Assembly: GCA_020051955.1 (NCBI GenBank)
Contig: JAGVQB010000045.1
Span: 1,356-65,355 of the forward strand
DNA: 64,000 bases
Source of the DNA: a bacterium
GTDB lineage: Bacteria; Patescibacteriota; Patescibacteriia; UBA9934; GWF2-40-263
Reading direction: 5' to 3'
Shown: in pieces, positions 1-64,000 of the stretch
How the letters are laid out: each line of letters starts with the position of its first letter
Numbering within the stretch: the stretch's first letter is position 1
Notes under the pieces: generated by a model
What the model saw: the letters and a program-made list of their open reading frames with translations, nothing else
The model's database searches: none
What the model was told of the DNA's origin: nothing
Program-made: the position numbers and the translations under genes

Positions 1-2474
1 TGTTCTTTAATTTTGATCGTTACGATTTGGGCAAAGTTGGTCGCTACAAGTTTAATCTGCGTTTCAATTTGGACTTCAACGATGATTTGGTTGAAAAGGA
101 AGAGAATCGCATCATCGGCGCGGAGGATTTGATTCTGATTATTCGTGAGATCATCCGTTTGAATATCAATCAAGAGGAACCAGATGACGTTGATCACCTT
201 GGCAATCGACGTGTTCGCGCGGTGGGGGAGCTCATCCAGGGGCGATTCCGTGTCGGGCTAGCGCGCATGGAGCGCATTGTGCGCGACCGCATGAGCACAA
301 AAGATATTGAGTCGCTCACGCCAGGCCGTCTTATCAATGCAAGACCAGTGATCGGCGCGGTGCGGGAGTTCTTTATGTCTTCCCAGCTTTCGCAGTTTAT
401 GGATCAGACAAATCCTTTGGCCGAGCTTGAACACAAGCGTCGTCTTTCGGCAATGGGTCCTGGCGGTCTTTCGCGCGAGCGCGCTGGGTTTGAAGTGCGC
501 GACGTGCACCCAACTCACTACGGCCGCATTTGTCCTATCGCCACTCCTGAAGGACCAAACATCGGTCTCATTGGTCACTTGTCCAGCTACGCGGTCATTA
601 ATGATTATGGGTTTATTGAGGCGCCGTATCGAAAAGTCATTAAGGAAGAAAAAGACGGCAAAGTCACTTCGCGCGTAACGGGCGAGATCGAATATATCAA
701 CGCGTTTAAGGAAGAGCGTTCAGTAACAGTGCCAGCGACAACGCCAATCAATGAGGATGGAACATTTAAGGATGAGTTCGTTGGAGCGCGACGATTTGGA
801 GAGCCAAAAATTGTTCCGCAGTCCGAGGTGGATTACATGGACGTGTCTTCAAAACAGATTGTTTCCATTGGCACGGCGCTTATCCCGTTTTTGGAACACG
901 ATGACGCGACTCGCGCGCTCATGGGAACAAACATGCAACGTCAGGCAGTGCCGACAATCAAACCAGACGCGCCGATAATTGGGACTGGTGTTGAGAAGCG
1001 TTCGGCACGTGATTCAGGTCACGTTGTTTTGGCAGATCAGTCAGGCGAGATAACTCGCGTGGAAGGTGATCGCATTCAAATTACAGACAAAGACAAAAAT
1101 CGATTCGATTACGAGCTAAAGAAATTTTTGCGCTCCAACAACTCGACCTCCATTAACCAGCGACCTGTTGTCGCTCGTGGGCAAAAGGTAAAAGTGGGAG
1201 ACGTCATCGCGGACTCATCCGCGGTTGATCAAGGCGAGCTCGCGCTTGGGCAAAATTGTTTGGTCGCTTTCATGGCTTGGGATGGATACAACTTTGATGA
1301 CGCGGTCATTTTGTCTGAACGACTTGTTCATGATGATCGGTTCACTTCCGTCCACATCGAGCATTACACAATTGACGTGCGTGACACAAAACTTGGTCCA
1401 GAGGTAATGACAAGCGATATCCCAAACGTGTCGGAAGAGAAGCTAATGAATCTGGACATGGAAGGGATTATTCGCGTGGGAGCCGAAGTAAAGAGCGGGG
1501 ACATTTTGGTCGGAAAGATTACGCCAAAGGGCGAGACTGAACTTTCAGCTGAAGAAAAATTGTTGCGCGCGATATTCGGCGAGAAGGCGCGCGATGTGCG
1601 CGACTCTTCCTTGTATTTGGAACACGGAGAGCACGGCAAGGTGGTGGCAGTTACGATTTTTTCGCGCGAGGAAGGCGATAAACTTTCACCTGGCGTTATT
1701 AAGTCCATACAGGTGACCATCGCGGATCTGCGAAAGATTCAGGTTGGTGATAAGGTCGCGGGTCGCCACGGAAACAAGGGAGTTATTTCGAAGGTGGTTC
1801 CACTCGCGGACATGCCGTTCTTGGAAGACGGAACGCCTGTTGACATCATTCTCACACCGCTTGGTATTGTTTCGCGCATGAACCTCGGACAGATTCTTGA
1901 GGTGCACATGGGGTTGGCGGCCAACGCGTTGGGATACAACGTCACAACGCCTGTGTTGAACGGTGTTTCAGAAGCAACAATTCACTCTGAACTTGAGCGC
2001 GCGGGGTTCCCAGCGTCTGGTCAGCTTACTCTTTTCGACGGACGTTCTGGCGACGCGTTTGAGAATAAGATCACAGTAGGATACATGTACATGCTGAAAC
2101 TTTCACACATGGTGGAAGACAAGATGCACCAACGATCCATTGGTCCTTACTCCCTTATCACACAGCAACCTCTGGGCGGCAAGGCACAGTTCGGGGGACA
2201 GCGTTTTGGAGAAATGGAAGTCTGGGCGCTGGAAGCATACGGCGCTTCACACACGCTTCAAGAAATCCTTACGATCAAATCAGATGACATCACCGGGCGC
2301 TCGAAGGCGTACGAGTCAATTATAAAAGGAGAGCGCATAAGAAAAGTAAACATTCCAGAATCATTCAATGTGCTTGTGCGCGAATTGAAAGGTTTGTGTA
2401 TGGACGTGGAACTTCTCAAGGACGGAGCAAAGGTCGAGCTCCCGGGTGAAAAGAAGACGAAGGTTGGGAAATAA
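1..2474 (+). CDS. rpoB: DNA-directed RNA polymerase subunit beta, C-terminal ~815 aa (5' end lies upstream of the window)
   Basis: The ORF is open from the window edge. It carries conserved beta-subunit motifs ([42 protein letters not shown]) and is followed 25 nt later by rpoC. Confidence 0.95.
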
Positions 2475-2498
2475 TTTGAGAGGTCTCAAAACACATAT

Positions 2499-5400
2499 AT
2501 GTTTAAACGCCAAGATTCACTTAAATCGACTGACTTTGACTCCATTCGCCTGCGCCTTGCCTCTCCAGAGGCGATGCGTTCATGGTCTTTTGGTGAGGTG
2601 AGCAAGCCCGAGACGATAAACTATCGTACGCAGAAGCCTGAAAAGCAGGGCTTGTTTGCCGAGGAAATTTTTGGACCATCCAAAGATTGGGAATGTTACT
2701 GCGGAAAATATAAGAAGATACGTTACAAAGGAATCATCTGTGATAAGTGTGGCGTGGAAGTAACCCAGGCGGTTGTGCGACGCGAACGCATGGGGCACAT
2801 CGAACTCGCGGCTCCGATTACGCACATTTGGTTTTTGCGCGGAGTGCCATCCAAGATTGGAACTATCCTCGACCTCTCAATTCAAAACTTGGAGAAGATT
2901 ATTTATTTCGCGAGCTTCCTCGTAACCGACGTTAACGAAGTCGCGAAGGAACAGACCGTGGAGCAGGTGAATGCCGAACGCAAGAGCAAAGAGAAAATGA
3001 TCGAAGGTGAGTTCAAGCGCGACACTGGGCGTCTGGAACAAAAGTTTGGTGAAGATAAGAAAGCGATTGAGAAAGAAACAAAACGTCTTGTGGAGATTCG
3101 CGACACTAAACTCGCGGAGCTTGAGGAAGATTTTGACTCGGTCATTGAAGATCTCAAAAGCATGAAGGTAATGTCAATCATTTCCGAGCAGACGTATCAC
3201 GAGTGGTCGCTCAAGTACGGTCATGTGTTTGAGGCGAATATTGGGGCAGAGGCGGTTAAGGAGATGCTTTTGCGTATCAATGTGGATGAGACCATGAAAG
3301 TTTTGGGAGAAGAATTAAAGGGCGCGACCAAGACAAAGCATAATCGAATCTTGCGCCGTCTAAAATTGTTGAAGTCTTTTTCAATCAACCAGATCAAACC
3401 GTCATGGATGGTATTGGACGTGTTGCCAGTGATACCTCCAGACCTGCGTCCAATGGTGCCGCTTGATGGTGGGCGATTTGCAACATCCGATCTTAACGAT
3501 TTGTATCGTCGTGTCATCAACCGCAATAACCGACTGAAGCGGTTGTTCGAGCTTAGCGCTCCTGAAGTAATTTCTCGCAACGAGAAGCGTATGTTGCAAG
3601 AAGCCGTTGACTCGCTCATTGATAACAGCGCGCGTCACAGCAAGACCGTTATCGCGGCAACTGGAAAGAAGCGCCAGTTGAAGAGTTTGGCCGACCAGCT
3701 CAAAGGAAAGCAGGGACGTTTCCGACAGAACTTGTTGGGTAAGCGCATTGACTACTCTGGTCGCTCCGTGATTGTTGTGGGTCCGCACCTTCATTTGGAT
3801 CAGTGCGGTATTCCAAAAAAGATGGCGTTGGAACTTTTCAAGCCGTTTGTTATTTCAAAATTGATCGCGCGCGAATATGTTCACAACATACGCAGCGCTA
3901 ATCGGTTCATCGAAAGCGATCGTCCAGAGACGTGGGATATTTTGGAAGAGGTTACAAGCGACGCGTTTGTCCTTCTCAACCGCGCTCCAACTCTGCACCG
4001 TCTGGGTATCCAGGCGTTCCGTCCTCTCCTTATCGAGGGCAAGGCCATTCAAGTTCACCCACTTGTGTGTGATGCTTACAACGCGGACTTTGATGGCGAC
4101 CAGATGGCAGTACACGTTCCACTAACAGAAGAAGCTCGCGCAGAGGCGCGCGAATTGATGCTCGCGACCAAGAACTTGCTCAAGCCTTCCTTTGGAGGGC
4201 CTGTCGCGACGCCTGGAAAAGATATTGCCTGGGGTATCTTCTATCTGACAATGGAACCAACACCTCAACCAGAAAAACGCGAGGAGCTTCCAATTTTTGC
4301 TTCAGAGACTGACGCGCTCTACGCGGTTCAAAATGAGCGACTCTTACTGCGCGATTGGATTTTGGTGCGGCTGAAGAACGGCGACATAATCGTGACAACT
4401 CCTGGCCGCGTTCTTGTCAACCAACAGTTCCCAAAGGAGGTTCCATTCATGAACCAGACAATGGGCAAGAAGGAGCTGTCGGCGATCGTGAAATATTATT
4501 TGGAGTTACACGGATCTGAAAAGACCGCGGAGTTTCTCGATCGTTTGAAAGAGATTGGGTTCAAATATTCCACTCGCGCGGGGTACTCTTGGGGGATGGC
4601 GAACCTGCCAGATATTCCAGCCAAGAAAGCGTTGATCGAAGAAGGCGACACGCGCGTACGCGAGGTTGAAGATTATTTTGCCCAAGGGCTTCTCACTGGT
4701 TCCGAGCGTCACTCGTCAATCATCAAAGTCTGGAACGAGATTAAGGATCGTATCGCGGCCGAAGCGAAGAAAGTGCTTCCAAAAGATAACCCCGCCTATA
4801 CAATGATTGAATCAGGCGCACGTGGTTCATGGGGTCAGATGACGCAGATGGTTGGTATGAAGGGGCTTGTGGCAAACCCATCAGGAGACATTATCGAACT
4901 ACCAGTCAAATCATCTTTCAAAGAGGGCTATGACGTGTTGGAGTTTTTTATCTCAAGCCATGGAGTGCGCAAAGGTTTGACTGACACTGCTCTGCGTACC
5001 GCGAACGCTGGTTACCTCACGCGCCGTTTGGTTGATGTTGCGCAGGACGTGATTGTACGTGAGGATGATTGCGGGGATGACAAGGGTGTGGTGCTGACGC
5101 GCAAGGAATCTGAGGAGATTGGCGAGCCGCTGAACATTCGTATCCTTGGTCGCTACACACTCTCTGACATAAAAAAGCCAGGCGGTCGCAAAGTTATCGT
5201 TAAGGCAGGCGAGATGATTACAGAGGAACACATTCGTGATATTGAAGCGGCTGGTGTTCCGCTTGAAGAGGTCCACGTGCGATCTGTTATGACCTGTCAC
5301 TTGCGTCGCGGAGTGTGTCAGAAATGTTACGGTTATGATCTCGCGTACAACAAGCTGGTGAAACTTGGAACCTCGGTGGGAATTATGGCGGCTCAATCAA

Positions 5401-6518
5401 TTGGAGAGCCTGGAACACAGCTCACGATGCGCACATTCCACACGGGAGGTGTCGCTGGAAAAGATATCACACAAGGTCTGCCACGCGTTGAAGAATTGTT
5501 TGAGGCGCGCAATCCAAAACAGAAAGCGATAATGTCAGAGGTGTCTGGAAAGGCGAAAGTTGAAACAGCGTCTCGCGAGATCGTTCAGGCTGGAACTGGC
5601 AAGCAGATTTTTGACTCGCGCCCTGGGCAGAAAACCGTCGCGATTACATACGAAGGCGTTGAGGAAGAATTGTTCTCGTATGGAAAGGGTGGGGAAGCGG
5701 TAGTGAAAGATGGCGATAAAGTTAAGCTGGGCGCTGTACTGGCGCGCAAGAGCAACGGCAAGGAGGTGCTTGCTCCAGGCCCTGGAGTTGTCGCGCTCAA
5801 CAAGCCAGGATCCGTGACGCTCATCCGCGAGCAAACAAAAGTGCGTGAGTATATCATCCCGCCAGGGGTTACTCTTTACGTGAAGGATGGCGATGAAGTG
5901 GTTGCTGGTGACGCGCTGACAGACGGCAACCTCGATCTGCAAGTCCTGTTCAAGTTTAAGGGGCAGGACGCGGTGCAGAAATATCTTTCAAAGGAAATTC
6001 AGTTTATCTATTCAAGCCAAGGACAGAAACTTAACAACAAGCACATCGAGATAATCATTCGTCAGATGTTCTCGCGCGTGCGCGTGCTCGACCCTGGAGA
6101 CACTGATTTGTTGCCAGGCGAGATTATTGAGAAGGCGTCGTTTGAGGACGCCAATGATGCACTTGCGAAGGGAAGAAAGGCGGACGCGAAACAATTGTTC
6201 CTGGGTATCACGAAGATTTCGCTCTCAACCGATTCGTGGCTTTCAAGCGCGTCCTTCCAAGAGACGGCGCGCGTGCTCATTAACGCGGCTGTTACAGGAA
6301 AGATAGACAAGTTGGAAGGTTTGAAGGAAAACGTGATCATCGGTCGTTTGATCCCAGCGGGAACTGGTTTCCGCGGTATGGCAAAGGAACTCATAGGTGA
6401 CATGGAAGCAGTGCACGCGGCTCGTGAAACCAGTCGTGAACTGGCTGGCGAGGTCGATCAGGCGTTCGCGGAGAATCGCGTTGTGACAGCGGAGGCAAAA
6501 GAGAAGATAGAGGAATAA
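2499..6518 (+). CDS. rpoC: DNA-directed RNA polymerase subunit beta' (1339 aa)
   Basis: ATG at 2499 with GAGAGG upstream. Contains the zinc finger CYCGKYKKIRYKGIICDKCGVEV, NADFDGDQMAVHVP and the C-terminal clamp motifs. This is the classic rpoB-rpoC tandem. Confidence 0.97.
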   Translation: MFKRQDSLKSTDFDSIRLRLASPEAMRSWSFGEVSKPETINYRTQKPEKQGLFAEEIFGPSKDWECYCGKYKKIRYKGIICDKCGVEVTQAVVRRERMGHIELAAPITHIWFLRGVPSKIGTILDLSIQNLEKIIYFASFLVTDVNEVAKEQTVEQVNAERKSKEKMIEGEFKRDTGRLEQKFGEDKKAIEKETKRLVEIRDTKLAELEEDFDSVIEDLKSMKVMSIISEQTYHEWSLKYGHVFEANIGAEAVKEMLLRINVDETMKVLGEELKGATKTKHNRILRRLKLLKSFSINQIKPSWMVLDVLPVIPPDLRPMVPLDGGRFATSDLNDLYRRVINRNNRLKRLFELSAPEVISRNEKRMLQEAVDSLIDNSARHSKTVIAATGKKRQLKSLADQLKGKQGRFRQNLLGKRIDYSGRSVIVVGPHLHLDQCGIPKKMALELFKPFVISKLIAREYVHNIRSANRFIESDRPETWDILEEVTSDAFVLLNRAPTLHRLGIQAFRPLLIEGKAIQVHPLVCDAYNADFDGDQMAVHVPLTEEARAEARELMLATKNLLKPSFGGPVATPGKDIAWGIFYLTMEPTPQPEKREELPIFASETDALYAVQNERLLLRDWILVRLKNGDIIVTTPGRVLVNQQFPKEVPFMNQTMGKKELSAIVKYYLELHGSEKTAEFLDRLKEIGFKYSTRAGYSWGMANLPDIPAKKALIEEGDTRVREVEDYFAQGLLTGSERHSSIIKVWNEIKDRIAAEAKKVLPKDNPAYTMIESGARGSWGQMTQMVGMKGLVANPSGDIIELPVKSSFKEGYDVLEFFISSHGVRKGLTDTALRTANAGYLTRRLVDVAQDVIVREDDCGDDKGVVLTRKESEEIGEPLNIRILGRYTLSDIKKPGGRKVIVKAGEMITEEHIRDIEAAGVPLEEVHVRSVMTCHLRRGVCQKCYGYDLAYNKLVKLGTSVGIMAAQSIGEPGTQLTMRTFHTGGVAGKDITQGLPRVEELFEARNPKQKAIMSEVSGKAKVETASREIVQAGTGKQIFDSRPGQKTVAITYEGVEEELFSYGKGGEAVVKDGDKVKLGAVLARKSNGKEVLAPGPGVVALNKPGSVTLIREQTKVREYIIPPGVTLYVKDGDEVVAGDALTDGNLDLQVLFKFKGQDAVQKYLSKEIQFIYSSQGQKLNNKHIEIIIRQMFSRVRVLDPGDTDLLPGEIIEKASFEDANDALAKGRKADAKQLFLGITKISLSTDSWLSSASFQETARVLINAAVTGKIDKLEGLKENVIIGRLIPAGTGFRGMAKELIGDMEAVHAARETSRELAGEVDQAFAENRVVTAEAKEKIEE

Positions 6519-6525
6519 GGAATAA

Positions 6526-6557
6526 GAAAAACCGTCGGGGTTACCTCGGCGGTTTTT
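6526..6557 (+). terminator. rho-independent terminator of rpoC
   Basis: Sequence AAAAACCGTCGGGGTTACCTCGGCGGTTTTT: an 8 bp stem with G-U wobbles, then a T-run, 8 nt after the rpoC stop. Confidence 0.6.
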
Positions 6558-6653
6558 GGTATCGCCGGTTGACTTTTGGCCTGGAATATAATAAATTTGC
6601 GCACTTCGTATGTGTTGTGGTCGAATTGCCGCCATTCGTTCCACCAAAAAAAC

Positions 6654-6727
6654 ACACGACAATTATTCTCACGATCGACGAAATAATTGTCAGGGAGATT
6701 TTTGCGCGTATAAGTGACGATCGGGTT
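6654..6727. repeat. left copy of a ~73 bp direct repeat flanking the AbiE cassette; contains 10 bp inverted repeat GACAATTATT/AATAATTGTC
   Basis: ACACGACAATTATTCTCACGATCGACGAAATAATTGTCAGGGAGATTT... recurs at 8115-8188 with about 85 % identity. The ORF track shows the same peptide, IFLTIDEIIVREI, at both sites. Confidence 0.7.
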
Positions 6728-6733
6728 TTGTAT

Positions 6734-7429
6734 TTATTTTTCGCTTTCTAACCAAGCTTTTAATAAAAAGATTGTCTCCGTTCGAAGCTTTGCTCGCGCC
6801 CAGTCTTTCCGCGGTTCGTTCAGCATCTCTCCGAGACCATCGAGGATGTGACGATTATCCATTTTTTCCAAAAGCTCTGTGCACTTAGCTAAAACTTCTT
6901 TAAACGGCATCTTTGCACGGCTCTCAACTAATTTTCTATTTATTGGCCAATTATTCTTCGCGAAAAAATACACATCGTAAACATCACGGCTCGTTTTTCC
7001 GATCCGCTCATACATCGCCATTAGTTTGTTGGCGAACATGTCCTCCTTGACCATTACTTGCATTGAGATACCAAGCAAAGTTTTTAATTCATACTTAGAA
7101 CCAAAATCCCTGCGGTTAACCTCAATCTTGATATTTTGAGATTTCAAATCGTATGAGATAACCGTGACGAGGTTGAATCGTTTGATTCTTGAATCAACAA
7201 CCTTGCCATAACTCATAGCTATTTTTTGTATTTTCTCAAATACTTCCTGCTTTTTATTTTCGTTTAAAAGGTCAAGATCGATACCAACTGAATTACGGGT
7301 CAAGTCATAAAACATTAAGGCGGCTGTGCCACCCTTAAACCCCAAATAGGGAGACAGCGAGGTATCAGAAAAAATATCTTTCAAGATTTGTAATAAGATA
7401 TTTTTGTGTTTCGGATAGTCTAATGTCAT
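6734..7429 (-). CDS. abiEii: nucleotidyltransferase AbiEii/AbiGii-family toxin (type IV TA system), 231 aa
   Basis: LGFKGGTAALMFYDLTRNSVGIDLDL matches the GGTAL...DLD nucleotidyltransferase signature of DUF1814/AbiEii. Size fits, and it sits directly downstream of an AbiEi-like gene. Local GC is about 32 %. Confidence 0.8.
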   Translation of the reverse strand: MTLDYPKHKNILLQILKDIFSDTSLSPYLGFKGGTAALMFYDLTRNSVGIDLDLLNENKKQEVFEKIQKIAMSYGKVVDSRIKRFNLVTVISYDLKSQNIKIEVNRRDFGSKYELKTLLGISMQVMVKEDMFANKLMAMYERIGKTSRDVYDVYFFAKNNWPINRKLVESRAKMPFKEVLAKCTELLEKMDNRHILDGLGEMLNEPRKDWARAKLRTETIFLLKAWLESEK

Positions 7430-7434
7430 ATGGT

Positions 7435-8031
7435 TTAATTATTGTCTTTGTAGTGTTTAAAATATTCTGCAACTTTTTTCCCCATCCTCTTATTGCGATA
7501 TATCGGCAAAATTTCAAAAACCTTGTCCCAATCCAAAACGTCCAAGTGATCGAAGTGATAATCCTTGCTGATATATATCCGATCCAAAAACGCTCGCTCT
7601 TTTGTCGCAGTAGAAATATCGTTTGTATGTTCAATCCCGATTGTATTGCTCAAAACATAATCTTTCATTCTTATAAAAGATATTTTTTGTCCGTCTGCTT
7701 CAATTTCCCTGGTAACATAAGAAGCAACAAAAATATTTTCATAGTACTGGAAGTTTATTCCTGTCCGAGTTAATACCGTTTCAAAACTGATGTATGAAGG
7801 CGTGTAGATTCGAGTAGCTAACTCAAAACGATCGTAGTTATTATCTTTGGCATAAATGCCACGATGGACTCTGATCAATTTTCCTCTTTTTACGTAATTG
7901 CTCAATCTCACCCGGACCTTTGCTTCTCCTTGTTCGCCCCACAACAAAGCAATGTCTTTGGTAGAAAAGACAGTTTTGGGAGATCTTAACAAGGATTCGA
8001 TGTATTGACCTTTTGTGGGTTTATTATCCAT
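7435..8031 (-). CDS. abiEi: AbiEi-family antitoxin / transcriptional regulator (198 aa)
   Basis: The C-terminal half (RVHRGIYAKDN...YTPSYISFETVLTRTGI) resembles the AbiEi antitoxin domain. There is a 5 nt gap to abiEii on the same strand, the canonical AbiEi-AbiEii operon order. Confidence 0.72.
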   Translation of the reverse strand: MDNKPTKGQYIESLLRSPKTVFSTKDIALLWGEQGEAKVRVRLSNYVKRGKLIRVHRGIYAKDNNYDRFELATRIYTPSYISFETVLTRTGINFQYYENIFVASYVTREIEADGQKISFIRMKDYVLSNTIGIEHTNDISTATKERAFLDRIYISKDYHFDHLDVLDWDKVFEILPIYRNKRMGKKVAEYFKHYKDNN

Positions 8032-8114
8032 ATGTTTACTGTTAGTAACCTTAAAGCTTACTTGCAGTGCAATTATATGCGACTATTGGAAAATAACAAG
8101 GTGGTGGAGCATAT

Positions 8115-8188
8115 ACACGACAATTTTTCTCACGATCGACGAAATTATTGTCAGGGAGATTTCCGTGACACATAAGGGACGATCGGAC
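8115..8188. repeat. right copy of the ~73 bp direct repeat flanking the AbiE cassette
   Basis: ACACGACAATTTTTCTCACGATCGACGAAATTATTGTCAGGGAGATTTCC...GACGATCGG; see the left copy at 6654-6727. Confidence 0.7.
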
Positions 8189-8385
8189 CTTGTGTGTCCA
8201 GGACAGTAGAACATACTCAACGATTGAAATATCAGGAAGCCCTGGAGAGGTTGGGTTCTTTTTGTTATGATCTTGAGGCTATGGCACGTCATTCTCACTA
8301 TTAAATCTGGCACGCAGGATATCCAACAAACCGATGACGCGATTGAGGCATAGGATGACGTGGGCACGGTTTATATAAACGAACT

Positions 8386-8865
8386 ATGGAAGGACGAATA
8401 ATCATGGGACTGGATCCAGGGTATGGTCGAATGGGCTTTGGCGTGATTTTTGTTGAGGGAACGAAACTCGAGCTGGTTGACTATGGTGTGTCCACGACGC
8501 TTTCTGGGGACACGATTGAGAATCGGCTTCTAAGTATCGCCAACGATTTGCATGATTTGTTCGCGCATCATCAGCCAGACGTTGTCGCGATTGAAAAGTT
8601 TTTTTTCGGCAAGAGCGCTTCAACCGCGATGAACGTCGCGCAAGCTCGAGGTGTCGCGTTGCTCATGGCAGCGCAATCAGGCACGCCTGTTTTTGAGTTT
8701 ACCCCAGCGCAGGTCAAGAAGGCATTGACAGGGGATGGCACTGCTGGCAAGGCCGCGATGCAGAGGATGGTAAAGGAATTACTTCATCTTCCTCATGTTC
8801 CAAAACCAGATGACGCCTCTGATGCTATCGCTGTTGCTATAACGGCGAGTACTAAGAGGTGGTAA
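8386..8865 (+). CDS. ruvC: crossover junction endodeoxyribonuclease RuvC (Holliday junction resolvase)
   Basis: RIIMGLDPGYGRMGFGVI (N-terminal catalytic Asp), VAIEKFFFGKSASTAMNVAQARGV and DASDAIAVAI. The start may instead be the ATG at 8401. Confidence 0.9.
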   Translation: MEGRIIMGLDPGYGRMGFGVIFVEGTKLELVDYGVSTTLSGDTIENRLLSIANDLHDLFAHHQPDVVAIEKFFFGKSASTAMNVAQARGVALLMAAQSGTPVFEFTPAQVKKALTGDGTAGKAAMQRMVKELLHLPHVPKPDDASDAIAVAITASTKRW

Positions 8866-8902
8866 AATGGTAACAAACTAAATATTGCTTGATTTAAAAA
8901 AT

Positions 8903-9202
8903 ATGATTGCTCCACTTAAGATATTTATTGACCGTTTAATTGAGGAAAAAGATCTTTTAGCTCTTGAACCAGAAGTGCTAAAACAGGTAAAAGCTGATCT
9001 TTCAGAACGTCTTGAGGATCGTATTAATGCGGCTGTTCTTAAGCATCTTCCACCCGACAAGCTTTCCGCGTTTGAAAAATTGCTTGATACTAAAGCGTCA
9101 GATGAGGAGATACAGAGGTTTTGTCGTGAGCAGATTCCGAATCTCGACGAAGTGATCGCGTCAACGCTCGTGGAGTTTCAGCTGACATACCTTCAAGTTT
9201 AA
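8903..9202 (+). CDS. small helical hypothetical protein (~99 aa), immediately upstream of the giant ORF
   Basis: ORF of about 105 aa with a coherent helical, charged composition. Start chosen at the ATG at 8903 (track starts at TTG 8885). No Shine-Dalgarno sequence and no recognisable family. Confidence 0.4.
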   Translation: MIAPLKIFIDRLIEEKDLLALEPEVLKQVKADLSERLEDRINAAVLKHLPPDKLSAFEKLLDTKASDEEIQRFCREQIPNLDEVIASTLVEFQLTYLQV

Positions 9203-9211
9203 TTATTCTGT

Positions 9212-12200
9212 ATGCATACGAACGAAGGCGCTCCTTCTGTTGTGGAAGGATCAGAAAGTACAAAAGCGAAGAAGAAGATTGTTATTGTTGAACACGCGGG
9301 AGCTATTGAAACTGAATCTCGTGATGCAGCCGAAGCTCACATGTCTGCTTCTAAAAAAGAGTTGAAAGGCGTGCGTGGAGTTTTTAAAAAAATTTGGAAG
9401 CATAATTTATTTCACGAGTATTATCGTCAAAAAGAAATTGCATTAGTGCGCGAGAAAATACTTAATACCAAAAGTCTTTTTGCAGGTGAGAAAGAAGCTC
9501 GTGTAGCGCATAAGGCGGCGATGGGCGCGCTAACTGATCGTTTTTTGCAGGAGTATGAAGAGGCGGTACACAAGGAAGCCGGGGAGTCGCGAGAAGTACT
9601 TGGGAACGAGGAGACCGATGTTGATACTCGGGAAGAGATACACAAAGTATTGAGAGATTACGCGGCTGGAAATTTGACGGAGGAAACATTTGAGGAAGAA
9701 CGTAACAGGATACTGTCAAAGCTTACTGGCTTGTCGCGCGAGGCAATTCAAAGCGAGGTACGACATACGGACAGCTTGCGTGAGGTCGCGCACGGACTGC
9801 GACAGTCGGTTGAGCATGGATCGTGTCTTGAAGACCTCGATATTGATTTTGATATCGTGATTGGGCGCGCTAAGTGTGGAGTCCGCACAGAAGCACAGTT
9901 TAATACGGTGGATCGTATTGTGGAGAAAATCCAATCAAGTCGCGTTGGAAAGTTTTTGAATGAGACAACTGTCGCGTCGGCAGTCGCGATTGCGTATTCT
10001 CTGACAGCTGGGCTGTCCCAACGCTTGGCGCGAAGTAAGGCGCTCGCTTGGGGGAGTTTCGGACTTACTGCCGCGATCAGCGGCGGTGTTGCCGCGGCAA
10101 GGGAGAGCAAACGAATTGAAGAAGAACGTCGGCAACACGGAAGGGAAATGGCAAAGGGGCAAACTTTTGAGGAAACTCAAACGCCACGTCGCAAAGAAAT
10201 GGAAAACTATCGGTATGAAACAAAAGACGCGTATGTGATCACACGCGAACTTTCAGACACCCTCGAATATGATTTGAAAGAGGCCGAAGCATTTTCTCGC
10301 GTTGTTGAAAAGTTGTCTGATATTGAAGCACGCGTTCGGCTTTCTGATCGCCACAGCATTGATCTTATTTCGTATTCCAGCGGAGATTTGGTTGAGAATG
10401 AACGTTTGAATCTGGATATTGCTCGCGCTAAGGCAAAGGTAAAGTTGCGTCAGATGTACGCGTCCGGGCAGATCAACCTTACAGAGGGAGAAACAATGGA
10501 TGGATTTTTGGCAAAGTCCGCTGATCTGCAGATGGAAATATTGACTAAGGGTGATGCGGGTATTGAGGAAAAGAATCGAATTTTTAGAAAGATGAAAACA
10601 AAGCGAGTTGTGGGAGCCGCGCTCAAGGGGCTGGGGACAGGTCTCGTGATTGGTGGTGTATTTCAGGAGGCGGTAGCGTTTTTTAGCGATGCGCAGAGCG
10701 GTGTGGTTGAAGGAATGGTCGGCATACCACATGAGGCAGGGGAGAGGATAACAGCGCTTGAGCGCTTGCGAATGTTTTTGAAAGGGGAGACGTTTGATAC
10801 TCCTTTGGTTAACAGTATCGAAACGCACGCACCAGACGGAAGTCTTTTGAAACTTCCAGAGGATATAGAGATAGTGCCTAATGCTGGAAACGCGAATGTG
10901 TTTGACTTAGTTCGTGACGGGGAAACGATCGCGTCTGGGCTTGAATGCAAAGACGGGGTACTCACCGCGGCTTCGGCAAATGTGGTTGAAGATGCTGGTG
11001 GTTTTGTCGCGGTTGATAGTCATCAAGAGATGGTATTAGTACCAGGCGAACGCACCGCCGTTGATGTGGCAGGGAGTCGCACGGATCTTTTTCATCGAAT
11101 TCATCGAACCCTTTGGTATGGCAATGACACGCCCAAACCCATTTTTGATAAAAACGAATTAAAATTGGATTGGGGAGGTGGGGGTGATGGGTTTGATGAC
11201 AATGGTAATTTTACATTCAACATTGCTCGAATGAGGGCAGACGGTTCTTTTCAGGATGGTTTTTCAGTTGACGCGCAAAAGGCGATGAAAGAAGGCAAGC
11301 TGAAAATGATTCTTTCTTTGACGCGAGATACGCAAAGAGAGGTGGTGGAGATTCCGATTGATGCTCATGGAAACGCGGCTGTTGATCCAAACAGTGAAAT
11401 TGGAAAAATGTTTTTTAGTCAGAAAGATGGCAAGGCAGTATTCCACGGCGCGTTCGCTGAGGTCGTGCAGTCAACAGGCGTGGGAGAAGACGGTGGGGAG
11501 AACGTGCGAATATTGGCAACCCACATCGGAGACGAATCCGCTGTGCGAGAAGTGATACCAGAGCCAGTATTGGTTCCAGAATCGAAAGTCGTCTCAATTA
11601 CCAATATCACCTTGCCGCCAGGCGATGATCTTTTTGTCGTTCCTCCGATGGTGATTCCTGTGTTCGGAAGAAAGCCACTTGAATCCACAAAACAGCCAAC
11701 AGTTCCCCCACTACGTTATACTAAGCCACCAGAAATTGGGATCGGGTATTATTACAATTCGTTTCCGGAACAATCTGAACAGCAATGTAAAGCACGCATG
11801 TCTGAATCCTTGCGTAATAATCCTGATGCGCAGCTTGATACTGTTAAGGAGGTTCGACAATATATCGAAAAACAGGATGAAAAATATCGCGAACAGATTA
11901 AATTGTTAGCCGGGCAAGCAGACCCAATGGAGAATGGCTGTAAAGTTGCGGTATGTATTCCAGCCGCAGGTCATCAAGAGGGAGGAAATATCTATCGCAC
12001 GCTTGAAAATTATACTCATCAGATAGCTTCTCGAGATTCGTTCGAGATTTTGATTTTAGTTAATCGCCCTGATGTTGATGAGGAGGGGAAGCGTGTTGAG
12101 CCAGATCAGACAATAAATGAGATTCAACGTTTCAAAAAAGCGTATCCCGATATGCCAGTGCGAGTTATGGAAGTAATCCTTCCAAAAGGACAAGCAAAAA

Positions 12201-13093
12201 TCGGCACTATTCGGAAACTTCTGACTGACTCGGCTTTGGTACGGTATCTCGCGCGGGGTTCAGCGGTGTCTTCTGATTTAATCCTTCTTAGTAACGATGC
12301 GGATAATAAAGGAATGGCTCCAGAGTACGTTGATAATTTTATTAAAAAGTTTGACAGCAATACGGATACTGATGCGTTTTTAGGTCAATTGGATTGGGAT
12401 CCAGAATCTTATATTCGAAACCCGCTTGTGCATGTTGGAACACGTTTTTTCCAGTACGTGCACGCCGTACTCCAACGGCGTTGGAAATCCGTTTTTGGTT
12501 CTTCTGGCGCTAGCTTTGCTTATCGCGCGAGTGTGTATGCGGCCGTTGACGGGTATACTGATGGCATGACAGGTGGAGAAGATTGTGACGTGGGTGGACG
12601 TATTAGGTTAGCACGTCGAGGGGCTAAGACTCACGTCGCAGTGAGGTACGCGGGGAATCGTGTTTCTCGCCTATACACATCCTCTAGACGCGCGGAGCGT
12701 GCTATTAAGGATGGGCTTTCGCCTTCTGAACAATGGACGCGAAAGTTCAGCGCGTTTGATGATGATGTACGCAAAGTGAAATGGGAACTCACTGGTGGAA
12801 TGGATTGGGATGATATTAGTAAGGTCGAAACTTTTGTTAATCAACTAGAGACGGTGTTGAATCGAACGATTACTCAAACGATGAATGATTCCATTGATCG
12901 TGTGGCTGTTACAAAAGCGCTTGGTTGGCTTGGGATTAGTTTTGAATTCAATAAGGACCGCGGTATTCGTATTGTAAATGCCGATAAGCTTATCAATGGG
13001 CTAAAGAAATATCAGGTCGAAGGATTAGATATGATGAAACGGAAAACTGGGGAGCTTTCTAAGAAAAGAAAGCGCGCTAAAACCGAGAGGTAA
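9212..13093 (+). CDS. giant 1293-aa protein: charged coiled-coil N-terminus, predicted TM segments, C-terminal GT-A-like glycosyltransferase domain
   Basis: Uninterrupted 3.9 kb ORF. Hydrophobic stretches include VASAVAIAYSLTAGL and VVGAALKGLGTGLVIGGVF. The C-terminal region (ILILVNRPD, SNDADN as a DxD motif, GGEDCDVG) resembles GT2 catalytic domains. Confidence 0.75.
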   Translation: MHTNEGAPSVVEGSESTKAKKKIVIVEHAGAIETESRDAAEAHMSASKKELKGVRGVFKKIWKHNLFHEYYRQKEIALVREKILNTKSLFAGEKEARVAHKAAMGALTDRFLQEYEEAVHKEAGESREVLGNEETDVDTREEIHKVLRDYAAGNLTEETFEEERNRILSKLTGLSREAIQSEVRHTDSLREVAHGLRQSVEHGSCLEDLDIDFDIVIGRAKCGVRTEAQFNTVDRIVEKIQSSRVGKFLNETTVASAVAIAYSLTAGLSQRLARSKALAWGSFGLTAAISGGVAAARESKRIEEERRQHGREMAKGQTFEETQTPRRKEMENYRYETKDAYVITRELSDTLEYDLKEAEAFSRVVEKLSDIEARVRLSDRHSIDLISYSSGDLVENERLNLDIARAKAKVKLRQMYASGQINLTEGETMDGFLAKSADLQMEILTKGDAGIEEKNRIFRKMKTKRVVGAALKGLGTGLVIGGVFQEAVAFFSDAQSGVVEGMVGIPHEAGERITALERLRMFLKGETFDTPLVNSIETHAPDGSLLKLPEDIEIVPNAGNANVFDLVRDGETIASGLECKDGVLTAASANVVEDAGGFVAVDSHQEMVLVPGERTAVDVAGSRTDLFHRIHRTLWYGNDTPKPIFDKNELKLDWGGGGDGFDDNGNFTFNIARMRADGSFQDGFSVDAQKAMKEGKLKMILSLTRDTQREVVEIPIDAHGNAAVDPNSEIGKMFFSQKDGKAVFHGAFAEVVQSTGVGEDGGENVRILATHIGDESAVREVIPEPVLVPESKVVSITNITLPPGDDLFVVPPMVIPVFGRKPLESTKQPTVPPLRYTKPPEIGIGYYYNSFPEQSEQQCKARMSESLRNNPDAQLDTVKEVRQYIEKQDEKYREQIKLLAGQADPMENGCKVAVCIPAAGHQEGGNIYRTLENYTHQIASRDSFEILILVNRPDVDEEGKRVEPDQTINEIQRFKKAYPDMPVRVMEVILPKGQAKIGTIRKLLTDSALVRYLARGSAVSSDLILLSNDADNKGMAPEYVDNFIKKFDSNTDTDAFLGQLDWDPESYIRNPLVHVGTRFFQYVHAVLQRRWKSVFGSSGASFAYRASVYAAVDGYTDGMTGGEDCDVGGRIRLARRGAKTHVAVRYAGNRVSRLYTSSRRAERAIKDGLSPSEQWTRKFSAFDDDVRKVKWELTGGMDWDDISKVETFVNQLETVLNRTITQTMNDSIDRVAVTKALGWLGISFEFNKDRGIRIVNADKLINGLKKYQVEGLDMMKRKTGELSKKRKRAKTER

Positions 13094-13105
13094 AGTTGAT
13101 TGAGT

Positions 13106-13828
13106 ATGAGCGGTGAATGCAGATTCAGTGTCGTCATTCCTTTTAAGGATGAAGAGGACCGTCTTCCAAATACCGTCAAACAGGTTTTGGAATATTTTTT
13201 TTTGAAGGGTGTGACGTTTGAAATTATTTTGGTTGATGATGGGAGCGTTGATCAAACGGTTGCGCGAGTGAGCGAGTTTTTGAAAGATACGCGCGTGAGG
13301 CTGTTGAGGCACGAGGTAAATAAGGGGAAGGGCGCGGCGATACGGACTGGAGTCTTGGATAGTCGGGGAGAAATGGTTTTGTTTATGGACGCGGATATGG
13401 CAACGCCCATTGAGGAGTTTGGGAAGTTGCTTGTGGCAATTCGTGGCGGAGCTGATATCGCGATTGGATCGCGTGCGCACAAGCAATCGCAAGTTACTAA
13501 ACGACAGCCAGCGCACCGCGTCGTGATCGGCAAGATTGGAAACGCGCTTATTCGCTTGGTGCTTGGCCTTCCTTTTTCCGATACTCAATGCGGGTTCAAA
13601 ATGTTTATGCGCGCGACCGCGGTTGATCTATTTTCTGATTTAAAATTTCTACGTTGGAGTTTTGATTACGAAGTATTGTATCTTGCGCGACGGCACGGGT
13701 ACAAAATCGTGGAGGTGCCAATCGTCTGGCACAATATGCCAGGGTCGAAGTTTCATCCTGTCAAAGACGCGGTTCGTTGCTTTTGTGATTTGTTGAGTAT
13801 TAAGTGGAGGTACATTTTCAAAAAATGA
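13106..13828 (+). CDS. GT2-family glycosyltransferase, polyprenyl/dolichyl-phosphate hexose synthase-like (DPM1/ArnC-like)
   Basis: FSVVIPFKDEE...IILVDDGSVDQT...NKGKGAAIRTG...LFMDADMATP...QCGFK are typical GT2 DPM1-like motifs. Start set at the ATG at 13106; the track starts at TTG 13100. Confidence 0.88.
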   Translation: MSGECRFSVVIPFKDEEDRLPNTVKQVLEYFFLKGVTFEIILVDDGSVDQTVARVSEFLKDTRVRLLRHEVNKGKGAAIRTGVLDSRGEMVLFMDADMATPIEEFGKLLVAIRGGADIAIGSRAHKQSQVTKRQPAHRVVIGKIGNALIRLVLGLPFSDTQCGFKMFMRATAVDLFSDLKFLRWSFDYEVLYLARRHGYKIVEVPIVWHNMPGSKFHPVKDAVRCFCDLLSIKWRYIFKK

Positions 13829-13829
13829 T

Positions 13830-15545
13830 ATGGATTTTATTTTGAGCATTGCGACGTTGCAGATTCTTGCGGCATCGAAATTGATTCTGTTCGCGTCGTT
13901 TGTCGTGTTTCTGTTTTTGTTAGCTCGTTATAACCGACCATGGGCGTACGTGGTTTTGATTACAATCTCGGTCTCTGCCACGTATTACGTTTTGAGTGCG
14001 CCATTGCAGACTTTTTTTTGGGGTGGGCGGGGAGATGAAACTTTTGTTGCCGCGTATTTATCTCGCGTCTTGAATGGCGAGTTCCTGTCTGATTTCTATT
14101 ACTTCGGACTGCCACCATTTTACCCGCCATTGTATTTTTGGATCACGGGTTTTGTCAGCAAGCCGTTCGTTGCCTCCGCCATTGGCGCGGGAAAAATCGG
14201 CGTGCTAATCACACTGCTTGCATGGTGGGTGGTTCCATATTTTTTACAGAGACTGTTTTACTGCAAGTGGTTCCTTCGACAGGAAACGGAAAAGACAGTC
14301 ATCTCATCGCAGTGGTTTTGGTTCCTGGTCCCGACCTTCTTATTTGTCCTTCTGGATTTCGATAGCATTATTTTGAAACCTTACGAAACACTCCCAGCCC
14401 TGCTGTGTGTTTTGTTCATCGGCGTGTTCGCGTCAATGCTTGGATGGAGCAAGTGGGAGGCGAGACATTATTTGACGATCGGGTTTTTCGGTGGCGCGCT
14501 TTTCCTATCATATTATTTTTGGTGGTTCATTCTGATCCCAGTCATGTTTGCACTCGCGGTTTTGTCGAAAGATAAGTGGACGAATATCTTGCGCGTGGTC
14601 GGGGTTGGAGCAGTGATGTTTGTCGTGGCATCTCCCTATCTTATTCCGTTGTTGGGATCATTCGCGGGAGGAATCGAGAATTGGCAAGCGATCTTTTTCA
14701 TTCCATCAGACTTTTGGTCTTTTGCCCCATGGGGTGTGTCTTCCCTTCGCGGATTGGTTTGCTTGCTTGGGTTGTTTGGTCTGATTCGTTACAGAAAGAA
14801 TCCGTTTATCAGAGCCAACTTGCTTGTGTTGGGGATGGCGTACGCGTATCAAGGTGTTAGCATGATTTTGTTTCTCTTGGGTGGAAAACCAATCCAAGCC
14901 GCAAAACCATTCTTGTTTCTTGGCACTGCCACGTTGTGCGTTGGCGCGGCCGCGGCAATAATTTCGATTTTCAAATTTCTGTCGAGACGCCTTGACACAC
15001 AATCCGTTAAATCCGTCGCACTGGTGATGGTGATAGTCTTTGTGTCTCTTATGCCGCAAATTCGGTTTCTTGATGACCCAAAAGTTTTGCAACAGATAGA
15101 GTCTGATTTGCTAGAAACAGGGGACGTGTATCTGGCGGAGAATATTCAAAACACCGTTCCAGATTGGAATGAGCGCGCGTGGTTATCAAGTGGTACGGCT
15201 GGGTTGAACGCTTATTTGCCAATTCATTATTTTCTCGCGCACAACCCGCACTTTAGCCATCAGGCCGCGAAGTTTTCAGAGCGTTTTGATCGAGTCGTGA
15301 AACTCGCGAACGCTGGTTCCTCGGAGCGCTTTGTCGCGATAGCGGACGAGCAACCACGGATTGACGCGCTACTTTTTTTCAAAGACCCAGGCGCGCAAAC
15401 GTACCCGCTTTTTTTCTGGGAGGACAATTACCCAAACGGTGGAAAAGAAATCAGGATCGAGATTGACCCTGATTGGGTGTCAGAAAAGTTTTGGGATATG
15501 AGGCACGAGGATGATGATTGGGTGGTATATACGAGGAAGGAGTAA
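13830..15545 (+). CDS. polytopic membrane protein, probable GT-C glycosyltransferase partner of the GT2 (ArnT/PMT-like; inference)
   Basis: 571 aa with at least 10 predicted TM helices and a soluble C-terminal domain. Its start comes 2 nt after the stop of the upstream GT2 gene. The GT2 plus GT-C pairing is a classic polyprenyl-P-sugar synthase/transferase couple. Confidence 0.6.
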   Translation: MDFILSIATLQILAASKLILFASFVVFLFLLARYNRPWAYVVLITISVSATYYVLSAPLQTFFWGGRGDETFVAAYLSRVLNGEFLSDFYYFGLPPFYPPLYFWITGFVSKPFVASAIGAGKIGVLITLLAWWVVPYFLQRLFYCKWFLRQETEKTVISSQWFWFLVPTFLFVLLDFDSIILKPYETLPALLCVLFIGVFASMLGWSKWEARHYLTIGFFGGALFLSYYFWWFILIPVMFALAVLSKDKWTNILRVVGVGAVMFVVASPYLIPLLGSFAGGIENWQAIFFIPSDFWSFAPWGVSSLRGLVCLLGLFGLIRYRKNPFIRANLLVLGMAYAYQGVSMILFLLGGKPIQAAKPFLFLGTATLCVGAAAAIISIFKFLSRRLDTQSVKSVALVMVIVFVSLMPQIRFLDDPKVLQQIESDLLETGDVYLAENIQNTVPDWNERAWLSSGTAGLNAYLPIHYFLAHNPHFSHQAAKFSERFDRVVKLANAGSSERFVAIADEQPRIDALLFFKDPGAQTYPLFFWEDNYPNGGKEIRIEIDPDWVSEKFWDMRHEDDDWVVYTRKE

Positions 15546-15554
15546 TTTCCAGTT

Positions 15555-15653
15555 ACCGTTATCTACAGATTACAGCATGGCGAATACGAATGTCGTGCGA
15601 ATATGCGAATAGGATCGTCCCATTAGCATATTCGCACGAGATTCGCATTAGTT
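15555..15653 (-). repeat. copy 1 of a ~100 bp palindromic interspersed repeat (IR-element) with CTGTAATCTGTAGAT box
   Basis: Near-perfect reverse complement of 48331-48430. It contains the internal palindrome TCGTGCGAATATGC...GCATATTCGCACGA and lies between convergent genes. Confidence 0.75.
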
Positions 15654-15664
15654 AAATTTCAGAT

Positions 15665-16066
15665 TCATACGTTATCCGTTTTCCTGAACGTCCACAGCGT
15701 GTTCATTATAAAGTTCCATATCAATACAATCGCCACGATGAAAACCTTCGCGGCAACATACCAGATTCCAACTTTTAGGAAGATGAGCATCAGCAGGCTG
15801 TTGATCGCGAAGCCCACGACAGAAACGCACAAAAATTTTGTGAATTGATGAACGACGCGTTTATTTTTGTCTTTATAAGTCCAGAGCTTATTCCACGAGT
15901 AATTATTGATGACCGCCAGCAAAAAGGAAATTGTGTTGGCGATAAGCACTGGCCAAGCGAAAACTTCCACGAGAAATATTAGCACGACAAAGTCAATTAG
16001 CGTGCCGCTAAATCCAACGGCTGAATATTTTAGAAATCGTCGTGTGTATATTTTTTTTGCCAGCAT
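15665..16066 (-). CDS. GtrA-family membrane protein (polysaccharide/glycolipid translocation)
   Basis: FLKYSAVGFSGTLIDFVVLIFLVEVF...NNYSWNKLWTYKD has the typical GtrA (PF04138) layout with 4 TM helices. Start set at the ATG at 16066. Confidence 0.8.
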   Translation of the reverse strand: MLAKKIYTRRFLKYSAVGFSGTLIDFVVLIFLVEVFAWPVLIANTISFLLAVINNYSWNKLWTYKDKNKRVVHQFTKFLCVSVVGFAINSLLMLIFLKVGIWYVAAKVFIVAIVLIWNFIMNTLWTFRKTDNV

Positions 16067-16152
16067 ATTAGAAGTTTGACAGCATGTGGTATAGACCACG
16101 CTTCTTTATTGAAGCTTTAAACTCACTTTAAACTCACTTTAAAGTGAGTTAT

Positions 16153-17661
16153 TCACAGGAGTTTTCCTTGCAATAGTCCGGATTTTTTGGCTTCTTCACT
16201 TAAAAACCTTGGGTGTAATTTGAATGCCACATTGGGGTCTTGTTTTTTTTCGGTAGTTCGTACTAACACTTCTTTTCCAATCAATTCTTCGAGCCTTGCG
16301 TTAGTAAAAGGTCTTGACCTACCAAGAAGTTTTTCGACCTCGCTTGGGCGCACCTCCCCCTTCTCTTCAATGAGCTCAAGAATATTGTAGTGGGCTTCTT
16401 CCAAGCCGAGTTTTGTCAACTCGTTTTCATTGATGAAAGGCTTCGGTTCGGTCTTAATTTTTTCAGGGACAAGGGTTGCACGAAATAACACGCGGAACGC
16501 ACCAGCTTCTTCAAGAAATTCCGGTTCAGGCAGCCGAACGTCCCGCATCACTCTACGCATTCTTTCGATACCTGAGCCGCGTTTTTCCATGAATCCTCCC
16601 ATGCGGACAAGTGCTTCCGCGATCGTTGCGTTTCGTGAGCGGGGAGCGAAGTCGCCCCGTATAACAATTTCAATTGTTAATGGTGGTATGAATCCGCCTG
16701 GATTGAGTATAGACACCGACGTGCCCCTGACTCGAAGATGAGTCTCAGCTAATGAGTCGCGATAGTCCCGGTGTACAACCGCATTGACCACGGCCTCTCT
16801 AAGAGCCTCAAGAGGGATGACAGGAGTGTTAATTCGTCGGAAGCCGGCAATACGCGCGGCGACCGGAATATGACGCCGGATGAAAGCTTCAACGGCCCGA
16901 AGTTGATCGAAGAGCGTTCCACCGAATGTCTGGAGGTCATCCCAATCGTTTTGTTCCTCGTTCATTTTCACATCGGCCTTTATAACGGCATGAGGCAGAA
17001 AGTTTTGCGGATTTTTACCAAACAATAAGATTCCAGCGATGGTTGGCACAAAATTTCCATCCGTTCTTTTACTGACGAATCCTTCCCTCGAAAGAAGAGT
17101 CATTAAATCTTTCGTAGAAAATTCGTTAAAGCTCGTCTTTTTTAGATAACCTTCCGCGGCGTTCAAATCAAGGTCTTCGACACTGGCCGCTTCGAGTAGC
17201 ATACGATCTTGCGGATCAGGGCTTCGATCACGACACATCTGGGCGATCTGGTCATCAGAGGCCTCGATATTGGAACTGCCAATGCGAACAAAAGGTCTTT
17301 CGTAGCCGCGGATTTTATATGGTGGGCGGGGACCCTTTGGACAACGAACGATTACGATTTTCTGGCCTTTGAATTCCGTTATCTCTACGCTAGGTGAAAC
17401 ATCCAAATCAGGAACGTTGCCCCTCAATTGTTGGAAAAAACTATGCTCCAATTGTTGCGGGTTTGGCACTCCAACAACCTCGCCTGTCTTATCACGAATG
17501 CCAAAAAGAATTGTTCCGCCCTTGGTATTGTAAAAAGCAGTCAACGATCGCATGACGTGCAATTTATGTTCTTGCGCTTCGGTAGCCGAGAGATCAGCCT
17601 TGAGTTCGATGTGGTCATTCTCAAGCCCAGCTATTGCTTCTTGGATTTCAATTTCTGTCAT
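16153..17661 (-). CDS. Schlafen/AlbA_2 (divergent AAA) domain protein with C-terminal HATPase_c_4-like domain; putative regulator
   Basis: 502 aa. The N-terminal IELKADL...GGTILFGIRDKTGEVVG pattern is typical of AlbA_2/divergent-AAA domains. The C-terminal half resembles the RecG-C-terminal-like ATPase domain fused to a wHTH. Confidence 0.7.
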   Translation of the reverse strand: MTEIEIQEAIAGLENDHIELKADLSATEAQEHKLHVMRSLTAFYNTKGGTILFGIRDKTGEVVGVPNPQQLEHSFFQQLRGNVPDLDVSPSVEITEFKGQKIVIVRCPKGPRPPYKIRGYERPFVRIGSSNIEASDDQIAQMCRDRSPDPQDRMLLEAASVEDLDLNAAEGYLKKTSFNEFSTKDLMTLLSREGFVSKRTDGNFVPTIAGILLFGKNPQNFLPHAVIKADVKMNEEQNDWDDLQTFGGTLFDQLRAVEAFIRRHIPVAARIAGFRRINTPVIPLEALREAVVNAVVHRDYRDSLAETHLRVRGTSVSILNPGGFIPPLTIEIVIRGDFAPRSRNATIAEALVRMGGFMEKRGSGIERMRRVMRDVRLPEPEFLEEAGAFRVLFRATLVPEKIKTEPKPFINENELTKLGLEEAHYNILELIEEKGEVRPSEVEKLLGRSRPFTNARLEELIGKEVLVRTTEKKQDPNVAFKLHPRFLSEEAKKSGLLQGKLL

Positions 17662-17737
17662 AGTTTTGTGTCATAGGTTCCCAAAAGGGGCTTCCAGTTA
17701 TTCATATACTCCGGAGATATTTTTCGTCCGCTCGGTT

Positions 17738-19066
17738 TTAGTAATTGAATCCTTGAACCCAAAATGCTTGTACTAGGAAAAAGAGATAGGGGGCTACGAG
17801 CAATCCTAGAATCGGCAACGCGACTCGGTTTTTTTGCGCGCTCGCGAATCCGTAGATAATTGGGAATAAGTAAACAGGATAAATGAAAATTGATTTTACG
17901 ATCCCCATATCAAAATAATGGTATCGATAACTGAAGTAGATCAACGCTGAAAAGAAAGACGCTGTGATGCCAATGCCAAGCAGGGGGAGAACGTGCTGTT
18001 TTTTCTTGAGTGCGAGCGCGATCATTACGACCATACCCCACAACATAATCACAGCGGGCACAATCGCGAGCCAAACGAGTTTCGATGTGAGAGAAAAGTT
18101 TTGTTTTGTTACGTACGTGTTGCTCACGGTTGTGCGCACGAGATCCTCCGCGGGCGCTTGTGCGATCAGGTCATCATTTTCCATCATTCCATAGTAGTCA
18201 TAAAACGAATCCGCGTAGAACATACTCGAGAACGCGCGCCCACCAGAGTACCAGTATGGAAATTTGAAAATGTCAGCGTCAAACCATGTGTAGTCTTTTA
18301 CTCTCTCGTCGAGCTTGAGTGGCATCGGTTCCAAAAAGTTCTGATTGTTTATCGATGGAGCCGCAAGGACATTTTGCGCGCGATAGATTTGCCAGGGCAG
18401 AACAAGAATCACAACAGGCACGATGAAAAGGGCGAGTTTGATCCACGCGGATTTTTTGTGGCGCCTAAGCAGATCAATCATTAGTGTGAGACCAACGAAC
18501 GCGATCGGGATGACGGCGGTAACTTTTGTCAAAAGTGCCAGTCCGCAGACAATGCCAAGGGCGAGTGTATTTTTCCGAGTTGTTTTTTCTTTCCGTTGAT
18601 AATCAATCAACAGGGTGATAATCAGAAAGATGAAGAAGTAATTCAACAGTTCGTTTGTCAAAAAGGTTGACGCCTCGGTCATTGCTGGCAACAGACTCAA
18701 CATGATAAACGAGGATAGGATCGCGAGCTTGTTCTTTGTTGCTTGTTTGATGATTCTGTAAACAAGAAAACTCACGCCCAAGCTCAAGACCACTTGCGCC
18801 AGACTCAACGTCTTCAAAATTGGTTTGATGTCTTCTGTAAACAACAAAACGATTTTCGCCACGCCCGCGTAGATCAAATAATACAAAGGTTCATGCCATG
18901 CCACATAGTTATCCTCAATTGATGGGAAACGGTTTTCTTGGGCGAGCGATAGAATATAATCAATGTGCCCACCGCCGTCGTAACCCCAAAACGGGTTGAA
19001 GTGCCAAGCGTTGTGGATGCGAAATATGATGAGAAAGATTGTAAAAAAAATTAAACATATTTTCAT
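17738..19066 (-). CDS. GT-C family membrane glycosyltransferase (ArnT/PMT, GT39/83-like)
   Basis: 442 aa polytopic membrane protein. The first periplasmic loop carries WHEPLYYLIYAGV, reminiscent of the E-x-PPL-YW motif of ArnT/PMT enzymes. Confidence 0.65.
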   Translation of the reverse strand: MKICLIFFTIFLIIFRIHNAWHFNPFWGYDGGGHIDYILSLAQENRFPSIEDNYVAWHEPLYYLIYAGVAKIVLLFTEDIKPILKTLSLAQVVLSLGVSFLVYRIIKQATKNKLAILSSFIMLSLLPAMTEASTFLTNELLNYFFIFLIITLLIDYQRKEKTTRKNTLALGIVCGLALLTKVTAVIPIAFVGLTLMIDLLRRHKKSAWIKLALFIVPVVILVLPWQIYRAQNVLAAPSINNQNFLEPMPLKLDERVKDYTWFDADIFKFPYWYSGGRAFSSMFYADSFYDYYGMMENDDLIAQAPAEDLVRTTVSNTYVTKQNFSLTSKLVWLAIVPAVIMLWGMVVMIALALKKKQHVLPLLGIGITASFFSALIYFSYRYHYFDMGIVKSIFIYPVYLFPIIYGFASAQKNRVALPILGLLVAPYLFFLVQAFWVQGFNY

Positions 19067-19114
19067 AAAGGCAACATAAGAATAATTGTAAAAGGTGAAT
19101 AATACAAACTGAAA

Positions 19115-19150
19115 TATTAAAAGCCCACCAGAGAATGGTGGGTTTGCGTT
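19115..19150 (-). terminator. rho-independent terminator downstream of pyrB
   Basis: CCCACCAGAGAATGGTGGG hairpin (19124-19142), followed on the minus strand by TTTTAATATTT. Confidence 0.6.
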
Positions 19151-19156
19151 TATGTC

Positions 19157-20119
19157 TCAGGTTGCGTGTCGCGCGTGCTTCCCGCGGTTGCGCGGCGGGA
19201 GGATCATTGAGAGAAGCGCCATGCGGACATAGAGACCGTTCTTTGCCTGAAGGAAGTACGCCGCGCGTGGATCACCATCGATCTCCACGGGGATCTCGTT
19301 GTTGCGTGGAAGTGGGTGCAAGATGATTGAGCCTGGCTTCATCCGTGCGACCAATTCTGGCGTGAGGCAGTAGTCACTACCGTCTGACGAGACACCCTCG
19401 ACCCCTTGATGTCGTTCCTTCTGCACGCGGGTCATGTACACCACGTCCGCGTCGTCGATTACGTCTTGGAGATGCTCGCTTTCGAATATACCCAGCCTCC
19501 TCATCGCGAGTTGAGTTCGAAGATTCTGTGGCAGTCGCAGCGCTCGCGGTGAGATGAAGCTCATTCGCGTTTGCGCGAGGTCCAGTAGGTGCGCGAGCGA
19601 GTGGACGGTTCTGCCGTACAGATGATCGCCAACGAATGCCACGTGTAGGTTTTTTGGATCTCCGATTTTTTCCACGATCGTGAAGAGATCCAGGAGCGCC
19701 TGCGTGGGATGCTCGCCGTTTCCATCACCAGCGTTGATGATTGGTACAGGACTCACGGCGGCGGCGCGCGCGGCGGCTCCGAGTTCTGGGTGGCGCAAGA
19801 TGATTGCGTCCGCATATCCACCGATCACGCGTATCGAATCTTCCAGTGTCTCTCCCTTGGTAGCGGAGGAGAAATGCCCCGCGCTCTCGGTTCCGATGAC
19901 CCTGGCGCCTTGAAGTTGCGCGGCAGTGTCAAACGATAGACGTGTGCGCGTTGATGGTTCGTAGAAGATCATCGCCACCACGCGACCCACGAGCACTGGT
20001 TCGCACAGTCCGTGATCCACTCCGAAGCGCATTTGGCGCGCTCGGGTGAAGATCTCCTCGATCAGCCTGGGGTCTTGGAATTGGTCCGCACTTAGGACAT
20101 GCTGAAGTTCTGTTCCCAT
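19157..20119 (-). CDS. pyrB: aspartate carbamoyltransferase catalytic subunit
   Basis: Contains the STRTR and HPTQ carbamoyltransferase motifs. ATG at 20119 is preceded by AGGAGG (20123-20128). The track's upstream extension across the tRNA region was rejected. GC is about 59 %, above the local background. Confidence 0.9.
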   Translation of the reverse strand: MGTELQHVLSADQFQDPRLIEEIFTRARQMRFGVDHGLCEPVLVGRVVAMIFYEPSTRTRLSFDTAAQLQGARVIGTESAGHFSSATKGETLEDSIRVIGGYADAIILRHPELGAAARAAAVSPVPIINAGDGNGEHPTQALLDLFTIVEKIGDPKNLHVAFVGDHLYGRTVHSLAHLLDLAQTRMSFISPRALRLPQNLRTQLAMRRLGIFESEHLQDVIDDADVVYMTRVQKERHQGVEGVSSDGSDYCLTPELVARMKPGSIILHPLPRNNEIPVEIDGDPRAAYFLQAKNGLYVRMALLSMILPPRNRGKHARHAT

Positions 20120-20228
20120 TCTTACCTCCTTGAAACCAGGGAGAGTATATCGGGGATAAAAAGTTTGGGCAACAGAGGTTTCTCTCTTGCCAGGGCATAA
20201 AAGATAAGTTAGTATTTTGGGGAAATAG

Positions 20229-20303
20229 GCGGGTATCGTATAGCGGTTATTATTCCAGTTTTCCAAACTGGTGATGCGGGTTCGACTCCCGCTACCCGCT
20301 CCA
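20229..20303 (+). tRNA. tRNA-Gly (anticodon TCC), 75 nt
   Basis: Hand-folded cloverleaf: acceptor GCGGGTA/TACCCGC, anticodon stem CCAGT/ACTGG, loop TTTCCAA, T-arm GCGGGTTCGACTCCCGC, and an encoded CCA. Confidence 0.85.
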
Positions 20304-20402
20304 TCCCGTTCAAACATTGCGCCATCACCGTTAAACCGTTTGGAAGTGACAATGTCACTTCCTGTGGGGTTTACCGATTATGTCGCGGAGTTTGAACGGG
20401 AT
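20303..20402 (+). repeat. MITE-like ~100 bp element, copy A (13 bp terminal inverted repeats ATCCCGTTCAAAC / GTTTGAACGGGAT)
   Basis: Abuts the 3' end of tRNA-Gly. It is about 80 % identical to 46304-46403, with shared termini and a shared core CATCACCGTTAAACCG...GGTTTACCGATT. Confidence 0.7.
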
Positions 20403-20416
20403 CCATTTATCAACAC

Positions 20417-20470
20417 GGGACGTAGCTCAGCCCGCTTGTGCTCCCGCCATTAATGGATGCGCGGCTGGGA
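20417..20470 (+). pseudogene. tRNA-Pro 5' fragment (pseudo-tRNA)
   Basis: GGGACGTAGCTCAG matches the first 14 nt of the downstream tRNA-Pro, and GAGCGCCTG matches its D-stem/anticodon-stem junction. Foreign sequence lies in between, and there is no T-arm or acceptor 3' half. Confidence 0.45.
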
Positions 20471-20512
20471 GCGCCTGATCCACGGGTTTGGTCTGAAATA
20501 AAAACTTAATAT

Positions 20513-20588
20513 CGGGACGTAGCTCAGTAGGTAGAGCGCCTGGTTTGGGACCAGGAGGTCGCAGGTTCGAGCCCTGTCGTCCCGACCA
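20513..20588 (+). tRNA. tRNA-Pro (anticodon TGG), 76 nt
   Basis: Acceptor CGGGACG/CGTCCCG, anticodon stem CCTGG/CCAGG with loop TTTGGGA, T-loop TTCGAGC, discriminator A and encoded CCA. Confidence 0.85.
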
Positions 20589-20740
20589 TTCGACTACCGT
20601 TGTTTTTTACAACGGCAGTCGAATGTCCCGAGCGAGCGCTAGCGAGCCGAGGGGCTGGTGGGTAACAACCGCTCATGGTCTGCGACCGTGTTGTGAAAAG
20701 AAGAGACTGAGGGTTCAAGACTCACTGGCTTGACCAGACA

Positions 20741-20768
20741 AAAAAATCGACGATCGTCGATTTTTTTG
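20741..20768. terminator. bidirectional rho-independent terminator
   Basis: AAAAAAATCGACGATCGTCGATTTTTTT: a perfect palindrome flanked by an A-run and a T-run. Confidence 0.65.
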
Positions 20769-20812
20769 TCATCAATAACGTTTGGCAGAAGGCAGGTTAA
20801 ACATTCAATTTT

Positions 20813-20840
20813 AAAAACGGATCTATTCGATCCGTTTTTA
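20813..20840. terminator. bidirectional terminator at the 3' end of tRNA-Phe
   Basis: AAAAACGGATCTATTCGATCCGTTTTTAAA. Confidence 0.6.
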
Positions 20841-20842
20841 AA

Positions 20843-20917
<75 letters not shown>

Positions 20918-20983
20918 AAACAACTTTCAGAATTGGCAATCTGCCTAAACAAATGTGGCCCACCACGTCGCTCGCGAGCGACG

Positions 20984-21060
20984 TGGTGGGCGTGGATGGA
21001 CTCGAACCATCGACCTCAACATTATCAGTGTTGCGCTCTAACCACCTGAGCTACACGCCC
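20984..21060 (-). tRNA. tRNA-Ile (anticodon GAT), 77 nt
   Basis: The reverse complement reads GGGCGTGTAGCTCAGGTGGTTAGAGCGCAACACTGATAATGTTGAGGTCGATGGTTCGAGTCCATCCACGCCCACCA. The 32 bp hairpin at 20959-20990 overlaps the CCA end and acts as a terminator. Confidence 0.85.
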
Positions 21061-21356
21061 TTATTTTTTTGGCGTGTAGCGAAGGTGGTTGACCACCTGC
21101 CCGCCCACCATAGCCCGAAGGGCGACGGCGGGAGCTACACGCCCGTATGAATAACGTTCAGAATTGGCGATCTGCTCGCTCTTCGGTCGGAAACTCGCTC
21201 GCTGTAGGATTCACCTACACCTCGCGAGCTTTCCTTCCTGCAGAGCGTCGCATCTCATTTAATTCTGAACGTTATTCGTTTGAATGATTTGAAAGAACGG
21301 CGATACTATATCAAGGCATAAAAGTGTTGGCAAGGCTATTTTATACGTAAGGAAAT

Positions 21357-21390
21357 ATAAAAAGCGACACGCGTATCGTGTCGCTTTGCG
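21357..21390 (-). terminator. rho-independent terminator of the secreted-protein gene
   Basis: AAAGCGACACGCGTATCGTGTCGCTTT hairpin followed by a T-run on the minus strand, about 20 nt after the stop at 21412. Confidence 0.6.
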
Positions 21391-21411
21391 TTTAGAGGAG
21401 GACTCGCTTCA

Positions 21412-22317
21412 CTAGTCTTCGCGCGGCAGGCTTGCGAGCCACTCTCTTCTACCATTGAGTTTCGGGACGACCTCGACCTCGTATTCCCAGCCGTAATGCG
21501 CCGGGATCTCAAGAATCGATTCAGGATACGATGGCGATGTGAGTTGATGGCGTCCTCCATGATTGTCAGTGGCTATCACGGAGAACTTGTGACCTTTTTG
21601 CGCGCGAAGCATTCTTGTCCCTGGGAGAAGAATGACGCGGGCAGGTGAGGTCTGAATGGAGTACTTGTCGAAGCGCAAGAACTGGTCGCAGGCTTCGCTC
21701 AAGTTGATGACCGCGAGGCGCCGGAGCGTTACGCGAGTGACAACCAGACGTTCGCTTCCGCCCGTTCTCACAACCACCGGGTCTGGCGCGTCGTAGAGGC
21801 GATCATCGATCAGGAGCGTTCTTGGGAACTTGATTCTGACGCTGGTTGTCCCATCGTGCGGGATTCCCAGCCATCTCTCGCCGTTATTCCCCGGTTGCCA
21901 TGGCACGGCCTTGTCGATGACTAGTTCGCCACCGACCAGCCCGGATAGCTTGAGCGCGACAACGCGTTCGCACATTCCATCTGGAAGCGAACGTTGCTGG
22001 CGCACGTAGTCCTGTCGCATACCAAGCGGCATCCAGTCTCGAAGGGACACAGGGCTCTCCACGGAGCACTTCTCGGTCCACGAGTCGTGCAACGTGTTAT
22101 CTTCCGTCAGCGCATCGCCGTCGATCAGCTCGAAGGCAATCCAAAGCAAGCCGTCTTCTTTGCGCGATCGTGGGGCATCGTCGTTTGTTGTTGTGAACGA
22201 CGTCCAGATTGTGCCATCGTCCTCGAACGTTGATTGTGCCCCGGCAATCTCTGGGAAAAACCAGGCGATTGGGATGATGAGAATGAGGGCGAAGAGGTTC
22301 AAGCGGTTTCGTTCCAT
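21412..22317 (-). CDS. secreted hypothetical protein (301 aa) with N-terminal signal peptide
   Basis: ATG at 22317 with AAGGAGA 8 nt upstream. MERNRLNLFALILIIPIAWFFPEIAGAQS is a signal peptide. GC is about 58 %. No confident family; the ATDNHGG stretch is not diagnostic. Confidence 0.7.
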   Translation of the reverse strand: MERNRLNLFALILIIPIAWFFPEIAGAQSTFEDDGTIWTSFTTTNDDAPRSRKEDGLLWIAFELIDGDALTEDNTLHDSWTEKCSVESPVSLRDWMPLGMRQDYVRQQRSLPDGMCERVVALKLSGLVGGELVIDKAVPWQPGNNGERWLGIPHDGTTSVRIKFPRTLLIDDRLYDAPDPVVVRTGGSERLVVTRVTLRRLAVINLSEACDQFLRFDKYSIQTSPARVILLPGTRMLRAQKGHKFSVIATDNHGGRHQLTSPSYPESILEIPAHYGWEYEVEVVPKLNGRREWLASLPRED

Positions 22318-22441
22318 TTTCTTTTTCTCCTTGAGGCGGGAACGAAAAACCCATCTGCACACAATTGTGCGGATGGGGGGTTGGGTACTTATATTCCAGC
22401 ATGATTTTTTGATCCCGTCAACGGGGCTTCTGTGGAAAACT

Positions 22442-22470
22442 AAAAACATTCGGCAGTGCCGAATGTTTTG
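22442..22470. terminator. bidirectional terminator ~135 nt downstream of the 16S 3' end
   Basis: AAAAACATTCGGCAGTGCCGAATGTTTT: an 11 bp perfect stem flanked by A and T runs. Confidence 0.7.
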
Positions 22471-22601
22471 AAACCAATTCTCTACTTTGTGATTGCAACG
22501 TGTATTCCCTTGCTCGGTCTTTAAACCGAACTGTTCTGATCAATCTGATTGATCTCGACCTAGGAACATGTCCCGACCCTTAGGTCAGGAAAAATCCCTA
22601 A

Positions 22602-24505
<1,904 letters not shown>

Positions 24506-24781
24506 TGCTTTGGGTCTTACGACCTCAAAGCTCTGTTGTTTTGTGACTTTTGTCACTACTAGGAATAACGTTGCAATCACACAGTAGATAATTGTGTGAT
24601 TTGGTAGATTGGTTTGTTTAGTTGTAAAGATCCAGCAAGAGACATTTTTAAAACCCTCGCAGGGCCTCCCCCGGGAGAGCTTCTTTTGGAACGTATATTT
24701 GTAACTTGCGGGCGCATTTTAGAAAAAGCACGTAATACTGTCAAGGACACATTGGGGAAAGGGTGGAGAAAGGTGTTTTCT

Positions 24782-24810
24782 TTGACAAAACAAGATGTTT
24801 TTGTTATCTT
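24782..24810 (+). promoter_or_regulatory. sigma70-like promoter for khpA-trmD (TTGACA-17-TATCTT)
   Basis: TTGACAaaacaagatgtttttgtTATCTT lies about 105 nt upstream of the khpA-like start. Confidence 0.5.
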
Positions 24811-24916
24811 ATTGTTGTTCATTACCTTTGTCTCTGGCGTGCATCCATGCTCGCGGGTCGACAGAAAAAGATAAGGTTAATGATTACTTGATTCGATAAT
24901 AGTCGATGCAACAGCT

Positions 24917-25294
24917 ATGGCTGACAAGCTTTTCGACCAGGAGTTCGTCGAATACATCGTGCGCGCGATCGTCAATCATCCAGAGGACGTCCGCACCGAG
25001 CGTATTGTTGACGAACGTGGCGTGCTCATCACCCTCTTCATAAACCAAGAGGACATGGGTTACGTAATTGGTCGCCAGGGTCAGACTGCTCGTTCTGTGC
25101 GGACTCTGCTCAAGATCGTTGGCGCAAAGGAGAATGCCCGCGTCAACCTCAAGATCTATGAGCCAGAAGGCGCACGCCGCCCACCACGTCGTGAAGATCG
25201 TCCAGGCGATGATCGCACTCCTCGCGACGATCGTGGACCACGCGATGACTTCCGTCGTAGTGACGACACGTCTGTAGATGATCTGGGTATCTAG
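24917..25294 (+). CDS. khpA: KH-domain RNA-binding protein (KhpA/UPF0109-like) with R/D-rich low-complexity C-terminal tail
   Basis: VIGRQGQTARSVRTLL carries the GXXG loop of a type II KH fold. The N-terminal roughly 80 aa is KhpA-sized. It sits upstream of trmD, as in the canonical rpsP-khpA-rimM-trmD neighbourhood. Confidence 0.75.
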   Translation: MADKLFDQEFVEYIVRAIVNHPEDVRTERIVDERGVLITLFINQEDMGYVIGRQGQTARSVRTLLKIVGAKENARVNLKIYEPEGARRPPRREDRPGDDRTPRDDRGPRDDFRRSDDTSVDDLGI

Positions 25295-25304
25295 ATCAAA
25301 AACC

Positions 25305-25345
25305 AAAAACCAGCTACTCTAATCGGTAGCTGGTTTTGATTTTAT
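25305..25345 (+). terminator. hairpin plus T-run between khpA and trmD (terminator/attenuator)
   Basis: CCAGCTACTCTAATCGGTAGCTGG stem-loop followed by TTTTGATTTTATTTTT, ending 5 nt before the trmD ATG. Confidence 0.5.
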
Positions 25346-25349
25346 TTTT

Positions 25350-26084
25350 ATGGCAAAGAAAAAGATTCGACGTTTCGACATTCTGACAATTTTTCCAGAA
25401 ACAGTGACGCCCTATGTTCAGGCGTCGATTTTGGGTCGCGCGCAGGAGGCTGGGTTGATTGAGGTTAAGACGCATGACCTTCGCGTGTGGTCGACTGATA
25501 AGCATCATAAAGTTGATGACACGCCATATGGCGGGGGCCCTGGGATGGTGATGAAGGTTGAACCGTTTGAGAGGGCGGTGAGGGAACTCAAGGGAGGAGG
25601 GGTGAGGGGTGAGGGGAGAGGGAGGAGGGAGGAGGTGAGAGGGAAGACGCGGGTGATTCTTACGTCGGCTTCTGGTGAGACGTTCACTCAGAAAGACGCG
25701 AAGAGGTTGGAAAAGTACGATCACCTTATCTTTTTGTGCGGTCGTTATGAGGGAGTTGATCATCGCGTAGAAGAGTATGTCGCGGATGAAGCGTTTTCGA
25801 TCGGGGAGTATGTTTTAACTGGCGGTGAGTTACCTGCAATGGTGATGATAGACGCGATCGCGCGTCTGGTGCCTGGTGTGATTGAAAAAGATTCGCTCGC
25901 GCGCGAGTCGCATAGCAAGAAAGGTTACCGCGAGCATCCACAATATACGAAGCCCGCGGTTTACAGTCCCGGGGCTAGTGGGAGGGGTAAGACGATTGCA
26001 CAGTGGGAGATTCCCGACGTCCTTCTCTCCGGCGATCACAAAAAAATCGAGGAGTGGCGCAACAAACATTCAGTTACAAAATAA
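25350..26084 (+). CDS. trmD: tRNA (guanine37-N1)-methyltransferase
   Basis: FDILTIFPE, TPYGGGPGMVMKVEP and YEGVDHRV...VLTGGELPAMVMIDAIARLVPGV are TrmD SPOUT motifs. It also contains a G-rich low-complexity insert, KGGGVRGEGRGRREEVRGKT. Confidence 0.92.
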   Translation: MAKKKIRRFDILTIFPETVTPYVQASILGRAQEAGLIEVKTHDLRVWSTDKHHKVDDTPYGGGPGMVMKVEPFERAVRELKGGGVRGEGRGRREEVRGKTRVILTSASGETFTQKDAKRLEKYDHLIFLCGRYEGVDHRVEEYVADEAFSIGEYVLTGGELPAMVMIDAIARLVPGVIEKDSLARESHSKKGYREHPQYTKPAVYSPGASGRGKTIAQWEIPDVLLSGDHKKIEEWRNKHSVTK

Positions 26085-26108
26085 CGACCCAGTGTGGGTC
26101 GTTTGTGT
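26085..26108. terminator. bidirectional terminator between trmD and the convergent hypothetical gene
   Basis: CGACCCAGTGTGGGTCG hairpin followed by TTTGTGT. Confidence 0.55.
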
Positions 26109-26122
26109 CTAGAACGCTGTCT

Positions 26123-26551
26123 CTAGCAGTGGTCGATGTCGCAGATGTCCACCAGAACGCCGCCCAGGCTGATCGCCGATCTTGTGGCAGTCTCGAATCG
26201 ACTCGAGCTTGCCGGCGTGCTACCCAGCATGGCGTGATGGCGCGCCAGACCGTTGGCGATGTAGAGGAAGAAATTGTTCGATGCCACACTGTCCTCGGGC
26301 GACAGTCGCAGGAACGGAGCGAAATGCAAACGTGTGAAGATCGGAACCCTGCGGTACTCTTCCGCATTCCTGAGGAACGTCGAGAGGGCACGTTCTATCT
26401 CAGTCGGTGCCATACTTGCGTCGTGGAGGCCGCGTTGCATCTTCTCGTCGCACATCTCTTCATGCATGATCTCGACACCTTCGCGCCAGATCACACACGC
26501 CCACCTGCCGTTCTTGCAAAGAACGAGGTTGAATACGTCCCCTGCCTTCAT
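26123..26551 (-). CDS. hypothetical protein (142 aa), GC-rich
   Basis: ATG at 26551 preceded by AGGAGG. There is no family-level similarity I can recognise. It lies downstream of rlmN on the same strand. Confidence 0.5.
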   Translation of the reverse strand: MKAGDVFNLVLCKNGRWACVIWREGVEIMHEEMCDEKMQRGLHDASMAPTEIERALSTFLRNAEEYRRVPIFTRLHFAPFLRLSPEDSVASNNFFLYIANGLARHHAMLGSTPASSSRFETATRSAISLGGVLVDICDIDHC

Positions 26552-26611
26552 CACATCCTCCTGCGGACTTAGACAGACACCGCGCCGCGCGGTGTGTCTC
26601 TGTGTACGAGG

Positions 26612-27667
26612 CTAGTCGAAATTGGCGGGATTGTCAATGGATAGTTGCCCGCAGGCGGCCGTTATATCAGCACCCATCGCGCGGCGCACAGTGGCAGTGA
26701 CGTTATTTTTTTGTAGGGAGTCGTGGAAGGCGGTGATCGTTGTGTCATCAGAGCGTTCAAAATCAACACCTGTCAGGTTGTAGGGGATGAGGTTTACTTT
26801 TATGCGGCCGATTCGGTTTACAAAAGTTGAAAGCGCCTTGGCGTGAGTGGGGGAATCGTTTACTCCCTTGAGCATAACGTATTCGAAAGTGAGGTGATGG
26901 CGTCTGTTGCCGTGGAGCTTGAGATAATTCTTTGCCCAGCGTTCAAGTCCAGGCAGAAATTCATCGTAAGAAGTTGGTACGATTTGTTTGCGCGTTGATT
27001 CGATCGCGGAGTGGAGAGAAACAGCCAGGCGCACAGGCGGCCATTGTTTGTCAGTGAGGATTTGTTCCAGGCGCGGGAGTATGCCAACAGTTGAAACGGT
27101 AATGTGCGTGGGACCAATGTCGGTTTTTGCAAGCAATGTGTTGAGCGCGCCGCGGACTTCTTCGTAGTTCGCAAGTGGTTCTCCCATGCCCATTATTACG
27201 ATATTGGAAATGCGAGGCGAGGTGGTGAGGTGGTCAGGTGGTAAGGTGTTTTCGGAATACATTTTCCAAAAACGATATTGATCAACAATTTCATCACTTG
27301 AGAGGTTGCGCGTGAGTCCCATCTTTCCAGTCGCGCAAAAACTGCATCGCATCGCGCAACCAACCTGCGAGGACACGCAGATCGTCCATGCCCCACGCCG
27401 GTTGGCCATAAGCACACTCTCGATTTGTTTGCCACCCTCCACGTTGAGCAGAGCTTTGTGCGTTTCGCCATTCGCGCTGACTTGAATGTTGGCAAGCCCA
27501 ACCGACAGCCATGGGATTTCCTTGAGGCTCTCGCGCATGGATTTGGGAATTGTCGTTGCTTCATCCCAACCATTGGCAGACGAAAAAAGCGCGTCCTCGA
27601 TTTGCTTCCAGCGAAAAGCCGGTTCGTTTGGGAAAAGTTTTTCGAATTGAGTTTTGCGTGTCTCCAT
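26612..27667 (-). CDS. rlmN: 23S rRNA/tRNA (adenine-C2)-methyltransferase, radical SAM (RlmN/Cfr family)
   Basis: Radical-SAM cluster CAMRCSFCATG, plus GMGEPLANY and the C-terminal Cys region. 351 aa, the size of RlmN. Confidence 0.88.
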   Translation of the reverse strand: METRKTQFEKLFPNEPAFRWKQIEDALFSSANGWDEATTIPKSMRESLKEIPWLSVGLANIQVSANGETHKALLNVEGGKQIESVLMANRRGAWTICVSSQVGCAMRCSFCATGKMGLTRNLSSDEIVDQYRFWKMYSENTLPPDHLTTSPRISNIVIMGMGEPLANYEEVRGALNTLLAKTDIGPTHITVSTVGILPRLEQILTDKQWPPVRLAVSLHSAIESTRKQIVPTSYDEFLPGLERWAKNYLKLHGNRRHHLTFEYVMLKGVNDSPTHAKALSTFVNRIGRIKVNLIPYNLTGVDFERSDDTTITAFHDSLQKNNVTATVRRAMGADITAACGQLSIDNPANFD

Positions 27668-27712
27668 AAAATAATAGGCGAGAGCTTCTGCTCCCGCCTA
27701 TATTATATCTGA

Positions 27713-28060
27713 TTATTGCGCTGGTGTTTCAGCTGGTTTTTCTTTTGCGGCTTCCGCGGCTTTTGCGTCGAGTTTGGTTTTGCGCGTTTTTGAGATGTGG
27801 CTTACGCCGCGCTTCTCGCCTTCCACGATTTTTTCATCAACGAGCAGGTTCCACAGTGTGCTAGACACTTCAGCTCCTTGCGCGATCCAGTATTTAACGC
27901 GGTCAGCGTTGATTACCAATTCGCGTGGGTTTTTGCGTGGATCAAAGTGGCCGAGGATTTCTGTGTACTTAGCCCACGGGTCGCGGTGTTTTGGGATTAC
28001 GATGACTCGGTAGATTGGCGCGCCAGTTTTCCCAACGCGAGAGAGACGGATAGAAAGCAT
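27713..28060 (-). CDS. rpsP: 30S ribosomal protein S16 with short K/A/E-rich C-terminal extension
   Basis: MLSIRLSRVGKTGAPIYRVIV...YTEILGHFDP is the canonical bS16 N-terminus. Confidence 0.93.
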   Translation of the reverse strand: MLSIRLSRVGKTGAPIYRVIVIPKHRDPWAKYTEILGHFDPRKNPRELVINADRVKYWIAQGAEVSSTLWNLLVDEKIVEGEKRGVSHISKTRKTKLDAKAAEAAKEKPAETPAQ

Positions 28061-28146
28061 AATTTTGGTCGTTGTGTTTGATTACGTAAACCGTGCCGCA
28101 AGGATAAGGAATCTGACTGGGAATGTCAACAAATAAGCCAAATACC

Positions 28147-28175
28147 TTGACAAAACGGTCAAAATATGATATTCT
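28147..28175 (+). promoter_or_regulatory. sigma70-like promoter (TTGACA-17-TATTCT) feeding a ~200 nt structured leader
   Basis: TTGACAaaacggtcaaaatatgaTATTCT. The downstream leader carries two tandem CAGGCTnnAGCCTG hairpins before the ATG at 28382. Confidence 0.5.
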
Positions 28176-28381
28176 TGTCTCTTCTGTTTATTGTGAGAAG
28201 GGAGGAATTCCTCAATTGAGTGACTTATTTCCTGGTAGCCGCAGGCTTTAGCCTGTGTGCGATTCACGCGGCGCAGGCTGTAGCCTGCGGCCGCCACGGA
28301 AAGAATCGGCCGTTCAGTTGAGGGATTCATCCCCTGCCGTTGCTCATCCCGAGCGCGGTGCAAGTAAAGAGGTACGAGAAG

Positions 28382-28849
28382 ATGTCCAAGAACGTTGCCA
28401 TGCTCGTCTGCGCGGTTCTGTTCTTCCTCGCGGCCGTCGCCCAGGTGGCGCACGCCGACGAGACTTCGGTCGCGCCCGCGACCGTCTCGGTCACCTACGC
28501 CGGCGAGGAGTGGAAGCCCGGCAAGGCACTGGGCATCTGCGTCCAGACGGGTCTGCGGTCGAAGGGTCTACTCGGCGACTACTCCGTGGTCTTCAGCTTC
28601 ACCACGGAGAGCGTCATGACGTCGAGAGAGAGGTTCTGGGGTGCTCTTAGCTTCCTCCTCATCGACAGCGACGAGAACCTGATCTCCATGGCCTTCGGGC
28701 AGGAGGTCGGGGAGACGGCTGAGGAGTTGAAGCAGAGAGCGATCGGAGGAGACAAGCTGTCTCCAGGCGGTCGCTACTTCCTCTCGACCTGCGAGACACT
28801 CACGAATACCGTCGTGAGCTTCGTCCCGCGGGCGGAGGTGAAGGAGTAG
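28382..28849 (+). CDS. small secreted hypothetical protein (155 aa), very GC-rich
   Basis: ATG at 28382 with AAGAGG upstream. Signal peptide MSKNVAMLVCAVLFFLAAVAQVAHA. Sample lines give 65-73 % GC. Confidence 0.6.
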   Translation: MSKNVAMLVCAVLFFLAAVAQVAHADETSVAPATVSVTYAGEEWKPGKALGICVQTGLRSKGLLGDYSVVFSFTTESVMTSRERFWGALSFLLIDSDENLISMAFGQEVGETAEELKQRAIGGDKLSPGGRYFLSTCETLTNTVVSFVPRAEVKE

Positions 28850-29921
28850 GACGGAACCGGAACTAAGACAAGAAACGGGGGGTGCGGAGGAACGTCGATG
28901 GACGACGACAGGGAGCTCATGAGGGATCTGGTGGAGATCTGGGTGGTAACCACCCTGTTTCAACTCCTCCTTTTCTGTGGGGCGTACCTGATAGGGTACT
29001 TCTTCACCGGGTTCTCGAGTTGAGTCCACGGAACCTGGAATGCGTCCGCGTGGCGCCAGGTTTCAAATCAACGCGGCGGATCGCAGTTCACCAGATCCGA
29101 GTATTCGCAACCGAGCTCGTAGGTGGAACGGGCTCAAATGGAGTAGACATGGGCTACAGCTAGAAGGAAGCGTCTGGAGGTCGTAAGACCAAGTCACGGC
29201 CAGGCGTGGATACATAAGTGACCCGGCGTACTATGCGAGGTTGCCAGACGTGAGAGTTAGGAACGGAAAGGGACAGAAAGCCCGAGTACAAGTACGAAGC
29301 GATACCGTCTGAAGCAATCACTCGAGAGCAATCTCGGGACGTCGGGGAGTGGTAACACTCCGAAGGGTCGCGCCAAAGCATGGGAGCCGTTGACAGTGAA
29401 GGCTCAAAGGGCTGGCAACCCAATCTGTCAAAAAGGCCTTGTGAGTTTGGCCTCCTGTCTACGGACGGGTCAAATGAACTCTCCTTGGTTGTGGCGGTCA
29501 ACAACCCGTTTTCAATCCGCGTTTTAAGAAAAACGAGGACTTTGGTCGGCAGAGTTCGACACGGCGCGCGAGACGTTCTTGCGCCACTTGCCAGCGGTGT
29601 ATCACTGGCAGACTCGCATTTCGCGAGCGGGGAATTGTGTGGCGCCCTTAAAGGCCACTTTGCAGAAGGAGGTCAGAAATGACTTACCCGTTGCTGTTCT
29701 ACGATGTTACAAACGCGCTTTCCCCTGAGCGCGCCAAAAAACCAAAGGTAAGGGGGTAAGGATCTCGGCCGTCAACGTGACAAAACGGCCGGGGATCCTA
29801 ACGATACTTTCCCCGGTCGCTTGGGCGCCTCCCGCGTCCATCACGTTGCGTTCCGGGGTCCTCTACCGAAATGCTGATTGTTACATCGCGTACCAATCGG
29901 CAGGTCAGTTGAGAGAAACAT
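28850..29921 (+). other. ~1.07 kb GC-rich segment without credible ORFs (candidate structured RNA or foreign remnant)
   Basis: All six frames are broken into ORFs shorter than 115 codons with implausible composition. There are many local hairpins. A 26-codon sORF with a perfect AAGGAGG Shine-Dalgarno sequence sits at 29679-29759. The segment ends at a strong terminator at 29922-29948. Confidence 0.4.
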
Positions 29922-29948
29922 AAAACACGTCTTTATGAGACGTGTTTT
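29922..29948. terminator. bidirectional rho-independent terminator
   Basis: AAAACACGTCTTTATGAGACGTGTTTT: an 11 bp perfect stem with A and T runs. It abuts the relE stop. Confidence 0.75.
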
Positions 29949-29949
29949 G

Positions 29950-30216
29950 TTATAGATGGTGATAGATATCTTTGCGATGGCAGATTCTGTGTAGAATAAT
30001 TTTTGATCGATCGAATGTATAAATTAAACGGTAGTCACCCACACGTAAGCGCCAAAGTGGCGGACGTGTGAACCCAGAAAGTTTTTTAATGTCGAGCGTC
30101 GCATTGATTGGGTTTAGTTGAAGTAGCTTTGCGATCACGTCTGCCTTAATTTGTATTTGGATCGGAAGACTACGAAAATCCTTCGTGAATTGCCGAGTCA
30201 CGACGATCTCTCGCAT
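29950..30216 (-). CDS. relE: RelE/ParE-family type II toxin (88 aa)
   Basis: RLRVGDYRLIYTFDRSKIILHRICHRKDIY matches the conserved RelE/ParE C-terminal core. Confidence 0.8.
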   Translation of the reverse strand: MREIVVTRQFTKDFRSLPIQIQIKADVIAKLLQLNPINATLDIKKLSGFTRPPLWRLRVGDYRLIYTFDRSKIILHRICHRKDIYHHL

Positions 30217-30219
30217 ACT

Positions 30220-30414
30220 TTAAACGAGCTCGCGAAGGGAACGCACTGTTCGCGTCTTTCCTTGCGTGGCTTCTTTAATAGAACGTCGCAACCCCTTTTG
30301 AAACACTGGGTCAAAATCGCCAGACCTCTCAAGGATATCTTCCACTAGATTTGCAAGATTCAAACTTGCACGAAAGATGCGGCGTAATTTTAGTTGAGTT
30401 ACAGTTTGGTTCAT
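30220..30414 (-). CDS. putative cognate antitoxin (RHH/ParD-RelB-like, ~64 aa)
   Basis: Small ORF ending 3 nt before relE, at ATG 30414. MNQTVTQLKLRR... has antitoxin-like size and position. The family assignment is tentative. Confidence 0.5.
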   Translation of the reverse strand: MNQTVTQLKLRRIFRASLNLANLVEDILERSGDFDPVFQKGLRRSIKEATQGKTRTVRSLRELV

Positions 30415-30517
30415 ACATACGCAAGTTAACACGGAGTAAAGCTAGGAGTCCAGTTTTTTGTTGATTCCTTTCTCCGTTTGGGTTTTGGATTTTGGTTTTT
30501 TGGATTTTTCGGTTTCA

Positions 30518-32788
30518 TTACCTCCTCGCAACCCCATTCTGCGTGATTTCCTCCAGGTGGACTGACAACAAGCTCGAAATGCCGTCAGTGCCCATTGTTA
30601 CGCCATAGAGAATATCTGCTTTTTCCATTGTCGCGCGGTTGTGGGTGATGACGATGAATTGGCTAGTGCGCGCGAGGTCCTCCAGGATCGCGGCGAAGCG
30701 GATTGTGTTGGCTTCATCAAGCGCGGCATCAACCTCGTCGAGCACAACAAACGGCGCTGGGTTTACTGCCATGATTGCGGAGACAAGAGCGATTGATGTA
30801 AGCGCGCGCTCACCACCGGAAAGCAGGTTTAACGCCTTGAGCCTTTTCCCAGGCGGGGTTGCTTGGATGTCGATGCCGACAATTTTTTCCTCCGCGTTTA
30901 CCCGTTCCCTGTTCACCGTTCCCTGTTCACTGTTCCCTCCCTCTACCGTTTCCTCCACCTCTTCCCTCGTCAACTTCACCAACGCGCACGATCCTCCACC
31001 GAAAAGCATTTTGAAATATCGCTCAAACTCTTTATTGATTTTGGAGAACGTTGCCTTTGACTGTTTTTCAATTTGTTCGTCGAGTTCCTTGATTATTTTT
31101 TCTGTTGACGCGAGAGCGGCGTTGAGGTCTTTGACCTGCTCATCAAGAAATTCGAAACGATCTTTTGTCTCGCCGTATTCTTTTACTATTTCCGGATCAA
31201 TTCCACCTATGAGTTCGAGCTTGTATCGAAGGCGCTGGATTTCGGGATAGGCTTCATCGGTTTGGATTTTGGATTTTGGATTTTGGATTTTTTCCTGCCT
31301 CACCCCCACCGCCCTCTCCTTCATAAACTCATCCATCTCCCGCGTGAGGGCTTTTTGGCGTTCCTCAAAACGCACTAAAGCGATTTGGAGAGTGTTGCGC
31401 TCGTTTTCTAGCAAGTGGGTTTGATTTTGTTTTTCGCGCAGGGAATGTTGCAAGCCGATAAGTTCACTTCGGGCAGTGCGTTCCTTACTTGTGTAGTTGT
31501 CGATTGTTTTTTCAAGCTCGTCAATTTCTTTTACTAGATTTTGTTCTTGCGTTCGCTTGGTTTTCAGTTCCTCAACCATTTTTGGATCAGGCTTGATGTC
31601 TTCTGGGTTTGGGCGCTGAAGACTTTTGGAAAGTTTTTGTGACCGCGTAAGAAGTGACTCGATTCCATCCAAAATTGCCTCCAGCCCTTTCAGCCCTCGC
31701 AGTCCTTTTAGTCCTTCCACCATTCCCTCAACCTCCTCAACGATTTTCAACAAAGGAAGCGGCGCCCAATTTGATTGCGCGCGCGCTCGCGCGAGTTCGA
31801 TTTCTTTTTCGAGCGAGAATTGCTCGCTCCGCAAAGCCTCACGTTTTTTTCCAAGCGCTTTGTATTGATTCTTCAAACCTACCAGTTGTGTGTCCTCATC
31901 GGTCCCAAAGTTTTCAGCGCGCTCTGATTCTTTTTCAAGCGTGTGAAGTTCTGCCCTCTCGGTTTTAATTTTTTTCTCAATCTCATCAAACCCCTGTCTT
32001 GCTGTTTCCAATTCGTCCATCAGGTTCCACCATTGAGAACCGTAATAACACGACTCAAGCTCGTGGAGGGCTTTTTCAATCTCACCGCGTTGTTCAAGAC
32101 GTACTGCTTGGCGCTTAAGAGAACGAAGCCGCGGTTCGATTTCCCGCAACAGCATTTCAACCTCTGTCAGATTTTCGTGTGTGCGCGTGAGTTTTAACAA
32201 TGCCTCGTGTCGTTTGATTTGGAATGGTTTTACTCCGGTGGCATCGTCAAAAAAATCTTTGCGCTCCTCTGGAGATGAAACAAGAATGTGGTCAATCATG
32301 CCTTGTCCGATAACGCAGTACGAACGCTGTCCAACGTTTGCTTCTGCCAGAAGTAGTTGGATATCAGCAAGGCGAACAGAGCCCTCGTTGAGGAGATAAT
32401 CGGAAGTTCCATCTCGAAACAGCCTCCGCGTGATTACTACCTCTGGGTATTCAAGTGGCATTGTTTTGTCTTGGTTGTTGAAGGTCAAAGATACTTGCGC
32501 AAAGCCAGATCGTCCTTTGCCATCAGAGCCAGAAAAAATTACATCCTCTGATTTTTTTCCACGCAAAAGTTTAAGACTTTGTTCACCCAGCACCCATCTG
32601 ATCGCGTCAGCAAGGTTTGATTTACCGCTACCATTTGGACCAACGATGGAGGTGATGGGGAATCGTAATTCCCCCCCTGCCCGAGGGGGGGTCAGGGGGG
32701 GTGGGAGTGCGGCCGGTGGGAGAAAAGAAAGCGTTGTTTTTTTTGCAAACGTTTTGAACCCCTGCAGTTCCAGTTTAGTAAGAAACAT
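30518..32788 (-). CDS. SMC/RecF-superfamily ATPase with long coiled coils (SMC-like, 756 aa, no obvious hinge) carrying several low-complexity inserts
   Basis: N-terminal Walker A (GPNGSGKSNLADAIRWVLGEQS), a long heptad-rich middle, and C-terminal signature plus Walker B (LSGGERALTSIALVSAIMAVNPAPFVVLDEVDAALD). The inserts LPPAALPPPLTPPRAGGELR, KIQNPKSKIQ and VEETVEGGNSEQGTVNRERVNAE are encoded by simple repeats. Confidence 0.8.
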   Translation of the reverse strand: MFLTKLELQGFKTFAKKTTLSFLPPAALPPPLTPPRAGGELRFPITSIVGPNGSGKSNLADAIRWVLGEQSLKLLRGKKSEDVIFSGSDGKGRSGFAQVSLTFNNQDKTMPLEYPEVVITRRLFRDGTSDYLLNEGSVRLADIQLLLAEANVGQRSYCVIGQGMIDHILVSSPEERKDFFDDATGVKPFQIKRHEALLKLTRTHENLTEVEMLLREIEPRLRSLKRQAVRLEQRGEIEKALHELESCYYGSQWWNLMDELETARQGFDEIEKKIKTERAELHTLEKESERAENFGTDEDTQLVGLKNQYKALGKKREALRSEQFSLEKEIELARARAQSNWAPLPLLKIVEEVEGMVEGLKGLRGLKGLEAILDGIESLLTRSQKLSKSLQRPNPEDIKPDPKMVEELKTKRTQEQNLVKEIDELEKTIDNYTSKERTARSELIGLQHSLREKQNQTHLLENERNTLQIALVRFEERQKALTREMDEFMKERAVGVRQEKIQNPKSKIQTDEAYPEIQRLRYKLELIGGIDPEIVKEYGETKDRFEFLDEQVKDLNAALASTEKIIKELDEQIEKQSKATFSKINKEFERYFKMLFGGGSCALVKLTREEVEETVEGGNSEQGTVNRERVNAEEKIVGIDIQATPPGKRLKALNLLSGGERALTSIALVSAIMAVNPAPFVVLDEVDAALDEANTIRFAAILEDLARTSQFIVITHNRATMEKADILYGVTMGTDGISSLLSVHLEEITQNGVARR

Positions 32789-32865
32789 ACTGGGAAATTA
32801 TAACATGGAACGCACGATTATTGACCCAAAATAGCCAAGAGGTTATGCTATTCGGCTACTTGAAT

Positions 32866-33840
32866 ATGGAGACTTATTTGCACAGACATATTCACGACTT
32901 GTTACTCAAGGCTGATCACCCTGTATTTATTGCTGACGAACGCATTGATGGTGATACGCTTGGATCAGCTTTGGCTGTCGCGGATTATCTTGCGTCGCTT
33001 GGCAAGAAAGTACCCGTGTTTGTTTCCGCGCCAGTGCCCGTGCAGTATCAGCGTCTACCTCGAGTGTCCCAGTGTACGACTGACATCCAGGTGTTTGCTG
33101 ATCCTTCTATTGATCTAGTTGTGAGTTTTGATTGTTCTGATGGAAAGTTTATCCATTCATTTGTTGAACAGATTCCAGCTCGTCCAACCCTAGTGAACAT
33201 TGATCACCACACGACAAATGATCGTTATGGGGACGTGAACCAGGTCATTGATGGTGCTCCTGCGACAGCTTACGTTATTTATCGGTTTTTTGAGGTGAAC
33301 CGAATTCTCCCTTCAAAGGATGCGGCAACATGCCTTCTTGTCGGATTGTGTTTTGACACAATGGCGTTTACCAATTCAGCGACCAACGATGGTGTACTTG
33401 AGGCCGCGTCCCAGTTAGTCCTGTTGGGCGCGCGTGTTCAAGACGTGATCCGCTCACTTTATCAGAATCGTTCAATAGCCGCGTTGCGCGTGTGGGGGCT
33501 TGCACTTGAGCGTTTGCAAGAGGATTCTGTTCAAGGAACACTTTCCACGTTTTTGACACGCAATGACTTGGATGGAAACCAAGTAACAGATGACGAGATA
33601 GATGGCATCTCGAATTTTTTAAACATCGTCATCGAGTCAAAGATACTTTTGGTTTTAAGAGAAACTCCATTGGGGGACGTGAAGGTGTCCATGCGTTCAC
33701 TTACGCAGGACGTAAGCGTTATAGCGAAAGCGAACGGTGGGGGGGGGCACGTACGTGCCGCTGGGTATACAATTCCACGAGCGGTTCTTGTTTGTGGGGA
33801 TAATGGCTGTTGGAGAGTGGAAAAAAAGCAGATAAATTGA
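32866..33840 (+). CDS. nrnA: DHH-family phosphoesterase NrnA (bifunctional oligoribonuclease / pAp phosphatase)
   Basis: DHH motif VNIDHHTTN, the DHHA1 GGGH motif (NGGGGHVRAAG), and the N-terminal DGDTLGSALAVADYL. Start set at the ATG at 32866. Confidence 0.85.
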   Translation: METYLHRHIHDLLLKADHPVFIADERIDGDTLGSALAVADYLASLGKKVPVFVSAPVPVQYQRLPRVSQCTTDIQVFADPSIDLVVSFDCSDGKFIHSFVEQIPARPTLVNIDHHTTNDRYGDVNQVIDGAPATAYVIYRFFEVNRILPSKDAATCLLVGLCFDTMAFTNSATNDGVLEAASQLVLLGARVQDVIRSLYQNRSIAALRVWGLALERLQEDSVQGTLSTFLTRNDLDGNQVTDDEIDGISNFLNIVIESKILLVLRETPLGDVKVSMRSLTQDVSVIAKANGGGGHVRAAGYTIPRAVLVCGDNGCWRVEKKQIN

Positions 33841-33864
33841 TAAACTGATGCCATCGAAATAATC

Positions 33865-34485
33865 ATGCAAAATATGTCGACAATTCGTTCAGAGTTTCCT
33901 CCAACAGATCAAGTGCTTGTCCCAATGGTTGTTGAAAAGACTCACATGGGCGAGCGCGCGTACGATATTTATTCACGACTGTTGAAAGATCGAATTATTT
34001 TTTTGGGAACAGCGATTGATGATAATGTCGCGAATCTTATCATCGCGCAGATGTTGTTTTTGGAGAGTCAGGACAAGACAAAAGAAATTAAACTCTACAT
34101 CAACTCACCAGGCGGAAGCGTGACAGCTGGGCTCGCGATTTACGACGCGATGCAATATGTGAAGCCAGACGTGTCAACGATTTGTGTTGGACTTGCCGCG
34201 TCAATGGGCGCGGTTCTACTTGCCGCTGGCGCAAAGGGAAAGAGATTCGTGCTTCCAAACTCCGAGATTATGATTCATCAAGTGCTTGGTGGCGTGCAGG
34301 GGCAGGCGACTGACATCAAGATTCACGCGGAGCGTATTCTCAAAATTAAAGACAGGCTGAACGACATTCTTTCAAAGCACACAGGCAGAAAAAAGTCGCT
34401 TGTGGAGGAGGATACCGAGCGCGATTACTTCCTTGATCCAGATGAAGCAGTGAAATATGGGCTGGTTGATAAGGTTATCTCATAG
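33865..34485 (+). CDS. clpP: ATP-dependent Clp protease proteolytic subunit
   Basis: [28 protein letters not shown], the [15 protein letters not shown] segment with the catalytic Ser, and MIHQVLGG. Confidence 0.95.
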
Positions 34486-34786
34486 GGACAATACGTGGAC
34501 AAACCGGGGATGGTTTACAAGAAATCCTCGGTTTTTCAAACAAAAAACAGCGCTCTTGCAAAGGCTGTCATCGTCAGGTAAACTTTCGATGTAAACAAGC
34601 TTGACAACTTTCGATTTCCGGGCTAGACTTGAGCGTTAAAACTCAAGCCTCTTTCTTTCATTCTATTTAGTGATCTGCAGGCACGACAAGCATGGGATTT
34701 CAATGTATGGATACATCAGGTTTTCGGACTCGATCTATCCTTACGTGAAATTTCTTGCCTGCAGGTTACTGAATGGAATAATCATC

Positions 34787-34809
34787 AAACGTCGCGAGAC
34801 GTTTTTTTG
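34787..34809 (+). terminator. rho-independent terminator ~320 nt downstream of clpP (possible sRNA end)
   Basis: AAACGTCGCGAGACGTTTTTTT. It is preceded at 34602-34636 by TTGACA-17-TAGACT. Confidence 0.55.
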
Positions 34810-35017
34810 ATTTCGTAACCTCTTGTCGGATAGTACGTCGATTGCGAGTGAGCATGCAAGGAAAACTGTGGATAAAAATAGTCGGGCGGTGGCATATTGT
34901 TATATTGATAAATTGTTAAATGGTTAAATTGTTGTGGAGCAAGACGATGGGCGGCAGACAAAACGTCTATCTAGACAACCATTTAACAATATAACCATTT
35001 AACAATTTAACCCTCTG

Positions 35018-36898
35018 TCAACCACCCAACGATTCTTCTCCCTTCTCACTTTCAGTTTCATTCTCTTCCACTTTTTCTTCCTCAACTTTTTCTACTCCGA
35101 TAAGACACGTTTTAGGTAATGGGCGGTAATGAGATGGAAACTCCGTTTGCTCAACAGACCCATCTGGTTTCACAATTGTGTATTTGAAAGTTGTGTCAGC
35201 TCCAATGTGAGAGGCCTGGCATGTTTCTTCTCCAGGTTCGAGACCAGTGGTTTCAACTTTAACGTCTTCGCCAACAGGAATCCATCTCAATACTTCTGGC
35301 GCGCTGTACGTGCCTGTTCTGCCGTCTGAAGTTCCCCAGAACGTGAACCGCAATTCTTGCGAATCAGTTTGGTTTTCAGCTTGAAAAAGTATGTGGTGTT
35401 GCGTGTCGTTGGTGAACTTAAAATCAGGGGCAGGTTCGTAAATTGTCGCGTCCGTGCCAGGGTTTCCATTGGCAGGGTCGTTGTAATAGGAAACGACAAT
35501 TGAATGGTTTCTGCGCTCAACAATTGGCAAACCGGAATTCATTGTCGCGCGAAATGTTGTTGTTCCGATTTGGCACAGGCCGCCTCCTATTTCTGGCGTT
35601 ATCTTGGCACCCTTTATCACGAGTTCTGGGAGGTAGCCGTTTTCTGATGTAAAAGGCGCGAGCGCGGATAGTAATGAAAAAGTGTCGCCGGGCGCGATGA
35701 GAATACCATTGAGAAGGTTAACTCCATTTTGAATGTTGGCGCGCCGATTCATTGGACTGCCACGATAGTTTGATGTGCCGACTCCAAGGACTTGAGTGAT
35801 ACCTAGACCGTTTACTTCCCCCGTCTTGATACGTGGCTCGATAGTGTCGATCGTGACTTCAATCGTTCCTTCACTTTGTCCTCTTACGCGCGAAAGTAGT
35901 TCGTCTTTTAATAATTTTACATCGACCTCTCGTCCGTTAGTGCTTCCCGCAAAATCAATTACTCGATCGTTTAACATTTCAAGTCGCGCGTCTTGTGCTT
36001 GTCGGTCAATGACGTTGGTGATTTGTATTACCCAGGTTTGAAATGCTTCTTCTTGAAAAACAAGCGCGTCATTTTTACCTGGAGTAAGAATCTTCGAAAG
36101 ATTTTGGTCTGTCATTTCCCATATCTGATTTTCTTTTGCGAATGTGACTACAAACGGTGCGTGAGCTAAAGCATCCATCGCGCGCGCGACTTGCCTGATT
36201 GCACTTTGTTCATCGATAGCTGGTTCGACGTATTTAAGATGCAATGGTATTTCGCCAGGGGTAAGGGTTGAAAGCTGTGATTCGAGGATTCCAAAAAACT
36301 GATCCCATTGAAGCTCTCTTCCGTTTTGCGCTGAGATTACCGCTATCGTCCACCCTTCAGGCGTGTTCGTAAATTCGAAACTCGCGTCGCGTGACAGTGT
36401 TTCTTTCCCCTGGAAGAGGTCGATCACTTGTTCCCTTATTTTTTCTCTGTTTATTTTGATAGAGATTTTTGTCTGTTCACCAAGCACTATATTTTTAAAC
36501 ATTGCCCAGGAGTCAAAGAATTCGTTGTGGCTGTGAAGTGTCATGAGTTCCGTGAGCGCACCATCAAGATCGAAACCAACGTCTTCGACAAGATCGGCTG
36601 AAATGACCGTAGCAAGAGTAAGAACCTTTTTATCGTTGTCGAGAGTTACCTCAACGCCAGCAGTTAAGATGTCATCGATTTTTTTTTGAAGGGTTTGTCG
36701 TGCCGCTTCAGGCTTCATTCCACCAATGGACAAAGCCCCGATGGAAACATTTGGTGGAAGGCGTCCATCAAAACTTTTTGCCCACAGAAAACTTATCAAA
36801 CAAAAAATAAATAGCACGACGAGCAGGCTCGCCGCGCCTATTACAATGTATTTTATTTTCGAGCGGCGTTCTGGATTAGGTTCCGTATCAGGCACCAT
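35018..36898 (-). CDS. VanW-family protein with N-terminal membrane anchor
   Basis: GGGLCQIGTTTFRATMNSGLPIVERRNHS is the VanW-domain signature. There is an N-terminal TM helix and an acidic C-terminal tail. Start set at the ATG at 36898, 1 nt after the hsp20 stop. Confidence 0.8.
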   Translation of the reverse strand: MVPDTEPNPERRSKIKYIVIGAASLLVVLFIFCLISFLWAKSFDGRLPPNVSIGALSIGGMKPEAARQTLQKKIDDILTAGVEVTLDNDKKVLTLATVISADLVEDVGFDLDGALTELMTLHSHNEFFDSWAMFKNIVLGEQTKISIKINREKIREQVIDLFQGKETLSRDASFEFTNTPEGWTIAVISAQNGRELQWDQFFGILESQLSTLTPGEIPLHLKYVEPAIDEQSAIRQVARAMDALAHAPFVVTFAKENQIWEMTDQNLSKILTPGKNDALVFQEEAFQTWVIQITNVIDRQAQDARLEMLNDRVIDFAGSTNGREVDVKLLKDELLSRVRGQSEGTIEVTIDTIEPRIKTGEVNGLGITQVLGVGTSNYRGSPMNRRANIQNGVNLLNGILIAPGDTFSLLSALAPFTSENGYLPELVIKGAKITPEIGGGLCQIGTTTFRATMNSGLPIVERRNHSIVVSYYNDPANGNPGTDATIYEPAPDFKFTNDTQHHILFQAENQTDSQELRFTFWGTSDGRTGTYSAPEVLRWIPVGEDVKVETTGLEPGEETCQASHIGADTTFKYTIVKPDGSVEQTEFPSHYRPLPKTCLIGVEKVEEEKVEENETESEKGEESLGG

Positions 36899-36899
36899 A

Positions 36900-37277
36900 C
36901 TAGTCGAGTTCAGTGATTGGAACAGATTTTTCATTTTCGATTTTTTTCATCCGAATGGTGAGGATGCCGCGTCTCAGAAGCGCGTCAACAGAATCTGGAT
37001 CCACCCGCGACGGCAATATGATTGTGCGCGAGAAAGCGCCCCAGTGACATTCTTGCACGTGTGTTTCTCCACCAAACTCCTCGCATCCATGCGCGCGTTC
37101 GCCGCGGATTGTAAGAGTGTCTTCTGTTAAGCTGATTTCTAAATCTTGCGCTGTTACCCCAGCGATCGCGGAGCGCACAACTATTTCGTGTTCGCTCTCA
37201 ATAACATCGACAGAAAGTTTGCCCTCTTGAATAGAGAGCCAGTCCGAGCTTTCAAGTTTGTTTGTGGTGTGTTGCAT
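36900..37277 (-). CDS. Hsp20/alpha-crystallin family small heat-shock protein
   Basis: The alpha-crystallin domain pattern (SVDVIESEHEIVVRSAIAGV...GAFSRTIILPSRVD...GILTIRM) is characteristic of the Hsp20 family. Confidence 0.85.
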   Translation of the reverse strand: MQHTTNKLESSDWLSIQEGKLSVDVIESEHEIVVRSAIAGVTAQDLEISLTEDTLTIRGERAHGCEEFGGETHVQECHWGAFSRTIILPSRVDPDSVDALLRRGILTIRMKKIENEKSVPITELD

Positions 37278-37289
37278 AACGCGGCTATT

Positions 37290-37979
37290 TTACCTCAATT
37301 CGTATCTCCTAAGCCACTCATACAGCGGACCGATTGTGAAACCCACAACGGCAGCCCACATTATTTCTTCAATGGGCACGCCGCCGATGATAAAAGTTGA
37401 GAGAGTGTCGAAACGCCAGAAAGACGCGGCATCAAGCGGGAACAGGCGGATAAAAAAAAGTTGTTCGGTTATGAAGACAAGCGCCGCGGTGAATATCCCA
37501 GACAGGAGCGCGTTCATGAGCAGGTCGTGCCGGTCAGCAATGATGTACATTCCAACGAGCAAGCCACCTACGATAAGCGAAAGGATTGATGACAAAGAAA
37601 AAACGCAGAGGAGCAAGAGGGAAGCAAATGCCCACAGCCCCAGCACAAGCACGAGGTGAGCGATCCAATGGCCCACGTGGTGAATTTTGTAGTGGCTACC
37701 ACGAAGTTTGTGTGCGTGGCGTCCGATCAACACTTGGTAAATCACAGCGGCGATTCCAAACAGAGAGAACGCGAATATCAAATCCTCGATGCCAATAACA
37801 GATTGCTTTTCCAAAATAGCGCCTCGATAATCCATTGACGCGATAAGCAGAACACCAGGCGAAATCACAAGTCCCACCACGCTCATCATAACTTGTTCGC
37901 GCCGCGTTTCGTTCGCGAAAAGCAAAATCGCGAGCCACACAACAAACAGTACGATCGACACAAGAAGAAATGTTGTCAT
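37290..37979 (-). CDS. polytopic membrane protein, function unknown
   Basis: 229 aa with about 7 predicted TM helices. No confident family. Confidence 0.55.
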   Translation of the reverse strand: MTTFLLVSIVLFVVWLAILLFANETRREQVMMSVVGLVISPGVLLIASMDYRGAILEKQSVIGIEDLIFAFSLFGIAAVIYQVLIGRHAHKLRGSHYKIHHVGHWIAHLVLVLGLWAFASLLLLCVFSLSSILSLIVGGLLVGMYIIADRHDLLMNALLSGIFTAALVFITEQLFFIRLFPLDAASFWRFDTLSTFIIGGVPIEEIMWAAVVGFTIGPLYEWLRRYELR

Positions 37980-37980
37980 A

Positions 37981-38463
37981 TTACCAATCGGTTATTTTTC
38001 CGCGTCCGGCTTTTCGGCGCCTGTCAGCTTCCTGTGTCCTTCGCTCTTTTGCTTTTACACCTTTTGGTTTGCGCGTTGGTATGCGTTCTTCCTCTGGCGT
38101 GAGCGCATCGCGCACAAGAGCCGTGAGTTTGGCGAGGGCTTCTTCTTTGTTTTGTTTTTGTGAGCGTTCGGTTTCAGACTTGATGACCAGCTCGTCAGCG
38201 CGGTTGATTCGATTGCGCGCGAAGACGCGGACCGTGACTTTTTGTTCATCAGATAGAACAAGAGAATCGCCAACTTTCCATCTCACCTCAACCTTACTGT
38301 TGGTTGTGTTAACACTTTGTCCTCCAGGACCCCCGCTTCGCGTCGCACTTATTTGAACTTCGCATTCTGGGATGAGGCCAGTTTGCCAATCAAACGCAGG
38401 TCGTGAATCTCTTGTTTCTTTCATAGCGTCTGGTGGCATTCCACCAGGTATCTCACGAGGCAT
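37981..38463 (-). CDS. arfB: peptidyl-tRNA hydrolase ArfB (alternative ribosome-rescue factor, GGQ domain) with basic C-terminal tail
   Basis: SGGPGGQSVNTTNSKVEVR GGQ motif; a short RF-1-domain protein of 160 aa. Confidence 0.85.
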   Translation of the reverse strand: MPREIPGGMPPDAMKETRDSRPAFDWQTGLIPECEVQISATRSGGPGGQSVNTTNSKVEVRWKVGDSLVLSDEQKVTVRVFARNRINRADELVIKSETERSQKQNKEEALAKLTALVRDALTPEEERIPTRKPKGVKAKERRTQEADRRRKAGRGKITDW

Positions 38464-38466
38464 ATT

Positions 38467-39495
38467 TTATATTTTCCCTTTCGTTAACACCCCCGACTTG
38501 TACAGTTCGATTAGAGCCAGCAACGCCGCAAGGATCGTCGGGCCAGCGATCGCGCCAATAGCTCCAAACGCACTCAAACCTCCAAGCACGCTGATGAGTA
38601 CGAGGAACGCGTGCATGTGAGTACTGCCGCTGATGAGGTATGGACCAATGAAATTATCAGCCATTGAAACAAGCACAACAGACCAGATGAGAAGCCCGAT
38701 GGCCGCTCCAGTGGAACCAGTGAAAAAGAGAAAGAGAATCGCGGGGATGAGCACGAGGCCAGTGCCGACAAGCGGAATGAGAGCCGCGAGGATGGTTAAC
38801 ATTCCCCAGATGAGAGCGCCGGGCACGCCAAAGATTGTCATTCCAATTCCCGCGAAGACGCCTTGGATGATCGCCACCAAGAGTACGCCAAAGACGACTG
38901 ATCGAACTGTGCAGACGATACGCTTAAAGATCTTGCTATCCATTGAGTCGCGCAGAGGGGAGAGTTCCATGAGTTCTTTCGCAAGACGGTCGCGGTCAAC
39001 TAAGAGATAGTAAAGGCACATGAAGAACAGAAACGCGTTCAAGACAAATTTTGTTGTGCTGGAAAAAAGGTTGCCGATATTTTGGAATGCCCAAGACGCG
39101 ACAGTGCTACCAAGCTCTGAAAGATCAATGGAGAAGATTTGAGCTTGTACTGATTCTGGCAGTAGCGCGACGATAGGGGAAGTCGTTGGGTTGATTTGTT
39201 CAATCCAGCTTTTGTCTTGGAGGGACGCGTGGATAAGATCAGACGCCTGGCGCGCCATGAGGAGCAGGATAAGAAGCAGAGGGATAAAGATGAGGAGTAG
39301 GACAGCGAACGTCATCGCGCCAGCGGATAGTTTACCGTGTTTGAGTATCGCGCGAAGTCTGCGTTCAAGTGGCGAGAGAATGATCGCCACAACACACGAC
39401 AAAAGAAGCACGAGCGCGAAGGGCTGAATGACTTGCCAGAAGAGATAGATGATCACGCAAGCGACAAAAAGGAAAAACCATTTTTCAATGGTCAT
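38467..39495 (-). CDS. AI-2E family transporter (UPF0118/PerM-like)
   Basis: The topology matches AI-2E (TqsA/YdiK) proteins: 8 TM helices, a long first loop, and a C-terminal GxxGxxxG-rich helix. The start is uncertain (ATG 39495 or 39516). Confidence 0.7.
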   Translation of the reverse strand: MTIEKWFFLFVACVIIYLFWQVIQPFALVLLLSCVVAIILSPLERRLRAILKHGKLSAGAMTFAVLLLIFIPLLLILLLMARQASDLIHASLQDKSWIEQINPTTSPIVALLPESVQAQIFSIDLSELGSTVASWAFQNIGNLFSSTTKFVLNAFLFFMCLYYLLVDRDRLAKELMELSPLRDSMDSKIFKRIVCTVRSVVFGVLLVAIIQGVFAGIGMTIFGVPGALIWGMLTILAALIPLVGTGLVLIPAILFLFFTGSTGAAIGLLIWSVVLVSMADNFIGPYLISGSTHMHAFLVLISVLGGLSAFGAIGAIAGPTILAALLALIELYKSGVLTKGKI

Positions 39496-39648
39496 GTGAG
39501 AAGATTGGAGGTGCATAGTGTCTTTAGTATAGCAGGAACGCGTAGAGTTTGGGTACTTAATGGCTCGTGTTTTGTGGTGGTACACGCGAAAGACGGTGTG
39601 ACACGAATGGATCAAATAAAAACACCCAGCTGTCGCTGAGTTTTTTAT

Positions 39649-39723
39649 TGGTGACCCCACCGGGAGTCGAACCCGGCTTTACAGGATGAAAACCTGTCGT
39701 CCTAACCGATAGACGATGGGGCC
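39649..39723 (-). tRNA. tRNA-Glu (anticodon TTC), 75 nt
   Basis: The reverse complement reads GGCCCCATCGTCTATCGGTTAGGACGACAGGTTTTCATCCTGTAAAGCCGGGTTCGACTCCCGGTGGGGTCACCA. Confidence 0.85.
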
Positions 39724-39950
39724 ATAAGTTGAGAAACGTAACGGCGATATGATAACAAAAATCCTGTGACGGTCAACTCTGTGTTGGAGTTTTTCAACGG
39801 TCTCGCCTGTGCGCCACTCTCAAGCCGTTAAAGGTTGGGTGGGTTAAGTGGAGGTGGCTCGATCGTGAGTCGTCGCCAGAGGAGACCAACGACATCCTTA
39901 GTCGCACTAGCACGCAGTGGTGCATCCGTCTCATCCTCATCGGTGGATAC

Positions 39951-40616
39951 GTGCAGTTCTATGGATCCAGGAAGGACGAAGGACATCTGTTGGGTGCCTA
40001 CTTCAGCAAGTCCATTTGGCAACGCCTGTGGGTCTCGGTCGCGGGTCCTATCGCAAACATCCTCACCGCCTTTTTGTTCATCTGGGTGGCTTTCTTCATT
40101 GGCTGGCAATACCAAACGGATTGCAAACTGGACGCGTACGGCGTGGTTGATCCCAGCTCGTGTCAGACCGTGAAGGAGGTGGGTGGTCAGTCGGTGTGGA
40201 TGTCCTTCACGCTGGCGGCGAAGGCCAGTGCCAGGGTGCCAGTATTGATTGGGGAGCATGTCGAAGAGATCGTCGACGGGACAATCAAGGACATCAAAGC
40301 CAGATGGGGGAATGAGCCAGTGGGGATCGTGGGGGCGGCAGATGTCATTTGGGAAGGGGCACAAGAAGGAGCGGGGAAGTTGCTGATAATCATGTGGGCG
40401 TTCTCCTTGATCATCGGCTTTGGCAACCTCCTGCCATTCCCCCCGCTTGACGGTTCGCACATCTGGCTCGACCTTGTCTCGCTGTTGCGAGATGGGTGGT
40501 TGCGCACGAGCCTTAGGTACGTCTGGATAGCATTCGGCGCGTCCCTTCTTCTGTCGGAGTTCGTCTTGTTCATCATCACAAGCACCCACGACCTGTGGTT
40601 GTTGCTTGCGCGCTGA
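39951..40616 (+). pseudogene. C-terminal fragment of an RseP/site-2 protease (M50) gene; lacks the HExxH domain
   Basis: VAGPIANILTAFLF and NLLPFPPLDGSHI are the two conserved C-terminal RseP motifs. The in-frame upstream region (open from 39756) has no start codon and no HExxH. GC is about 58 %. It has its own terminator at 40614-40640. Confidence 0.55.
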
Positions 40617-40648
40617 CCTCGACTTGGGGTCAGTTTTTTTAAAGTTTG

Positions 40649-40675
40649 AAAAACCCGCGAAGAGTCGCGGGTAGG
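40649..40675 (-). terminator. rho-independent terminator of the Gmad2-domain protein gene
   Basis: CCCGCGAAGAGTCGCGGG hairpin followed by a T-run on the minus strand. Confidence 0.55.
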
Positions 40676-40778
40676 TGCTGAATGGAGTCGGTTCTGACCC
40701 CAGGTGATTCTCGCTCATGCCCGTTCATCAAGGCCGTTCCTTTTATGTTGAGAGCGTATTGAATTTTTTGGGAAAAAA

Positions 40779-41981
40779 CTATTTGCCGATAATGACAGGA
40801 ACACTGAGTTCGTCATCATTTTCAGGAAGTCCGGAAGGGTCATCTTTTTGCAAAACGAGAGTCCCCGCTTTGCCAATGTTTTGCAGATTCGTCGCAAAGG
40901 TGATCGTGGCTTTAAAGGGGACGAAATCGCTCGTCATCCAATCATCTTGCGCTTGTGCAACGCACCACCCGAGTGTATTTCCTTTGTAGTCAAGGAGGAG
41001 TATTGGGAAACTTGCCTCAAAAAACCAGTAACCGCGCGCTTGCCCGGTGATGAGAAGTGGACTGCTGACAACGGTGTTGGGCAAGGGAGAATCGAGGATT
41101 ATGCTACTTGTATGTTTTTCCGTTTCCTCTGACCAGACAATCATTTTCATGCCGGGGATTTGGAGGATATTTACCTCAACTTGTGGCTTGCAACTGCACA
41201 TACTAATAGAGATGCCGGTCCATGCGTCTATGGGAGAGATGGTGACGACGCCGTCCTTTTCCGTAAACATTGTTTGACCGATAATTGTGTTGCACATGCC
41301 CGTCGTTCCCGCATCAATAGTTGCGCGTATGACTTCCTCGGTAGTCGGATTTGGTTTGGAAATGGTGCCCATATGGGCAATAGTGAGCGATGAACGATAT
41401 CCCGCACTATCCATTTTTTCTCCGTCACAATAGGCGGTTGTCTCAGCCTGCGATGTTAGATAGGTGAACGTGTAATCAGAAAGAGTCGTTGTTTGAAGAA
41501 TATTATCTCGCACCGCAAGTGCTATACTTTTGCCTATGGAAGGAGTCATGGCCATGGGTTCGTCCTCAGCCACCACGGCATATGTGGCAATGATTGTTCC
41601 CGCATCAATCGTGATGTTTTGTGGGGTAACGCGATCGCCAAGAAAAACGGCGTTTGTACCAAGTGCGCCGTCTGAAGTGTTCAGTGCTGTTACGATATAA
41701 TAAAAAGCTCCGGTTCCCTCGCTTGTTTGTTTAAGAAAAAAAATTGCGTCTTCAACTCCATCATCATTTATGTCTCCATTCGTTACCTCCCCAAATATTT
41801 CCGTAGTATCTGTTTTTCCATCGACAAGATTTACTTGATCATTTGAGACTGTGTAAGTTGCGTTACGAGGATCAAACTGTGCGGAAGTAGTGGGTTTATG
41901 TGAGTACGATAGGAAAGCTCCATAGAGACAACCTCCAAGAATAACCGGAATCGCGACTGCGATAAGAATTTCTTTTTTCAT
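40779..41981 (-). CDS. secreted or lipid-anchored protein with C-terminal Gmad2 immunoglobulin-like domain
   Basis: Signal/anchor MKKEILIAVAIPVILGGC. The C-terminal ITGQARGYWFFEASFPILLLDYKGNTLG matches the Gmad2 motif (GxARG.WFFEA...L.D). Confidence 0.7.
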   Translation of the reverse strand: MKKEILIAVAIPVILGGCLYGAFLSYSHKPTTSAQFDPRNATYTVSNDQVNLVDGKTDTTEIFGEVTNGDINDDGVEDAIFFLKQTSEGTGAFYYIVTALNTSDGALGTNAVFLGDRVTPQNITIDAGTIIATYAVVAEDEPMAMTPSIGKSIALAVRDNILQTTTLSDYTFTYLTSQAETTAYCDGEKMDSAGYRSSLTIAHMGTISKPNPTTEEVIRATIDAGTTGMCNTIIGQTMFTEKDGVVTISPIDAWTGISISMCSCKPQVEVNILQIPGMKMIVWSEETEKHTSSIILDSPLPNTVVSSPLLITGQARGYWFFEASFPILLLDYKGNTLGWCVAQAQDDWMTSDFVPFKATITFATNLQNIGKAGTLVLQKDDPSGLPENDDELSVPVIIGK

Positions 41982-42010
41982 AATTTTTCGTTACCGGATG
42001 ATTATCAAAA

Positions 42011-42355
42011 TTACTTAACTTTTTTATCTTTTGGTTTTACCACCCTCCGAATCGTTTTAACAATATCTTTGACAAAGGGATTAGTTTGTTCAATTCTAGG
42101 AAAAACCTTTTTTCCTTCGCGTTCTTTTTGAAGAAGACCGGCCTGTTCTAAAACTTTGATATGTTGAGAAATCAGAGGCAAAGAAAGGCCTAAAATCTCG
42201 GCAAGATCACTGACGGACACTTTTGGTTGTTCGGCTAAAATACAAAAAATTCTATATCGGCTGACCTCACTAAGCGCTTTAAAAGCTACGACCATATTTT
42301 TGTCGTTTTGAATAGAAAGGGCATCTATTATCCGGGTTTCTTTTTTCCGCAACAT
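42011..42355 (-). CDS. ArsR/SmtB-family transcriptional regulator
   Basis: FKALSEVSRYRIFCILAE...VSDLAEILGLSLPLISQHIKVLEQAGLL is a winged-HTH of the ArsR type. Confidence 0.85.
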   Translation of the reverse strand: MLRKKETRIIDALSIQNDKNMVVAFKALSEVSRYRIFCILAEQPKVSVSDLAEILGLSLPLISQHIKVLEQAGLLQKEREGKKVFPRIEQTNPFVKDIVKTIRRVVKPKDKKVK

Positions 42356-42436
42356 AAGTTAAATATTTAAGCAACTGTTTAATAGCTGAAAGGTACACCA
42401 TAAGGAATCATCTGTCTATGAAGGTAAAAAAATGGG

Positions 42437-42494
42437 TCAGATTCGACTTCCGACTTTTTTTGAACAATGTAAAAAGTTGGAAGTCGGATCTGAC
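42437..42494. promoter_or_regulatory. 16 bp inverted repeat (GTCAGATTCGACTTCC / GGAAGTCGGATCTGAC) with 26 bp spacer in the arsR divergent promoter region; candidate operator
   Basis: Near-perfect dyad located between arsR (minus strand) and the paralogous small genes (plus strand). Confidence 0.45.
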
Positions 42495-42576
42495 CTCAGG
42501 AGATCCCTGCATTGACCGATATAAGACAGGCTGATAAATTATTCGTGGCAAGGAAACAACGAAACGGAGAGAGAAC

Positions 42577-42954
42577 ATGATTCGCATGAAGTACCATTTG
42601 CTGATTACGCGAAAGGGTCAAGCTGAAGGCGCGACCGTCGAAGTCGAGGCTGAGTACACCAACGTGGAGGATGTGGTCACGGACATCCTGTCAGTGGTGA
42701 ATGTGTTCGGAAATGGAAGCCGCGCGAGCACCGCTCAACGACTTGCGACAGTGAGCTCTTCGAAAATCCTCTCGCAGATCAAGGATCTCGATCCCTCTTC
42801 GAAGATCATCATCCATGGTGGAAGGGAAGTTGAGGAGGGAATCCCCGAGGGGCTGGTGAGAGACCCCGGAGCACTCTTCTCTGTTGCCTGTTGCCGGGCG
42901 TGGGGGGACCGACGCGAGGACGCGGCGAGGGAAGCGCGTCGCAACCGCGAGTAA
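42577..42954 (+). CDS. small hypothetical protein, paralog 1 (GC-rich)
   Basis: GGAGAG lies upstream. The N-terminus MKYHLLITRKGQAEGATVEVEAEYTNVEDVVTDILSVV parallels paralog 2. Confidence 0.55.
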   Translation: MIRMKYHLLITRKGQAEGATVEVEAEYTNVEDVVTDILSVVNVFGNGSRASTAQRLATVSSSKILSQIKDLDPSSKIIIHGGREVEEGIPEGLVRDPGALFSVACCRAWGDRREDAAREARRNRE

Positions 42955-43088
42955 CTGGGTAACGGTATTGTGGCTTGCATCAGCGAAAATATCGTAACCG
43001 AGTAATGGCGAAGGTAGGTCGTTGGCTCTTGACCGATCGTCAAAAAGCTGGTAGGTTTTTGTGGCTAGGAACCTGCAAAAAGAGAGGA

Positions 43089-43382
43089 ATGAAAATGCCG
43101 ACGATGAAGTACAACGTCCTGATCGGTGACGACGGCGAACGGCGCGAGGTGGTGGTCGAGTACTCCGACATCACCGCGCTGGTGAGGGACATTCTCGACG
43201 TAGGGAGGATCCATTCGCCGACAGCGCGCACCAGTGAAAGGGATCGTGTGGAGAGTGCGTCGGGTTTGCCGCTTCTCAAGGCGCTCACGGACTGGCGACC
43301 CGGGGATTCGGTCACGATCCTCAATGCGGAGGAAGCACCACTCCGAAGTCGAGAATTCTTCGACGTGGCCTTCACTGGTTAG
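43089..43382 (+). CDS. small hypothetical protein, paralog 2 (GC-rich)
   Basis: GAGAGG then ATG at 43089. The N-terminus MKYNVLIGDDGERREVVVEYSDITALVRDILDVG is alignable with paralog 1. Confidence 0.55.
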   Translation: MKMPTMKYNVLIGDDGERREVVVEYSDITALVRDILDVGRIHSPTARTSERDRVESASGLPLLKALTDWRPGDSVTILNAEEAPLRSREFFDVAFTG

Positions 43383-43506
43383 TTGCCCCGTACACGATTC
43401 GTGCGCCTGTGAAATACCAGGCGTTTTATTTTTGGAAAAATAAAACCGCCCGTTTATCTTCCGCACGTGGGTGCGGCCGATTTTGGGCGGAGAGAGAACG
43501 TCTGAC

Positions 43507-45138
43507 CTAGTGTGCCGCCTTGCCCTTGGGGATCGCCTTGCGGATGAGCACGCACAGCACGAACCCTATCACTGCTGGCGGGATCATCCACAGCGGCCAA
43601 TCTGACCAGTTGTGCCAGTCAGCGGCCGCCGCCTCCCTGGGAAGCCTGGCACCGTACCAGAATGCCATGAGTGAACTTCCCAGGTACACGCATCCGTCGA
43701 TGATGCCCACTGCGATGCCCGCGTTCTTGGATCCGCCGAAGTCCTGCGTCGCTGTCCCAGAGAGCATTCCGTGCACGCCGATGACGCACAGGGACGCGAT
43801 CAGGCACAGCCACATCACAGCGGCGTTCCCAAGCACGAAGTACATCACGCACGCGCACGCGATCATGCCGCCGTAGAGTATGGCCGCGACCGGTCCGCGT
43901 CTTGATTCAAAGAACCTGTCACTGATGATGCCTGCGAACATGCCACCGAGGATTCCCGCCAGGCAAAGGAGCATACCCCAGTGAGGCTCGAGGTATGAGC
44001 CAACGTGGGTTGCCTTCATGAAGCTTGGTCCCCACTGCATGATCGCCTGCCTGACGAAGCCAGTGCAGAACTCGATCGCGGCTACCGCGACGATGATCGG
44101 GTTGCGCGCCATCATCAGGAAGACCTTGTGAGGCGGGTTTGTTGGTCCCTTCTCGCCAGATGTCGCATCTCCTGTGTCGAAGTCCTCGAGCCCAGCATCC
44201 TTGGGTGAGTTGCGGATGAGCTTGTGGCCAACCACGAAGCTCACGCACAGGATGGCTGCTGGGACAAAGAACACGAGGTGGACCTGGTGCTCCCAGATCT
44301 TGAGGAGTAGACCGTTCCAGTCATAGGCAAAGTAGAGTCCAAGCGAGATCAGGATCCCGAAGATGGCACCAAAGACTCCACGTTCCTTCACGTGGAACCA
44401 CGGCGAGTTCACCTTGACGATGGCGACAGCGCCGAAGCTCTGGAAGTACATATTGATCGCGTAAAGAACACAGAGGGCAGGCATGAGCTTGGAGGTGGCA
44501 CTCACATTGTGCTCGATACCGAAGAGCCCACGGAACCAGACGAAGCCGCTGAAGATCGGCTTGGCGAATTCATTCACCACGTTACCAAGCGCGCCGATTT
44601 CTCCGTTGCTTCTCACGACTTCCCACGCCACGACGCCCATCAGGACATTGGCGATGATGACCCCAGCGGCCGAGATCAGGATCGTCAGCCTTCCGCCGTA
44701 TCGGTCAGTGAGCGGACCATTGAGCAAGAACGACAGTCCATACACCAACGTGCCGATCCCGAAGATGATCCCGAAGTCAGCGTTGTCCATGAGACCGAAC
44801 TGGCTGAACTCCTTCTTGCTCACTGTCAGGTTGTAGCGCGCCATGTAGAGGAACGCGTAGATCGCTCCTAGTGGAACCCAGTTCATCACCCGTCTCTTGA
44901 TGAGGTCGGGCTTGAGATGGTCCATCGCGAGCTTGGGTTGACGCGCGAACACGAACACGATGACAACGAGCAGAAGCAGGATTGGGAGGAACTCCTTCAG
45001 GGAGATCAGGAACACGCTTTCCTTGCTTGTACCTGCCTCTTGCGCGGCAAGTGCGAGCGTTGGGAAGAGACTCATTGCCAGGGCAGAAAGAGCTACGAGA
45101 ATTTTGGACACCGGCGCCTCCTTGTGGGTTTTGCCCAC
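43507..45138 (-). CDS. MFS transporter, organophosphate:Pi antiporter (GlpT/UhpC)-like
   Basis: 543 aa with 12 TM helices. YMARYNLT...YGLSFLLNGPLTDRYGGR resembles the OPA-family N-terminal signature. GC is about 56 %. Confidence 0.7.
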   Translation of the reverse strand: MGKTHKEAPVSKILVALSALAMSLFPTLALAAQEAGTSKESVFLISLKEFLPILLLLVVIVFVFARQPKLAMDHLKPDLIKRRVMNWVPLGAIYAFLYMARYNLTVSKKEFSQFGLMDNADFGIIFGIGTLVYGLSFLLNGPLTDRYGGRLTILISAAGVIIANVLMGVVAWEVVRSNGEIGALGNVVNEFAKPIFSGFVWFRGLFGIEHNVSATSKLMPALCVLYAINMYFQSFGAVAIVKVNSPWFHVKERGVFGAIFGILISLGLYFAYDWNGLLLKIWEHQVHLVFFVPAAILCVSFVVGHKLIRNSPKDAGLEDFDTGDATSGEKGPTNPPHKVFLMMARNPIIVAVAAIEFCTGFVRQAIMQWGPSFMKATHVGSYLEPHWGMLLCLAGILGGMFAGIISDRFFESRRGPVAAILYGGMIACACVMYFVLGNAAVMWLCLIASLCVIGVHGMLSGTATQDFGGSKNAGIAVGIIDGCVYLGSSLMAFWYGARLPREAAAADWHNWSDWPLWMIPPAVIGFVLCVLIRKAIPKGKAAH

Positions 45139-45237
45139 GTTTTTGAGTGTCTGTTTGCCGTGAGCGAACGGCAGTATTGACCCTAATACGACAGAGGGAA
45201 ATGTGCAAACAAAAAACCGAGGAGGTACCTCGATTAT

Positions 45238-45708
45238 TTATTGGAGTGGATGACGGCGAAGTTGAGCGGCTGTTTCAGCGTCAATTGATGTCGAGGAGCT
45301 GTAAAAACTTAGAGCCTTGTCGCGAGATCCTCGTATCTCTTCATCGCGCACGTTATCGAGAGCGTCTTGTGACTTTTGCCATTCTTGCAATAGCCGGTCA
45401 GCCTCACCATTTTTTGATCGCCCAAGACGTTCATTAAGAGAGGCTTGTTTGTATTTTGCTTCTGCAAGAAGGACCTTTGCTATCTCGACACTTCCACGCC
45501 CACCTTTACCACGAGATGCTTCTTGCTGTGCTTGCGCGACTTTTTGTTCGAGACCCAATATCTTGCGCACGCCTGTTTCGACTGGGTCTTCGCGATATGT
45601 AAAATCAGCTACCCGTTCTTTTCCGCCAGTCGCCTTAATATCCGGCACCTCCTCAAATACAATTCCTTCATCTGGCGCGGATTCCCTGCGTGGTCTGCCG
45701 AACGCCAT
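45238..45708 (-). CDS. hypothetical charged protein (156 aa)
   Basis: ORF following the lipoprotein gene on the same strand, with a terminator at 45206-45232. No family. Confidence 0.45.
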   Translation of the reverse strand: MAFGRPRRESAPDEGIVFEEVPDIKATGGKERVADFTYREDPVETGVRKILGLEQKVAQAQQEASRGKGGRGSVEIAKVLLAEAKYKQASLNERLGRSKNGEADRLLQEWQKSQDALDNVRDEEIRGSRDKALSFYSSSTSIDAETAAQLRRHPLQ

Positions 45709-45713
45709 AGAAA

Positions 45714-46184
45714 TTATTTTATCGCTCTTATTACTGTGATCGAAGTCTGCCCATCCATTTCACTTACAGCCACCGAAATTATAACATCGCCTTTTTGAAA
45801 CACCTTCATAAGTCTTCCGTTGTAATTGGAATCAGTTTCCATCTCCCACCCATCGCCCAAGAGTTCGTCTTCATACCACTGCGCGACAGAAGCTAGACTA
45901 GCGGTCGTCGTCGAGAGAAGCGTCGCGCCTTGGTTTGGGATAACTGATGCGGCGAGGATTTGCGCGCCTTCATACACAGGCACGTCAGATGGAAAGTCGT
46001 TTGGGATTTGCGCGTTTTCGCCAATGCTCGCGTACGCGCCAGTCTCTTTGTCTTCGTAGGTATAAGTGTCGTCCGCGATGTTGATTTCACCAGAGTCGCT
46101 TGGTTGCGCGGTTTGTTGAGTACGGTTAAAACATCCGCCACCAATGAGCACAAGGGTAAAGAGTGGGAACAGGAGAAATTTCAT
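45714..46184 (-). CDS. putative lipoprotein (signal peptide plus LIGGGC lipobox-like)
   Basis: MKFLLFPLFTLVLIGGGCF followed by a Thr/Ser/Asp-rich mature domain. Confidence 0.55.
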   Translation of the reverse strand: MKFLLFPLFTLVLIGGGCFNRTQQTAQPSDSGEINIADDTYTYEDKETGAYASIGENAQIPNDFPSDVPVYEGAQILAASVIPNQGATLLSTTTASLASVAQWYEDELLGDGWEMETDSNYNGRLMKVFQKGDVIISVAVSEMDGQTSITVIRAIK

Positions 46185-46303
46185 AAGATGGTCGAACATA
46201 CCACTTAAGGACCGATCGGACCTTAAATGGTATGAGTTATTGTTAAAAGTTTTGAAATAAGTGATGATTGTTACTACTTTACCATTATTTTAAGCTCAAT
46301 TCC

Positions 46304-46403
46304 ATCCCGTTCAAACACCGCGTCATCACCGTTAAACCGCTGACAAGTGACGTCGTCTCTTCCTGCGCGGTTTACCGATTTTGGCGCAGCGTTTGAACGG
46401 GAT
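46304..46403 (+). repeat. MITE-like ~100 bp element, copy B, in the typA leader
   Basis: ATCCCGTTCAAACACCGCGTCATCACCGTTAAACCG...GGTTTACCGATT...GCGTTTGAACGGGAT. It is about 80 % identical to 20303-20402 and shares the same 13 bp termini. Confidence 0.7.
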
Positions 46404-46446
46404 CTATCTTGACCGATCGGGTTCCTTCGTATACTCTTCTCGCGTT

Positions 46447-48270
46447 ATGACACGCGACGACATAAGAAACATCGCAATCATCGCTCACGTTGACCATGGT
46501 AAGACGACCTTGGTGGACGCGCTTTTGAAACAGAGCAACACTTTTCGCGACGCGCAGGCAATGGGTACGACTATCATGGACAGCAACGAGATCGAGCGCG
46601 AGCGAGGCATTACGATTTTTGCCAAGAACGCCGCGATCGAGTGGAAGGGGATAAAGATCAACATCGTTGATACGCCAGGGCACGCTGACTTTGGCGGCGA
46701 GGTTGAGCGAGTGATGAATCTTGTTGACGGCTGTCTCCTGCTTGTTGATGCCAAAGAGGGGCCAATGCCGCAGACAAAATTTGTGCTCAAGAAGGCGCTT
46801 GAGGCTGGGCACAAGATCATCGTTGTTATCAATAAGATTGATAAGAAAGACGCGCGCCCAAGCTGGGTCGTTGATAAAACCTTTGATTTGTTTATTGATT
46901 TAGGTGCAACCGACGAGCAGGCGCGCTTTCCTGTTTTGTATGCTTCCGCTATCAATGGCGTGGCAGGAACTTCGCAAGAGATGGCTTCAATGAAAGGTAT
47001 CGAGCCCATTCTTGATTCAGTTGTCGAGTACATCAGCGGACCTTCGGGCGATCCTGCCGATCCTTTGCAGATTTCCGTTGTGAACATCTTTTACGATAAC
47101 TACAAAGGTCGTGTCGCGATTGGGCGCGTCGTGAACGGAGTCGCAAAAAACGGAATGCAGGTGAAGCATGTGAAGCGTGATGGAAGCGAGAAGCTCGGAA
47201 AAATTACCGCACTGCAGATATTCAAAGGGTTGGGTCGTGTTGACGCGCAAGAGGTCAACGCAGGAGAAATAGTCGCGGTCGCGGGAATCGAGGACGCGCA
47301 CATTGGCGAGTCGTTTGTTGATCCACTTGAAGGGAAGGCTCTACCGGTGATGTCTATCGAGGATCCAACAGTCAAAATGACGTTTGGCGCAAACACGTCA
47401 CCTTTTGCCGGGAAAGAAGGTGAGTATTCAACAGCAAGACATTTGAAGGAACGTCTTGAGCGCGAACTGTTGAACGACGTTGCGCTAAGGATGGAAAAGG
47501 GGGAAGGGGACTCTCAATTTATTATTTCTGGGCGCGGCGAGTTGCACTTGGCAATTTTGATCGAGAAGATGCGCAGGGAAGGATACGAACTTCAGGCCTC
47601 GAGGCCGCAGGTTATTTTCAAAGAAAAGGAAGGTGTGGTGATGGAGCCTTTTGAGGCGGTGTCCACTGAATGTCCGGATACATTTTCTGGAATCGTTATC
47701 GAAAAGATGGGTAAGCGGCGAGGAGAGATGAAGGATATGAAGGTTGAGAATGGTACTTCGTTTATGGAGTTTGAGATTCCTACGCGCGGGCTTATCGGTT
47801 ATCGAAGTGAGTTTTTGACTGATACAAAAGGACAGGGAGTGTTGAATACTCTACTGCTTGGGTACCGCGAGAAAGTTGGGGACGTTACAGCAGGCGGTCA
47901 CGGTGCCATGATCTCGATGGAACAAGGTGAGACAATGGGTTACGCGCTCACCAACTTGCAGGATCGTGGTGGTATGTTCGTTGGCCCCGGCGTGCAAGTG
48001 TATGTGGGAATGGTGATTGGGGAGAACTCGCGCAACGAGGATATGGATGTGAATCCGTGTAAAGAAAAGAGACTGTCGAATATGCGTTCAAAGGGTGATG
48101 GCGCGTCAGTCGCGCTGGAACCACCTCGACATATGACTCTTGAAATGTGCTTGGAGTTTTTGGCAGACGACGAACTTCTGGAAGTCACACCAAAGTCGCT
48201 ACGCATCCGCAAAACGATTCTTGATCCAGTGCGCCGCAAGCGTGCTGGGATGCAAACCGAGACCTCGTGA
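46447..48270 (+). CDS. typA: translational GTPase TypA/BipA
   Basis: IRNIAIIAHVDHGKTTLVD, DTPGHADFGGEVER and NKIDK G-motifs, with BipA-type domains downstream. ATG at 46447. Confidence 0.93.
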   Translation: MTRDDIRNIAIIAHVDHGKTTLVDALLKQSNTFRDAQAMGTTIMDSNEIERERGITIFAKNAAIEWKGIKINIVDTPGHADFGGEVERVMNLVDGCLLLVDAKEGPMPQTKFVLKKALEAGHKIIVVINKIDKKDARPSWVVDKTFDLFIDLGATDEQARFPVLYASAINGVAGTSQEMASMKGIEPILDSVVEYISGPSGDPADPLQISVVNIFYDNYKGRVAIGRVVNGVAKNGMQVKHVKRDGSEKLGKITALQIFKGLGRVDAQEVNAGEIVAVAGIEDAHIGESFVDPLEGKALPVMSIEDPTVKMTFGANTSPFAGKEGEYSTARHLKERLERELLNDVALRMEKGEGDSQFIISGRGELHLAILIEKMRREGYELQASRPQVIFKEKEGVVMEPFEAVSTECPDTFSGIVIEKMGKRRGEMKDMKVENGTSFMEFEIPTRGLIGYRSEFLTDTKGQGVLNTLLLGYREKVGDVTAGGHGAMISMEQGETMGYALTNLQDRGGMFVGPGVQVYVGMVIGENSRNEDMDVNPCKEKRLSNMRSKGDGASVALEPPRHMTLEMCLEFLADDELLEVTPKSLRIRKTILDPVRRKRAGMQTETS

Positions 48271-48330
48271 TTTAAAAGGCGGGAGCAAAGGCTCCTGTCT
48301 TTTTTGTAGGTAGCCTGCGCCTATTTTGGG

Positions 48331-48430
48331 TAACGAATGCGAATCTCGTGCGAATATACTAATAGGACGATGCTATTCGCATATTCGCACGACATTCGTA
48401 TTCGCTCTACTGTAATCTGTAGATCGGTAG
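48331..48430 (+). repeat. copy 2 of the ~100 bp palindromic interspersed repeat (IR-element) with CTGTAATCTGTAGAT box
   Basis: Reverse complement of 15555-15653 with about 95 % core identity. It lies between the typA terminator and the 3' end of the minus-strand MFS gene. Confidence 0.75.
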
Positions 48431-48433
48431 CTT

Positions 48434-49669
48434 TTATGTCCCTACCTCTTGAACCGCAACAGGCTCATCGCTATGAGCCAACGTTCGCATCAACCGTTTG
48501 AGTAACCACAGAACTGGCAACTGAACGACAAACATCATCACAAGTCCATAACGAATCGTTGCGTCTGGGGCGAGGTGGTAAGCGAGGATAAATAAGAGAA
48601 GCCCGACCACGCGGCCAAAGTTGAGACAGTACTCGCGGTCGAGGATGTAAAGAAAACGGTGCTCGCTATCACGTTTCACTTCTCGATCCACCACCTCATA
48701 CAGGACCGTGACAAACGATGACCAGCGTAATGATCCAGTAATGCCCGCGATAATAAAGTACGCGATCGCGGAAGCGGCCGTGAACACGCTTGCGAAAAGC
48801 GCGCCAGCAAGGAGGTTCACAGCGACCCAGATTCCGACCAGCATTAGGTGATGTTTGTGACGCACGCGCTTGCCGATCGCGTAGATCATGATGGCGGAGA
48901 GCACGCCAGTGAGAGCCTTCACGCTACCAACGGCTTCCTCCTGACCAAGAAAAAGGAGTACGACCAAAAGTGGAATCACGACTTCCAGGCCACTGGTTAT
49001 GCTATTGAGCATTTCGATTGCTCGTTGCTGGTTCCACCTAGCGGTCGCGTGTCGAACAAACGGCGTGTTCACGACAAACGGTTCGATTACAAATTTGTGT
49101 GCGAGCACGCCGGTCGCGATGAGGAGGACGAGCCCGATCCCAGCGCAAAGTTGATACGCTTGTGCGACAGAGTAGGAAGGAATCGTGCCACCAAGCGCGA
49201 TGAACCAACCAATAACCAACGGCGAGACGATCCCTGCCACGATTCCAAGCATTGTCTCCACGCTGATAAATCTAAATCGTCGCGCGTCCTGCGTAAACTT
49301 TGATGTGATGCTATTGCGGTTAGCCCAGTAGAAACCTTGTGCGAGTCCAAGAGCGAGTCCAAGTGGGAGAGTGTAATCAGCCGCGGAAGCGCCCATTGAT
49401 ACTAAGAGCACTGGGATGAGTCCTTGCGCAAGACAACCAAAGGCATAGAGCTTGCCACTTTGCCACACTCGTAGCGCGTAGGCATTAACGAGAAATCCAA
49501 GCGAGATCCCCGCGTACATTCCAATGTTGAAAATCCCAAGCGTGATTGGGTCATGGTCCAGTCGCCACAAGAAAGTATTTGTGTAAACAGACACCATTGG
49601 CGAGGCAAGCGCGAAGAGGAAAAAAGATAGGAGTAGGCGACGTTGATTTTGGGAGAGGTCGTTGAGCAT
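48434..49669 (-). CDS. MFS-type membrane transporter (411 aa)
   Basis: 12 predicted TM helices with an MFS-like repeat structure. ATG at 49669. Confidence 0.65.
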   Translation of the reverse strand: MLNDLSQNQRRLLLSFFLFALASPMVSVYTNTFLWRLDHDPITLGIFNIGMYAGISLGFLVNAYALRVWQSGKLYAFGCLAQGLIPVLLVSMGASAADYTLPLGLALGLAQGFYWANRNSITSKFTQDARRFRFISVETMLGIVAGIVSPLVIGWFIALGGTIPSYSVAQAYQLCAGIGLVLLIATGVLAHKFVIEPFVVNTPFVRHATARWNQQRAIEMLNSITSGLEVVIPLLVVLLFLGQEEAVGSVKALTGVLSAIMIYAIGKRVRHKHHLMLVGIWVAVNLLAGALFASVFTAASAIAYFIIAGITGSLRWSSFVTVLYEVVDREVKRDSEHRFLYILDREYCLNFGRVVGLLLFILAYHLAPDATIRYGLVMMFVVQLPVLWLLKRLMRTLAHSDEPVAVQEVGT

Positions 49670-49689
49670 ATTGATGGAAAGTATACTGC

Positions 49690-49880
49690 CGACAAAGTTC
49701 AAAAAACAAATTACAACTGACAAATTACAAGCAATTTACAATGAACAAATTACAAACAAATTACAATTAACAATTTACAATAGGCGGTGCAAACAATTTC
49801 AGTGCCCCCGTTTGTAATTTGTCCAATTGTGATTTGTTAATTTGTTTCTTGCCCATTTGTCATTTGCGTTTTTGTGTGGC
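49690..49880. repeat. iteron-like array: ~8 direct copies of ACAAATTACA followed by ~6 inverted copies (TTGTAATTTG), forming a ~170 bp imperfect palindrome
   Basis: The left arm is ACAAATTACAACTGACAAATTACAAGCAATTTACAATGAACAAATTACAAACAAATTACAATTAACAATTTACAA. The right arm reads GTTTGTAATTTGTCCAATTGTGATTTGTTAATTTGTTTCTTGCCCATTTGTCATTTG. Confidence 0.7.
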
Positions 49881-49904
49881 CACTGTAGGCTTTAGGTAAG
49901 AAAT

Positions 49905-50978
49905 ATGCAGACACACGATCAGCTTCCAACAAAAGAAGACCTCTTCCCATTATTAGAAAAACTGTTTGGTTTTTCATCGATTCAGGATTTGGTTCTAATC
50001 GTCGGTGGGCATTTGAGTAAGAATTTTTTGCTTTTGGTTGGCGGAGAAAAATATTTTCTTAAACAATACCGCTACAAGCTCAACCCCGTTATACATCAGA
50101 TTAAATTCGCGGAGACTTTTTATTCGTCAAAGGGGGTAAGGGTGATAATGCCATTGCGTGATAGGTTTGATCGCCCAGCTTTTTTCTTTAATGGAAATTG
50201 GTTTAGTCTGTTTCCTTTTATTGATAAAAAGGCAATTGAAATTTCACAGCTTACTGACGACGGGCTGATGACGCTTGCGAACCAATTAGGCGTCATGCAC
50301 ACGGCCGGGAAAGATGCTGGAAAGACGACGCAGTCTCTTTTGATGTGGGATAAAAATCGTTTTAACCTCGATGTATGTGAGCTTGAAATGAAACTTGAGA
50401 GTACGGACGTGCAAGAAACAACGAACATGTTGATAGCCAGCGTCCTAGAGCAAAAAAAGAAATTCGTTGAGAAAAATATTTTTGCCCTAGAGGATATCTC
50501 TCTTCCTTTTGACACATTGCTCCACGGAGATCTTAGTTACCAGAACGTATTTTTTTCACCTGATCAGAAACAGATCGATTATGTTTTTGATTTTGAAAAA
50601 ACCGCGCGCGGGCCTCGCGCGTTCGAACTCGCTCGCTCGATATGTATAAATGTATTTGATGATGGGTGGGATGATAAACGACTTGAAAAGGCCACCTTAT
50701 TTTTGCGAGCGTATCAAGAGGTGGCCCCGATTACCTACGAGGAATTTTTAATCGGGCTTCGGGCGTATCTGGTTCTTACTGCTCACCAGCTGTGGATTGA
50801 ATGGAAGATACTTTTTTGTGGTGAAACAAAATATATTCCTCTGTTACGTTCACATAGCATTAGGATCAACCATTTGGGGGATGGCATTGATACACTGGCG
50901 ACATCAATTTATGGGAGGCAAATAGGATCACATGAATTTCCACCCCCGTCACCCCTGCCACCTGTGTCACCCTTGTAA
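49905..50978 (+). CDS. aminoglycoside/choline-kinase-type phosphotransferase family protein (APH-like) with Pro-rich C-terminal repeat
   Basis: The Brenner motif LLHGDLSYQNVFF and a downstream DFE are typical of PF01636. The C-terminus PPPSPLPPVSPL is encoded by CACCC repeats. Confidence 0.75.
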   Translation: MQTHDQLPTKEDLFPLLEKLFGFSSIQDLVLIVGGHLSKNFLLLVGGEKYFLKQYRYKLNPVIHQIKFAETFYSSKGVRVIMPLRDRFDRPAFFFNGNWFSLFPFIDKKAIEISQLTDDGLMTLANQLGVMHTAGKDAGKTTQSLLMWDKNRFNLDVCELEMKLESTDVQETTNMLIASVLEQKKKFVEKNIFALEDISLPFDTLLHGDLSYQNVFFSPDQKQIDYVFDFEKTARGPRAFELARSICINVFDDGWDDKRLEKATLFLRAYQEVAPITYEEFLIGLRAYLVLTAHQLWIEWKILFCGETKYIPLLRSHSIRINHLGDGIDTLATSIYGRQIGSHEFPPPSPLPPVSPL

Positions 50979-51043
50979 CCCTTGTAGCTCTTGTCACCTT
51001 TGTTTTTCCCTCCCTCCTCACCACACACCATTGCCACATACCA

Positions 51044-51072
51044 CCAACGGTTGACAGGCCGTTGGTTTTTTT
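51044..51072 (+). terminator. rho-independent terminator of the APH-like gene
   Basis: CCAACGGTTGACAGGCCGTTGGTTTTTTT. Confidence 0.65.
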
Positions 51073-51142
51073 GTAGGGTTCGCGTGCGAAAGGCAAAACC
51101 ATTGCCAATCATTTGGAGGGGCATACAACCCAGGAGGAAGTC

Positions 51143-51862
51143 ATGGCAACCCCAGCCCGGTTCTACCGAACGCCACACGAGTTCACAATGGCGTTCATGG
51201 CCAATGTCGCAAAGACGTCGGCCACGGCAGTGACAGGGCAACAGAAGGGGCGCCATCGGCACCGTCCTGGGAAGCCCTACGCAGGAGTATCTGGTGATGA
51301 GCTCGCAGGGAAGGTGTTCGCGAACATGCGTTCTGTCGCACGCATGATTGCGACGGTTTCAGACCCAAACCGCCCACACACGGACTGGACAGTTCGGCAG
51401 TTCGTGGCACAGACAGTGCATCTCATACACAGGGGGATCAAGAACGCCAAGCGGATGAAGGCGCTGAGGACTCACCAAACAGCTCGTGGGTACGGTTGCT
51501 CTGCGGAGCGCGTACCAGAGTTGTGGGAGGAGTTCATTCGGGATCTGCAGATGAAGATGAAGCTGGACGAAGATGATCCGCAAGAGCTGTGCGCTTGGGT
51601 CGAATACCAAGTGCGCTTCAAGATCCATCCGTTGGCGGATGGGAGCGGAAGGTTGGCCACGGCGCTCGCGGCTTGGATCATGTTCCGGGCAGGGCGTGCG
51701 ATTCCCAACTACAGCTTCCTGCAGAGAAGCGAAATGCATGCCAAGCTCCGCGAGGGCGAAGTTGCGTTTCGTGAGTACTATCTGCGGGTGTGCTTTAGTG
51801 AGGGGGGTCCAAAGGAGCTGACCCCAACGGGAACAAACCCTCCTGACGAAGCAGCCGCCTGA
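51143..51862 (+). CDS. Fic/Doc-family protein (239 aa), GC-rich, stand-alone
   Basis: AGGAGG then ATG at 51143. IHPLADGSGRLATALAAWIM fits the Fic active-site motif HPFx(D/E)GNGR. GC is about 62 %. It has its own terminator at 51886-51930. Confidence 0.7.
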   Translation: MATPARFYRTPHEFTMAFMANVAKTSATAVTGQQKGRHRHRPGKPYAGVSGDELAGKVFANMRSVARMIATVSDPNRPHTDWTVRQFVAQTVHLIHRGIKNAKRMKALRTHQTARGYGCSAERVPELWEEFIRDLQMKMKLDEDDPQELCAWVEYQVRFKIHPLADGSGRLATALAAWIMFRAGRAIPNYSFLQRSEMHAKLREGEVAFREYYLRVCFSEGGPKELTPTGTNPPDEAAA

Positions 51863-51948
51863 GGGCGAGCTGCTGGTACGACGCCGGACTGACTTACGAG
51901 CCAGTCCGTTTTCTTTTTCCGATTTTTTTTGTAGGATGTCTGTCACAT

Positions 51949-53019
51949 ATGCGTGTCCTTGGAATCGAAACAAGTTGTGATGAAACAGCGGCGGCGATTG
52001 TGTCTGAGTATGACGGTAGTTTTGTGATTGAAAAAAGCGTGCTGGCATCGCAGGCGAAGATTCACGCGCAATACGGCGGAGTAGTGCCAGAGGTTGCCGC
52101 GCGTGAGCATGCCGCGTTTTTGTTTCCGCTGTTGGAAGAGCTTGGTGTGCCGCGAGACGGCGCGGGGATTGACGCGCTCGCCGTGACTTATGGTCCTGGG
52201 CTTGTGCCTGCGTTGCGGGTGGGGGTGGAGGCGGCCAAGGCACTCGCGTGGTGCTGGGGCAAACCGTTGGTGGCAGTGAATCATTTGGAGGGGCACATAT
52301 ATAGCGTGTGGTTGGATGGGGAAGGAAAGATCCAAAATCCAGGAACCAAAATCCAAACAACGCAAAGTAACTCAGTTGAGTTTCCAGCAGTATGCCTGCT
52401 TGTGTCAGGTGGGCATACCGAGCTTGTTCTCATGCGAGATCATGGTGAGTACGAGTTGCTGGGAATGACGCGAGATGACGCGGCTGGGGAGGCGTTTGAT
52501 AAAGTCGCAAAGTTGTTGGGACTGCCGTACCCAGGTGGTCCAGAGATTTCGAAAGTGGCGCTTAATGGGAACCCACGCGCGGTTAATTTTCCAAGGCCGA
52601 TGATTGAGTCCGGGGATTTGGATTTTAGTTTTGCTGGATTGAAGACGGCGGTGAGGGTTTTTGTCGAAGGTGGGGAGGTGGGGAGGTGGGGAGGTGATTT
52701 AGATATTGCGGATATTGCCGCGAGTTTTCAGCAGGCTGTGGTTGACGTGCTTGTCTCAAAGACCTTACAGGCGGTCAAGAAAGTCGTGCCGCGCAGTGTG
52801 ATTTTGTCGGGCGGTGTGTCTGCGAACAAGTTACTTAAAGAAATACTTGAGAGCGAATTGCGTCGCGTTGCCCCAGAGATTCCATTTTATGTCCCAGAGC
52901 TTTCTCTTACTGGCGACAACGCCGCTATGATCGCGGCCGCGGGTATCATGCGCGCCAAGCGCGGGGCGTTTGCTGACCCTCTCACACTGGTCGCGGATCC
53001 GAACGCGAAATTAAACTAG
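51949..53019 (+). CDS. tsaD: tRNA N6-adenosine threonylcarbamoyltransferase (Kae1/TsaD), with two low-complexity inserts
   Basis: MRVLGIETSCDETAAAIV and the HLEGH metal-binding site. Inserts KIQNPGTKIQTTQS and EGGEVGRWGGDLDI are present. Confidence 0.92.
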   Translation: MRVLGIETSCDETAAAIVSEYDGSFVIEKSVLASQAKIHAQYGGVVPEVAAREHAAFLFPLLEELGVPRDGAGIDALAVTYGPGLVPALRVGVEAAKALAWCWGKPLVAVNHLEGHIYSVWLDGEGKIQNPGTKIQTTQSNSVEFPAVCLLVSGGHTELVLMRDHGEYELLGMTRDDAAGEAFDKVAKLLGLPYPGGPEISKVALNGNPRAVNFPRPMIESGDLDFSFAGLKTAVRVFVEGGEVGRWGGDLDIADIAASFQQAVVDVLVSKTLQAVKKVVPRSVILSGGVSANKLLKEILESELRRVAPEIPFYVPELSLTGDNAAMIAAAGIMRAKRGAFADPLTLVADPNAKLN

Positions 53020-53043
53020 ATCCATAGGACCTATTCGACCTAT

Positions 53044-53493
53044 ATGACCCATGTAATCCGCACTGAACAAGAAACTAAAAAACTCGCCGGAGAGTTTGCG
53101 CAAAAGTTGCGCGGCGGCGAAGTTGTTTTTTTGAATGGAGATTTGGGGAGTGGAAAGACGACGTTTGTGCGTGGCGTCGCGCAGTCGCTGGGTTTCCACG
53201 AGCCTGTTCGTAGCCCGTCTTTCACGCTTGTTAACCGTTACAAGGTTTCAAGTGGGGGAATCAACGAGATTGTTCACGTTGATCTTTACCGTTTGAAGAC
53301 ACCGGATGAACTTCGCGCGCTTGCGCTTGATGAAGAGATTGGAAGAAATGATGCCATTGTTTTTGTTGAGTGGCCACAAAACGCTCAAGGGCTTTTGGGT
53401 GAGTCAACTTATTCAATCGACTTTGTTATCAATGGGGATTCACGGGCGATCACTATTCGCCAACAGTCCTTAACACCTCATCAACCGATGTAA
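53044..53493 (+). CDS. tsaE: tRNA threonylcarbamoyladenosine biosynthesis ATPase TsaE (YjeE)
   Basis: P-loop GDLGSGKTTFVRG with the TsaE-typical length and order after tsaD. Its 3' end overlaps the convergent pilB-like gene by 41 nt. Confidence 0.85.
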   Translation: MTHVIRTEQETKKLAGEFAQKLRGGEVVFLNGDLGSGKTTFVRGVAQSLGFHEPVRSPSFTLVNRYKVSSGGINEIVHVDLYRLKTPDELRALALDEEIGRNDAIVFVEWPQNAQGLLGESTYSIDFVINGDSRAITIRQQSLTPHQPM

Positions 53494-55189
53494 GCCCGTC
53501 GAGAACTTTTAACACGCCGTCTTGTTGGATTGTAACCATACCTTGCTGTTTTGCGAGATCACGAACTTGATACTCTGACAGCGATTCAGAAAGCGCGGCC
53601 TTGATCTCTTCGCTCATAATTAAGATCTCGTACATTCCAAGTCGCCCTTTGTATCCAGTGCCATTGCAAGCTCCACATCCTTTTCCTTTGTAAAATTTCC
53701 ATTCTGATTCTGGCGCTACCGTTTCTCCTGAAGCAGGGGAGAGATCAGATATTGATTTTTTGACGAATGCCATTTCATCATCGTTCAGTTGGACTTCTGC
53801 TTTGCATTTTTGGCACACTCGTCGCGCGAGGCGCTGTCCGATGATCGCGTTTAACGATGGCGCTAGCAAGAACGGCTTGACTCCCATTGAAATAAAACGT
53901 GGAAGCGCGCCTGCCGCGTCGTTTGTGTGAAGCGTTGAAAGCATTAGGTGACCAGTGAGCGCGGCGTTGATAGATACGTCTGCTGTTTCAAGGTCGCGGA
54001 TTTCTCCCACCATCACGATGTCAGGATCTTGGCGCAAAATCGAGCGTAAACCGCTCGCGAAAGTGTAATCGCGAGAGTGATCAATTTGTGACTGGTTGAT
54101 TCCCTCGAGCTTGTATTCGATCGGGTCTTCAAGCGTGATGATTTTTACATCTGACGTGTTGAGCTTGCGCAATATCGCGTAGAGCGTGGTAGTTTTTCCT
54201 GAACCGGTAGGACCAGTGGTGACGATCATTCCGTGCGGCTTTTGAATTTCTTTGAGAAGCTTTTTCTCCGCGAGTGGTCGGCATCCAAGCTGCCCAAACT
54301 CAACATTGATGGAGCCCGGTTTCAATACACGCATCACGACTGACTCGCCCCATGTTGTGGGGATCGCGGAAACACGCACATCCGTATCGCCAGATTTGAG
54401 GAATATTGTGAAGCGACCGTCCTGTGGCTTATTTATGACATTGATTTTGAGCCCGCTGATAAGCTTGATGCGCGCCACGATTTTTTTCCAGAAGTCGTGT
54501 GGGAGCGTGGCAACGTCTTGTAGGACACCGTCGATTCGGAAGCGCAACGCGATCTTCTTCTCCTCTGCTTCAACGTGTACGTCGCTTGTGTCAAACTGGA
54601 GCGCCGCCGCCATGACGATTGTGATGATGTCAGTGACCGAAGCGTTGTCAACAACTTTTTGAATGTCCGTAAACGTCTTTAATTTGCTCTGAAATTTTTC
54701 GAGCTCTGCGTCCGTGACCTGTACTCCTTTTACGATCTCCTTGATTTGCGGCAGAGTATCGTAGGCTTTAATGGCGACACGTAAACTTTCTTCCGATATT
54801 TTGTAGACACCTCCATTAGCTTTGTAACGTTCTTGTAATTCAAACAAAAGATTCTTCACGCCCTCCTGGTCAGGATCGATGGAAGCGAGGCGGATCTCTT
54901 GACCGGAATAAAGAAAGCAAACGGTTTTGAGAGCCTGCGCGCGCGCAAGCGGCACAGTGCGTAAAGCCTCTGGCGAGATTGGGAACCCTTTGAGATTTAC
55001 GTAGGGGACACCCAATTGTGCTGCTTCCGATTGCGCTTCCTGTTCCTTTTCTTTCAAACGCACATCCGCCATTTTTTCCTCAAACTTTTCCACGGTGGTG
55101 CGCTCGCCGCCGTCTGACGTCGCGGTTGCTGTCGCGCCAGCGCCAGTGTACTTGAGAAGGTCTTCGATGCTTTGGATATCGTTGGACAT
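53453..55189 (-). CDS. GspE/PilB-family secretion or type IV pilus assembly ATPase
   Basis: Walker A GPTGSGKTTTLYA, Asp box, Walker B VGEIRD, the tetracysteine CQKC...CGAC and an N-terminal GSPII-like domain. No pilC, pilM or pilin genes are in the window. Confidence 0.85.
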   Translation of the reverse strand: MSNDIQSIEDLLKYTGAGATATATSDGGERTTVEKFEEKMADVRLKEKEQEAQSEAAQLGVPYVNLKGFPISPEALRTVPLARAQALKTVCFLYSGQEIRLASIDPDQEGVKNLLFELQERYKANGGVYKISEESLRVAIKAYDTLPQIKEIVKGVQVTDAELEKFQSKLKTFTDIQKVVDNASVTDIITIVMAAALQFDTSDVHVEAEEKKIALRFRIDGVLQDVATLPHDFWKKIVARIKLISGLKINVINKPQDGRFTIFLKSGDTDVRVSAIPTTWGESVVMRVLKPGSINVEFGQLGCRPLAEKKLLKEIQKPHGMIVTTGPTGSGKTTTLYAILRKLNTSDVKIITLEDPIEYKLEGINQSQIDHSRDYTFASGLRSILRQDPDIVMVGEIRDLETADVSINAALTGHLMLSTLHTNDAAGALPRFISMGVKPFLLAPSLNAIIGQRLARRVCQKCKAEVQLNDDEMAFVKKSISDLSPASGETVAPESEWKFYKGKGCGACNGTGYKGRLGMYEILIMSEEIKAALSESLSEYQVRDLAKQQGMVTIQQDGVLKVLDGLTSVDEVLRTVGE

Positions 55190-55242
55190 AAAAACTAGGA
55201 GTTCAGCCCCTAGTTTACCGCGACGACGATTCTTTCGCCAGT

Positions 55243-56226
55243 TTATTTATGCACGAGTCGAAACAATTTTGAGAAAACCTTTTTTCCATGGATCCGATGC
55301 GTACCATGTTTGTAAAATTCGTACCAAGCGCTGTATTGAAAAGTGGTGGTTGCGCCAATGAACGCGAGCATGAGGGCAATAAGGAACAAGCCGAAGAGCA
55401 GATTGGCCGCAAAGAAGAGGGAAGGTATCCCAGTGAGCAAGGTTGTAGTGAAAATGATCGCGTATGGGACAGACATCAAAGTGAGAATCAACAAGCACGC
55501 GAAGAGAGCACAGATGACAAGAGCAAAAAGAATTAATCCATATTCGAGCGTGGCGATCCAGTGTCGCGCGAATAGTCGCGTGCCCCGAGTGAACGCGTCG
55601 TGAACGCACAACCCGCGGTCAACGATTCCAAGAAGTGTGAACTGATAGACGATTTGGATCACGACTAGTGTTGGGATGAGCACTAACGCGAGCAGAAAAA
55701 ATAAGAGTGCGCTGTTGGAAGAAGTGACGACGTAGAAAGAGAATAGTGGAAGCGCCAGGAGGAACACTACTAGCGCGCTGGTGAGTTTGTTGAGGGTTGC
55801 GATTAGGAGAAGCTGAAAGAAATGTTTAGCCGCTTCTAGTTTGAGCGAGTAAAGTTTTTGCGGTTTGCTCGATTTAAGTCCCAAGATAAGTCCGCCCTGC
55901 GCGATGGTGGCGGCAACTACCAACAGCACGCAAACGAGAGTCGCGACAGTTACTGAAAGCGTGACGCGACCAGATCCAAGAATCGCCATTTTGTGGATAT
56001 AGGTGCCAACAAGCTCGTACCAGATGAACGAACTGTGCGTGAGCCCTTCGAGGAACGAGCCAGTGGTTTCGATTTTTTTCAGTGACGCGGCAACAATGTC
56101 CGCCACTCCGCCTGTTGATATGAGTGCGGCGAAGATACCAAAAACCCACAGGTTCTTTCGTTGCCACGTGAGAGCAAATGCCTCACGCAAAAACACACGA
56201 TATAGAGCTGTGGGTTTTGTAAACAT
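55243..56226 (-). CDS. polytopic membrane protein, function unknown
   Basis: 327 aa with about 8 TM helices. No confident family. Confidence 0.5.
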   Translation of the reverse strand: MFTKPTALYRVFLREAFALTWQRKNLWVFGIFAALISTGGVADIVAASLKKIETTGSFLEGLTHSSFIWYELVGTYIHKMAILGSGRVTLSVTVATLVCVLLVVAATIAQGGLILGLKSSKPQKLYSLKLEAAKHFFQLLLIATLNKLTSALVVFLLALPLFSFYVVTSSNSALLFFLLALVLIPTLVVIQIVYQFTLLGIVDRGLCVHDAFTRGTRLFARHWIATLEYGLILFALVICALFACLLILTLMSVPYAIIFTTTLLTGIPSLFFAANLLFGLFLIALMLAFIGATTTFQYSAWYEFYKHGTHRIHGKKVFSKLFRLVHK

Positions 56227-56244
56227 ATCCTCCTAATGTTTTTT

Positions 56245-58053
56245 TCAGACGAACAGTGCTTCGAACGCTTCCTTCTCCAGCGTTTCTTTTTCCAGAAGCG
56301 CGTTCGCGATTTTATCGAGCTGTGCTTTTTCTTTTTTCAGTATAGCACGCGCGGTTTCAATGGCGCCATCCACGAGCAGTTTCACTTCTTGATCTATCGC
56401 CTCCGCGGTTTTCTCCGAGTAGTTGCGTTGGTCGTGAATTTCTTTTCCCAAGAATACCAGTTCCTGCGACTCTCCGAACACTCGCGGTCCCAGCCCTTCG
56501 CTCATCCCATAGCGTGTGACGAGTTCACGAGCAAGGCGCGTGCACTTGCGCAGATCATCGGAAGCCCCAGTTGTCACATCGCCGAAAGTTTCTTTCTCGC
56601 AAATGAACCCACCAAGCAGAACCGCCATGTCGTCCAAAAATTCCGCGCGTCTGTGCAATCGGCGATCTTCCATTGGCAACTTGAGCGTGTAGCCAGCGGC
56701 TGAGCCGCGCGAAATGATCGAAACTTTATGGACAGGATCTGCGTTTGGGAGACTGTGCGCGACAAGCGCGTGGCCAGCTTCGTGATAGGCAGTGATTTTT
56801 TTCTCCTCTTTGTTCATTAGGAAACTTTTTCGCTCTGGTCCCAACAAAACTTTCTCGATCGAATCAAGCGTGTCTTCCTGGCTGACGGTCGTATCGTTGC
56901 GCCTGGCCGCGCGGATCGCCGCTTCATTCAACAGGTTCATAAGATCAGCGCCAGAAAATCCAGGGGTGCGCTCCGCGACTCGACGCAAGTTTACGTCAGG
57001 CGCGAGTGGTTTATTTTTGGCATGGATTTGGAGGATGGCTTCGCGGTCATTGATGTCTGGTAGATCCAAAATAACACGTCTGTCAAAACGTCCTGGGCGC
57101 AACAGCGCTGGGTCCAACACGTCTGGTCGGTTTGTCGCCGCCATCACGATCACTCCAATGTTTGGATCAAACCCATCCATCTCCACGAGGATTTGGTTTA
57201 GGGTCTGCTCGCGCTCGTCGTGGCTTCCTCCAAGTCCCGCGCCACGATGACGTCCCACTGCGTCAATCTCATCGATGAAGACAATGCACGGCGCGGCTTT
57301 CTTCGCGCGTCCAAACAAGTCGCGCACGCGCGAGGCGCCAACGCCCACGAACATTTCTACAAACTCCGAGCCGCTCAAATGAAAGAATGGAACGCCAGCC
57401 TCTCCAGCGACAGCTCGCGCAAGCAACGTCTTACCAGTTCCAGGGGCACCCATGAGTAGCACGCCCTTTGGAAGTTTCGCGCCGAGGTCAGCGAATTTTT
57501 TTGGGCTCTTCAAAAATTCTACGACCTCTTGCAGTTCATCCTTTGCTTCCTTCGCGCCTGCCACATCCAGGAATGTAACTTTTTGTTTGATGTCTTTCAT
57601 CTCGCGCGCGCCTGACATTCCAAACGATAACGCTCGATTGTTAGCGCCCTGCATTTGTCGGATCATGAACCAAAAAACAATGATGAGCAGAATGAGCGGA
57701 AGCAACGAGGGTAGTATGACACCCATGATGTATGAACGCGTTGTGCGATCGCTAACAGAGATGTTGGCGGTTTTCAATTGCTCGGGAGTCACGCCGTAGT
57801 CGACAAGCACCTCGGAAAGAGAGTTTGAAGATTCCTTGCGGGTCACTTGTTGCGCCCCGTCCTTCAGGGTGACTTTTACGTCAGTTCCTTCAATGGTCAA
57901 ACTCTCCACGACGCCGTTTTGTATCTCTTCCACAACTGTTGCCATGCTGACATCCACGGGCTTATCACCACTCAATGAGTAGCTTGAAAAAATGGCAGAG
58001 AGAATTACGAGCGTGACGAGCGCTATGATAATGTTTTTTGAGAGAGGCTTCAT
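56245..58053 (-). CDS. ftsH: ATP-dependent zinc metalloprotease FtsH
   Basis: AAA Walker [24 protein letters not shown], the SRF region, and the zinc site HEAGHALV. Confidence 0.95.
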
Positions 58054-58055
58054 AG

Positions 58056-59195
58056 TTACTCGATTATAGGAGCGTCAGGCGCGTCTTGTGTTGGCACCTC
58101 GAGAGGTTGATTGATAGCTTTTATGGAGAGACCAAGACGGTGTTCGTTTGGTTCGATTGAAACGATTCTAAAATCGAGTGTTTCGCCTTCTTTACCAATC
58201 TGCTCCACGTCGGTTACGGGCTTGTCAGAGAGTTCCGACACGTGAGCCAGACCGTGGATTTCAGGATCAAGCTCCACGAAGAATCCAAACGGGTTCACTT
58301 TGAGAACCTTTCCCTTCACAATATCTCCGACCTTGTAGCGTTCGCTAACCGATTCCCACGGGTCGTGTACAAGTTTTTTCATTGAGAGAAAAATTTTACT
58401 TCCTTCCAGACCGATGATTTGTGCCTGTACTGTTTGTCCTATCTTGAGGATGTCGCGTGGGTGGTCGATTCTTTGCCAGGCGATTTCGGAGATGTGCACT
58501 AACCCTTCAAGCGCGTCGAACTTTACAAAAGCTCCGAAGTCAGCAAGCGCGGTGATTTCTCCCTCAATCTTGTCGCCAACTTTATATTGCGAGATGACAT
58601 TTTTTTGCGTGTCTTCCCACACGGCCTTTTCTGAAACGATCAGCTTTTCGTCAGCCTCGTTAACATCAATCACGCGCACGCTCATTTTCATGTCCACGTA
58701 GCTTTTGAGTTTTTCGAAAATCTTATTTTTATCGCCACCACTTACGCGTGGGTAGTGATCGGGCGAGAGCTGGGAGACTGGAATGAATCCAGTGATGTTG
58801 TTGAGGCGCACGATAAGACCGCCCTTGTTGGCCTCTACGATTTTGGTTTCAACTGTTTCTCCAGTTGTAAAAAGACGACGGACGTCATCCCACGCTTTTT
58901 GCTGGCCCGCGAAACGGAACGAGAGCTCAATCTCACCATTTTCGTTTTCTAATCCAATAACCGTTGCTTCCACCTGCTCGCCTTCTTTGATGCCGGTGTA
59001 CTGTGAGGATTCAGCAAAGAGTTCCTTGCCGCGCACTACACCTGTGGCGATGCCGCTTAGGTCCAAACGGATCTCGCGACGCCCGGTGTTGATGACAGTG
59101 CCGGTGACAACGTCACCGACGGCTGGGAATTTAAGATAGAGACCGTCTGTAAGGAGCGTTTCAAGCTGGGAGCTTGAGACAGGCTGTTGAGCCAT
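58056..59195 (-). CDS. rpsA: 30S ribosomal protein S1 (four S1 domains)
   Basis: Repeated S1 OB-fold units (VGDVVTGTV..., VGDKIEGEI..., VGDIVKGKV...). Confidence 0.85.
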
Positions 59196-59544
59196 AAGTG
59201 TTTTCCGTTAGGCATGTCCCCCAAAGCCTTTGCTAAGGAGGAGGGCCCAAACGGTGCTAAGAATAAGATAATGGTGGGAGTGTAGTAGAATCGGCTGGTT
59301 GCGTCAATAAATAGGGGGAGGGAATCAAGGTGGTCAAGGCTGTCGAGGTTATCAAGGTTGGGAGGGTGTTAATAGTATTCCCCCTCCTTTTCAAGGAGGG
59401 GTCAGGGGTGGTTATCCCGCACTATCTGTAAAATCTGTAAATCTGTAAGAATCTGTAATCTGTAGATAGGTAGTCTCTATGTTCAACGCGCCTCGGCTAG
59501 TCTAAAATAGACGCATAAGAATTATCTCCAGGATCCCTACTAAT

Positions 59545-60225
59545 ATGTCTCACCCACACAAATCAATGCTGGACGAGTTTCAGTACGCGATAAATCATTT
59601 TGCCCCCACGCTCCCGCCGGAGGTAAAGACCGAGGCGCAGGTTATCCACGATAAGCTTGAAGCCGATGAAACCGTTGATGAGGGCGCGCTCAAGAAGGCG
59701 TTTTATTCGATTGGTCGCAAGGAGTATCCACACAGGCACGCCTATGAAGAACTTACTCACACCGGTGCCGAGGCACTAATGAAACAGATGGTGATTGATC
59801 ACGTTGATGAGACAGTGCGCGGGTTTATCAAACCTCTTTTGAATGAGGGCGTGTCACTTGAAGAGCTTGTTGCGAGCGAAATTTTTGAGTCTAAGCTCGA
59901 TGCCAAACAACGCTATCAAGTTGAGGACGGAATTATGGTTGCCAAGAGCAAGCTCGCGGATAAATTAAAGGCTCACGTTGGCGCGCAGGCAACACAGTAT
60001 GAAGAGTTGGTTGGAAAGTGGACAGCGCAAGCGAATGAAATTGAAAAAGCAATAAACGATCTTGAAGTTTTCTCACAGGGCGGTGAAGAAAATCAACAGG
60101 CAGAAATTAAAAGCAAGGTCGCGCGTTTCCGCGAAGGGTTTTTGGTGACCGAGCCAGATCCAAGCCTTGAGGAGGTGAAGAAAGAGATCGAGTATTGGAG
60201 AGAAACGTTTGCGCAAGAGGAGTAG
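59545..60225 (+). CDS. hypothetical cytoplasmic protein (226 aa)
   Basis: Clean ORF with a helical, acidic composition. No family recognised. Confidence 0.5.
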   Translation: MSHPHKSMLDEFQYAINHFAPTLPPEVKTEAQVIHDKLEADETVDEGALKKAFYSIGRKEYPHRHAYEELTHTGAEALMKQMVIDHVDETVRGFIKPLLNEGVSLEELVASEIFESKLDAKQRYQVEDGIMVAKSKLADKLKAHVGAQATQYEELVGKWTAQANEIEKAINDLEVFSQGGEENQQAEIKSKVARFREGFLVTEPDPSLEEVKKEIEYWRETFAQEE

Positions 60226-60246
60226 CGATGGTACAATTTCGCCCGT

Positions 60247-60870
60247 ATGAATATCACTTGGCACGGGTTTTCTTGCTTTGAAATCGGGATAAAAACAGCG
60301 CAGGGCGACGTCAGAATCGTGACTGATCCCTATGACAACGCGACTGGTTTGCGCTTCCCTCGCACACTGGAGGCAGAAATTCTTTTGGTTAGCCATAACG
60401 AAGAAGACGCGAACAACACTTCAGCGGTTTTGGGACATCCTTATTTGATCAACCTCCCCGGCGAGTTTGAGGTGAAGGATGTTTTTGTTTTTGGAATCCC
60501 ACTCAACAAAGGTAACCTCGCGTTTTGTATTGAGGCAGAGGGGATGCGGCTCGCGCATCTTGGGGCGTTAGATCGTGCGCTCACTGACGAGGAGTTGCAG
60601 GCGCTGGAAAACATCGACGTGTTGATGTTGCCTGTGGGCGGTGGCCGTGTGCTTAGCGCGTCTACTGCCTCGGAAGTGATCGCGCAGGTGGAGCCCAGAA
60701 TCGTGATCCCAATGACACACGGTGTCGAAGGAGTAAAAGAGAAGTTGACCGGCGTGGATGATTTTTGCAAGGAGCTTGGTGCGTGCAAGCGGGAGGAGAT
60801 GAACAAGTTTAAGTTTACGAGCAAGGATCTGCCAGAGGAAGATATGAAGATCGTGAGTCTGACGCGATAA
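60247..60870 (+). CDS. MBL-fold metallo-hydrolase (UPF0173-like)
   Basis: MNITWHGFSCFEI...LVSHNEEDANN...LAHLGAL...PMTHG follows the beta-lactamase-fold histidine pattern of the YtkL/UlaG-like group. Confidence 0.75.
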   Translation: MNITWHGFSCFEIGIKTAQGDVRIVTDPYDNATGLRFPRTLEAEILLVSHNEEDANNTSAVLGHPYLINLPGEFEVKDVFVFGIPLNKGNLAFCIEAEGMRLAHLGALDRALTDEELQALENIDVLMLPVGGGRVLSASTASEVIAQVEPRIVIPMTHGVEGVKEKLTGVDDFCKELGACKREEMNKFKFTSKDLPEEDMKIVSLTR

Positions 60871-60871
60871 T

Positions 60872-61084
60872 ATGAAGCGTCCAGTGAATCTGCGACCAAT
60901 GGATCCAGCGCGACATCGTTGGTATTTAGTAGGAGTGACTTTAACGGTCGCGGTTGTGGCGGTCGCGTGGGTGTTCACGCTTTCGCAAACAATCTCGCCA
61001 GAGCTCGTTCGAATCCGTGATGGGTTCGTTTCCGTGATTGGAAAAGCGGCGGATGGTATAAAGCAAATAGAAGTTGATAAATAA
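60872..61084 (+). CDS. small single-TM protein (70 aa)
   Basis: A short ORF with one hydrophobic helix (WYLVGVTLTVAVVAVAWVFTL). It is tightly packed between two genes. Confidence 0.35.
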   Translation: MKRPVNLRPMDPARHRWYLVGVTLTVAVVAVAWVFTLSQTISPELVRIRDGFVSVIGKAADGIKQIEVDK

Positions 61085-61087
61085 GTT

Positions 61088-63571
61088 ATGGCAAAGAAAA
61101 AACAATTTGTACCCCAGGATCCAAATGAAGAACGCGTTCTTGATCGCGGGATGATCTCTCAGAGTCTCGTGGAAGAGATGCAATCTTCGTATTTGGACTA
61201 CGCGATGTCAGTTATCGTCGGGCGCGCGCTTCCGGATGTGCGCGACGGTTTGAAGCCTGTGCATCGGCGTATTTTGTTTTCAATGTGGCAGACTGGTTTG
61301 CGCGCGAACGCGAAGTTCAAAAAGTGCGCGTCAGTTGTTGGAGACGTGCTTGGTAAATATCACCCTCACGGCGACTCCGCTGTGTATGAATCTCTCGTTC
61401 GCATGGCACAGGATTTTTCAATGCGCTATCCGCTTGTGCGCGGGCAGGGGAACTTCGGGTCATTGGATGGGGATGCCGCGGCCGCGTATCGTTACACAGA
61501 GGCAAAGCTCGAACAGATTTCAGAGGAGTTACTTGTTGATCTTGAAAAAGACACGGTGAACTTCATGCCAAACTTTGATGGGACGCACAAGGAGCCAAAG
61601 GTGCTTCCTGCTAAACTTCCAAACTTATTGATAAATGGCACCGTTGGTATCGCGGTGGGAATGGCGTCCAACATCCCTCCGCACAATTTGAATGAGGTGT
61701 GTCAGGCAATCCTGGCGCTCATTCGCGATCGCGACATCAGTGTTGAGGCGCTTTCAGACATTGTTCAGGGTCCTGATTTTCCAACAGGAGGCATTGTCTA
61801 CAACACGCACGATATAAAAACCGCGTTCGCAACTGGTAAGGGCGGAGTCGTAGTGCGAGCGAAGACAGAAATTGTTGAAGATAAAAACGGGAACTACGTA
61901 ATCATCGTGAACGAAATCCCTTATCAGGTGAACAAGGCAAGTTTACTTATGAAGATCGCGGAAAACGTTCGCGACAAAAAGATCGAAGGGATCAGGGATT
62001 TGCGCGACGAGTCAACGCAGGAGGGCGTGCGTATCGTCATCGAACTCAAGAAGGACGCGTTTGCCAAGAAGGTTTTGAATCGTTTGTATCAGACCACTCA
62101 GTTGCAGGAAACGATTCATTACAACATGTTGGCGCTTGTGGACGGGATCCAGCCGCGCGTTTTGAATCTTAAGAACATTTTGGAGGAGTACATCAAACAT
62201 CGTCGCGAGGTCGTGCGTCGCCGCACACAATTTGATCTTGATCGCGCGAAAGAGCGCGCGCATATTTTGGAAGGGTTGCGCATTGCCATTTTGAAGATCG
62301 ACGAGGTGATCAAGACGATTAAAAAATCTAAAGACAAGGACGAGGCGCGAGGAAATCTCATGGGCAAGTTTAAACTTTCTGAACGCCAAGCGCTCGCTAT
62401 TTTGGACATGCGTCTGCAACAACTGGCTAATCTTGAGACGTTGAGAGTGGAGACAGAGTACAAAGAAAAACTCGCTATCATTCAAGAGTTAGAAGCGATT
62501 TTGGGATCAGAAAAAAAGATGCTCGCGGTTATCGCGAATGAAGTGGAGGAGCTGGGCAGGAAGTATGGTGAAGGTCGTCGCACGCAGATTGTGAAGCATG
62601 GCGTGAAGGAGTTTTCCATTGAAGACGTAGTGCCAGACACATCAACCGTTGTTATGATTACCAAGGCTGGGTACATCAAACGTCTTCCTCCCGACACATT
62701 CAAGATACAAAAGCGCGGCGGAAAAGGTGTGGCTGGGCTTACGACAAAAGAAGAGGATGTGGTGGAGCAGGTGTTTACAACTACCACGCACAAAGATCTT
62801 ATGTTCTTCACGACGCGCGGGCGTGTGTTTAAGCTGAAGGCATATGACGTCCCAGAGGCATCGCGCACTGCCAAGGGTCAGGCCATCGTGAACTTCCTAC
62901 AGCTCGCGCCGGGCGAGACAGTGTCCTCATCTTTTTCAATGGAGGATATGGAAGGGAAGAAATATTTGCTGATGGTCACAGAGCGCGGGACAATGAAGAA
63001 GGTTGAGTTAGATCAGTTTGAGACTGTGCGTCGGTCAGGGCTCATCGCGATCAAGTTGAACGATAATGACAGCTTGCAATGGGTCTGGCCAACTGGTGGA
63101 AAGGACGATGTAATGCTTGTGAGCGCGGCTGGTCAGGCAATAAGATTTGGTGAAAAAGATATTCGTTCAATGGGGCGCACCGCGGCAGGCGTGCGCGGAA
63201 TGCGTCTCAAGGGCAATGATCGTATTGTTGGAATGGGTGTGGTTGGCGCGGGACAAGCAAAAGAGAAACAGTTATTGGTAGTGATGAAGAATGGTTATGG
63301 AAAGCGAAGCGAAGTCGCGGAGTATAAAGTCCAACACCGCGGAGGTTCAGGAGTGAAGACCGCGAACATCACAAAGAAGACAGGGGAGATAATTAGCGCG
63401 TACATTGTAAGTGAAAAGGACGAGCTCGACTTATTTGTGATGACAGCGGCTGGGCAGGCTCTGCGCGCGACTCTCACTTCTGTTTCAGTGCTTGGTCGCG
63501 CGACACAGGGTGTGCGCGTAATGCGCTTCAAAAAGGAGGATGACACAGTCGCCAGCATCGCCCTCATCTAG
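61088..63571 (+). CDS. gyrA: DNA gyrase subunit A
   Basis: Active-site region [23 protein letters not shown], the QRDR-like [20 protein letters not shown], and C-terminal beta-pinwheel repeats. Confidence 0.95.
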
Positions 63572-63680
63572 CGTTGACAGTGCCAATTGTCCCTGCTAAC
63601 CTTCCGTCGTTCACCTCCCCACCTTCCCACCTCCCACACCTAATCACCTCCCCACCTAACCACCTCACCACCTAACCACT

Positions 63681-63950
63681 ATGCCAGTCCCAGCACATCG
63701 ACGTTCACGTTCTCGCGTTCGCAGTCGTCGCTCTCACGACGCGATGAAGCCAGTGAACCCAAGCGTCTGTTCTTCTTGTCATTCGCCAATAATGCCTCAC
63801 CGCGCTTGTTCTGATTGTGGCCTCTACAATGGCCGTAAGGTTTTGGATAATTCACGCAAAGCCGCGCGCCTTTTGCGCAAAGGATCCGCTGTCGCGCCAA
63901 AACACGATCACAAGGCAGAGTCTTCGGACAGTTCCGTTACTGCTCACTAA
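63681..63950 (+). CDS. rpmF: 50S ribosomal protein L32 with C-terminal extension
   Basis: MPVPAHRRSRSRVRSRRSH...CSSCHSPIMPHRACSDCGLYNGRKV matches the bL32 Cys4 zinc ribbon. Confidence 0.8.
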   Translation: MPVPAHRRSRSRVRSRRSHDAMKPVNPSVCSSCHSPIMPHRACSDCGLYNGRKVLDNSRKAARLLRKGSAVAPKHDHKAESSDSSVTAH

Positions 63951-64000
63951 TCCCTGTTCACTGCTCCCTGTCGCCTGCCCCTCGTTCGTTCTTTTATGCC

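Follow-up and report, generated by a model that had tools for sequence, protein, structure and literature searches.

The 64-kb stretch of DNA that we analyzed (the window) carries, between rpoC and ruvC, a clear case of an already known type of element, an AbiE toxin-antitoxin/phage-defence module. Sequence comparisons identify the abiEi-abiEii pair as a horizontally mobile cassette, which here is bracketed by two copies of a direct repeat. On balance, the module probably reached a toxin-antitoxin hotspot by horizontal transfer, and its insertion there probably duplicated the local DNA that now lies on both sides of it.

The AbiE pair between rpoC and ruvC

The ORF list places abiEii and abiEi on the same strand with a gap of 5 nt (Table 1). 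AbiEii matched PF08843 (4.6e-15; 56.6 bits against a cutoff of 22.5) and, over its full length, the PADLOC AbiEii model (4.3e-75), and its translation keeps the nucleotidyltransferase motifs GG...DxD, E and RDxYD intact (KGGTA...DLDL, IKIEVN and RDVYDVYF). AbiEi matched PF13338 with 25.6 bits (cutoff 25) and, again over its full length, the PADLOC AbiEi model (2.2e-57); its match to NCBIfam TAA_AbiEi (1.4e-9) stayed under the cutoff of that model. The two genes are an AbiE pair. Their GC content is about 0.34–0.37 within the cassette versus about 0.50 in the flanks. The original prediction, made from the letters of the window, was therefore right about the minus-strand pair with its 5-nt gap and about its AT-rich composition. 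Exact-protein look-ups for the window RuvC and AbiEi returned no record.

Homology to three relatives (L045, L001 and L002) stops at ~6522 on the rpoC side and restarts at 8381 on the ruvC side (blastn). The segment that varies among relatives spans 6600–8380, and the repeat unit falls inside it. By alignment, the promoter-like site that follows the rpoC terminator occupies the position of the promoter of the relatives' plus-strand toxin-antitoxin/ruvC operon. A promoter scan found another promoter-like site, with an extended -10, in the spacer next to ruvC (8243–8271); it could drive ruvC, for which the ATG at 8404 is a possible alternative start.

The leader dyad, located downstream of the -10 box and ahead of the start codon, is conserved in nine contexts, with 83 % of cells paired versus at most 47 % in slid controls. 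This pattern points to the dyad as a candidate AbiEi operator, likelier in that role than the flanking repeats.

Table 1. Coordinates of the features of the rpoC-abiE-ruvC locus
Feature	Position	Strand	Evidence and remarks
rpoC	2499–6518	+	ORF list; blastn to L045, L001, L002; synteny; conserved left backbone
rpoC intrinsic terminator	about 6526–6562	+	G+C hairpin and T-run; sequence, terminator scan, alignment; positionally equivalent in relatives
Promoter-like site TTGACT-17-TAAATT	6569–6597	+	Promoter scan and alignment; putative function
Left direct repeat R1, 78 nt	6654–6731	no strand	Inverted repeat 6658–6691 inside, CGATCG core
Transferable unit	6732–8114	-	Promoter, leader dyad, abiEi, abiEii, to stop codon; homology to eight other independent contexts
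abiEii	6734–7429	-	DUF1814 nucleotidyltransferase toxin, 231 aa; Pfam, PADLOC, translation, homologues
abiEi	7435–8031	-	Antitoxin, probable wHTH autorepressor, 198 aa; Pfam, NCBIfam, PADLOC
Leader dyad, 33 nt (CACTGCAAGTAAGCTTTAAGGTTACTAACAGTA)	8037–8069	-	Alignment of nine contexts; candidate AbiEi operator
Cassette promoter TTGTTA-16-TATAAT	8072–8099	-	Promoter scan and alignment; cross-context conservation begins at its -35 box
Right direct repeat R2, 79 nt	8115–8193	no strand	Inverted repeat 8119–8152 inside, two mismatches
Spacer, 187 nt	8194–8380	+	blastn limits; absent from relatives
ruvC	8386–8865	+	Pfam 1.1e-46; conserved right backbone

Mobility of the cassette and occupancy of the gap

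Homologues of AbiEii form more than 120 protein clusters at 81–95 % amino-acid identity, and the number of homologous cassettes is roughly 3,900. The labels of the clusters name several CPR classes, Elusimicrobiales and Margulisiibacteriota; these lineage labels are the bin names of the sources, and at least one bin label in our data, that of the relative L001, looks wrong. At the DNA level, the cassette recurs with 77–87 % identity over about 1.35–1.39 kb in eight other independent contexts. Across all nine, the DNA homology begins at the -35 box and ends with the stop codon of abiEii (8104 to 6732 in the window), with blastn end points at 8104, 8092 and 8080 on one side and at 6734 and 6731 on the other. 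Cassette GC stays at 0.31–0.42 regardless of the GC of the flanks (0.33–0.52). Because near-identical copies occur in many unrelated contexts and lineages and because the cassette has an AT-rich composition of its own, we call it mobile, as had been proposed.

The searches for a vehicle or an enzyme were negative. AbiEii had no relatives in viral contigs, and the cassette DNA matched nothing in plasmid and phage collections. The cassette encodes only abiEi and abiEii, and neither it nor any window ORF of 150 aa or longer includes an integrase; the only match is a sub-threshold rve_3 at a distance of 51 kb. We found no transposase, no IntI and no terminal inverted repeats (score 7.0 versus a shuffle mean of 7.8). 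In our literature searches, neither repeat-bracketed AbiE cassettes nor an rpoC-ruvC hotspot turned up.

We also compared the gap itself among relatives. The three with rpoB-rpoC-ruvC synteny, which bear out the conserved neighbourhood described originally, carry other toxin-antitoxin pairs in the gap, a ParD/RelE-like pair in L001 and L002 and a HicB/HicA pair in L045; none has abiEi and abiEii there. Thus, the rpoC-ruvC gap behaves as a hotspot. The relatives' pairs share the orientation of ruvC and probably its transcript, whereas the AbiE module is inverted and repeat-bracketed. The empty site with a single repeat copy that had been expected in relatives was not found: RuvC relatives from genomes and from the protein collection showed only gaps that other toxin-antitoxin pairs occupy, and the relatives' gaps had no copy of the unit. 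This leaves the host origin of the unit an inference. The unit could also have come with an earlier occupant of the gap; the window spacers hold no ParD/RelE remnants.

The flanking repeats and how they may have arisen

R1 and R2 are identical at 67 of 79 positions (85 %) with one 1-nt indel, a match that exceeded chance (0 in 100 shuffles). The imperfect repeats predicted at ~85 % identity are thus real and somewhat longer than proposed: 6654–6701 and 8115–8162 agree at 46 of 48 positions and, past the indel, the match runs to 6731/8193. The 48-nt part contains the inverted repeat and is 96 % identical versus about 70 % for the remainder, the differences being concentrated outside it (p about 0.005). 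An inverted repeat around CGATCG had been described in both copies. It is perfect in R1 (GACAATTATT-N14-AATAATTGTC), but in R2 it has two non-compensating mismatches (GACAATTTTT...AATTATTGTC), both of which weaken the stem. Similarly, R1 does lie downstream of the rpoC terminator, but it starts ~93 nt farther on, beyond the promoter-like site, and not right after the terminator as first thought.

The repeats mark the boundary of the cassette, as proposed, since they begin 0–10 nt outside the homology unit (offsets 0 and -1 nt in one measurement). The unit has only two copies in the 64-kb window (next best profile hit, E = 0.18), and a profile search of the window and of 54 kb from four relatives yielded no further copy, so it is not a common intergenic motif in these sequences. 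The two-copy arrangement around the cassette was seen in a single contig. The flanks of the eight other contexts showed no similarity to the repeat sequence. Being outside the unit and unique to the window copy, the repeats are neither a cassette-borne att site nor the AbiEi operator.

We wondered whether other copies have flanking repeats of their own. The cassette of a Falkowbacteria locus (L009-12) is bracketed by a 50-nt repeat, 90 % identical between its copies and unrelated to the window repeat (score 43.5 versus a shuffle maximum of 21.5), with a spacing of 1456 compared to 1461 in the window. This repeat forms a terminator-like hairpin with a T-run, and both copies retain the pairing through G-U changes. 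A segmental duplication of the flanking genes was rejected at L009, as the two 129-aa proteins are unrelated. A search for an empty site, through the exact flanking DUF3307 protein, found the cassette in all 24 contigs read. In L036-38 a flanking repeat is marginal, and five of the eight other contexts lack both a long repeat and a short target duplication; short target-site duplications were not consistent across contexts. Duplication is thus not an obligatory signature of the cassette.

Taken together, these observations are best explained as follows. The segment 6732–8114 would be a self-contained module, with its own promoter, leader dyad operator, abiEi and abiEii, that an Uhrbacteria-like Patescibacteria genome acquired horizontally and that entered its rpoC-ruvC gap in reversed orientation. 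The 79-nt repeats outside the module would be local, non-cassette sequence duplicated at insertion, either when a staggered or hairpin-associated break was repaired or through a single crossover of a circular intermediate with one copy of the unit; nothing encoded by the cassette would produce the duplication. The clustering of the R1-R2 differences counts against this reading because it is not expected of a duplication that decays neutrally.

The crossover route can be spelled out as a Campbell-type event: conspecific circular DNA with the cassette and one unit would recombine once, dependent on RecA, with the resident unit. A homology of 79 nt is enough for homologous recombination, and no dedicated recombinase would be required. 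The repeat is indeed host-specific and not cassette-borne, its 15 % divergence could date from the outset if donor and recipient differed, and scars that vary among contexts are expected of a non-programmed process. Against this, the route needs an earlier, unexplained first insertion beside the unit in the donor, the viral contigs and the plasmid and phage collections yielded no circular form or carrier, and no conspecific single-copy genome was found. As a sub-mechanism of the duplication reading, we consider it possible but unlikely.

Alternatively, a recombinase-less promoter-to-stop AbiE module might spread across phyla by an undescribed mechanism that targets intergenic DNA with a hairpin or terminator and, on insertion, duplicates 50–80 bp of it. 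The duplication would supply the module with a terminator and leave that of the upstream gene in place; the signature would be long, variable, host-specific direct repeats, visible at young insertions only, which would explain why repeats are absent from five of the eight other contexts. The probability that we assign to such a mechanism is low.

The original prediction had read the repeats as a possible att-site duplication. In this scenario, they would be attL and attR, a tyrosine or serine recombinase acting in trans having joined a cassette-borne att to a matching host site, with the CGATCG-cored dyad as the binding and crossover site. The position of the repeats exactly at the cassette boundaries, the palindromic core of the dyad and the better conservation of the 48-nt part would all fit. 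However, an att borne by the element should travel along with it, and none of the eight other contexts is similar outside the promoter-to-stop unit, the Falkowbacteria repeat being unrelated. The lack of an integrase in the cassette and among window ORFs of 150 aa or longer also speaks against it, and so does the 14-nt spacer between the arms, which exceeds that of Xer and tyrosine-recombinase core sites. Finally, the attC cores R'' (RYYYAAC) and R' (GTTRRRY) are absent from both copies on either strand. An att origin is accordingly very unlikely.

Could the repeats instead be kept by selection, as sites bound by a host factor or by AbiEi itself (looping upstream to downstream, for instance) or as duplicated insulating terminators? 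The near-identity of the dyad-containing 48 nt and the retained pairing of the Falkowbacteria terminator-like hairpin would suit such a regulatory pair. So would the left copy: on the minus strand the R1 hairpin is followed by GUGUGUUUUUUUGG (6653–6640), and hairpin and U-run may together be a weak candidate terminator of abiEii, a role that the duplication reading accommodates equally for this downstream copy. The hairpin is weak and was not called by the terminator scan. However, the other copies of the cassette do not share the repeat sequence, whereas they do share the separate internal dyad, which is placed like the S. agalactiae operator (PMC3985639). The R2 mismatches weaken the stem, and a conserved RNA fold of the unit was discarded because three of four folds were insignificant. 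Only the R2 plus strand folds strongly (z = -3.2), through a hairpin that extends past the repeat (right half of R2 plus 8194–8201) and has no counterpart in R1. Rfam searches of 6500–8420 gave chance-level matches only (E >= 0.64), and no known RNA family was retained. A regulatory pair would also leave the origin of the two copies unexplained, and we hold it to be very doubtful.

The motif was also sought outside the window. Viral contigs had no match. Ten metagenome contigs matched but were rejected as unit copies or empty sites, since they represent an unrelated palindrome family in mostly GC-rich contigs that has the same arms and CGATCG core and shares only the positions forced by the search pattern. 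That family, and the overrepresentation of CGATCG in the window (41 observed versus about 15 expected), might suggest a dispersed intergenic repeat (REP/MITE-like or an attC-like array element) with the cassette merely between two copies, but this is hardly credible given the two copies in 64 kb, none in 54 kb of relatives, the lack of attC cores and the exact abutment on the cassette ends.

Meaning and comparison with known systems

The tiny Patescibacteria genomes have few accessory genes, some of which are toxin-antitoxin and abortive-infection modules. To our knowledge, how such modules enter and are exchanged in this group is poorly documented. Here, a single AbiE module moves among widely different uncultured lineages as nothing more than a promoter-to-stop unit of 1.38 kb, and at least three toxin-antitoxin families are swapped in the rpoC-ruvC gap of Uhrbacteria-like genomes. 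Long, host-specific flanking duplications, which known mobility machinery does not explain, accompany some of the insertions. If these duplications are a regular signature of insertion, they would indicate a so far unrecognised way of acquiring gene cassettes; otherwise, the locus is an ordinary horizontally acquired toxin-antitoxin islet.

AbiE of S. agalactiae and Lactococcus lactis was described as a type IV system (Dy et al. 2014, PMC3985639), and a 2026 bioRxiv preprint proposed type VII (10.64898/2026.01.19.700257). In S. agalactiae, the growth arrest caused by the AbiEii nucleotidyltransferase is neutralised by AbiEi, which also acts as repressor of the operon, and the pair stabilises its locus and can abort phage infection (PMC3985639; 10.64898/2026.01.19.700257). 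By homology, the window pair would do the same: AbiEii would arrest growth, AbiEi would neutralise it and repress the operon, and the pair would stabilise the locus and could abort phage infection. The module resembles these systems in being bicistronic with the antitoxin gene first, in its COG5340-type wHTH antitoxin and DUF1814 NTase toxin with intact motifs, in a dyad near the promoter that is a putative autoregulatory operator and in its association with mobile DNA. It differs in the distance of its proteins from the model AbiE proteins (Pfam 4.6e-15 and 1.3e-5 only), in its candidate operator, where one 33-nt dyad after the -10 box takes the place of two inverted repeats spanning the -35 box, and in its hosts, CPR and further uncultured lineages in which the module is known from sequence.

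The locus shares with att-flanked genomic islets and islands foreign, compositionally distinct DNA within direct-repeat bounds in a conserved neighbourhood. Unlike integrase-inserted islands, it has no integrase and no tRNA or tmRNA gene, its repeat is not carried by the element and it is only 1.38 kb long. Integron cassettes (attC, chromosomal integrons) are similarly compact and promoter-poor, with toxin-antitoxin cargo and dyad-bearing repeats on both sides; the AbiE module, however, has its own promoter, lacks IntI, R''/R' cores and an array, and has repeats that differ wholly between hosts. It is also unlike an IS, transposon or MITE, because terminal inverted repeats and a transposase are missing and the flanking repeat, instead of being a fixed short duplication, measures 79 nt in the window and 50 nt at the Falkowbacteria locus.

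Variable toxin-antitoxin and defence hotspots between core genes include the 'minimal mobile elements' of Neisseria and the core defence hotspots of Pseudomonas and E. coli. The rpoC-ruvC gap differs from these in its four-genome sample, its CPR lineage and the inverted, repeat-bracketed AbiE module. Like them, it is one gap that holds three toxin-antitoxin families in four related genomes and, as in other core-gene hotspots, the exchange could proceed by homologous recombination in the flanking genes.

The AbiE module and its repeats

The original prediction placed an AT-rich, mobile AbiEi/AbiEii cassette, bracketed by direct repeats, in a conserved rpoBC-ruvC neighbourhood. The ORF layout was as described, with a 5-nt gap between the 198-aa and 231-aa ORFs on the minus strand, and HMM searches confirmed the identity of both products. 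GC content is 0.34–0.37 within the cassette vs about 0.50 outside. At the sequence level both genes belong to AbiE, and the toxin retains intact NTase motifs. By homology, AbiEii would act as a growth-arresting nucleotidyltransferase, which AbiEi would neutralise while repressing the operon (PMC3985639; bioRxiv 10.64898/2026.01.19.700257). The arrangement is known from one contig.

Features of the window and of the contigs compared with it
Feature	Position	Strand	Remark
rpoC	window 2499-6518	+	ORF list
Direct repeat, core segment	window 6654-6701 and 8115-8162		repeat finder; 48-nt pair, 96 % identity
Direct repeat, continuation past 1-nt indel	window 6710-6731 and 8172-8193		repeat finder; 82 %
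AbiEii, 231-aa ORF	window 6734-7429	-	Pfam AbiEii 4.6e-15; PADLOC full-length AbiEii 4.3e-75
AbiEi, 198-aa ORF	window 7435-8031	-	Pfam AbiEi_4 25.6 bits vs cutoff 25; PADLOC full-length AbiEi 2.2e-57
ruvC	window 8386-8865	+	Pfam RuvC 1.1e-46
Schlafen/AlbA_2 + HATPase_c_4 protein	window 16153-17661	-	PADLOC similarity to pAgo-associated proteins
16S rRNA gene	window 22602-24505	-	1904 nt
Fic-domain protein	window 51113-51862	+	
226-aa ORF	window 59545-60225	+	weak sub-threshold rve_3 (integrase core) match
ParD/RelE-like pair in rpoC-ruvC gap	L001 9510-9993; L002 9499-9987		co-oriented with ruvC
HicB/HicA pair in rpoC-ruvC gap	L045 3070-3586		co-oriented with ruvC
Cassette and neighbours	L015 788-4773		between Dam-type methyltransferase and DpnI-like gene
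Cassette and neighbours	L039 3399-5694		EcoRI-type methylase + GmrSD adjoining
Cassette and neighbour	L043 3261-4535		Cas12a-like fragment adjoining
Cassette and neighbour	L007 2254-3570		RVT_1 reverse transcriptase about 800 nt away
Third small ORF	L013 2051-2103; L014 785-1174; L039 3202-3393		L039: DUF7695, 63 aa
Internal duplication, abiEi region	L010 (= L048) 4275-4316 and 4530-4571		42 nt, perfect
Palindrome family examples	L030 631-664; L034 1978-2011; L026 1957-1990		

The repeat pair proved real: the whole repeat spans 79 columns with 67 identities (85 %, local alignment). Allowing up to 3 mismatches, the 48-mer matched only twice in 64 kb and never in 100 shuffles, and a two-copy profile with all filters off found no third copy in the window, nor any copy in 54 kb of sequence from four relatives (next best E = 0.18). 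As far as these data reach there are only two copies, so that neither a dispersed repeat nor the common intergenic motif considered in the original prediction fits. Each copy reads GACAATTNTT-N4-CGATCG-N4-AANNATTGTC. The predicted inverted repeat is perfect in the left copy (rpoC side); the right copy (ruvC side) has two substitutions, which both weaken the stem and are therefore not compensatory. The positions at which the copies differ cluster outside the 48-nt segment that holds the dyad (p about 0.005), which hints at constraint or gene conversion. The left copy, with its adjoining U-run, could serve as the abiEii terminator, but its hairpin is weak. CGATCG occurs 41 times in the window vs about 15 expected from base composition, 4 of them inside the two copies.

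A known RNA or conserved fold and an attC-like identity were rejected for the repeats. Searching metagenomes with the dyad pattern gave ten long palindromes, which share with the window unit only the positions forced by the pattern; the contigs that carry them (L026-L035) are unrelated and mostly GC-rich. They form an intergenic family of near-perfect, 36–40-nt palindromes (CGCGACAATTaTTGAnnCGATCGnnTCAAtAATTGTCGCG) whose inner positions covary. One member precedes a dinB-like gene and another sits at a TetR-like gene start.

The transferable unit

AbiEii has 3,876 homologues at E <= 1e-10, and the best 120 clusters are 81–95 % identical over the full length. Their lineage labels, which are bin names given by the sources, include Falkowbacteria, Gracilibacteria, Peregrinibacteria, Pacebacteria, Buchananbacteria, Elusimicrobiales and Margulisiibacteriota. 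We compared eight further independent genomic contexts of the cassette, one of them between housekeeping genes; the copies in L015, L039, L043 and L007 have defence or mobility genes as neighbours. Cassette DNA was 77–87 % identical to the window over 1.35–1.39 kb, and its occurrence in these contexts bears out the mobile cassette. In every context, homology broke off between window 8104 and 8080 at one end and between 6734 and 6731 at the other, and cassette GC was 0.31–0.42 (flanks, 0.33–0.52). Viral contigs, phage genomes and plasmids yielded no copies, and the cassette has no terminal inverted repeats. Thus, the mobile unit is a bare promoter-to-stop module of ~1.38 kb, without a recombinase, terminal inverted repeats or a shared att sequence.

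When the 130 nt preceding abiEi were aligned across the nine contexts, conservation began exactly at the -35 box and ran through TATAAT and a 33-nt dyad to the abiEi start codon; downstream, similarity went no further than the abiEii stop codon. In the dyad, 83 % of cells were paired vs at most 47 % with partners slid, and three pairs had changed on both sides. S. agalactiae AbiEi binds inverted repeats at the matching position (PMC3985639), which makes the leader dyad a likely candidate for the AbiEi operator.

Some contexts carry a third small ORF with a conserved start (..AGGAAATCGCCA..) about 5 nt after abiEii; the window does not. In a Falkowbacteria variant with an internal duplication (L010), the gene call gives an AbiEi of 141 aa rather than 204, and the antitoxin may be disrupted.

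The rpoC-ruvC gap in relatives

The RuvC proteins closest to that of the window come from Patescibacteria/Uhrbacteria MAGs. Two relatives (L001 and L002; RuvC 81–82 % identical) keep the rpoB-rpoC-ruvC order and carry in the gap a plus-strand pair (72–73 aa and 87 aa) with sub-threshold matches to ParD/RHH antitoxins (TIGR02606, 4e-7) and RelE/HigB-type toxins (PF05015, 1e-4). The closest relative found (L045; RuvC 90 %) has HicB and HicA there. Given their co-orientation and their distance of 7–46 nt from ruvC, these pairs are probably co-transcribed with it. The gap thus holds three different toxin-antitoxin families across four related genomes, a hotspot behaviour resembling that of the variable islets which other bacteria carry between core genes.

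The empty site sought in relatives, with a single repeat after rpoC, did not appear: the window repeat is absent from these three loci. Backbone homology runs as far as the rpoC stop codon (about 6522) and returns at 8381, 5 nt before ruvC, so that the variable segment takes in the repeats and a 187-nt spacer (8194-8380); only a terminator and a promoter-like TTGACT have positional equivalents. With this and the occupied gaps, no relative compared offers an empty site.

L001 (CAZELN010000005.1) is titled uncultured Gammaproteobacteria; its RuvC (82 % identical to that of the window) and rpoB-rpoC-ruvC gene order match Patescibacteria relatives, and its bin label is probably wrong. Where RuvC starts is uncertain: the window ORF starts at 8386 (159 aa), the L045 call is equivalent to 8404 (153 aa), and a JGI call of the identical protein (144 aa) would drop the conserved N-terminal GLDPG aspartate. 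The 16S rRNA gene of the window owes its length to an insertion of 412 nt that follows model position 80 or thereabouts; it contains no ORF of 70 aa or more and is typical of CPR rRNA insertions. The Schlafen/AlbA_2, Fic-domain and 226-aa proteins are products of three more accessory genes in the window.

Origin of the flanking repeats

The repeats had been read as an att-site duplication. However, they start 0–10 nt beyond the conserved unit on both sides and were found at no other cassette copy among the nine contexts, which excludes both an element-borne att site and the AbiEi operator. The window ORFs 150 aa or longer include no integrase or transposase except a sub-threshold rve_3 match 51 kb off.

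We compared flank with flank in all contexts with enough sequence and scored the repeats against shuffles. The window scored 53.5 (shuffle maximum 16; the 79-nt repeat). The Falkowbacteria context (L009-12) scored 43.5 (shuffle maximum 21.5) with an unrelated 50-nt unit, 90 % identical at a spacing of 1456: a hairpin and T-run, one copy immediately following the upstream gene and the other following abiEii, with pairing kept in both. A third context (L036-38) was marginal (21 vs 17.5; two terminator-like hairpins), and five others showed no repeat scoring above shuffles. Contexts without a long repeat had no consistent short target duplication. No unoccupied Falkowbacteria site was seen (the cassette was present in 24/24 contigs with the exact flanking protein), and our searches recovered no single-copy site.

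Two independent insertions carry long, host-specific, hairpin-containing duplications of nearly the same geometry; therefore, this is no coincidence. Five other contexts lack any scar, which speaks for a non-programmed process and against a dedicated transposition machine. Taken together, the most likely reading is a horizontally acquired AbiE module, inserted into a toxin-antitoxin hotspot and flanked by a duplication of the local recipient DNA. The 79-nt repeats would be copies of the sequence that received the module; candidate processes are break repair at a hairpin and one homologous crossover with a circular intermediate. The long flanking duplications, specific to each host and set around a cassette without a recombinase, are the one feature for which no known mobility machinery accounts, and would be of real interest if regular in a large survey. 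The arrangement resembles integrase-mediated islands, integron cassettes and transposons in its flanking repeats only, and belongs to none of them.

Follow-up and report, generated by a model that had tools for sequence, protein, structure and literature searches.

The genes that follow ruvC in the window, as we call the whole 64,000-nucleotide stretch of DNA that was analysed, probably represent two independent modules lying side by side: a cassette of a DUF5663 gene and a gene for a giant protein (module A), and a conventional glycosylation cluster (module B). On the plus strand, ruvC (8386-8865; Pfam RuvC, 1e-46) is followed by an ORF for a small helical, acidic protein of 99 aa (8903..9202), the ORF of the giant with 1293 aa and full-length homologs (9212..13093), a GT2 of the polyprenyl-phosphate sugar synthase type (13106..13828, 240 aa from its ATG; PF00535, 1e-31) and an AftA-like GT-C of 571 aa (GT-C1, 13830..15545; AftA_N, 5e-13). 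The minus strand carries a small membrane protein of the GtrA/DPMS-TM family (15665..16099, 133-144 aa; PF04138, 2.5e-26), a SLFN_AlbA_2 + HATPase_c_4 + MarR-like protein identified with Pfam (16153..17661) and a PMT_2/ArnT-like GT-C of 442 aa with the loop motif WHEPLYY (GT-C2, 17738..19066; PMT, 3e-11; PMT_2, 1.5e-9). This is the gene set and order given in the initial annotation, with every ORF present as described. An overlap of GT-C1 with the GT2 stop codon, also claimed there, is absent, as GT2 ends with its TGA at 13828 and GT-C1 starts with an ATG at 13830, leaving a 1-nt spacer.

According to the initial annotation, all seven genes form one glycosylation locus built around the giant, which would serve the neighbouring lipid-carrier pathway as a scaffold or a substrate-specific transferase. 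The tight spacing on the same strand (6-12 nt between the giant stop and the GT2 start, for which TTG at 13100 is an alternative, 6-29 nt if the closest relative L006 is counted, and 1 nt between GT2 and GT-C1), the order ruvC-DUF5663-giant-GT2-GT-C1 that is repeated in L006, and glycosylation as a theme common to the genes all agree with such a locus. However, among 46 loci homologous to the giant, GT2 and GT-C1 were detected downstream of it only in L006, and GtrA, the Schlafen-like gene and GT-C2 were never detected there. The 44 other giant loci, including L001, L003, L005 and L007-L046, showed the cassette with no GT2, GT-C or GtrA beside it, the sole GT2-like ORFs being located 2-4 kb upstream in L007 and L018. 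Conversely, the related contig L050 has the order rpoC-ruvC-GT2-GT-C1...GtrA-GT-C2-pyrB, the same as in the window, with orthologs of the cluster genes that are 62-72% identical, but neither giant nor DUF5663, and its ruvC abuts GT2. GT-C1 and GT-C2 homologs at ≤48% identity had no GT2 neighbours. As gene order is poorly conserved in CPR bacteria in general, missing synteny is weaker evidence here than in other bacteria. Only DUF5663 recurs as a neighbour (45 loci), and a GT9 or a non-GT tail replaces the GT-A head in other members of the giant family. Modules A and B are separable, and their adjacency is specific to this lineage. No conserved synteny of the giant with GT2, GT-C or GtrA was found across the related genomes, a result that the initial annotation itself had named as contradicting its proposal, and a single locus with the giant as scaffold or dedicated transferase of the cluster is improbable and strongly disfavoured. 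In this genome and in L006, co-transcription of the giant with GT2 and some functional interplay between them may occur.

The conserved partner of the giant is instead the small DUF5663 ORF, which had been taken as incidental. It scored 45.6 bits against Pfam PF18908 (DUF5663; cut-off 23.7), was located immediately 5' of the giant in 45 of the 46 homologous loci and represents the sole neighbour family recurring beside it in the 45 loci compared. The ORF can be extended to a TTG at 8885, which would give 105 aa (homologs have 99-101 aa), and the protein contains 20 D+E vs 13 K+R. Its distance to the ATG of the giant is 9 nt here; four called loci have 9-18 nt, and in L005 both genes overlap by 17 nt.

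No match to the giant was found in Pfam, NCBIfam or PADLOC; as more than 120 full-length homologs were detected, it is a real gene. The family is uncharacterised and moderately interesting, next to a cluster that looks ordinary, and the cassette of DUF5663 and giant appears so far to be almost exclusive to Patescibacteria (CPR, mostly Parcubacteria-type lineages). BLASTP covered aa ~20-830 in all homologs, and 998 clusters at 50% identity matched this N-terminal module (9269..11701). The alignments suggest a constant module of ~830 aa combined with an exchangeable enzymatic head at the C-terminus, with GT-A (142), GT9 (17) and other tails (~40) among 221 members and extra C-terminal kinase, J-domain or YkuD domains in some. 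The N-module, for which no known fold was recovered, comprises a helical region and then a beta-rich domain (aa ~510-800, 10739..11611, from AF2 secondary structure) with the conserved motif WY.NDTP..FDKNELKL.WGG and the invariant or near-invariant residues W635, N638, T640, D646, N648, E649, G665, E750 and T770. Hydropathy analysis led to three conserved, moderately hydrophobic helices at aa ~250-272, 278-297 and 465-486. The first two form a hairpin (aa 250-297, 9959..10102, loop RLARSK) whose hydropathy is kept across the family and which would insert into the membrane; AF2 gave a pLDDT below 50 at aa 263-282. The third (10604..10669; Kyte-Doolittle 1.69, family-averaged peak 1.5) ends with Q485-E486, both at least 90% conserved and E486 invariant in a set of 56 sequences. 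If all three helices crossed the membrane, the number of spans would be odd, in conflict with a cytoplasmic position of both termini, and the topology model is therefore incomplete. The earlier label of a TM protein may hold; that of a coiled-coil protein does not, as the AF2 model consists of helical bundles with a longest helix of 41 residues.

The giant probably ends in a sugar-transferring GT-A domain within its last ~400 aa, as proposed initially. The AF2 model of aa 801-1293 (pLDDT 87, pTM 0.86) gave 105 Foldseek matches in the PDB at E≤1e-3, the best 50 of which were all GT-A glycosyltransferases, mostly GT2, with PcManGT at the top (3.6e-8) and hyaluronan synthases, TarS/TarP, BcsA and K4CP among the others. 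The predicted catalytic domain (aa ~905-1180, 11924..12751) is divergent and GT2-like. Both acidic motifs were confirmed by translation: SNDADN (DxD; aa 1027-1032, 12290..12307), which comes after the strand aa 1024-1027 (beta-4) in the model and in which conservation across 66 sequences reaches at least 90% for each of S1027, N1028, D1029, A1030 and D1031, and GGEDCD (G..ED; aa 1121-1126, 12572..12589), with D1124 invariant and E1123 at least 90% conserved in the same set. The predicted identity as GT-A domain holds because, among the matches listed, the model hit only GT2-type GT-A enzymes and because SNDAD and ED are conserved. In predicted fold the head resembles GT2-family enzymes such as PcManGT (6yv7), TarS/TarP, K4CP and the catalytic domains of hyaluronan, cellulose and chitin synthases, with which it also has in common the DxD after beta-4 and the motif block G.N.a.R...Y..VGGY.......ED..LG. 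In contrast to them, it remained under every Pfam and NCBIfam GT threshold (best Glyco_trans_2_3, PF13632, 15.5 bits vs a 27-bit cut-off, E 0.015), and it is located C-terminal to an 830-aa module and paired with DUF5663. After beta-2 it has VNRP (consensus VNHP) and no acidic residue where Asp is usual; therefore, donor binding may be atypical. A function as processive synthase was rejected, as neither the conserved QxxRW after the ED motif nor a TM channel is present.

Domain fusions suggest on which side of the membrane the head would be found. Pkinase or J-domain follows the GT-A head with no intervening hydrophobic segment, and YkuD was observed only behind an extra hydrophobic segment that is preceded by basic residues and, judged by eye, likely is a TM span, albeit under the hydropathy threshold applied. 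The N-terminal extensions of homologs are charged and have no signal peptide. From these features we infer a cytoplasmic head. The N-module together with DUF5663 would then hold the giant to the membrane from the cytoplasmic side, where the head would glycosylate an acceptor from a nucleotide sugar with the help of a divalent cation. As to its physiological role, the acceptor would most likely be a precursor or polymer of the cell envelope and less likely a protein. O-antigen assembly proteins of the WbdD/WbdA and WbbB type are built from helical spacers, GT domains and a terminator with a kinase fold. By analogy, they may be compared to the giant as large, membrane-associated cytoplasmic proteins with helical regions and GT domains, and their protein-kinase-fold domain tied to glycan machinery recalls the kinase fusions of the giant family. 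Nevertheless, this is an analogy only, as neither sequence nor fold similarity was detected and no long coiled coil is predicted for the giant.

The kinase fusions may also be explained by an N-module that serves as a membrane-associated organising or signalling hub, i.e. an envelope or division platform that is specific to the lineage and controlled by Ser/Thr phosphorylation, with the GT-A head as only one of several accessory activities, for example the modification of a partner protein in the manner of O-GlcNAc-type regulation. Pkinase is found at the C-terminus of at least five members and is encoded directly 3' in L003, metallophosphoesterase-like genes (GD..DR and GNHD motifs, by eye) are the next genes downstream in several loci, J-domain and YkuD fusions exist, and within the family it is the N-module that stays invariant. 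However, no fold or motif of the N-module indicates a cytoskeletal or signalling function, and since about two-thirds of the members have a GT-A head with conserved catalytic-type residues, the head is more than a dispensable accessory in this clade, so that we regard such a hub as unlikely. The constant N-module with swappable heads would likewise fit a delivered effector or polymorphic-toxin-like protein with which an episymbiotic CPR cell would act against its host, composed of a trafficking or translocation N-module, a glycosylating-toxin head and DUF5663, the small acidic helical protein encoded directly 5', as chaperone or targeting factor. Large clostridial toxins are known glycosylating toxins that join GT-A/DxD domains with hydrophobic translocation regions. 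Polymorphic toxins swap cassettes among close relatives; head and N-module of the giant diverge in parallel (26-53% vs 30-75% identity to the query) and are therefore unlike these. As, moreover, neither a signal peptide nor a known secretion domain was found, no immunity-like gene recurs downstream in 45 loci, and the YkuD fusion with its extra hydrophobic segment points to a protein that resides in the membrane, a delivered effector is highly improbable.

Module B, in contrast, has the makeup of described three-component transmembrane glycosylation systems, in which a GT2 polyprenyl-phosphate sugar synthase, a GtrA-family protein and a GT-C are combined, i.e. GtrA/GtrB/GtrX, CsbB/GtcA/YfhO, ArnC/ArnT, GacI/GacJ and PpgS/Rv3632/Rv3779 (PMC8035078; PMC3485146; PMC11127046). 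The best solved relatives of the GT2 were DPMS (5mlz, 1e-18), GtrB and ArnC, and positions 12-225 of 226 of the NCBIfam PpgS model could be aligned with a score below the cut-off. No TM region was detected in its 240 aa; PpgS and GacI are similarly short and TM-less and have a separate small membrane protein as partner, a pairing with a cytoplasmic GT-A enzyme as described for PpgS/Rv3632/Rv3779 (PMC3485146; PMC8035078). GT-C2 was above threshold for PMT, PMT_2 and DUF2142. In five of its homologs, the GT-C is joined with a PF00535 GT2 domain in one fusion protein, consistent with the likeness to three-component systems, and the GtrA ortholog in L050 overlaps the GT-C2 end. From the Pfam and PDB matches, these fusions and the gene order in L050, GT2, GtrA and GT-C are a recognisable lipid-carrier set, as annotated, and the four genes would form an ordinary multi-component cluster. 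The soluble DPMS/ArnC-like GT2 would load a sugar onto polyprenyl phosphate, GtrA would act as its membrane partner and/or as flippase, and, on the outer side of the membrane, the AftA-like and PMT_2-like GT-C enzymes would pass the sugar on to envelope polymers or proteins. In contrast to the described systems, two GT-C subfamilies are present for one GT2 and one GtrA, the latter is convergent and split from GT-C2 by the Schlafen-like gene, and the system occurs in a CPR bacterium, whose set of envelope genes is reduced.

GT-C1 aligned nearly over its full length to AftA from M. tuberculosis, a galactan 5-O-arabinofuranosyltransferase (8if8; 7e-9, aa 46-546 against 103-613), and matched Pfam AftA_N; similarity is low, and its context is a DPMS-like hexose-type GT2 instead of the decaprenyl-phospho-arabinose pathway. 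About 100 homologs belong to this family (~565 aa), all named ones from Patescibacteria/Parcubacteria, and the name arabinofuranosyltransferase on such homologs is a name transfer of no evidential value. The Schlafen-like gene is missing from the GtrA/GT-C2 interval of L050 and is an insert outside both modules; in PADLOC, its product matches pAgo-associated models.

Open reading frames were taken from a six-frame listing and translation of the window, and families were assigned by Pfam. On the plus strand, ruvC (8386-8865; RuvC, 1e-46) is followed by a 99-aa small ORF (8885/8903-9202) matching DUF5663 (PF18908; 1e-11, 45.6 bits against a cut-off of 23.7), by the giant protein of 1293 aa (9212-13093), which has no match in Pfam, NCBIfam or PADLOC, by a GT2 of 240/242 aa (13100/13106-13828; Glycos_transf_2, PF00535, 1e-31) and by the 571-aa GT-C1 (13830-15545; AftA_N, 5e-13, 49 bits). 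The latter had been described as overlapping the GT2 stop codon, which is not the case, since it begins one base past that stop. Minus-strand genes converge on this run, coding for GtrA (144 aa, 15665-16099; GtrA_DPMS_TM, PF04138, 2.5e-26, 92.6 bits against a 26.1-bit cut-off), a Schlafen-like protein (502 aa, 16153-17661; SLFN_AlbA_2 and HATPase_c_4, 4e-20 and 5e-16), GT-C2 (442 aa, 17738-19066; PMT, PMT_2 and DUF2142 at 3e-11, 1.5e-9 and 1.3e-9, all above threshold), in which the previously noted WHEPLYY motif was found, and PyrB (19157-20317; OTCace_N and OTCace, 2e-41 and 6e-27). With rpoB, rpoC and an AbiEii/AbiEi pair 5' of ruvC, and a tRNA cluster and the 16S rRNA gene on the 3' side, the setting of the locus is chromosomal and housekeeping. 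A promoter and terminator scan of 8000-20500 returned counts at shuffle expectation (17 vs 15.6; 18 vs 15.0) and is therefore uninformative for operon structure.

The initial annotation had proposed a glycosyltransferase domain at the C-terminal end of the giant protein, with the motifs SNDADN and GGEDCD; both are present, at aa 1027-1032 and aa 1121-1126. Curated GT2 models of Pfam and NCBIfam gave no match above gathering threshold for the full-length protein. The isolated C-terminal piece reached 15.5 bits with PF13632 (Glyco_trans_2_3), below the 27-bit cut-off, and besides this only noise was obtained when four sub-pieces were searched against Pfam at E<=10. Against PDB, phmmer with the giant protein found no match, and three family profiles (A1, A2 and A5) gave nothing significant; the one built from 66 sequences reached a GT2 enzyme, 6yv7, with no better than E ~1. 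A few homologs have precomputed PF13641 or PF00535 matches. AlphaFold2 modelling of aa 801-1293 with the 66-sequence family alignment led to a mean pLDDT of 87 and a pTM of 0.86. Foldseek comparison of this model with PDB yielded 105 matches at E<=1e-3, of which the 50 best are all GT-A glycosyltransferases, mostly GT2, at a probability of 1.00; the matches listed include PcManGT (3.6e-8), hyaluronan synthases, TarS/TarP, BcsA, chondroitin polymerase, chitin synthase and GpgS. The modelled D-A-D comes right behind a strand (aa 1024-1027), at the site canonical for a DxD after beta-4, and conservation among 66 homologs is 90% or higher for every one of S1027, N1028, D1029, A1030 and D1031. In the second acidic motif, G..ED, the same set shows no variation at D1124 and at least 90% conservation at E1123, and this motif may supply the candidate catalytic base. 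As far as a prediction can tell, the proposed domain is thus upheld as a GT2-like GT-A glycosyltransferase by the predicted fold and the conserved SNDAD and ED residues. GT2 enzymes usually have an Asp after beta-2; the giant protein carries VN(H/R)P there instead, so donor binding may differ. The catalytically plausible predicted head (aa ~850-1293, with its DxD) would offer a concrete biochemical handle on a CPR-specific family.

Processive GT2 synthases (BcsA, HAS, chitin synthase) have Q(Q/R)xRW after (T)ED and a TM channel. The idea of a processive synthase, suggested by QRRW at aa 1087-1090, was discarded because this QRRW precedes ED, does not recur in the family consensus and is accompanied by no TM channel; a search for hydrophobic segments after aa 500 found none.

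The part common to all homologs (BLASTP, 120 homologs) is not the GT domain but the N-terminal module, aa ~20-830. A HMMER search with aa 1-840 against 1.84 billion representatives gave 998 clusters at 50% identity (E<=1e-3), 586 of them at E<=1e-30, and nearly all alignments span positions ~15-830. The source names are Minisyncoccia, Falkow-, Moran-, Nomura-, Kaiser- and Uhrbacteria, Parcubacteria and Paceibacterota, besides a few short MAG contigs titled otherwise; by these matches the cassette of DUF5663 and giant protein occurs, so far, almost only in Patescibacteria. About 1200 residues of the family are without Pfam coverage, and the N-terminal module has no match to solved structures.

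Three segments are kept throughout the family as moderately hydrophobic Ala/Gly-rich helices. The first two (aa ~250-272 and ~278-297) are joined by RLARSK; the third (aa 465-486) ends in Q485-E486, both at least 90% conserved and E486 invariant in the 56-sequence subset used for the structure alignment of the module. In the homologs P0018, P0021, P0022 and P0031 a protein kinase domain comes after the GT-A head, as a J-domain does in P0014, and the sequence in between holds no hydrophobic segment; N-terminal extensions of other members are highly charged and without signal peptide. From these fusion partners and extensions, both ends of the giant protein appear to be cytoplasmic, which is irreconcilable with three membrane spans. 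Either helix 3 or the hairpin would then be monotopic or re-entrant, or some of the hydrophobic helices would be buried in an oligomer. The earlier description of the protein as 'coiled-coil/TM' goes beyond the present data in this respect: hydrophobic helices are there, but three of them have to be reconciled with two apparently cytoplasmic ends, and the AF2 helices do not exceed 41 residues, in a secondary-structure pattern that reads as helical bundles.

One homolog, P0288, ends in a YkuD L,D-transpeptidase domain (aa ~1229-1427), which comes only after an extra hydrophobic stretch, RKRLKGMVLALVVTSNFGVG. This stretch is preceded by basic residues and lies under the hydropathy threshold used; judged by eye, it is likely a TM span. 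YkuD L,D-transpeptidases are extracytoplasmic enzymes, so that this placement, too, agrees with a cytoplasmic C-terminal side of the family, and the fusion would tie the N-terminal module to peptidoglycan chemistry.

A census of the C-terminal regions in 221 family members detected the GT-A head by profile in 142. A GT9 tail (heptosyltransferase-type, GT-B) is present in 17, with PF01075 confirmed on P0286, a Lys/Glu-rich repeat tail in 20 and a ~600-aa tail of another type in a further 20, the remainder being singletons or truncated. The ~600-aa tail, which takes the place of the GT-A head in about 20 members including P0074 and P0097-P0112, shows by eye the motifs D.DA..C...ELAG, DTS and DHH...SDR.TSA.K, reminiscent of DHH phosphoesterases. 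It has no Pfam or PDB match, and an assignment as DHH phosphoesterase was not adopted. Identity to the query falls in parallel in the head (26-53%) and in the N-terminal module (30-75%). Such a drop in step looks as if both parts had been inherited vertically together, with a domain replaced now and then, and not like rapid cassette shuffling, which speaks against the giant protein being a delivered effector of the polymorphic-toxin type with DUF5663 as its chaperone, an explanation we consider very improbable.

In all five homolog loci with gene tables, the DUF5663 gene lies immediately 5' of the giant gene, with a gap of 9-18 nt or, in L005, a 17-nt overlap. The 3' genes are unrelated (RBFA/IF-2, a stand-alone Pkinase, ABC transporters, FtsH), and among these five tables the order ruvC, DUF5663, giant, GT2, GT-C1 is repeated only in L006, the locus of the closest homolog (P0002, 57% identity). 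Another 39 loci came from scanning one genome per GTDB species, which brought the total to 46, and all six-frame ORFs of these 46 were searched with the ten proteins of the window by phmmer. DUF5663 is directly 5' of the giant gene in 45 of the 46, the lone exception starting at a contig edge. GT2 and GT-C1 follow the giant gene in L006 only, GtrA, the Schlafen-like gene and GT-C2 are near it in 0/46, and the 44 other giant loci have no GT2, GT-C or GtrA beside the cassette. All-against-all clustering of the neighbouring ORFs gave, besides DUF5663, no family in more than seven loci; among the members of this small family are the metallophosphoesterase-like proteins of L019, L021 and L022.

Genes for metallophosphoesterase-like proteins were seen directly 3' of the giant gene in four loci (L019, 14150-16189; L021, 6060-8195; L022, 14389-15846; L011, 15736-16542, in locus coordinates). 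The proteins show, by eye, GD..DR, GNHD and GH motifs typical of calcineurin-like metallophosphoesterases and, together with the fused or adjacent Ser/Thr kinases, are hints at a phospho-regulation of the giant family.

The complementary arrangement was found in L050, a 39-kb JGI contig reached via a GT-C2 homolog of 67% identity. It holds, in the order of the window, rpoC, ruvC, GT2, GT-C1, two small ORFs, GtrA, GT-C2 and pyrB, with identities to the window proteins of 72% (RuvC), 62% (GT2), 72% (GT-C1), 64% (GtrA), 67% (GT-C2) and 67% (PyrB). Here ruvC abuts GT2, and DUF5663, the giant gene and the Schlafen-like gene are all absent. The four glycosylation genes are thus a conserved unit in this clade, and the junction of ruvC and GT2 may or may not contain the DUF5663-giant cassette, which forms a block of its own. 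In relatives at <=48% identity, GT-C1 and GT-C2 occur without GT2 and GtrA as neighbours; this loss of linkage at distance fits the fluid gene order of CPR, and missing synteny accordingly carries less weight. The initial annotation had described a single glycosylation locus built around the giant protein. Its synteny is not conserved: the giant gene is missing from the intact cluster of L050 and the cluster genes from beside the cassette in the 44 loci, so that we regard a single locus as improbable. That the cassette and the glycosylation cluster lie side by side as separate modules is the reading we hold to be probable.

The cluster itself was rightly recognized as a lipid-carrier glycosylation set of GT2, GtrA and GT-C, as indicated by Pfam and PDB matches, the gene order of L050 and natural gene fusions. 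The best solved relatives of GT2 are all polyprenyl-phosphate glycosyltransferases (Pyrococcus DPMS 5mlz, 1e-18; GtrB 5ekp; ArnC). It is short and without TM region, as are PpgS and GacI, which are partnered by a separate small membrane protein (PMC3485146, PMC8035078). GT-C1 aligns almost over its full length to M. tuberculosis AftA (8if8) and belongs to a family of ~565 aa with ~100 homologs, every named one from Patescibacteria/Parcubacteria; the GT-C2 family is PMT_2/ArnT-like and also from Patescibacteria. Both are predicted to be polytopic transferases of the GT-C fold. Five patescibacterial proteins of 680-709 aa (P0333, P0337, P0340, P0347 and P0349) consist of a PF00535 GT2 domain, 26% identical to GT2 of the window, fused to a PMT_2-type GT-C. 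These fusions link both activities directly, putting synthase and transferase of a lipid-carrier pathway into one polypeptide. [quoted passage not shown] A complete route of this kind with two GT-C enzymes in a Parcubacteria-type genome is useful for annotation and expected.

For the cassette, the N-terminal module together with DUF5663 would place the enzymatic head at the inner membrane face, where the head encoded here, as a GT2-like, DxD-type glycosyltransferase, would act on some acceptor. An envelope precursor or polymer is the most likely acceptor because of the envelope-related fusions (YkuD, GT9) and the structural neighbours TarS/TarP. Associations with kinase, phosphatase and J-domain keep alive a protein target or a regulatory role as well. 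The same associations would suit a giant protein that acts as an organising or signalling hub and whose GT is only accessory, which we consider unlikely. A broader reading, tentative at best, sees DUF5663 and the N-terminal module as an undescribed, Patescibacteria-specific membrane platform of new fold that recruits interchangeable heads, a lineage-specific machine for envelope assembly or regulation. If true, GT-A, GT9, kinase, J-domain, L,D-transpeptidase and possible phosphoesterase heads would be brought to the cytoplasmic membrane face, and the platform would substitute for envelope or division functions missing from reduced genomes.

Literature searches retrieved no paper on DUF5663 or PF18908, and nothing on the giant family when CPR glycosyltransferase giant proteins were searched for. 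Hypothetical proteins of large size are frequent in CPR genomes. CPR/Patescibacteria account for a large share of bacterial diversity, their envelope building, decoration and host attachment are largely uncharted, and we regard the DUF5663-giant cassette as the more valuable result than the glycosylation cluster. Its novelty would lie in the combination of a highly divergent, recognizable GT-A with a large module lacking a solved-structure match and a strictly conserved partner known only as a DUF. That glycosylation genes lie next to the giant gene in a single genome is no evidence of a shared pathway here; the giant family is real, large and uncharacterised, with no sign yet of an unexpected mechanism.

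Some further features of the region were observed. The Schlafen-like protein between GtrA and GT-C2 is also MarR-like and matches the PADLOC pAgo-associated and SIR2-PNTD models (3e-23 and 6e-19); missing at the orthologous site of L050, its gene may represent an insertion with a role in defence or regulation. A GC-containing hairpin with T-tract at 19121-19145, between pyrB and GT-C2 (10 bp in the plus-strand scan, 7 bp in the minus-strand scan), is the only convincing terminator-like element of the region and would separate pyrB from a GT-C2/GtrA transcription unit. The 5' end of the long pyrB ORF is overlapped by tRNA-Gly (20229-20303, plus strand) and its Pfam match begins at aa 73, the true start probably being an internal Met near 20119. 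A low-GC stretch (0.416) separating rpoC from ruvC contains the AbiEii/AbiEi toxin-antitoxin pair (6734-8031, minus strand). The corresponding junction is occupied by a HicA/HicB pair in L006 (3070-3586 of that locus) and by neither pair in L050, and it thus resembles a TA insertion hotspot. The tRNAs Gly, Pro, Phe and Ile are grouped at 20229-21060. The 16S rRNA gene (22602-24505, minus strand) measures 1904 nt compared to 1533 nt of the Rfam bacterial SSU model, an excess of ~370 nt that implies one or more insertions, a frequently described feature of CPR 16S genes.

Follow-up and report, generated by a model that had tools for sequence, protein, structure and literature searches.

A fold-back repeat, probably of small selfish-element type, between convergent genes of a Candidatus Uhrbacteria-like bacterium

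Bacterial MITEs include the RUP element of Streptococcus pneumoniae (107 nt) and the Correia elements of Neisseria (about 100-155 nt); each end of a classical MITE carries a terminal inverted repeat, and a fixed target duplication (TA) flanks the element. Small palindromic repeats also occur in a reduced, host-dependent genome as the Rickettsia palindromic elements (RPEs), which typically lie inside ORFs. CPR bacteria (Patescibacteria) have small, streamlined genomes, in which mobile DNA is usually described as scarce. REPINs have conserved ends and a variable spacer, and an asymmetric intermediate, made of a hairpin and a single-stranded tail, has been proposed for them (PMC3116915).

The DNA analyzed here, a stretch of 64 kb that we call the window, belongs to a Candidatus Uhrbacteria-like CPR bacterium. 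It holds two full copies, A and B, of a repeat named F1, together with one lone F1 tail at a third place, site C. The original prediction of a near-exact inverted pair of about 100 bp, 32.7 kb apart, is borne out: the two units, of 101-103 nt, are identical at 93 of 103 alignment columns (a 2-nt indel included), and the repeat search returned the arms 15561-15654 and 48331-48424 (94 nt, 93% complementary, separation 32,676 nt). The features are as follows.

15552..15654, minus strand: complete F1 unit, copy A (103 nt); order on the minus strand TAAC, hairpin, 4-nt linker, box, GGTAAC
15561..15575, minus strand: box of copy A, CTGTAATCTGTAGAT, exact match
15583..15649, minus strand: hairpin module of copy A; arms 15583-15614 and 15618-15649, tip 3 nt; RNA fold -50.4 kcal/mol, z -8.3 (minus strand)
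15671..15678, minus strand: CGGATAAC, 16 nt upstream of copy A, resembling the element end CGGTAAC (15552-15558); tentative target-site duplication or target motif
48274..48305, plus strand: canonical A-tract/hairpin/T-tract terminator of BipA, common to the convergent MFS gene, found by folding (AAAAGGCGGGAGC-AAAG-GCTCCTGTCTTTTTT); context, outside the repeat
48310..48315, plus strand: GGTAGC, 16 nt upstream of copy B, matching the element end GGTAGC (48426-48431); tentative target-site duplication or target motif
48331..48431, plus strand: complete F1 unit, copy B (101 nt), from the repeat search and pairwise alignment
48334..48404, plus strand: hairpin module of copy B; arms 48334-48365 and 48373-48404, tip 7 nt, from RNA and DNA folds
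48410..48424, plus strand: box of copy B, CTGTAATCTGTAGAT, exact match
59424..59473, plus strand: site C, a tandem array of ATCTGTAA, then box and AGGTAG, from tandem-repeat and box searches

Each F1 copy consists of a near-perfect hairpin of ~70-75 nt followed, on one side only, by a tail of 21-23 nt (some 30 nt when counted from the palindrome) that reads CTGTAATCTGTAGAT(N1-3)GGTA, that is, two TCTGTAR heptamers and then GGTA. Outside the borders of the unit, copies A and B have unrelated sequences. The long internal palindrome reported earlier is present in both copies, with 32-nt arms at 88% complementarity, and shuffled sequence folds far less stably than the hairpins, whose z-scores are -5.3 to -8.3 for RNA and -6.2 to -7.3 for DNA. 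The arms are built of degenerate tandem units (TGCGAATA twice), with four CGAAT per arm; three of these four arms contain TCGTGCGAATATGC exactly, and the remaining one contains it with a single mismatch. Between copies, the box (15 nt) and the lower stem (22 + 33 nt) do not differ at all, and differences are found in the hairpin tip (three changes), the linker (three of four bases) and the end of the tail; all three differences in the stem region fall in the apical part of the hairpin. F1 has no conserved ORF, ATG-initiated frames being of unequal length in the two copies.

The box CTGTAATCTGTAGAT has exactly three exact occurrences in the 64 kb, with 0.84 chance matches expected when up to three mismatches are allowed. 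The third, at 59453-59467 on the plus strand, confirms that the box recurs alone behind heptamer repeats, here closing an irregular ATCTGTAA array with 4.9 units (59424-59464). The tail of site C is identical to that of copy B at 26 of 30 positions; the hairpin module is absent. Site C is bounded by the divergent S1 gene and a gene of 226 aa, which places the box in a promoter region, and it has no counterpart at the orthologous position of relative L085. Since the tail also occurs alone at site C, it may be a separate module.

Copies A and B are each flanked by convergent genes. Copy A, between an AftA_N-like gene and GtrA, occupies 103 of the 119 nt separating the AftA_N-like stop (15545) from the GtrA stop codon (15665-15667). 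Copy B lies between the BipA terminator and the stop codon of an MFS transporter gene (48434-48436), and accounts for 101 of the 163 nt of the BipA/TypA-MFS spacer. The tail ends of A and B are 2-6 nt away from the converging gene's stop codon. The convergent setting was thus correctly predicted for the two copies, and the adjacent terminators were half right: there is one beside copy B and none beside copy A.

F1 shares with intrinsic bidirectional terminators a strong hairpin between convergent 3' ends, and a terminator function had been suggested, with RNA folding as the check. The data do not support it. The hairpin is followed by CGCUCUACUG or CGCCAUGCUG on one strand and by UUACCCAAAAU or AGUUAAAUUUC on the other, with no U-tract either way, and upstream of copy B BipA is already served by a canonical terminator of its own. 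F1 differs from intrinsic terminators in its want of flanking A and U tracts, in a stem of about 30 bp versus the usual 5-15, in a sequence 93% common to unrelated loci and in the canonical terminator already present beside copy B. Terminator scans did not call F1.

Comparison with related genomes reveals sites with no F1. At site B, relative L096 (BipA 86% and MFS 55% identical at the amino acid level) keeps the convergent pair with a spacer of 83 nt that holds a bidirectional terminator only. At site A, the order GT2, AftA-like, GtrA is kept in L092, where the 3' ends of the convergent AftA-like and GtrA genes share 35 nt and F1 is absent; the spacer is 8 nt in L094, and in the closest relatives, L088 and L093 (75-80% amino acid identity), the junction carries a different, C-rich sequence. 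As relatives keep the flanking gene pairs without the element, F1 is, judging from these alignments, an insertion in the lineage of the window. The relatives are distant (51-86% amino acid identity), so that what is shown is a lineage-specific gain and not recent movement.

Database searches gave no further member of the family. Copies in relatives, for which the original prediction had proposed BLASTN, did not appear with either BLASTN or nhmmer in 1.25 Mb of relatives' loci. The exact pattern of the hairpin core had no match in GTDB species-representative genomes and only two unrelated matches in JGI metagenome contigs; neither this pattern nor the box pattern matched IMG/VR, and no hit came from BLASTN of the full unit against plasmid and phage collections. 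Identity with a known RNA family was ruled out: against Rfam 15 nothing reached the gathering threshold, and the best E-values came from generic plant and animal miRNA-precursor hairpins, at 28-31 bits versus thresholds of 80. No transposase, integrase, RAYT/Y1_Tnp or HUH domain was found in the large ORFs of the window, and no autonomous IS with F1-like ends within its 64 kb. Full-text literature searches on repeats in CPR, Patescibacteria or Uhrbacteria brought up no account of such elements.

Among described systems, F1 resembles REPINs in its size of about 100 nt, its extragenic location, its long hairpin and its two conserved inverted halves around a less conserved middle; a conserved lower stem and box with varying tip and linker fit the same picture. 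However, the F1 arm AATGCGAATCTCGTGCGAATATGCTAATGGGA consists of direct CGAAT repeats with no internal palindrome of at least 4 bp with a usable loop, unlike REP sequences, and the conserved 5' GTAG is missing, GTAG occurring beside the hairpin in copy B only. F1 also has a 3' tail of heptamer repeats, and two copies are known in the 64-kb window, which has no RAYT, compared to tens to hundreds of copies for REPINs.

With MITEs, F1 shares short length (101-103 nt), lack of coding capacity, structure and differing presence at orthologous sites, and it is akin to RUP and Correia elements in size, non-coding nature, fold-back potential, location beside or between genes and presence or absence among related genomes. 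The ends of F1, TAAC... and ...GGTARC, are nevertheless not complementary: the palindrome is internal and the unit asymmetric, and terminal inverted repeats are obtained only if the ~75-nt hairpin module alone is the mobile unit. A target duplication can be proposed from GGTAGC...GGTAGC around copy B and CGGATAAC...CGGTAAC around copy A, with both upstream motifs 16 nt outside the conserved core and the 16 nt in between unrelated in the two copies. Flank-versus-flank local alignment at copy A, pairing AACGGATAAC...GAAATT with AACGGTAAC..GAAATT, gave p = 0.03 by shuffles; at copy B the alignment was not significant (p = 0.18 by shuffles).

Palindrome-associated elements (PATEs) derived from IS200/IS605, and other hairpin elements mobilised by HUH/Y1 enzymes, are comparable in their subterminal hairpins, asymmetric ends and absence of an obligatory target duplication. 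Insertion of the PATE type takes place beside a short specific motif, for which F1 offers GGTARC or TAAC as candidates. However, these elements have two distinct end hairpins, left and right, whereas F1 forms a single long one plus a weak one in its tail, and no TnpA or TnpB is present in the window. RPEs are similar as small palindromic repeats, and short in-frame repeats are also seen in the TsaD and TrmD genes of the window; they differ in that both F1 copies are intergenic and in having no known sequence similarity to F1. The label of REP/MITE-like structured repeat given earlier holds in kind, F1 being discrete, ~100 nt long, hairpin-forming, intergenic and absent from relatives' orthologous sites, but does not extend to demonstrated membership of REP or classical MITE families: F1 has no terminal inverted repeats, its target duplication is ambiguous, its arms are not REP palindromes and the window has no transposase or RAYT.

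The window contains a second palindromic family, F2, of ~103 nt and unrelated to F1, at 20303-20405 and 46304-46406. Its ends are perfect 13-nt terminal inverted repeats (ATCCCGTTCAAAC), and it fits the MITE class much better than F1 does. In the otherwise alignable BipA promoter region, F2 is a clean insertion of ~103 nt relative to both L083 and L085; this genome thus demonstrably takes up such elements. The window also carries about 16-20 short tandem arrays, a density of 2.5 per 10 kb versus 1.35 in relatives. Among these, two octamer arrays in inverted orientation adjoin the VanW stop (34896-35012). Two different genes contain, at 83% complementarity, a TTTGGAT array of 40 nt together with its flanking sequence, and short repeats or tandem arrays occur in frame within the essential genes TsaD, TrmD and SMC.

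We somewhat favor the view that F1 is selfish DNA of the MITE/REPIN type: a dispersed foldback repeat that codes for nothing and is specific to this lineage. As small selfish repeats go, it looks new but ordinary. The element would have been copied into 3' spacers of convergent gene pairs, where insertion does least harm, probably by an enzyme acting in trans, with its gene in another part of the genome. Such an enzyme may be of the HUH/Y1 type, recognizing the hairpin when the DNA is single-stranded, or may read the arms as inverted repeats, and GGTARC may be its preferred target motif. Once inserted, the hairpin would be transcribed within the 3' ends of both convergent genes and could incidentally stabilize or block transcripts, while being dispensable as a terminator.

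We may also hypothesize, as an unlikely reading, that F1 is a selected cis-acting module, either a sequence-specific protein-binding site or an RNA structure at the 3' end of genes, with stem and box under purifying selection and loop, linker and spacers drifting. This would agree with the conserved blocks of 22, 33 and 15 nt split by diverged positions, with the box in the promoter region at site C and the four CGAAT motifs per arm, and with a tail that ends 2-6 nt from the converging stop codon and a GGTARC exactly 16 nt upstream in both copies, spacings that, with two copies, may be coincidental. But F1 is absent from relatives with the same gene pairs, and hence is not a conserved regulatory feature; the copies show identity only, with no compensatory changes, and the clustering of their differences is weak (p about 0.09). 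Besides lacking a U-tract, F1 has no predicted promoter and no Rfam family.

Slightly less probable is an origin as a by-product of short-repeat dynamics, in which 7-9-mer arrays would arise by slippage, some being inverted, and a patch would then be copied by template switching or microhomology-mediated gene conversion. The degenerate tandem units of the arms, the two TCTGTAR units of the box and the short arrays of the window, including the inverted octamers and the TTTGGAT array shared by two genes, are all compatible with this, and the imperfect, gapped direct repeats at the flanks suit microhomology better than a fixed-length target duplication. However, two unlinked loci that share 100 nt at 93% identity, with sharp borders, are more what one expects of an element moved as a unit, array density is only about twice that of relatives, and there is no demonstrable donor/recipient microhomology. 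We consider improbable a two-module scheme in which the ~75-nt hairpin would insert site-specifically, at a constant distance of 4 nt, beside a heptamer-repeat box already in place (CTGTAATCTGTAGAT-GGTAR), with site C as an unoccupied target; the lineage would then possess an undescribed repeat-generating or targeting activity that also placed the in-frame arrays in TsaD, TrmD and SMC.

The inverted copies had further been proposed to mediate inversion of the 32.7-kb segment with the 16S gene and tRNA cluster. Perfect runs of 33 and 22 nt within 94 nt at 93% identity make this possible in principle, such lengths being near the minimum for RecA-dependent exchange as known from E. coli. It is very improbable here: L084, L085 and L096 have ClpP...BipA-(MFS)-...TsaD...FtsH-S1 in the same order and orientation, and GT2, AftA-like and convergent GtrA have the same arrangement in L092, all without F1. 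With both junctions ancestral and GC skew positive over the whole window, with no reversed block, the inversion is without support; nor is there an invertase or recombinase gene nearby. An assembly artefact, by mis-join or repeat collapse, has a negligible probability: repeats can cause mis-assembly and contigs of the nearest relatives break close to the F1 junctions, but the flanking-gene adjacency of each copy is independently present in relatives, and copies that differ at 10 columns are not collapsed.

The finding changes no general picture. In practice, F1-type repeats break short-read assemblies, as contigs of the nearest relatives end 9-34 nt from the F1 junctions, and they are usable as strain markers. 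At least two unrelated palindromic repeat families of ~100 nt, F1 and F2, were gained in one Uhrbacteria-like lineage, an indication that small non-autonomous repeats do spread in CPR genomes. A cognate enzyme, if there is one, would make these elements signs of an active transposition system in a lineage of episymbionts.

A repeat search confirmed the inverted pair that the original prediction had placed at 15555-15653 and 48331-48430, with arms at 15561-15654 and 48331-48424 that are 94 nucleotides long and 93% complementary. When a 2-nucleotide indel is allowed, the two copies of this hairpin repeat, which we call F1, extend over 15552-15654 on the reverse strand (copy A) and 48331-48431 on the forward strand (copy B), and 93 of 103 columns are identical. 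The homology ends sharply: the 40-nucleotide flanks of copies A and B are unrelated. In the orientation of copy B, the unit reads as follows.

Part 1: TAAC(K)
Part 2: a hairpin with 32-nucleotide arms, 88% complementary, and a tip of 3-7 nucleotides, in both copies
Part 3: CGC
Part 4: a 4-nucleotide linker, CATG in one copy versus TCTA in the other
Part 5: the box CTGTAATCTGTAGAT
Part 6: 1-3 nucleotides, then GGTA(R)C

The hairpin is the long internal palindrome already noticed in each copy. Folded as RNA, it greatly exceeds shuffled controls in stability, whichever strand is taken (z -5.3 to -8.3), and DNA folding gave z -6.2 and -7.3. The 15-nucleotide box has three exact matches in the window. 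The third, at 59453-59467, bears out the report of a box without a hairpin near 59452-59472: it ends an irregular ATCTGTAA tandem array of 4.9 units (site C, 59424-59473, forward strand), and 26 of 30 positions there are like the tail of copy B. No additional F1 copy, degenerate ones included, was found in the 64-kb window.

Both full copies lie between convergent genes, as predicted; the adjoining terminator that had also been predicted exists beside copy B and not beside copy A.

13830-15545, forward strand: AftA_N-like glycosyltransferase gene, neighbour of copy A
15665-16099, reverse strand: GtrA gene, converging neighbour of copy A
~46447 (true start) to 48270, forward strand: bipA, neighbour of copy B
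~48274-48305: canonical A-tract/hairpin/T-tract terminator, after the bipA stop
48434-49723, reverse strand: MFS transporter gene, converging neighbour of copy B

Copy A takes up 103 of the 119 nucleotides between its neighbours. At the other locus the order is bipA stop, terminator, 25 nucleotides, F1, 2 nucleotides and MFS stop. In both copies the tail is directed at the converging gene, whose stop codon lies 6 (A) or 2 (B) nucleotides away. Site C differs in setting, being part of a 350-nucleotide divergent promoter region between an S1-domain gene and a gene for a 226-residue protein.

Several known identities were tried and rejected. The earlier alternative of a duplicated bidirectional terminator is contradicted by RNA folding and terminator scans: neither strand has a U-tract after the hairpin, the stem measures about 30 bp, and bipA has its own terminator. 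Inspection of the sequence does not support an integron attC site, the ends lacking RYYYAAC...GTTRRRY pairing and the context being one of housekeeping convergent genes. A dif/Xer or parS site seems unlikely: neither an 11-6-11 architecture nor a match to the consensus sequences can be recognized. As for a small ORF, the frames that begin with ATG are not of equal length in the two copies, and they continue antisense into the MFS gene.

By sequence, F1 is a new family without detectable relatives in the collections searched. The exact hairpin-core pattern has no match in GTDB species-representative genomes and two in JGI metagenome contigs, both unrelated chance hairpins. One (L001) lies in an AT-rich contig of 1.48 Mb and is a plain 11+10+11 hairpin; the other (L002) is probably eukaryotic, because the adjoining ORF, its translation read by eye, resembles a non-LTR retrotransposon reverse transcriptase. 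Patterns for the F1 hairpin, for the box and for F2, a second palindromic family of the window, found nothing in IMG/VR; BLASTN with the F1 unit found nothing in plasmid or phage collections, and neither BLASTN nor nhmmer found F1 in 1.25 Mb of relatives' loci. No Rfam family reached its gathering threshold, and by E-value only generic miRNA-precursor hairpins appeared, at 28-31 bits versus thresholds of 80.

Alignment with contigs of related genomes indicates that F1 is an insertion at both sites A and B relative to the relatives compared. Contig L096 (GCA_964359375.1; BipA 86% and MFS 55% identical in amino acids) has the same convergent pair at site B, separated by 83 nucleotides that hold a bidirectional terminator only, the MFS stop lying 2 nucleotides from the T-run; the spacer of the window measures 163 nucleotides, 101 of them F1. 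At site A, L092 (AftA-like protein 51% identical) keeps the order GT2, AftA-like gene, convergent GtrA, and the convergent genes overlap by 35 nucleotides; in L094 an 8-nucleotide spacer follows GtrA. At site C, L085 can be aligned over the first ~110 nucleotides before the S1 gene, and it has nothing that corresponds to the array and box.

The closest relatives at site A, L088 and L093 (75-80% amino acid identity), have a C-rich heptamer-like sequence directly past both stop codons, and their contigs end just beyond it. The Logan runs of the closest relatives are SRR22387865, SRR22387754 and SRR22388318. GTAGACC(C/T)CCC... is seen on both converging strands, in two contigs from different runs; should these represent one junction, the sequence would form another kind of inverted repeat. 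The heptamer sequence (L088 2073-2091, L093 3325-3347) is similar to a C-rich/G-rich hairpin motif, CCCCCTCC...GGAGGGG followed by GTCAGGGG, found in the window at 32661-32702 and 59371-59412.

A Schlafen/AlbA_2 plus HATPase_c_4 gene (16153-17661) lies between a PMT-like gene and GtrA, about 0.5 kb from copy A; it appears to be a lineage-specific gene insertion, since it is missing in L093, where the flanking genes adjoin. Copy B lies at the edge of the variable bipA-tsaD interval (window 48271-51948; L085 4051-6080; L096 5993-10438), which holds MFS, APH-like and Fic genes in the window, a 232-residue gene and an APH gene on the other strand in L085, and MFS, four other genes and APH in L096.

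The second family, F2, is unrelated to F1.

20303-20405: F2 copy
46304-46406: F2 copy, upstream of bipA

The copies, ~103 nucleotides long and 83% identical, carry perfect 13-nucleotide terminal inverted repeats, ATCCCGTTCAAAC. Compared with both L083 and L085, the copy before bipA is cleanly inserted into a promoter region that otherwise aligns, so this genome has gained small palindromic elements more than once. TCCA precedes both copies and, at the first, corresponds to the discriminator base and CCA of tRNA-Gly; the bipA-side copy lies just upstream of a promoter-like site, TTGACC-N17-TATACT. Directly after the first copy, at 20414-20428, the first 15 nucleotides of tRNA-Pro (CGGGACGTAGCTCAG, 20513-20527) are duplicated 99 nucleotides upstream of the gene, which hints at an ancient insertion or integration at the tRNA gene.

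F1 is a discrete unit present at two unlinked loci; this lineage acquired it, and it sits in places that tolerate insertions. On balance we favor a non-autonomous foldback repeat of the MITE/REPIN kind, mobilized in trans; we infer both the enzyme acting on it and the mode of movement. No transposase, integrase or HUH domain occurs in any large ORF of the window. F1 is built asymmetrically, from a long subterminal hairpin and a tail, and in this respect resembles elements mobilized by HUH/Y1 enzymes and the asymmetric REPIN intermediate (PMC3116915) more than classical MITEs with terminal inverted repeats. Of the earlier label 'REP/MITE-like', we would keep the manner of working and drop the family membership: F1 lacks the REP-unit feature of REP/REPIN elements and the terminal inverted repeats of classical MITEs, unless the hairpin alone is the unit.

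Exactly 16 nucleotides upstream of the conserved F1 core stand GGTAGC (B) and CGGATAAC (A), and the element ends in GGTAGC (B) and CGGTAAC (A). The 16 nucleotides in between are unrelated between copies, and comparing the flanks with each other gives a marginal result only (copy A, p = 0.03; copy B, p = 0.18). Tentatively, these motifs may be a target or duplication signal. The two copies also allow a two-module reading, with the hairpin inserting beside a pre-existing box, because the linker differs between them and site C has the box by itself. In a test for modularity in the substitution pattern, neither the clustering of differences (three of eight within 4 nucleotides, p ~0.09) nor an identical run of at least 33 nucleotides (p ~0.32) is significant.

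F1 could instead be a selected cis-element, as its conserved blocks at fixed spacing would suggest; we consider this unlikely, given its absence in relatives. It seems rather improbable that F1 arose through local repeat dynamics, as a by-product that template switching then copied. Its arms are degenerate tandem units containing CGAAT, its box consists of two TCTGTAR units, and the window holds 16-20 short tandem arrays, some of them inverted pairs and some inside genes; however, array density is just ~2-fold the relatives' average. Some relatives equal or exceed it, which weakens the case for a lineage-specific burst of such repeats.

Among these arrays, short 7-8-mer ones lie in frame within essential genes, namely tsaD (52330-52357 and 52668-52696), trmD (25591-25647) and an SMC-like gene (30902-30938 and 31261-31291), and recall the in-frame palindromic elements of Rickettsia. 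They lengthen TsaD by ~10 and 2 residues compared with its L085 orthologue. A TTTGGAT array with its flank shows 83% complementarity between the SMC-like gene and tsaD, both encoding a similar KIQNP..KIQ peptide. Between the convergent clpP and VanW genes, inverted octamer arrays ATTGTTAA and AACCATTT (34896-34933 and 34977-35012) form a palindrome with 30-nucleotide arms directly at the VanW stop codon, a position of the same kind as that of F1, but this palindrome is built from tandem units.

The proposal that the pair could invert the 32.7-kb segment between its copies found no support. We conclude that no inversion has been fixed, because the assembled arrangement is ancestral at both junctions, gene order is collinear and GC skew shows no reversed block: ClpP...bipA...tsaD...ftsH-S1 has the order and orientation seen in L084, L085 and L096, the GT2, AftA-like and convergent GtrA arrangement is that of L092, and skew stays positive in almost all 2-kb bins, whether within the segment or beyond it, the cumulative skew rising throughout. 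From what is known of E. coli, RecA-mediated exchange is conceivable, since the copies are inverted and their longest shared perfect runs measure 33 and 22 nucleotides. Given the ancestral junctions, an inversion switch is nevertheless very improbable. That the pair is an assembly artefact is hardly credible.

The window is part of the chromosome of a CPR/Patescibacteria member close to Candidatus Uhrbacteria. Its BipA shares 82-83% identity with that of Uhrbacteria MAGs in the GTDB representative set; against metagenomic proteins, identity reaches 91%. Its genes include rpoB, rpoC, ruvC, 16S rRNA, five tRNA genes, trmD, rpsP, the SMC-like gene, clpP, bipA, tsaD, tsaE, ftsH, the S1-domain gene, gyrA and rpmF. 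Between rpoC and ruvC, 48-nucleotide direct repeats (6654-6701 and 8115-8162; 96% identical, a small palindrome in each) flank an AbiEii/AbiEi toxin-antitoxin cassette (6734-8031); they could be a mobile-cassette boundary or a duplicated operator. The 16S rRNA gene (22602-24505) measures 1904 nucleotides versus 1533 in the model and so carries ~370 nucleotides of insertions. It lies on the strand opposite to the leading strand deduced from GC skew and is not followed by 23S; a 345-residue ORF without a Pfam match (21412-22449) separates it from tRNA-Ile. Downstream of clpP, the non-coding stretch 34656-34815 is 82% identical to L084, versus ~70% for neighbouring genes, and ends in a terminator-like hairpin and T-run; it matches no Rfam family and is a candidate small RNA.

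The searchable literature yielded no published description of elements such as F1 in CPR genomes, which lends it some local interest. In general its presence is unsurprising; in kind, F1 is one more of the small palindromic repeats that many bacteria carry between genes.

Follow-up and report, generated by a model that had tools for sequence, protein, structure and literature searches.

A candidate MITE-like hairpin repeat at tRNA-Gly and typA in a Candidatus Uhrbacteria genome

Introduction

Prokaryotic MITEs are elements of 50-800 bp, bounded by terminal inverted repeats that span 10-15 bp or more and flanked by a direct repeat of 2-10 bp (defined in PMC11602168; reviewed in PMC10969869). 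The Correia elements (CREE) of Neisseria, about 100-155 bp long, also end in terminal inverted repeats, in their case of 26 bp, accompanied by a TA duplication; present in hundreds of copies, they often lie immediately upstream of genes, carry promoter-like hexamers at their termini and are documented to act as promoters, through IHF sites and on RNA processing (see PMC10969869). ERIC/IRU and RUP provide further systems for comparison (PMC3184786, PMC3049150).

The sequence studied here is a 64-kb window, i.e. the whole stretch of DNA analysed, from a genome fragment of a Candidatus Uhrbacteria (CPR), in which a non-coding, imperfect palindrome of 100 nt occurs as two direct copies, 83% identical, at 20303-20402 and 46304-46403. 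Genomes of the Candidate Phyla Radiation are small and usually portrayed as streamlined, and no account of MITE-type repeats in CPR/Patescibacteria came up in full-text literature searches; documenting a CPR hairpin repeat family, with one member at a tRNA CCA end and another only 5 bp away from the promoter of a housekeeping gene, would therefore help annotation.

Like prokaryotic MITEs, the element is small (98-100 nt), intergenic and devoid of a transposase gene, has 13-bp terminal inverted repeats and a short flanking direct repeat, and forms a stable hairpin. Unlike typical MITEs, it is documented in two copies, its candidate flanking duplication is perfect in only one of them, no partner insertion sequence is seen in the window or at the relatives' loci, and it has no sequence relative in the collections searched. 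With the Correia elements it shares its small size, its inverted termini, a location immediately upstream of a gene and promoter-like hexamers at the termini (here an outward-facing TTGAAC); however, the repeats, duplication and copy number differ, and there is no sequence similarity.

ERIC/IRU (127 bp, enterobacteria) and RUP (107 bp, Streptococcus pneumoniae) are often co-transcribed with neighbouring genes as hairpins; RUP targets TA, as IS630-type elements do, and ERIC copy numbers are far above the two found here. Both resemble the element in lying between genes and in being imperfectly palindromic along almost all of their 100-130 bp or so, but they belong to other phyla and have no sequence similarity to it. 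REP/BIME (RAYT) and IS200/IS605-type systems also comprise hairpin-forming interspersed repeats, and an insertion beside a fixed short sequence, as in these systems, is conceivable here, TCCA lying to the left of both copies. However, REPs are only 20-40 nt long, IS200/IS605-type elements have neither terminal inverted repeats nor a duplication, and no Y1 transposase gene was found among the 39 window ORFs scanned.

Structure and boundaries of the repeat

Copy A (20303-20402, plus strand) and copy B (46304-46403, plus strand) lie 26 kb apart in the same orientation and score 118.8 and 115.5 bits, respectively, with a covariance model. The two direct 100-bp copies proposed in an earlier, sequence-only reading of this DNA were recovered both by a repeat tool, which aligned 107 nt (20300-20406 with 46301-46407) at 83% identity, and by blastn (E=3.5e-15, 83% identity over 104-107 nt). 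The 13-bp terminal inverted repeats of that reading are equally real: the 13-nt terminus, ATCCCGTTCAAAC, has four exact matches in the window, one per end of each copy, at 20303-20315 (plus strand) and 20390-20402 (minus strand) in copy A and at 46304-46316 (plus strand) and 46391-46403 (minus strand) in copy B. The conserved core blocks are also as it described them.

Beyond these perfect ends, the arms of the element extend to 35-37 nt, over which they are 80-81% complementary. The 17 differences between the copies are confined to the 74 interior positions, the 26 terminal ones being free of them (hypergeometric P=0.0035). The likeness between copies A and B ends 3-4 nt beyond the element, the flanks farther out being unrelated. 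Neither a third copy (blastn, nhmmer, covariance model) nor any further occurrence of the terminus was found in the window. Every terminus of both copies, including the right one of copy B, holds an outward-facing TTGAAC hexamer; on the minus strand of copy B, TTGAAC and a flanking TAAAAT make up a promoter-like site (9/12).

Probable insertion sites

Copy A lies directly at the 3' end of an intact tRNA-Gly(UCC) gene with an encoded CCA (20229-20303, plus strand); the contact previously noted between element and CCA end is in fact an overlap by the terminal A. The tRNA-Pro fragment said to follow copy A is there as well, as a degenerate 5' part starting at 20416, ahead of an intact tRNA-Pro (20513-20588). 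A TAGTAT -10 sequence upstream of tRNA-Gly is conserved, and copy A is probably transcribed within the spacer from tRNA-Gly to tRNA-Pro. In the relatives L015 and L017/L018, there is no element downstream of tRNA-Gly. The 3' end of this gene appears in relatives as an insertion hot spot, with a 130-150-nt insert followed by a duplicated 20-nt tRNA 3' end.

Both copies sit at TCCA and are bordered in the same register by a candidate 4-bp target-site duplication. In copy A, it reads TCCA/TCCA (20300-20303, corresponding to the discriminator base and CCA end of tRNA-Gly, and 20402-20405); in copy B, it is imperfect, TCCA/TCTA with one mismatch (46301-46304 and 46403-46406). A flank match this good occurs in 0.15% of random flank sets. 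If these tetranucleotides are duplications, each copy is 98 nt long (20304-20401 in copy A, 46305-46402 in copy B). Alternatively, the flank bases common to both copies may be part of a repeat unit of 107 nt, and two copies that share one tetranucleotide do not separate a duplication from a fixed target or from a slightly longer repeat unit.

Copy B had been placed in the leader of typA, 44 nt upstream of its start. The typA ATG is at 46447, leaving 43 nt in between, and these contain a probable typA promoter (46409-46437, plus strand: TTGACC at 46409-46414, 17 nt, TACTCT at 46432-46437), which lies downstream of copy B, the element ending 5 nt before the -35 box; a place for copy B in the typA leader is therefore not supported. 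The arrangement TTGAC[C/G]-N17-TAyyCT followed by 9 nt (11 in L003-L006) to the ATG is conserved in all seven relatives compared, and this conserved geometry suggests that typA is almost leaderless in this clade. Copy B occupies the gap between two divergent promoters and is likely to be outside transcription units. TTGTTA-N17-TAAGCT, which stops 7 nt short of copy B, is a weak promoter-like pair read by eye and not flagged by the promoter scan.

The element is absent upstream of typA in 7/7 relatives, with TypA proteins 82-92% identical (L007, 92%; L003-L006, 88%; L008, 86%; L020, 84%; L021 and L022, 82% each), although the adjoining promoter is conserved. In the closest comparison, L007 reads CTTCAATTCTTGACC where the window reads CTCAATTCCA, the element and TCTATCTTGACC; the sites have diverged too far to define an empty site to the exact base. 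Both typA (seven relatives) and tRNA-Gly (two) show presence/absence polymorphism of the element at orthologous sites, and the two insertions are read as specific to the lineage of this Uhrbacteria.

Folding and coding capacity

Each copy folds as one long hairpin, with RNA minimum free energies of -51.4 (A) and -47.2 (B) kcal/mol (z = -8.1 and -6.8). The two strands fold about equally well, the minus strand as well as the plus strand or better, so that none is consistently favoured, and the asymmetry between G-U and A-C pairs points to opposite strands in copies A and B, a pattern that favours symmetry at the DNA level over selection acting on a single RNA strand. Since no strand folds consistently better and the transcriptional contexts differ, these data argue for an element acting at the DNA level rather than for a shared RNA function; a common cis function is likewise unlikely, because one context is a tRNA operon spacer and the other a gap between divergent promoters.

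The differences beside the terminal stem had been described as partly compensatory, a view that the pairing does not bear out: none of the 35 shared pairs changes on both sides, one is exchanged between U-G and C-G, and another two fail to pair in one of the copies; a covariation test on the two copies found none. Differences affect 13/30 unpaired positions against 4/70 paired ones, a contrast that is partly circular, since these very sequences also supplied the structure. Searches of Rfam at gathering and E-value thresholds gave no family match over the element, only generic hairpin noise, and a scan for intrinsic terminators flagged nothing there, the element having no T tract. Two frames are open in both copies, plus frame 0 (to a near-terminal stop) and minus frame 1, without any ATG, GTG or TTG start; judged from these frames, the element is without coding capacity.

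Searches for relatives and for a partner element

The pattern of exact termini had no match in 185,579 species-representative genomes. Among JGI metagenome contigs it had two, both taken as chance: L001 sits in a coding sequence, and L002 is a longer hairpin from a high-GC organism with the motif internal to the stem. Viral contigs contained neither the termini pattern nor the core pattern, plasmids and phages gave no blastn match, and about 155 kb from Uhrbacteria relatives held no related copy (covariance model, nhmmer, blastn). A Pfam scan of 39 ORFs of the window, nearly all at least 150 aa long, showed no transposase or integrase domain, and neither the window nor the relatives' loci yielded an autonomous element sharing these ends. 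The element looks like an otherwise ordinary kind of genomic parasite whose sequence family is without a match in the collections searched.

Nature of the element

The two segments are probably copies of a MITE-type small hairpin interspersed repeat, i.e. a non-autonomous DNA transposon. A transposase encoded elsewhere would bind the perfectly conserved terminal inverted repeats of 12-13 bp (TCCCGTTCAAAC) and insert the 98-bp element at TCCA, duplicating 4 bp. Copy A, in the spacer between tRNA-Gly and tRNA-Pro, would be co-transcribed and then removed during tRNA processing, and copy B would have entered the gap that separates two divergent promoters, 5 bp ahead of the -35 box of typA; both insertions may be located where they are harmless. 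In this scheme, the transposase, movement by cut and paste, whether either copy is transcribed and any effect on neighbouring genes are inferred.

The sequence-only reading had left the choice between a mobile element and a structured cis-regulatory RNA. Its first half is favoured by the sharp ends, the perfect terminal repeats, the diverged interior, the TCCA flanks, the empty orthologous sites and the lack of coding capacity; its second half fares poorly, given that there is no covariation, that neither strand is favoured, that copy B lies upstream of the typA promoter and that copy A lies in a tRNA spacer. Points against a MITE are that only two copies are known, both within the 64-kb window, that no partner element or related copy turned up in the searches above and that the duplication at copy B is imperfect. 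With 17% divergence between them, the copies give no indication of recent activity.

An almost complete palindrome is a typical trait of ERIC- or REP-like repeats too, and these may spread in another way. It is unlikely, although worth some weight, that the element is a hairpin repeat of the ERIC/REP/SPRITE kind, spread by something other than a DDE enzyme (e.g. an HUH/Y1 enzyme acting beside a fixed tetranucleotide) and kept through an effect on RNA processing or stability. Such an origin would agree with self-complementarity that runs beyond the ends over nearly the whole element, with the concentration of differences in unpaired positions, partly circular as it is, and with the very probable transcription of copy A from a region with a conserved TAGTAT. 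The TCCA preceding both copies could then be a fixed target instead of a duplication, but a target-only model does not predict that the right flanks are also TCCA or TCTA. Furthermore, no RAYT or Y1 transposase gene was seen in the window, copy B lies outside likely transcription units and a terminator-like T tract is absent. A bolder proposal carries little probability: a CPR-specific family of full palindromes that insert at TCCA, encoded tRNA CCA ends included, moved by a hairpin-recognising single-strand transposase and not by a DDE enzyme, the transcribed hairpin being used, both within tRNA operons and beside nearly leaderless genes, as a signal for processing or insulation.

That the repeat is a structured RNA with a function of its own, serving typA as a cis-regulatory leader or released as a small RNA from the tRNA-Gly 3' trailer, and selected at the RNA level, is improbable. 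In its favour are the high stability of the hairpin (z = -7 to -8), the position of copy A within a probably transcribed tRNA spacer and the weak promoter-like pair before copy B; against this stand the complete lack of compensatory pairs, a minus strand that folds as well or better, the inconsistent G-U asymmetry between copies and the absence of an Rfam family. Moreover, the typA upstream region lacks the element in seven relatives and its conserved promoter, downstream of copy B, leaves almost no leader, while the element is also missing after tRNA-Gly in two relatives. Annotation as a typA leader or riboswitch-like motif should be avoided.

Direct repeats, one of which adjoins the 3' end of a tRNA gene that is an insertion hot spot in relatives, recall the attL/attR boundaries of an island, here of 26 kb and entered at tRNA-Gly, and the AAC...GTT within the termini loosely recalls the R''/R' boxes of integron attC sites; either identity is very improbable. 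Boundaries of the attL/attR type would be direct repeats that take in the 3' portion of the tRNA and bracket accessory DNA with an integrase. Core gene content and synteny speak against the island: the interval holds 16S rRNA, four tRNAs, TrmD, S16, SMC, ClpP and others, gene order as far as typA is shared with relatives that lack the element, and synteny crosses the copy B junction. In addition, the repeats hold no tRNA sequence beyond TCCA and are only 83% identical. As for integrons, attC sites have RYYYAAC...GTTRRRY boxes at the base of the stem, belong to a cassette array and have an intI gene nearby; here TTCAAAC/GTTTGAA match the consensus at only 5/7 positions, pairing runs 6 bp outside the AAC/GTT boxes, as it does not in attC, and there is neither a cassette array nor an integrase among the 39 ORFs scanned.

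Chance similarity or a local segmental duplication without mobility, the latter raised in the sequence-only reading as a duplication taking in the flanks, could appeal to the two known copies but is largely refuted and scarcely credible given 83% identity over 104-107 nt in 64 kb (E=3.5e-15), flanks that are unrelated beyond 3-4 nt, a distance of 26 kb between unrelated contexts and empty orthologous sites in relatives.

Implications and other repeats in the window

In genomes of this kind, the element may serve as a marker of variation between strains, of recombination or of assembly breakpoints. Elsewhere in the window, a possible conserved non-coding unit downstream of S16 has only a 26-nt promoter in common with L021, and a related-locus search with the neighbouring aspartate carbamoyltransferase returned archaeal loci only. 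A second hairpin repeat family, unrelated to the first and 94 nt long, is present at 15561-15654 and 48331-48424; the genome therefore carries other small interspersed hairpin repeats.

Two copies with identical termini

The element, an imperfect palindromic repeat of 100 nt, is present in the window as two direct copies, copy A (20303–20402) and copy B (46304–46403), as a first, sequence-only reading had proposed; their gapless alignment shows 17 mismatches in 100 positions. A blastn comparison of the two gives E=3.5e-15, and their similarity is therefore not due to chance. A repeat finder applied to the window returns them as a single 107-nt family (20300–20406 and 46301–46407, 83% identity), with arms of 35–37 nt inside each copy that are 80–81% self-complementary. 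The element is bounded by TCCCGTTCAAAC...GTTTGAACGGGA and has no usable reading frame. Its 13-nt terminal inverted repeat, noticed in the same reading, is confirmed: the only four occurrences of the 13-mer ATCCCGTTCAAAC in the window are those at the ends of the copies. The 17 mismatches are all interior (74 positions), and the 26 terminal positions have none (P=0.0035), as would be expected of termini recognized by a protein. A pair of similar motifs is also present in each arm, CCGTTCAAAC at the terminus and CCGTTAAAC about 20 nt further in, which might, speculatively, be repeated binding sites.

A single long imperfect hairpin is predicted for each copy. The plus-strand RNA folds reach −51.4 (copy A) and −47.2 kcal/mol (copy B), with z-scores of −8.1 and −6.8, and the minus-strand folds are equal or better (−50.7 and −55.0 kcal/mol, respectively); the DNA folds of both copies resemble the RNA folds.

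For an element of 98 bp (TCCCG...CGGGA), the flanks would be TCCA/TCCA at copy A and TCCA/TCTA at copy B, a match that only 0.15% of random flank sets equal (drawn from the window, six registers allowed). This candidate 4-bp duplication would account for every flank base common to the two copies, and hence for the 107-nt look of the repeat. At copy A, the TCCA that would be duplicated is the discriminator base and CCA end of tRNA-Gly, and the tRNA-Gly gene therefore remains intact. The putative empty sites of the two insertions would read GCTCCA joined to TTTATC, and CAATTCCA joined to TCTTGACC. Beyond the shared flank bases, the flanks of the two copies are unrelated, which excludes the local segmental duplication that the sequence-only reading had named among the findings that would count against it.

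A probable insertion at the 3' end of tRNA-Gly

Copy A was said to abut the CCA end of tRNA-Gly and to precede a 5' fragment of tRNA-Pro. Indeed, it starts on the final A of the CCA that tRNA-Gly(UCC) (20229–20303) encodes, and is followed by a degenerate 5' part of tRNA-Pro and then by the intact tRNA-Pro (20513–20588). The degenerate half copy (20416–20512), directly upstream of the intact gene, consists of CGGGACGTAGCTCAG, an insert of ~38 nt, then GAGCGCCTG...GGTTTGG; it is absent from the relative L015. Since a conserved TAGTAT −10 sequence lies upstream of tRNA-Gly and the first convincing terminators are found only after tRNA-Pro, copy A probably belongs to a tRNA-Gly to tRNA-Pro co-transcript.

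The 100-nt element is absent downstream of tRNA-Gly in the relatives L015 and L017/L018. There, the 3' side of tRNA-Gly (L015 100–285; L017 8795–8975, minus strand) carries an A-tract/T-tract terminator hairpin, a conserved insert of ~130–150 nt and a duplicated 20-nt tRNA-Gly 3' end. The insert is structured (GCAAGCCrCCTGCGyGGCTTGCGTCGGGAGTCGAACGCCGGAGC... in L015/L017), includes a stretch complementary to the tRNA T-arm/acceptor 3' strand and has no Rfam match over the copy scanned, that of L017; the duplicated end is GACTCCCGCTACCCGCTCCA, after which comes a second terminator. In this clade, the tRNA-Gly 3' end looks like a hot spot for insertions.

A probable insertion upstream of typA

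From its TypA homologues, the window belongs to Candidatus Uhrbacteria (Patescibacteria/CPR): one protein on record is identical, and those of the next relatives share 92%, 88%, 86%, 84% and 82% identity. The 92% relative is present in the Logan samples SRR22387865 and SRR22388318. The typA ATG lies at 46447, with 43 nt intervening after copy B rather than the 44 nt first reported, and the location of copy B in the typA leader, claimed from the same reading, is not supported. Indeed, a putative typA promoter (TTGACC, 46409–46414, a 17-nt spacer and TACTCT, 46432–46437) is found between copy B and the ATG, with 5 nt separating the end of copy B from the −35 box. The arrangement TTGAC[C/G]-N17-TAyyCT, with the ATG 9 nt further on (11 nt in L003–L006), is kept in seven relatives (L007, L003–L006, L008, L020, L021, L022), and we infer that it is the typA promoter. 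No Shine-Dalgarno sequence precedes the ATG, either in the window (46409–46449) or at the typA starts of L003–L008 and L020–L022; these starts suggest a typA mRNA that is leaderless, or nearly so, in this Uhrbacteria clade. About 20 nt to the left of copy B, the conserved block ACTTTAyCA (on the minus strand, TGrTAAAGT) resembles a −10 box for the gene divergent from typA. With the putative typA promoter on one side and this −10-like block on the other, copy B would lie between two divergent promoters.

The element is absent upstream of typA in all seven relatives, in which the flanking promoter and the palindromic motif near the divergent gene can be aligned. In L007, the closest of them, the site reads CTTCAATTCTTGACC, for CTCAATTCCA[element]TCTATCTTGACC in the window; it is close to an empty site, the spacers being too diverged for a base-exact comparison.

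A palindromic motif, ATAAGGnnCGATCGnnCCTTA (core GACCGATCGG), is repeated near gene starts (46202–46224, 8169–8191, 6707–6729 and 46410–46421). L007 and L003 have kept it ahead of the gene that diverges from typA, and it may be an operator or promoter element.

Distribution and nature of the element

The search with a covariance model, suggested with the initial observation, was run with a model of the two copies on the window and ~155 kb from relatives and gave no third copy; nhmmer and blastn revealed none in the same sequences either. Scans of 185,579 representative genomes and of viral contigs gave no match and those of JGI metagenome contigs only two, both at chance level; all three demanded exact termini, which diverged relatives would escape, in collections evidently devoid of the window's own contig. 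Plasmid and phage collections gave no match either. One metagenome locus, L002 (Ga0193742_1000569, 2121–2231), displays a ~110-nt hairpin after a gene stop on a high-GC contig, which shares CCCGTTCAAACAC.GCG with the element terminus; the motif sits inside a longer stem there and occurs once in that locus, and the hairpin was judged a chance or ascertainment match.

[quoted passage not shown] The element is like them in its length, its terminal repeats, its lack of coding sequence and its insertion polymorphism; its candidate duplication is exact at copy A only. No partner element was found in the window, and none of the 39 window ORFs scanned, nearly all of at least 150 aa, encodes a transposase or integrase domain. 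Full-text literature searches returned no account of MITEs in CPR bacteria. In the way it would work, the element is akin to those of the Correia, RUP or ERIC type, with no sequence in common with anything searched. The repeat is real, and we regard it, with moderate confidence, as a lineage-specific, MITE-like hairpin element. Of the two possibilities initially raised, the mobile element fits better; a typA regulatory leader is not supported, the putative promoter being downstream of copy B.

A REP/ERIC-like element, spread by a non-DDE mechanism and for which TCCA would be a fixed target rather than a duplication, is a less probable alternative, which two copies do not allow to be cleanly separated from a MITE. 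An RNA function shared by both copies is unlikely. Differences next to the terminal stem had been described as partly compensatory, but not one of the 35 pairs common to both folds has both its bases altered: a single U-G pair becomes C-G, and two more pairs are lost in one or other copy. By their G-U pairs, copy A would favour the plus strand (3 against 1) and copy B the minus strand (1 against 4). The two copies give no evidence of selection on one RNA strand. Furthermore, there is no covariation, strand preference or Rfam match, and contexts differ, copy A lying in a probable tRNA co-transcript and copy B outside likely transcription units.

Two direct repeats 26 kb apart, one at a tRNA 3' end, could evoke the boundaries of an island. 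That reading fails: core genome fills the interval, and the gene order of relatives continues into typA with no repeat there. The window as a whole has a housekeeping gene content, with rpoB/rpoC, ruvC, glycosyltransferases, aspartate carbamoyltransferase, a tRNA cluster, 16S rRNA, trmD and S16, as well as SMC, ClpP, typA, tsaD, a type II/IV secretion ATPase, ftsH, S1 and gyrA. An attC-like site fails on a weak consensus fit, pairing that runs beyond the boxes and the lack of any cassette array or, among the ORFs scanned, of an integrase.

Other features of the window

A second, unrelated family of 94-nt hairpin-forming repeats (15561–15654 and 48331–48424, inverted orientation, 93% complementary) has one copy that begins 16 nt past the stop codon of an AftA-like gene and the other after the typA terminator, both between convergent genes; it is absent downstream of typA in L008. 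Between rpoC and ruvC (6654–8191), an AbiEii/AbiEi toxin-antitoxin pair (6734–8031, minus strand) is framed by ~76-nt direct repeats (6654–6729 and 8115–8191, 96% identical over 48 nt). In L017, rpoC adjoins ruvC, with neither the AbiE cassette nor the repeat, and the pair appears to be an inserted cassette, one flank of which was duplicated.

The 16S rRNA match (22602–24505) spans 1904 nt for a 1533-position model and therefore includes ~370 nt of insertions; the 27-nt inverted repeat that flanks it (22475–22501 and 24568–24594) is probably a processing stem. The window has no 23S rRNA. Two ORFs have no Pfam match, one of 345 aa (21412–22449) between the 16S gene and tRNA-Ile and one of 1293 aa (9212–13093) between ruvC and a family-2 glycosyltransferase.

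A GC-richer segment (28100–30450, 0.55), possibly acquired DNA, carries a strong promoter, CTTGACAAAACGGTCAAAATATGATA, common to L021, a small secreted-protein ORF (28383–28849), ~870 nt without any ORF longer than 114 aa (29030–29900) and two small minus-strand ORFs resembling a toxin-antitoxin pair (29950–30432); its only Rfam match at E≤0.1 is a microRNA-type hairpin (28228–28301). Finally, short tandem repeats of 7–8 nt, of the GGTGGGGA / AGGGGTG and CTGTTCAC types, are found on both strands at 25591–25646, 27220–27251, 30895–30938, 52668–52699, 63611–63674 and 63940–63983, and a similar GGTGGTTAGG array adjoins S16 in L021.
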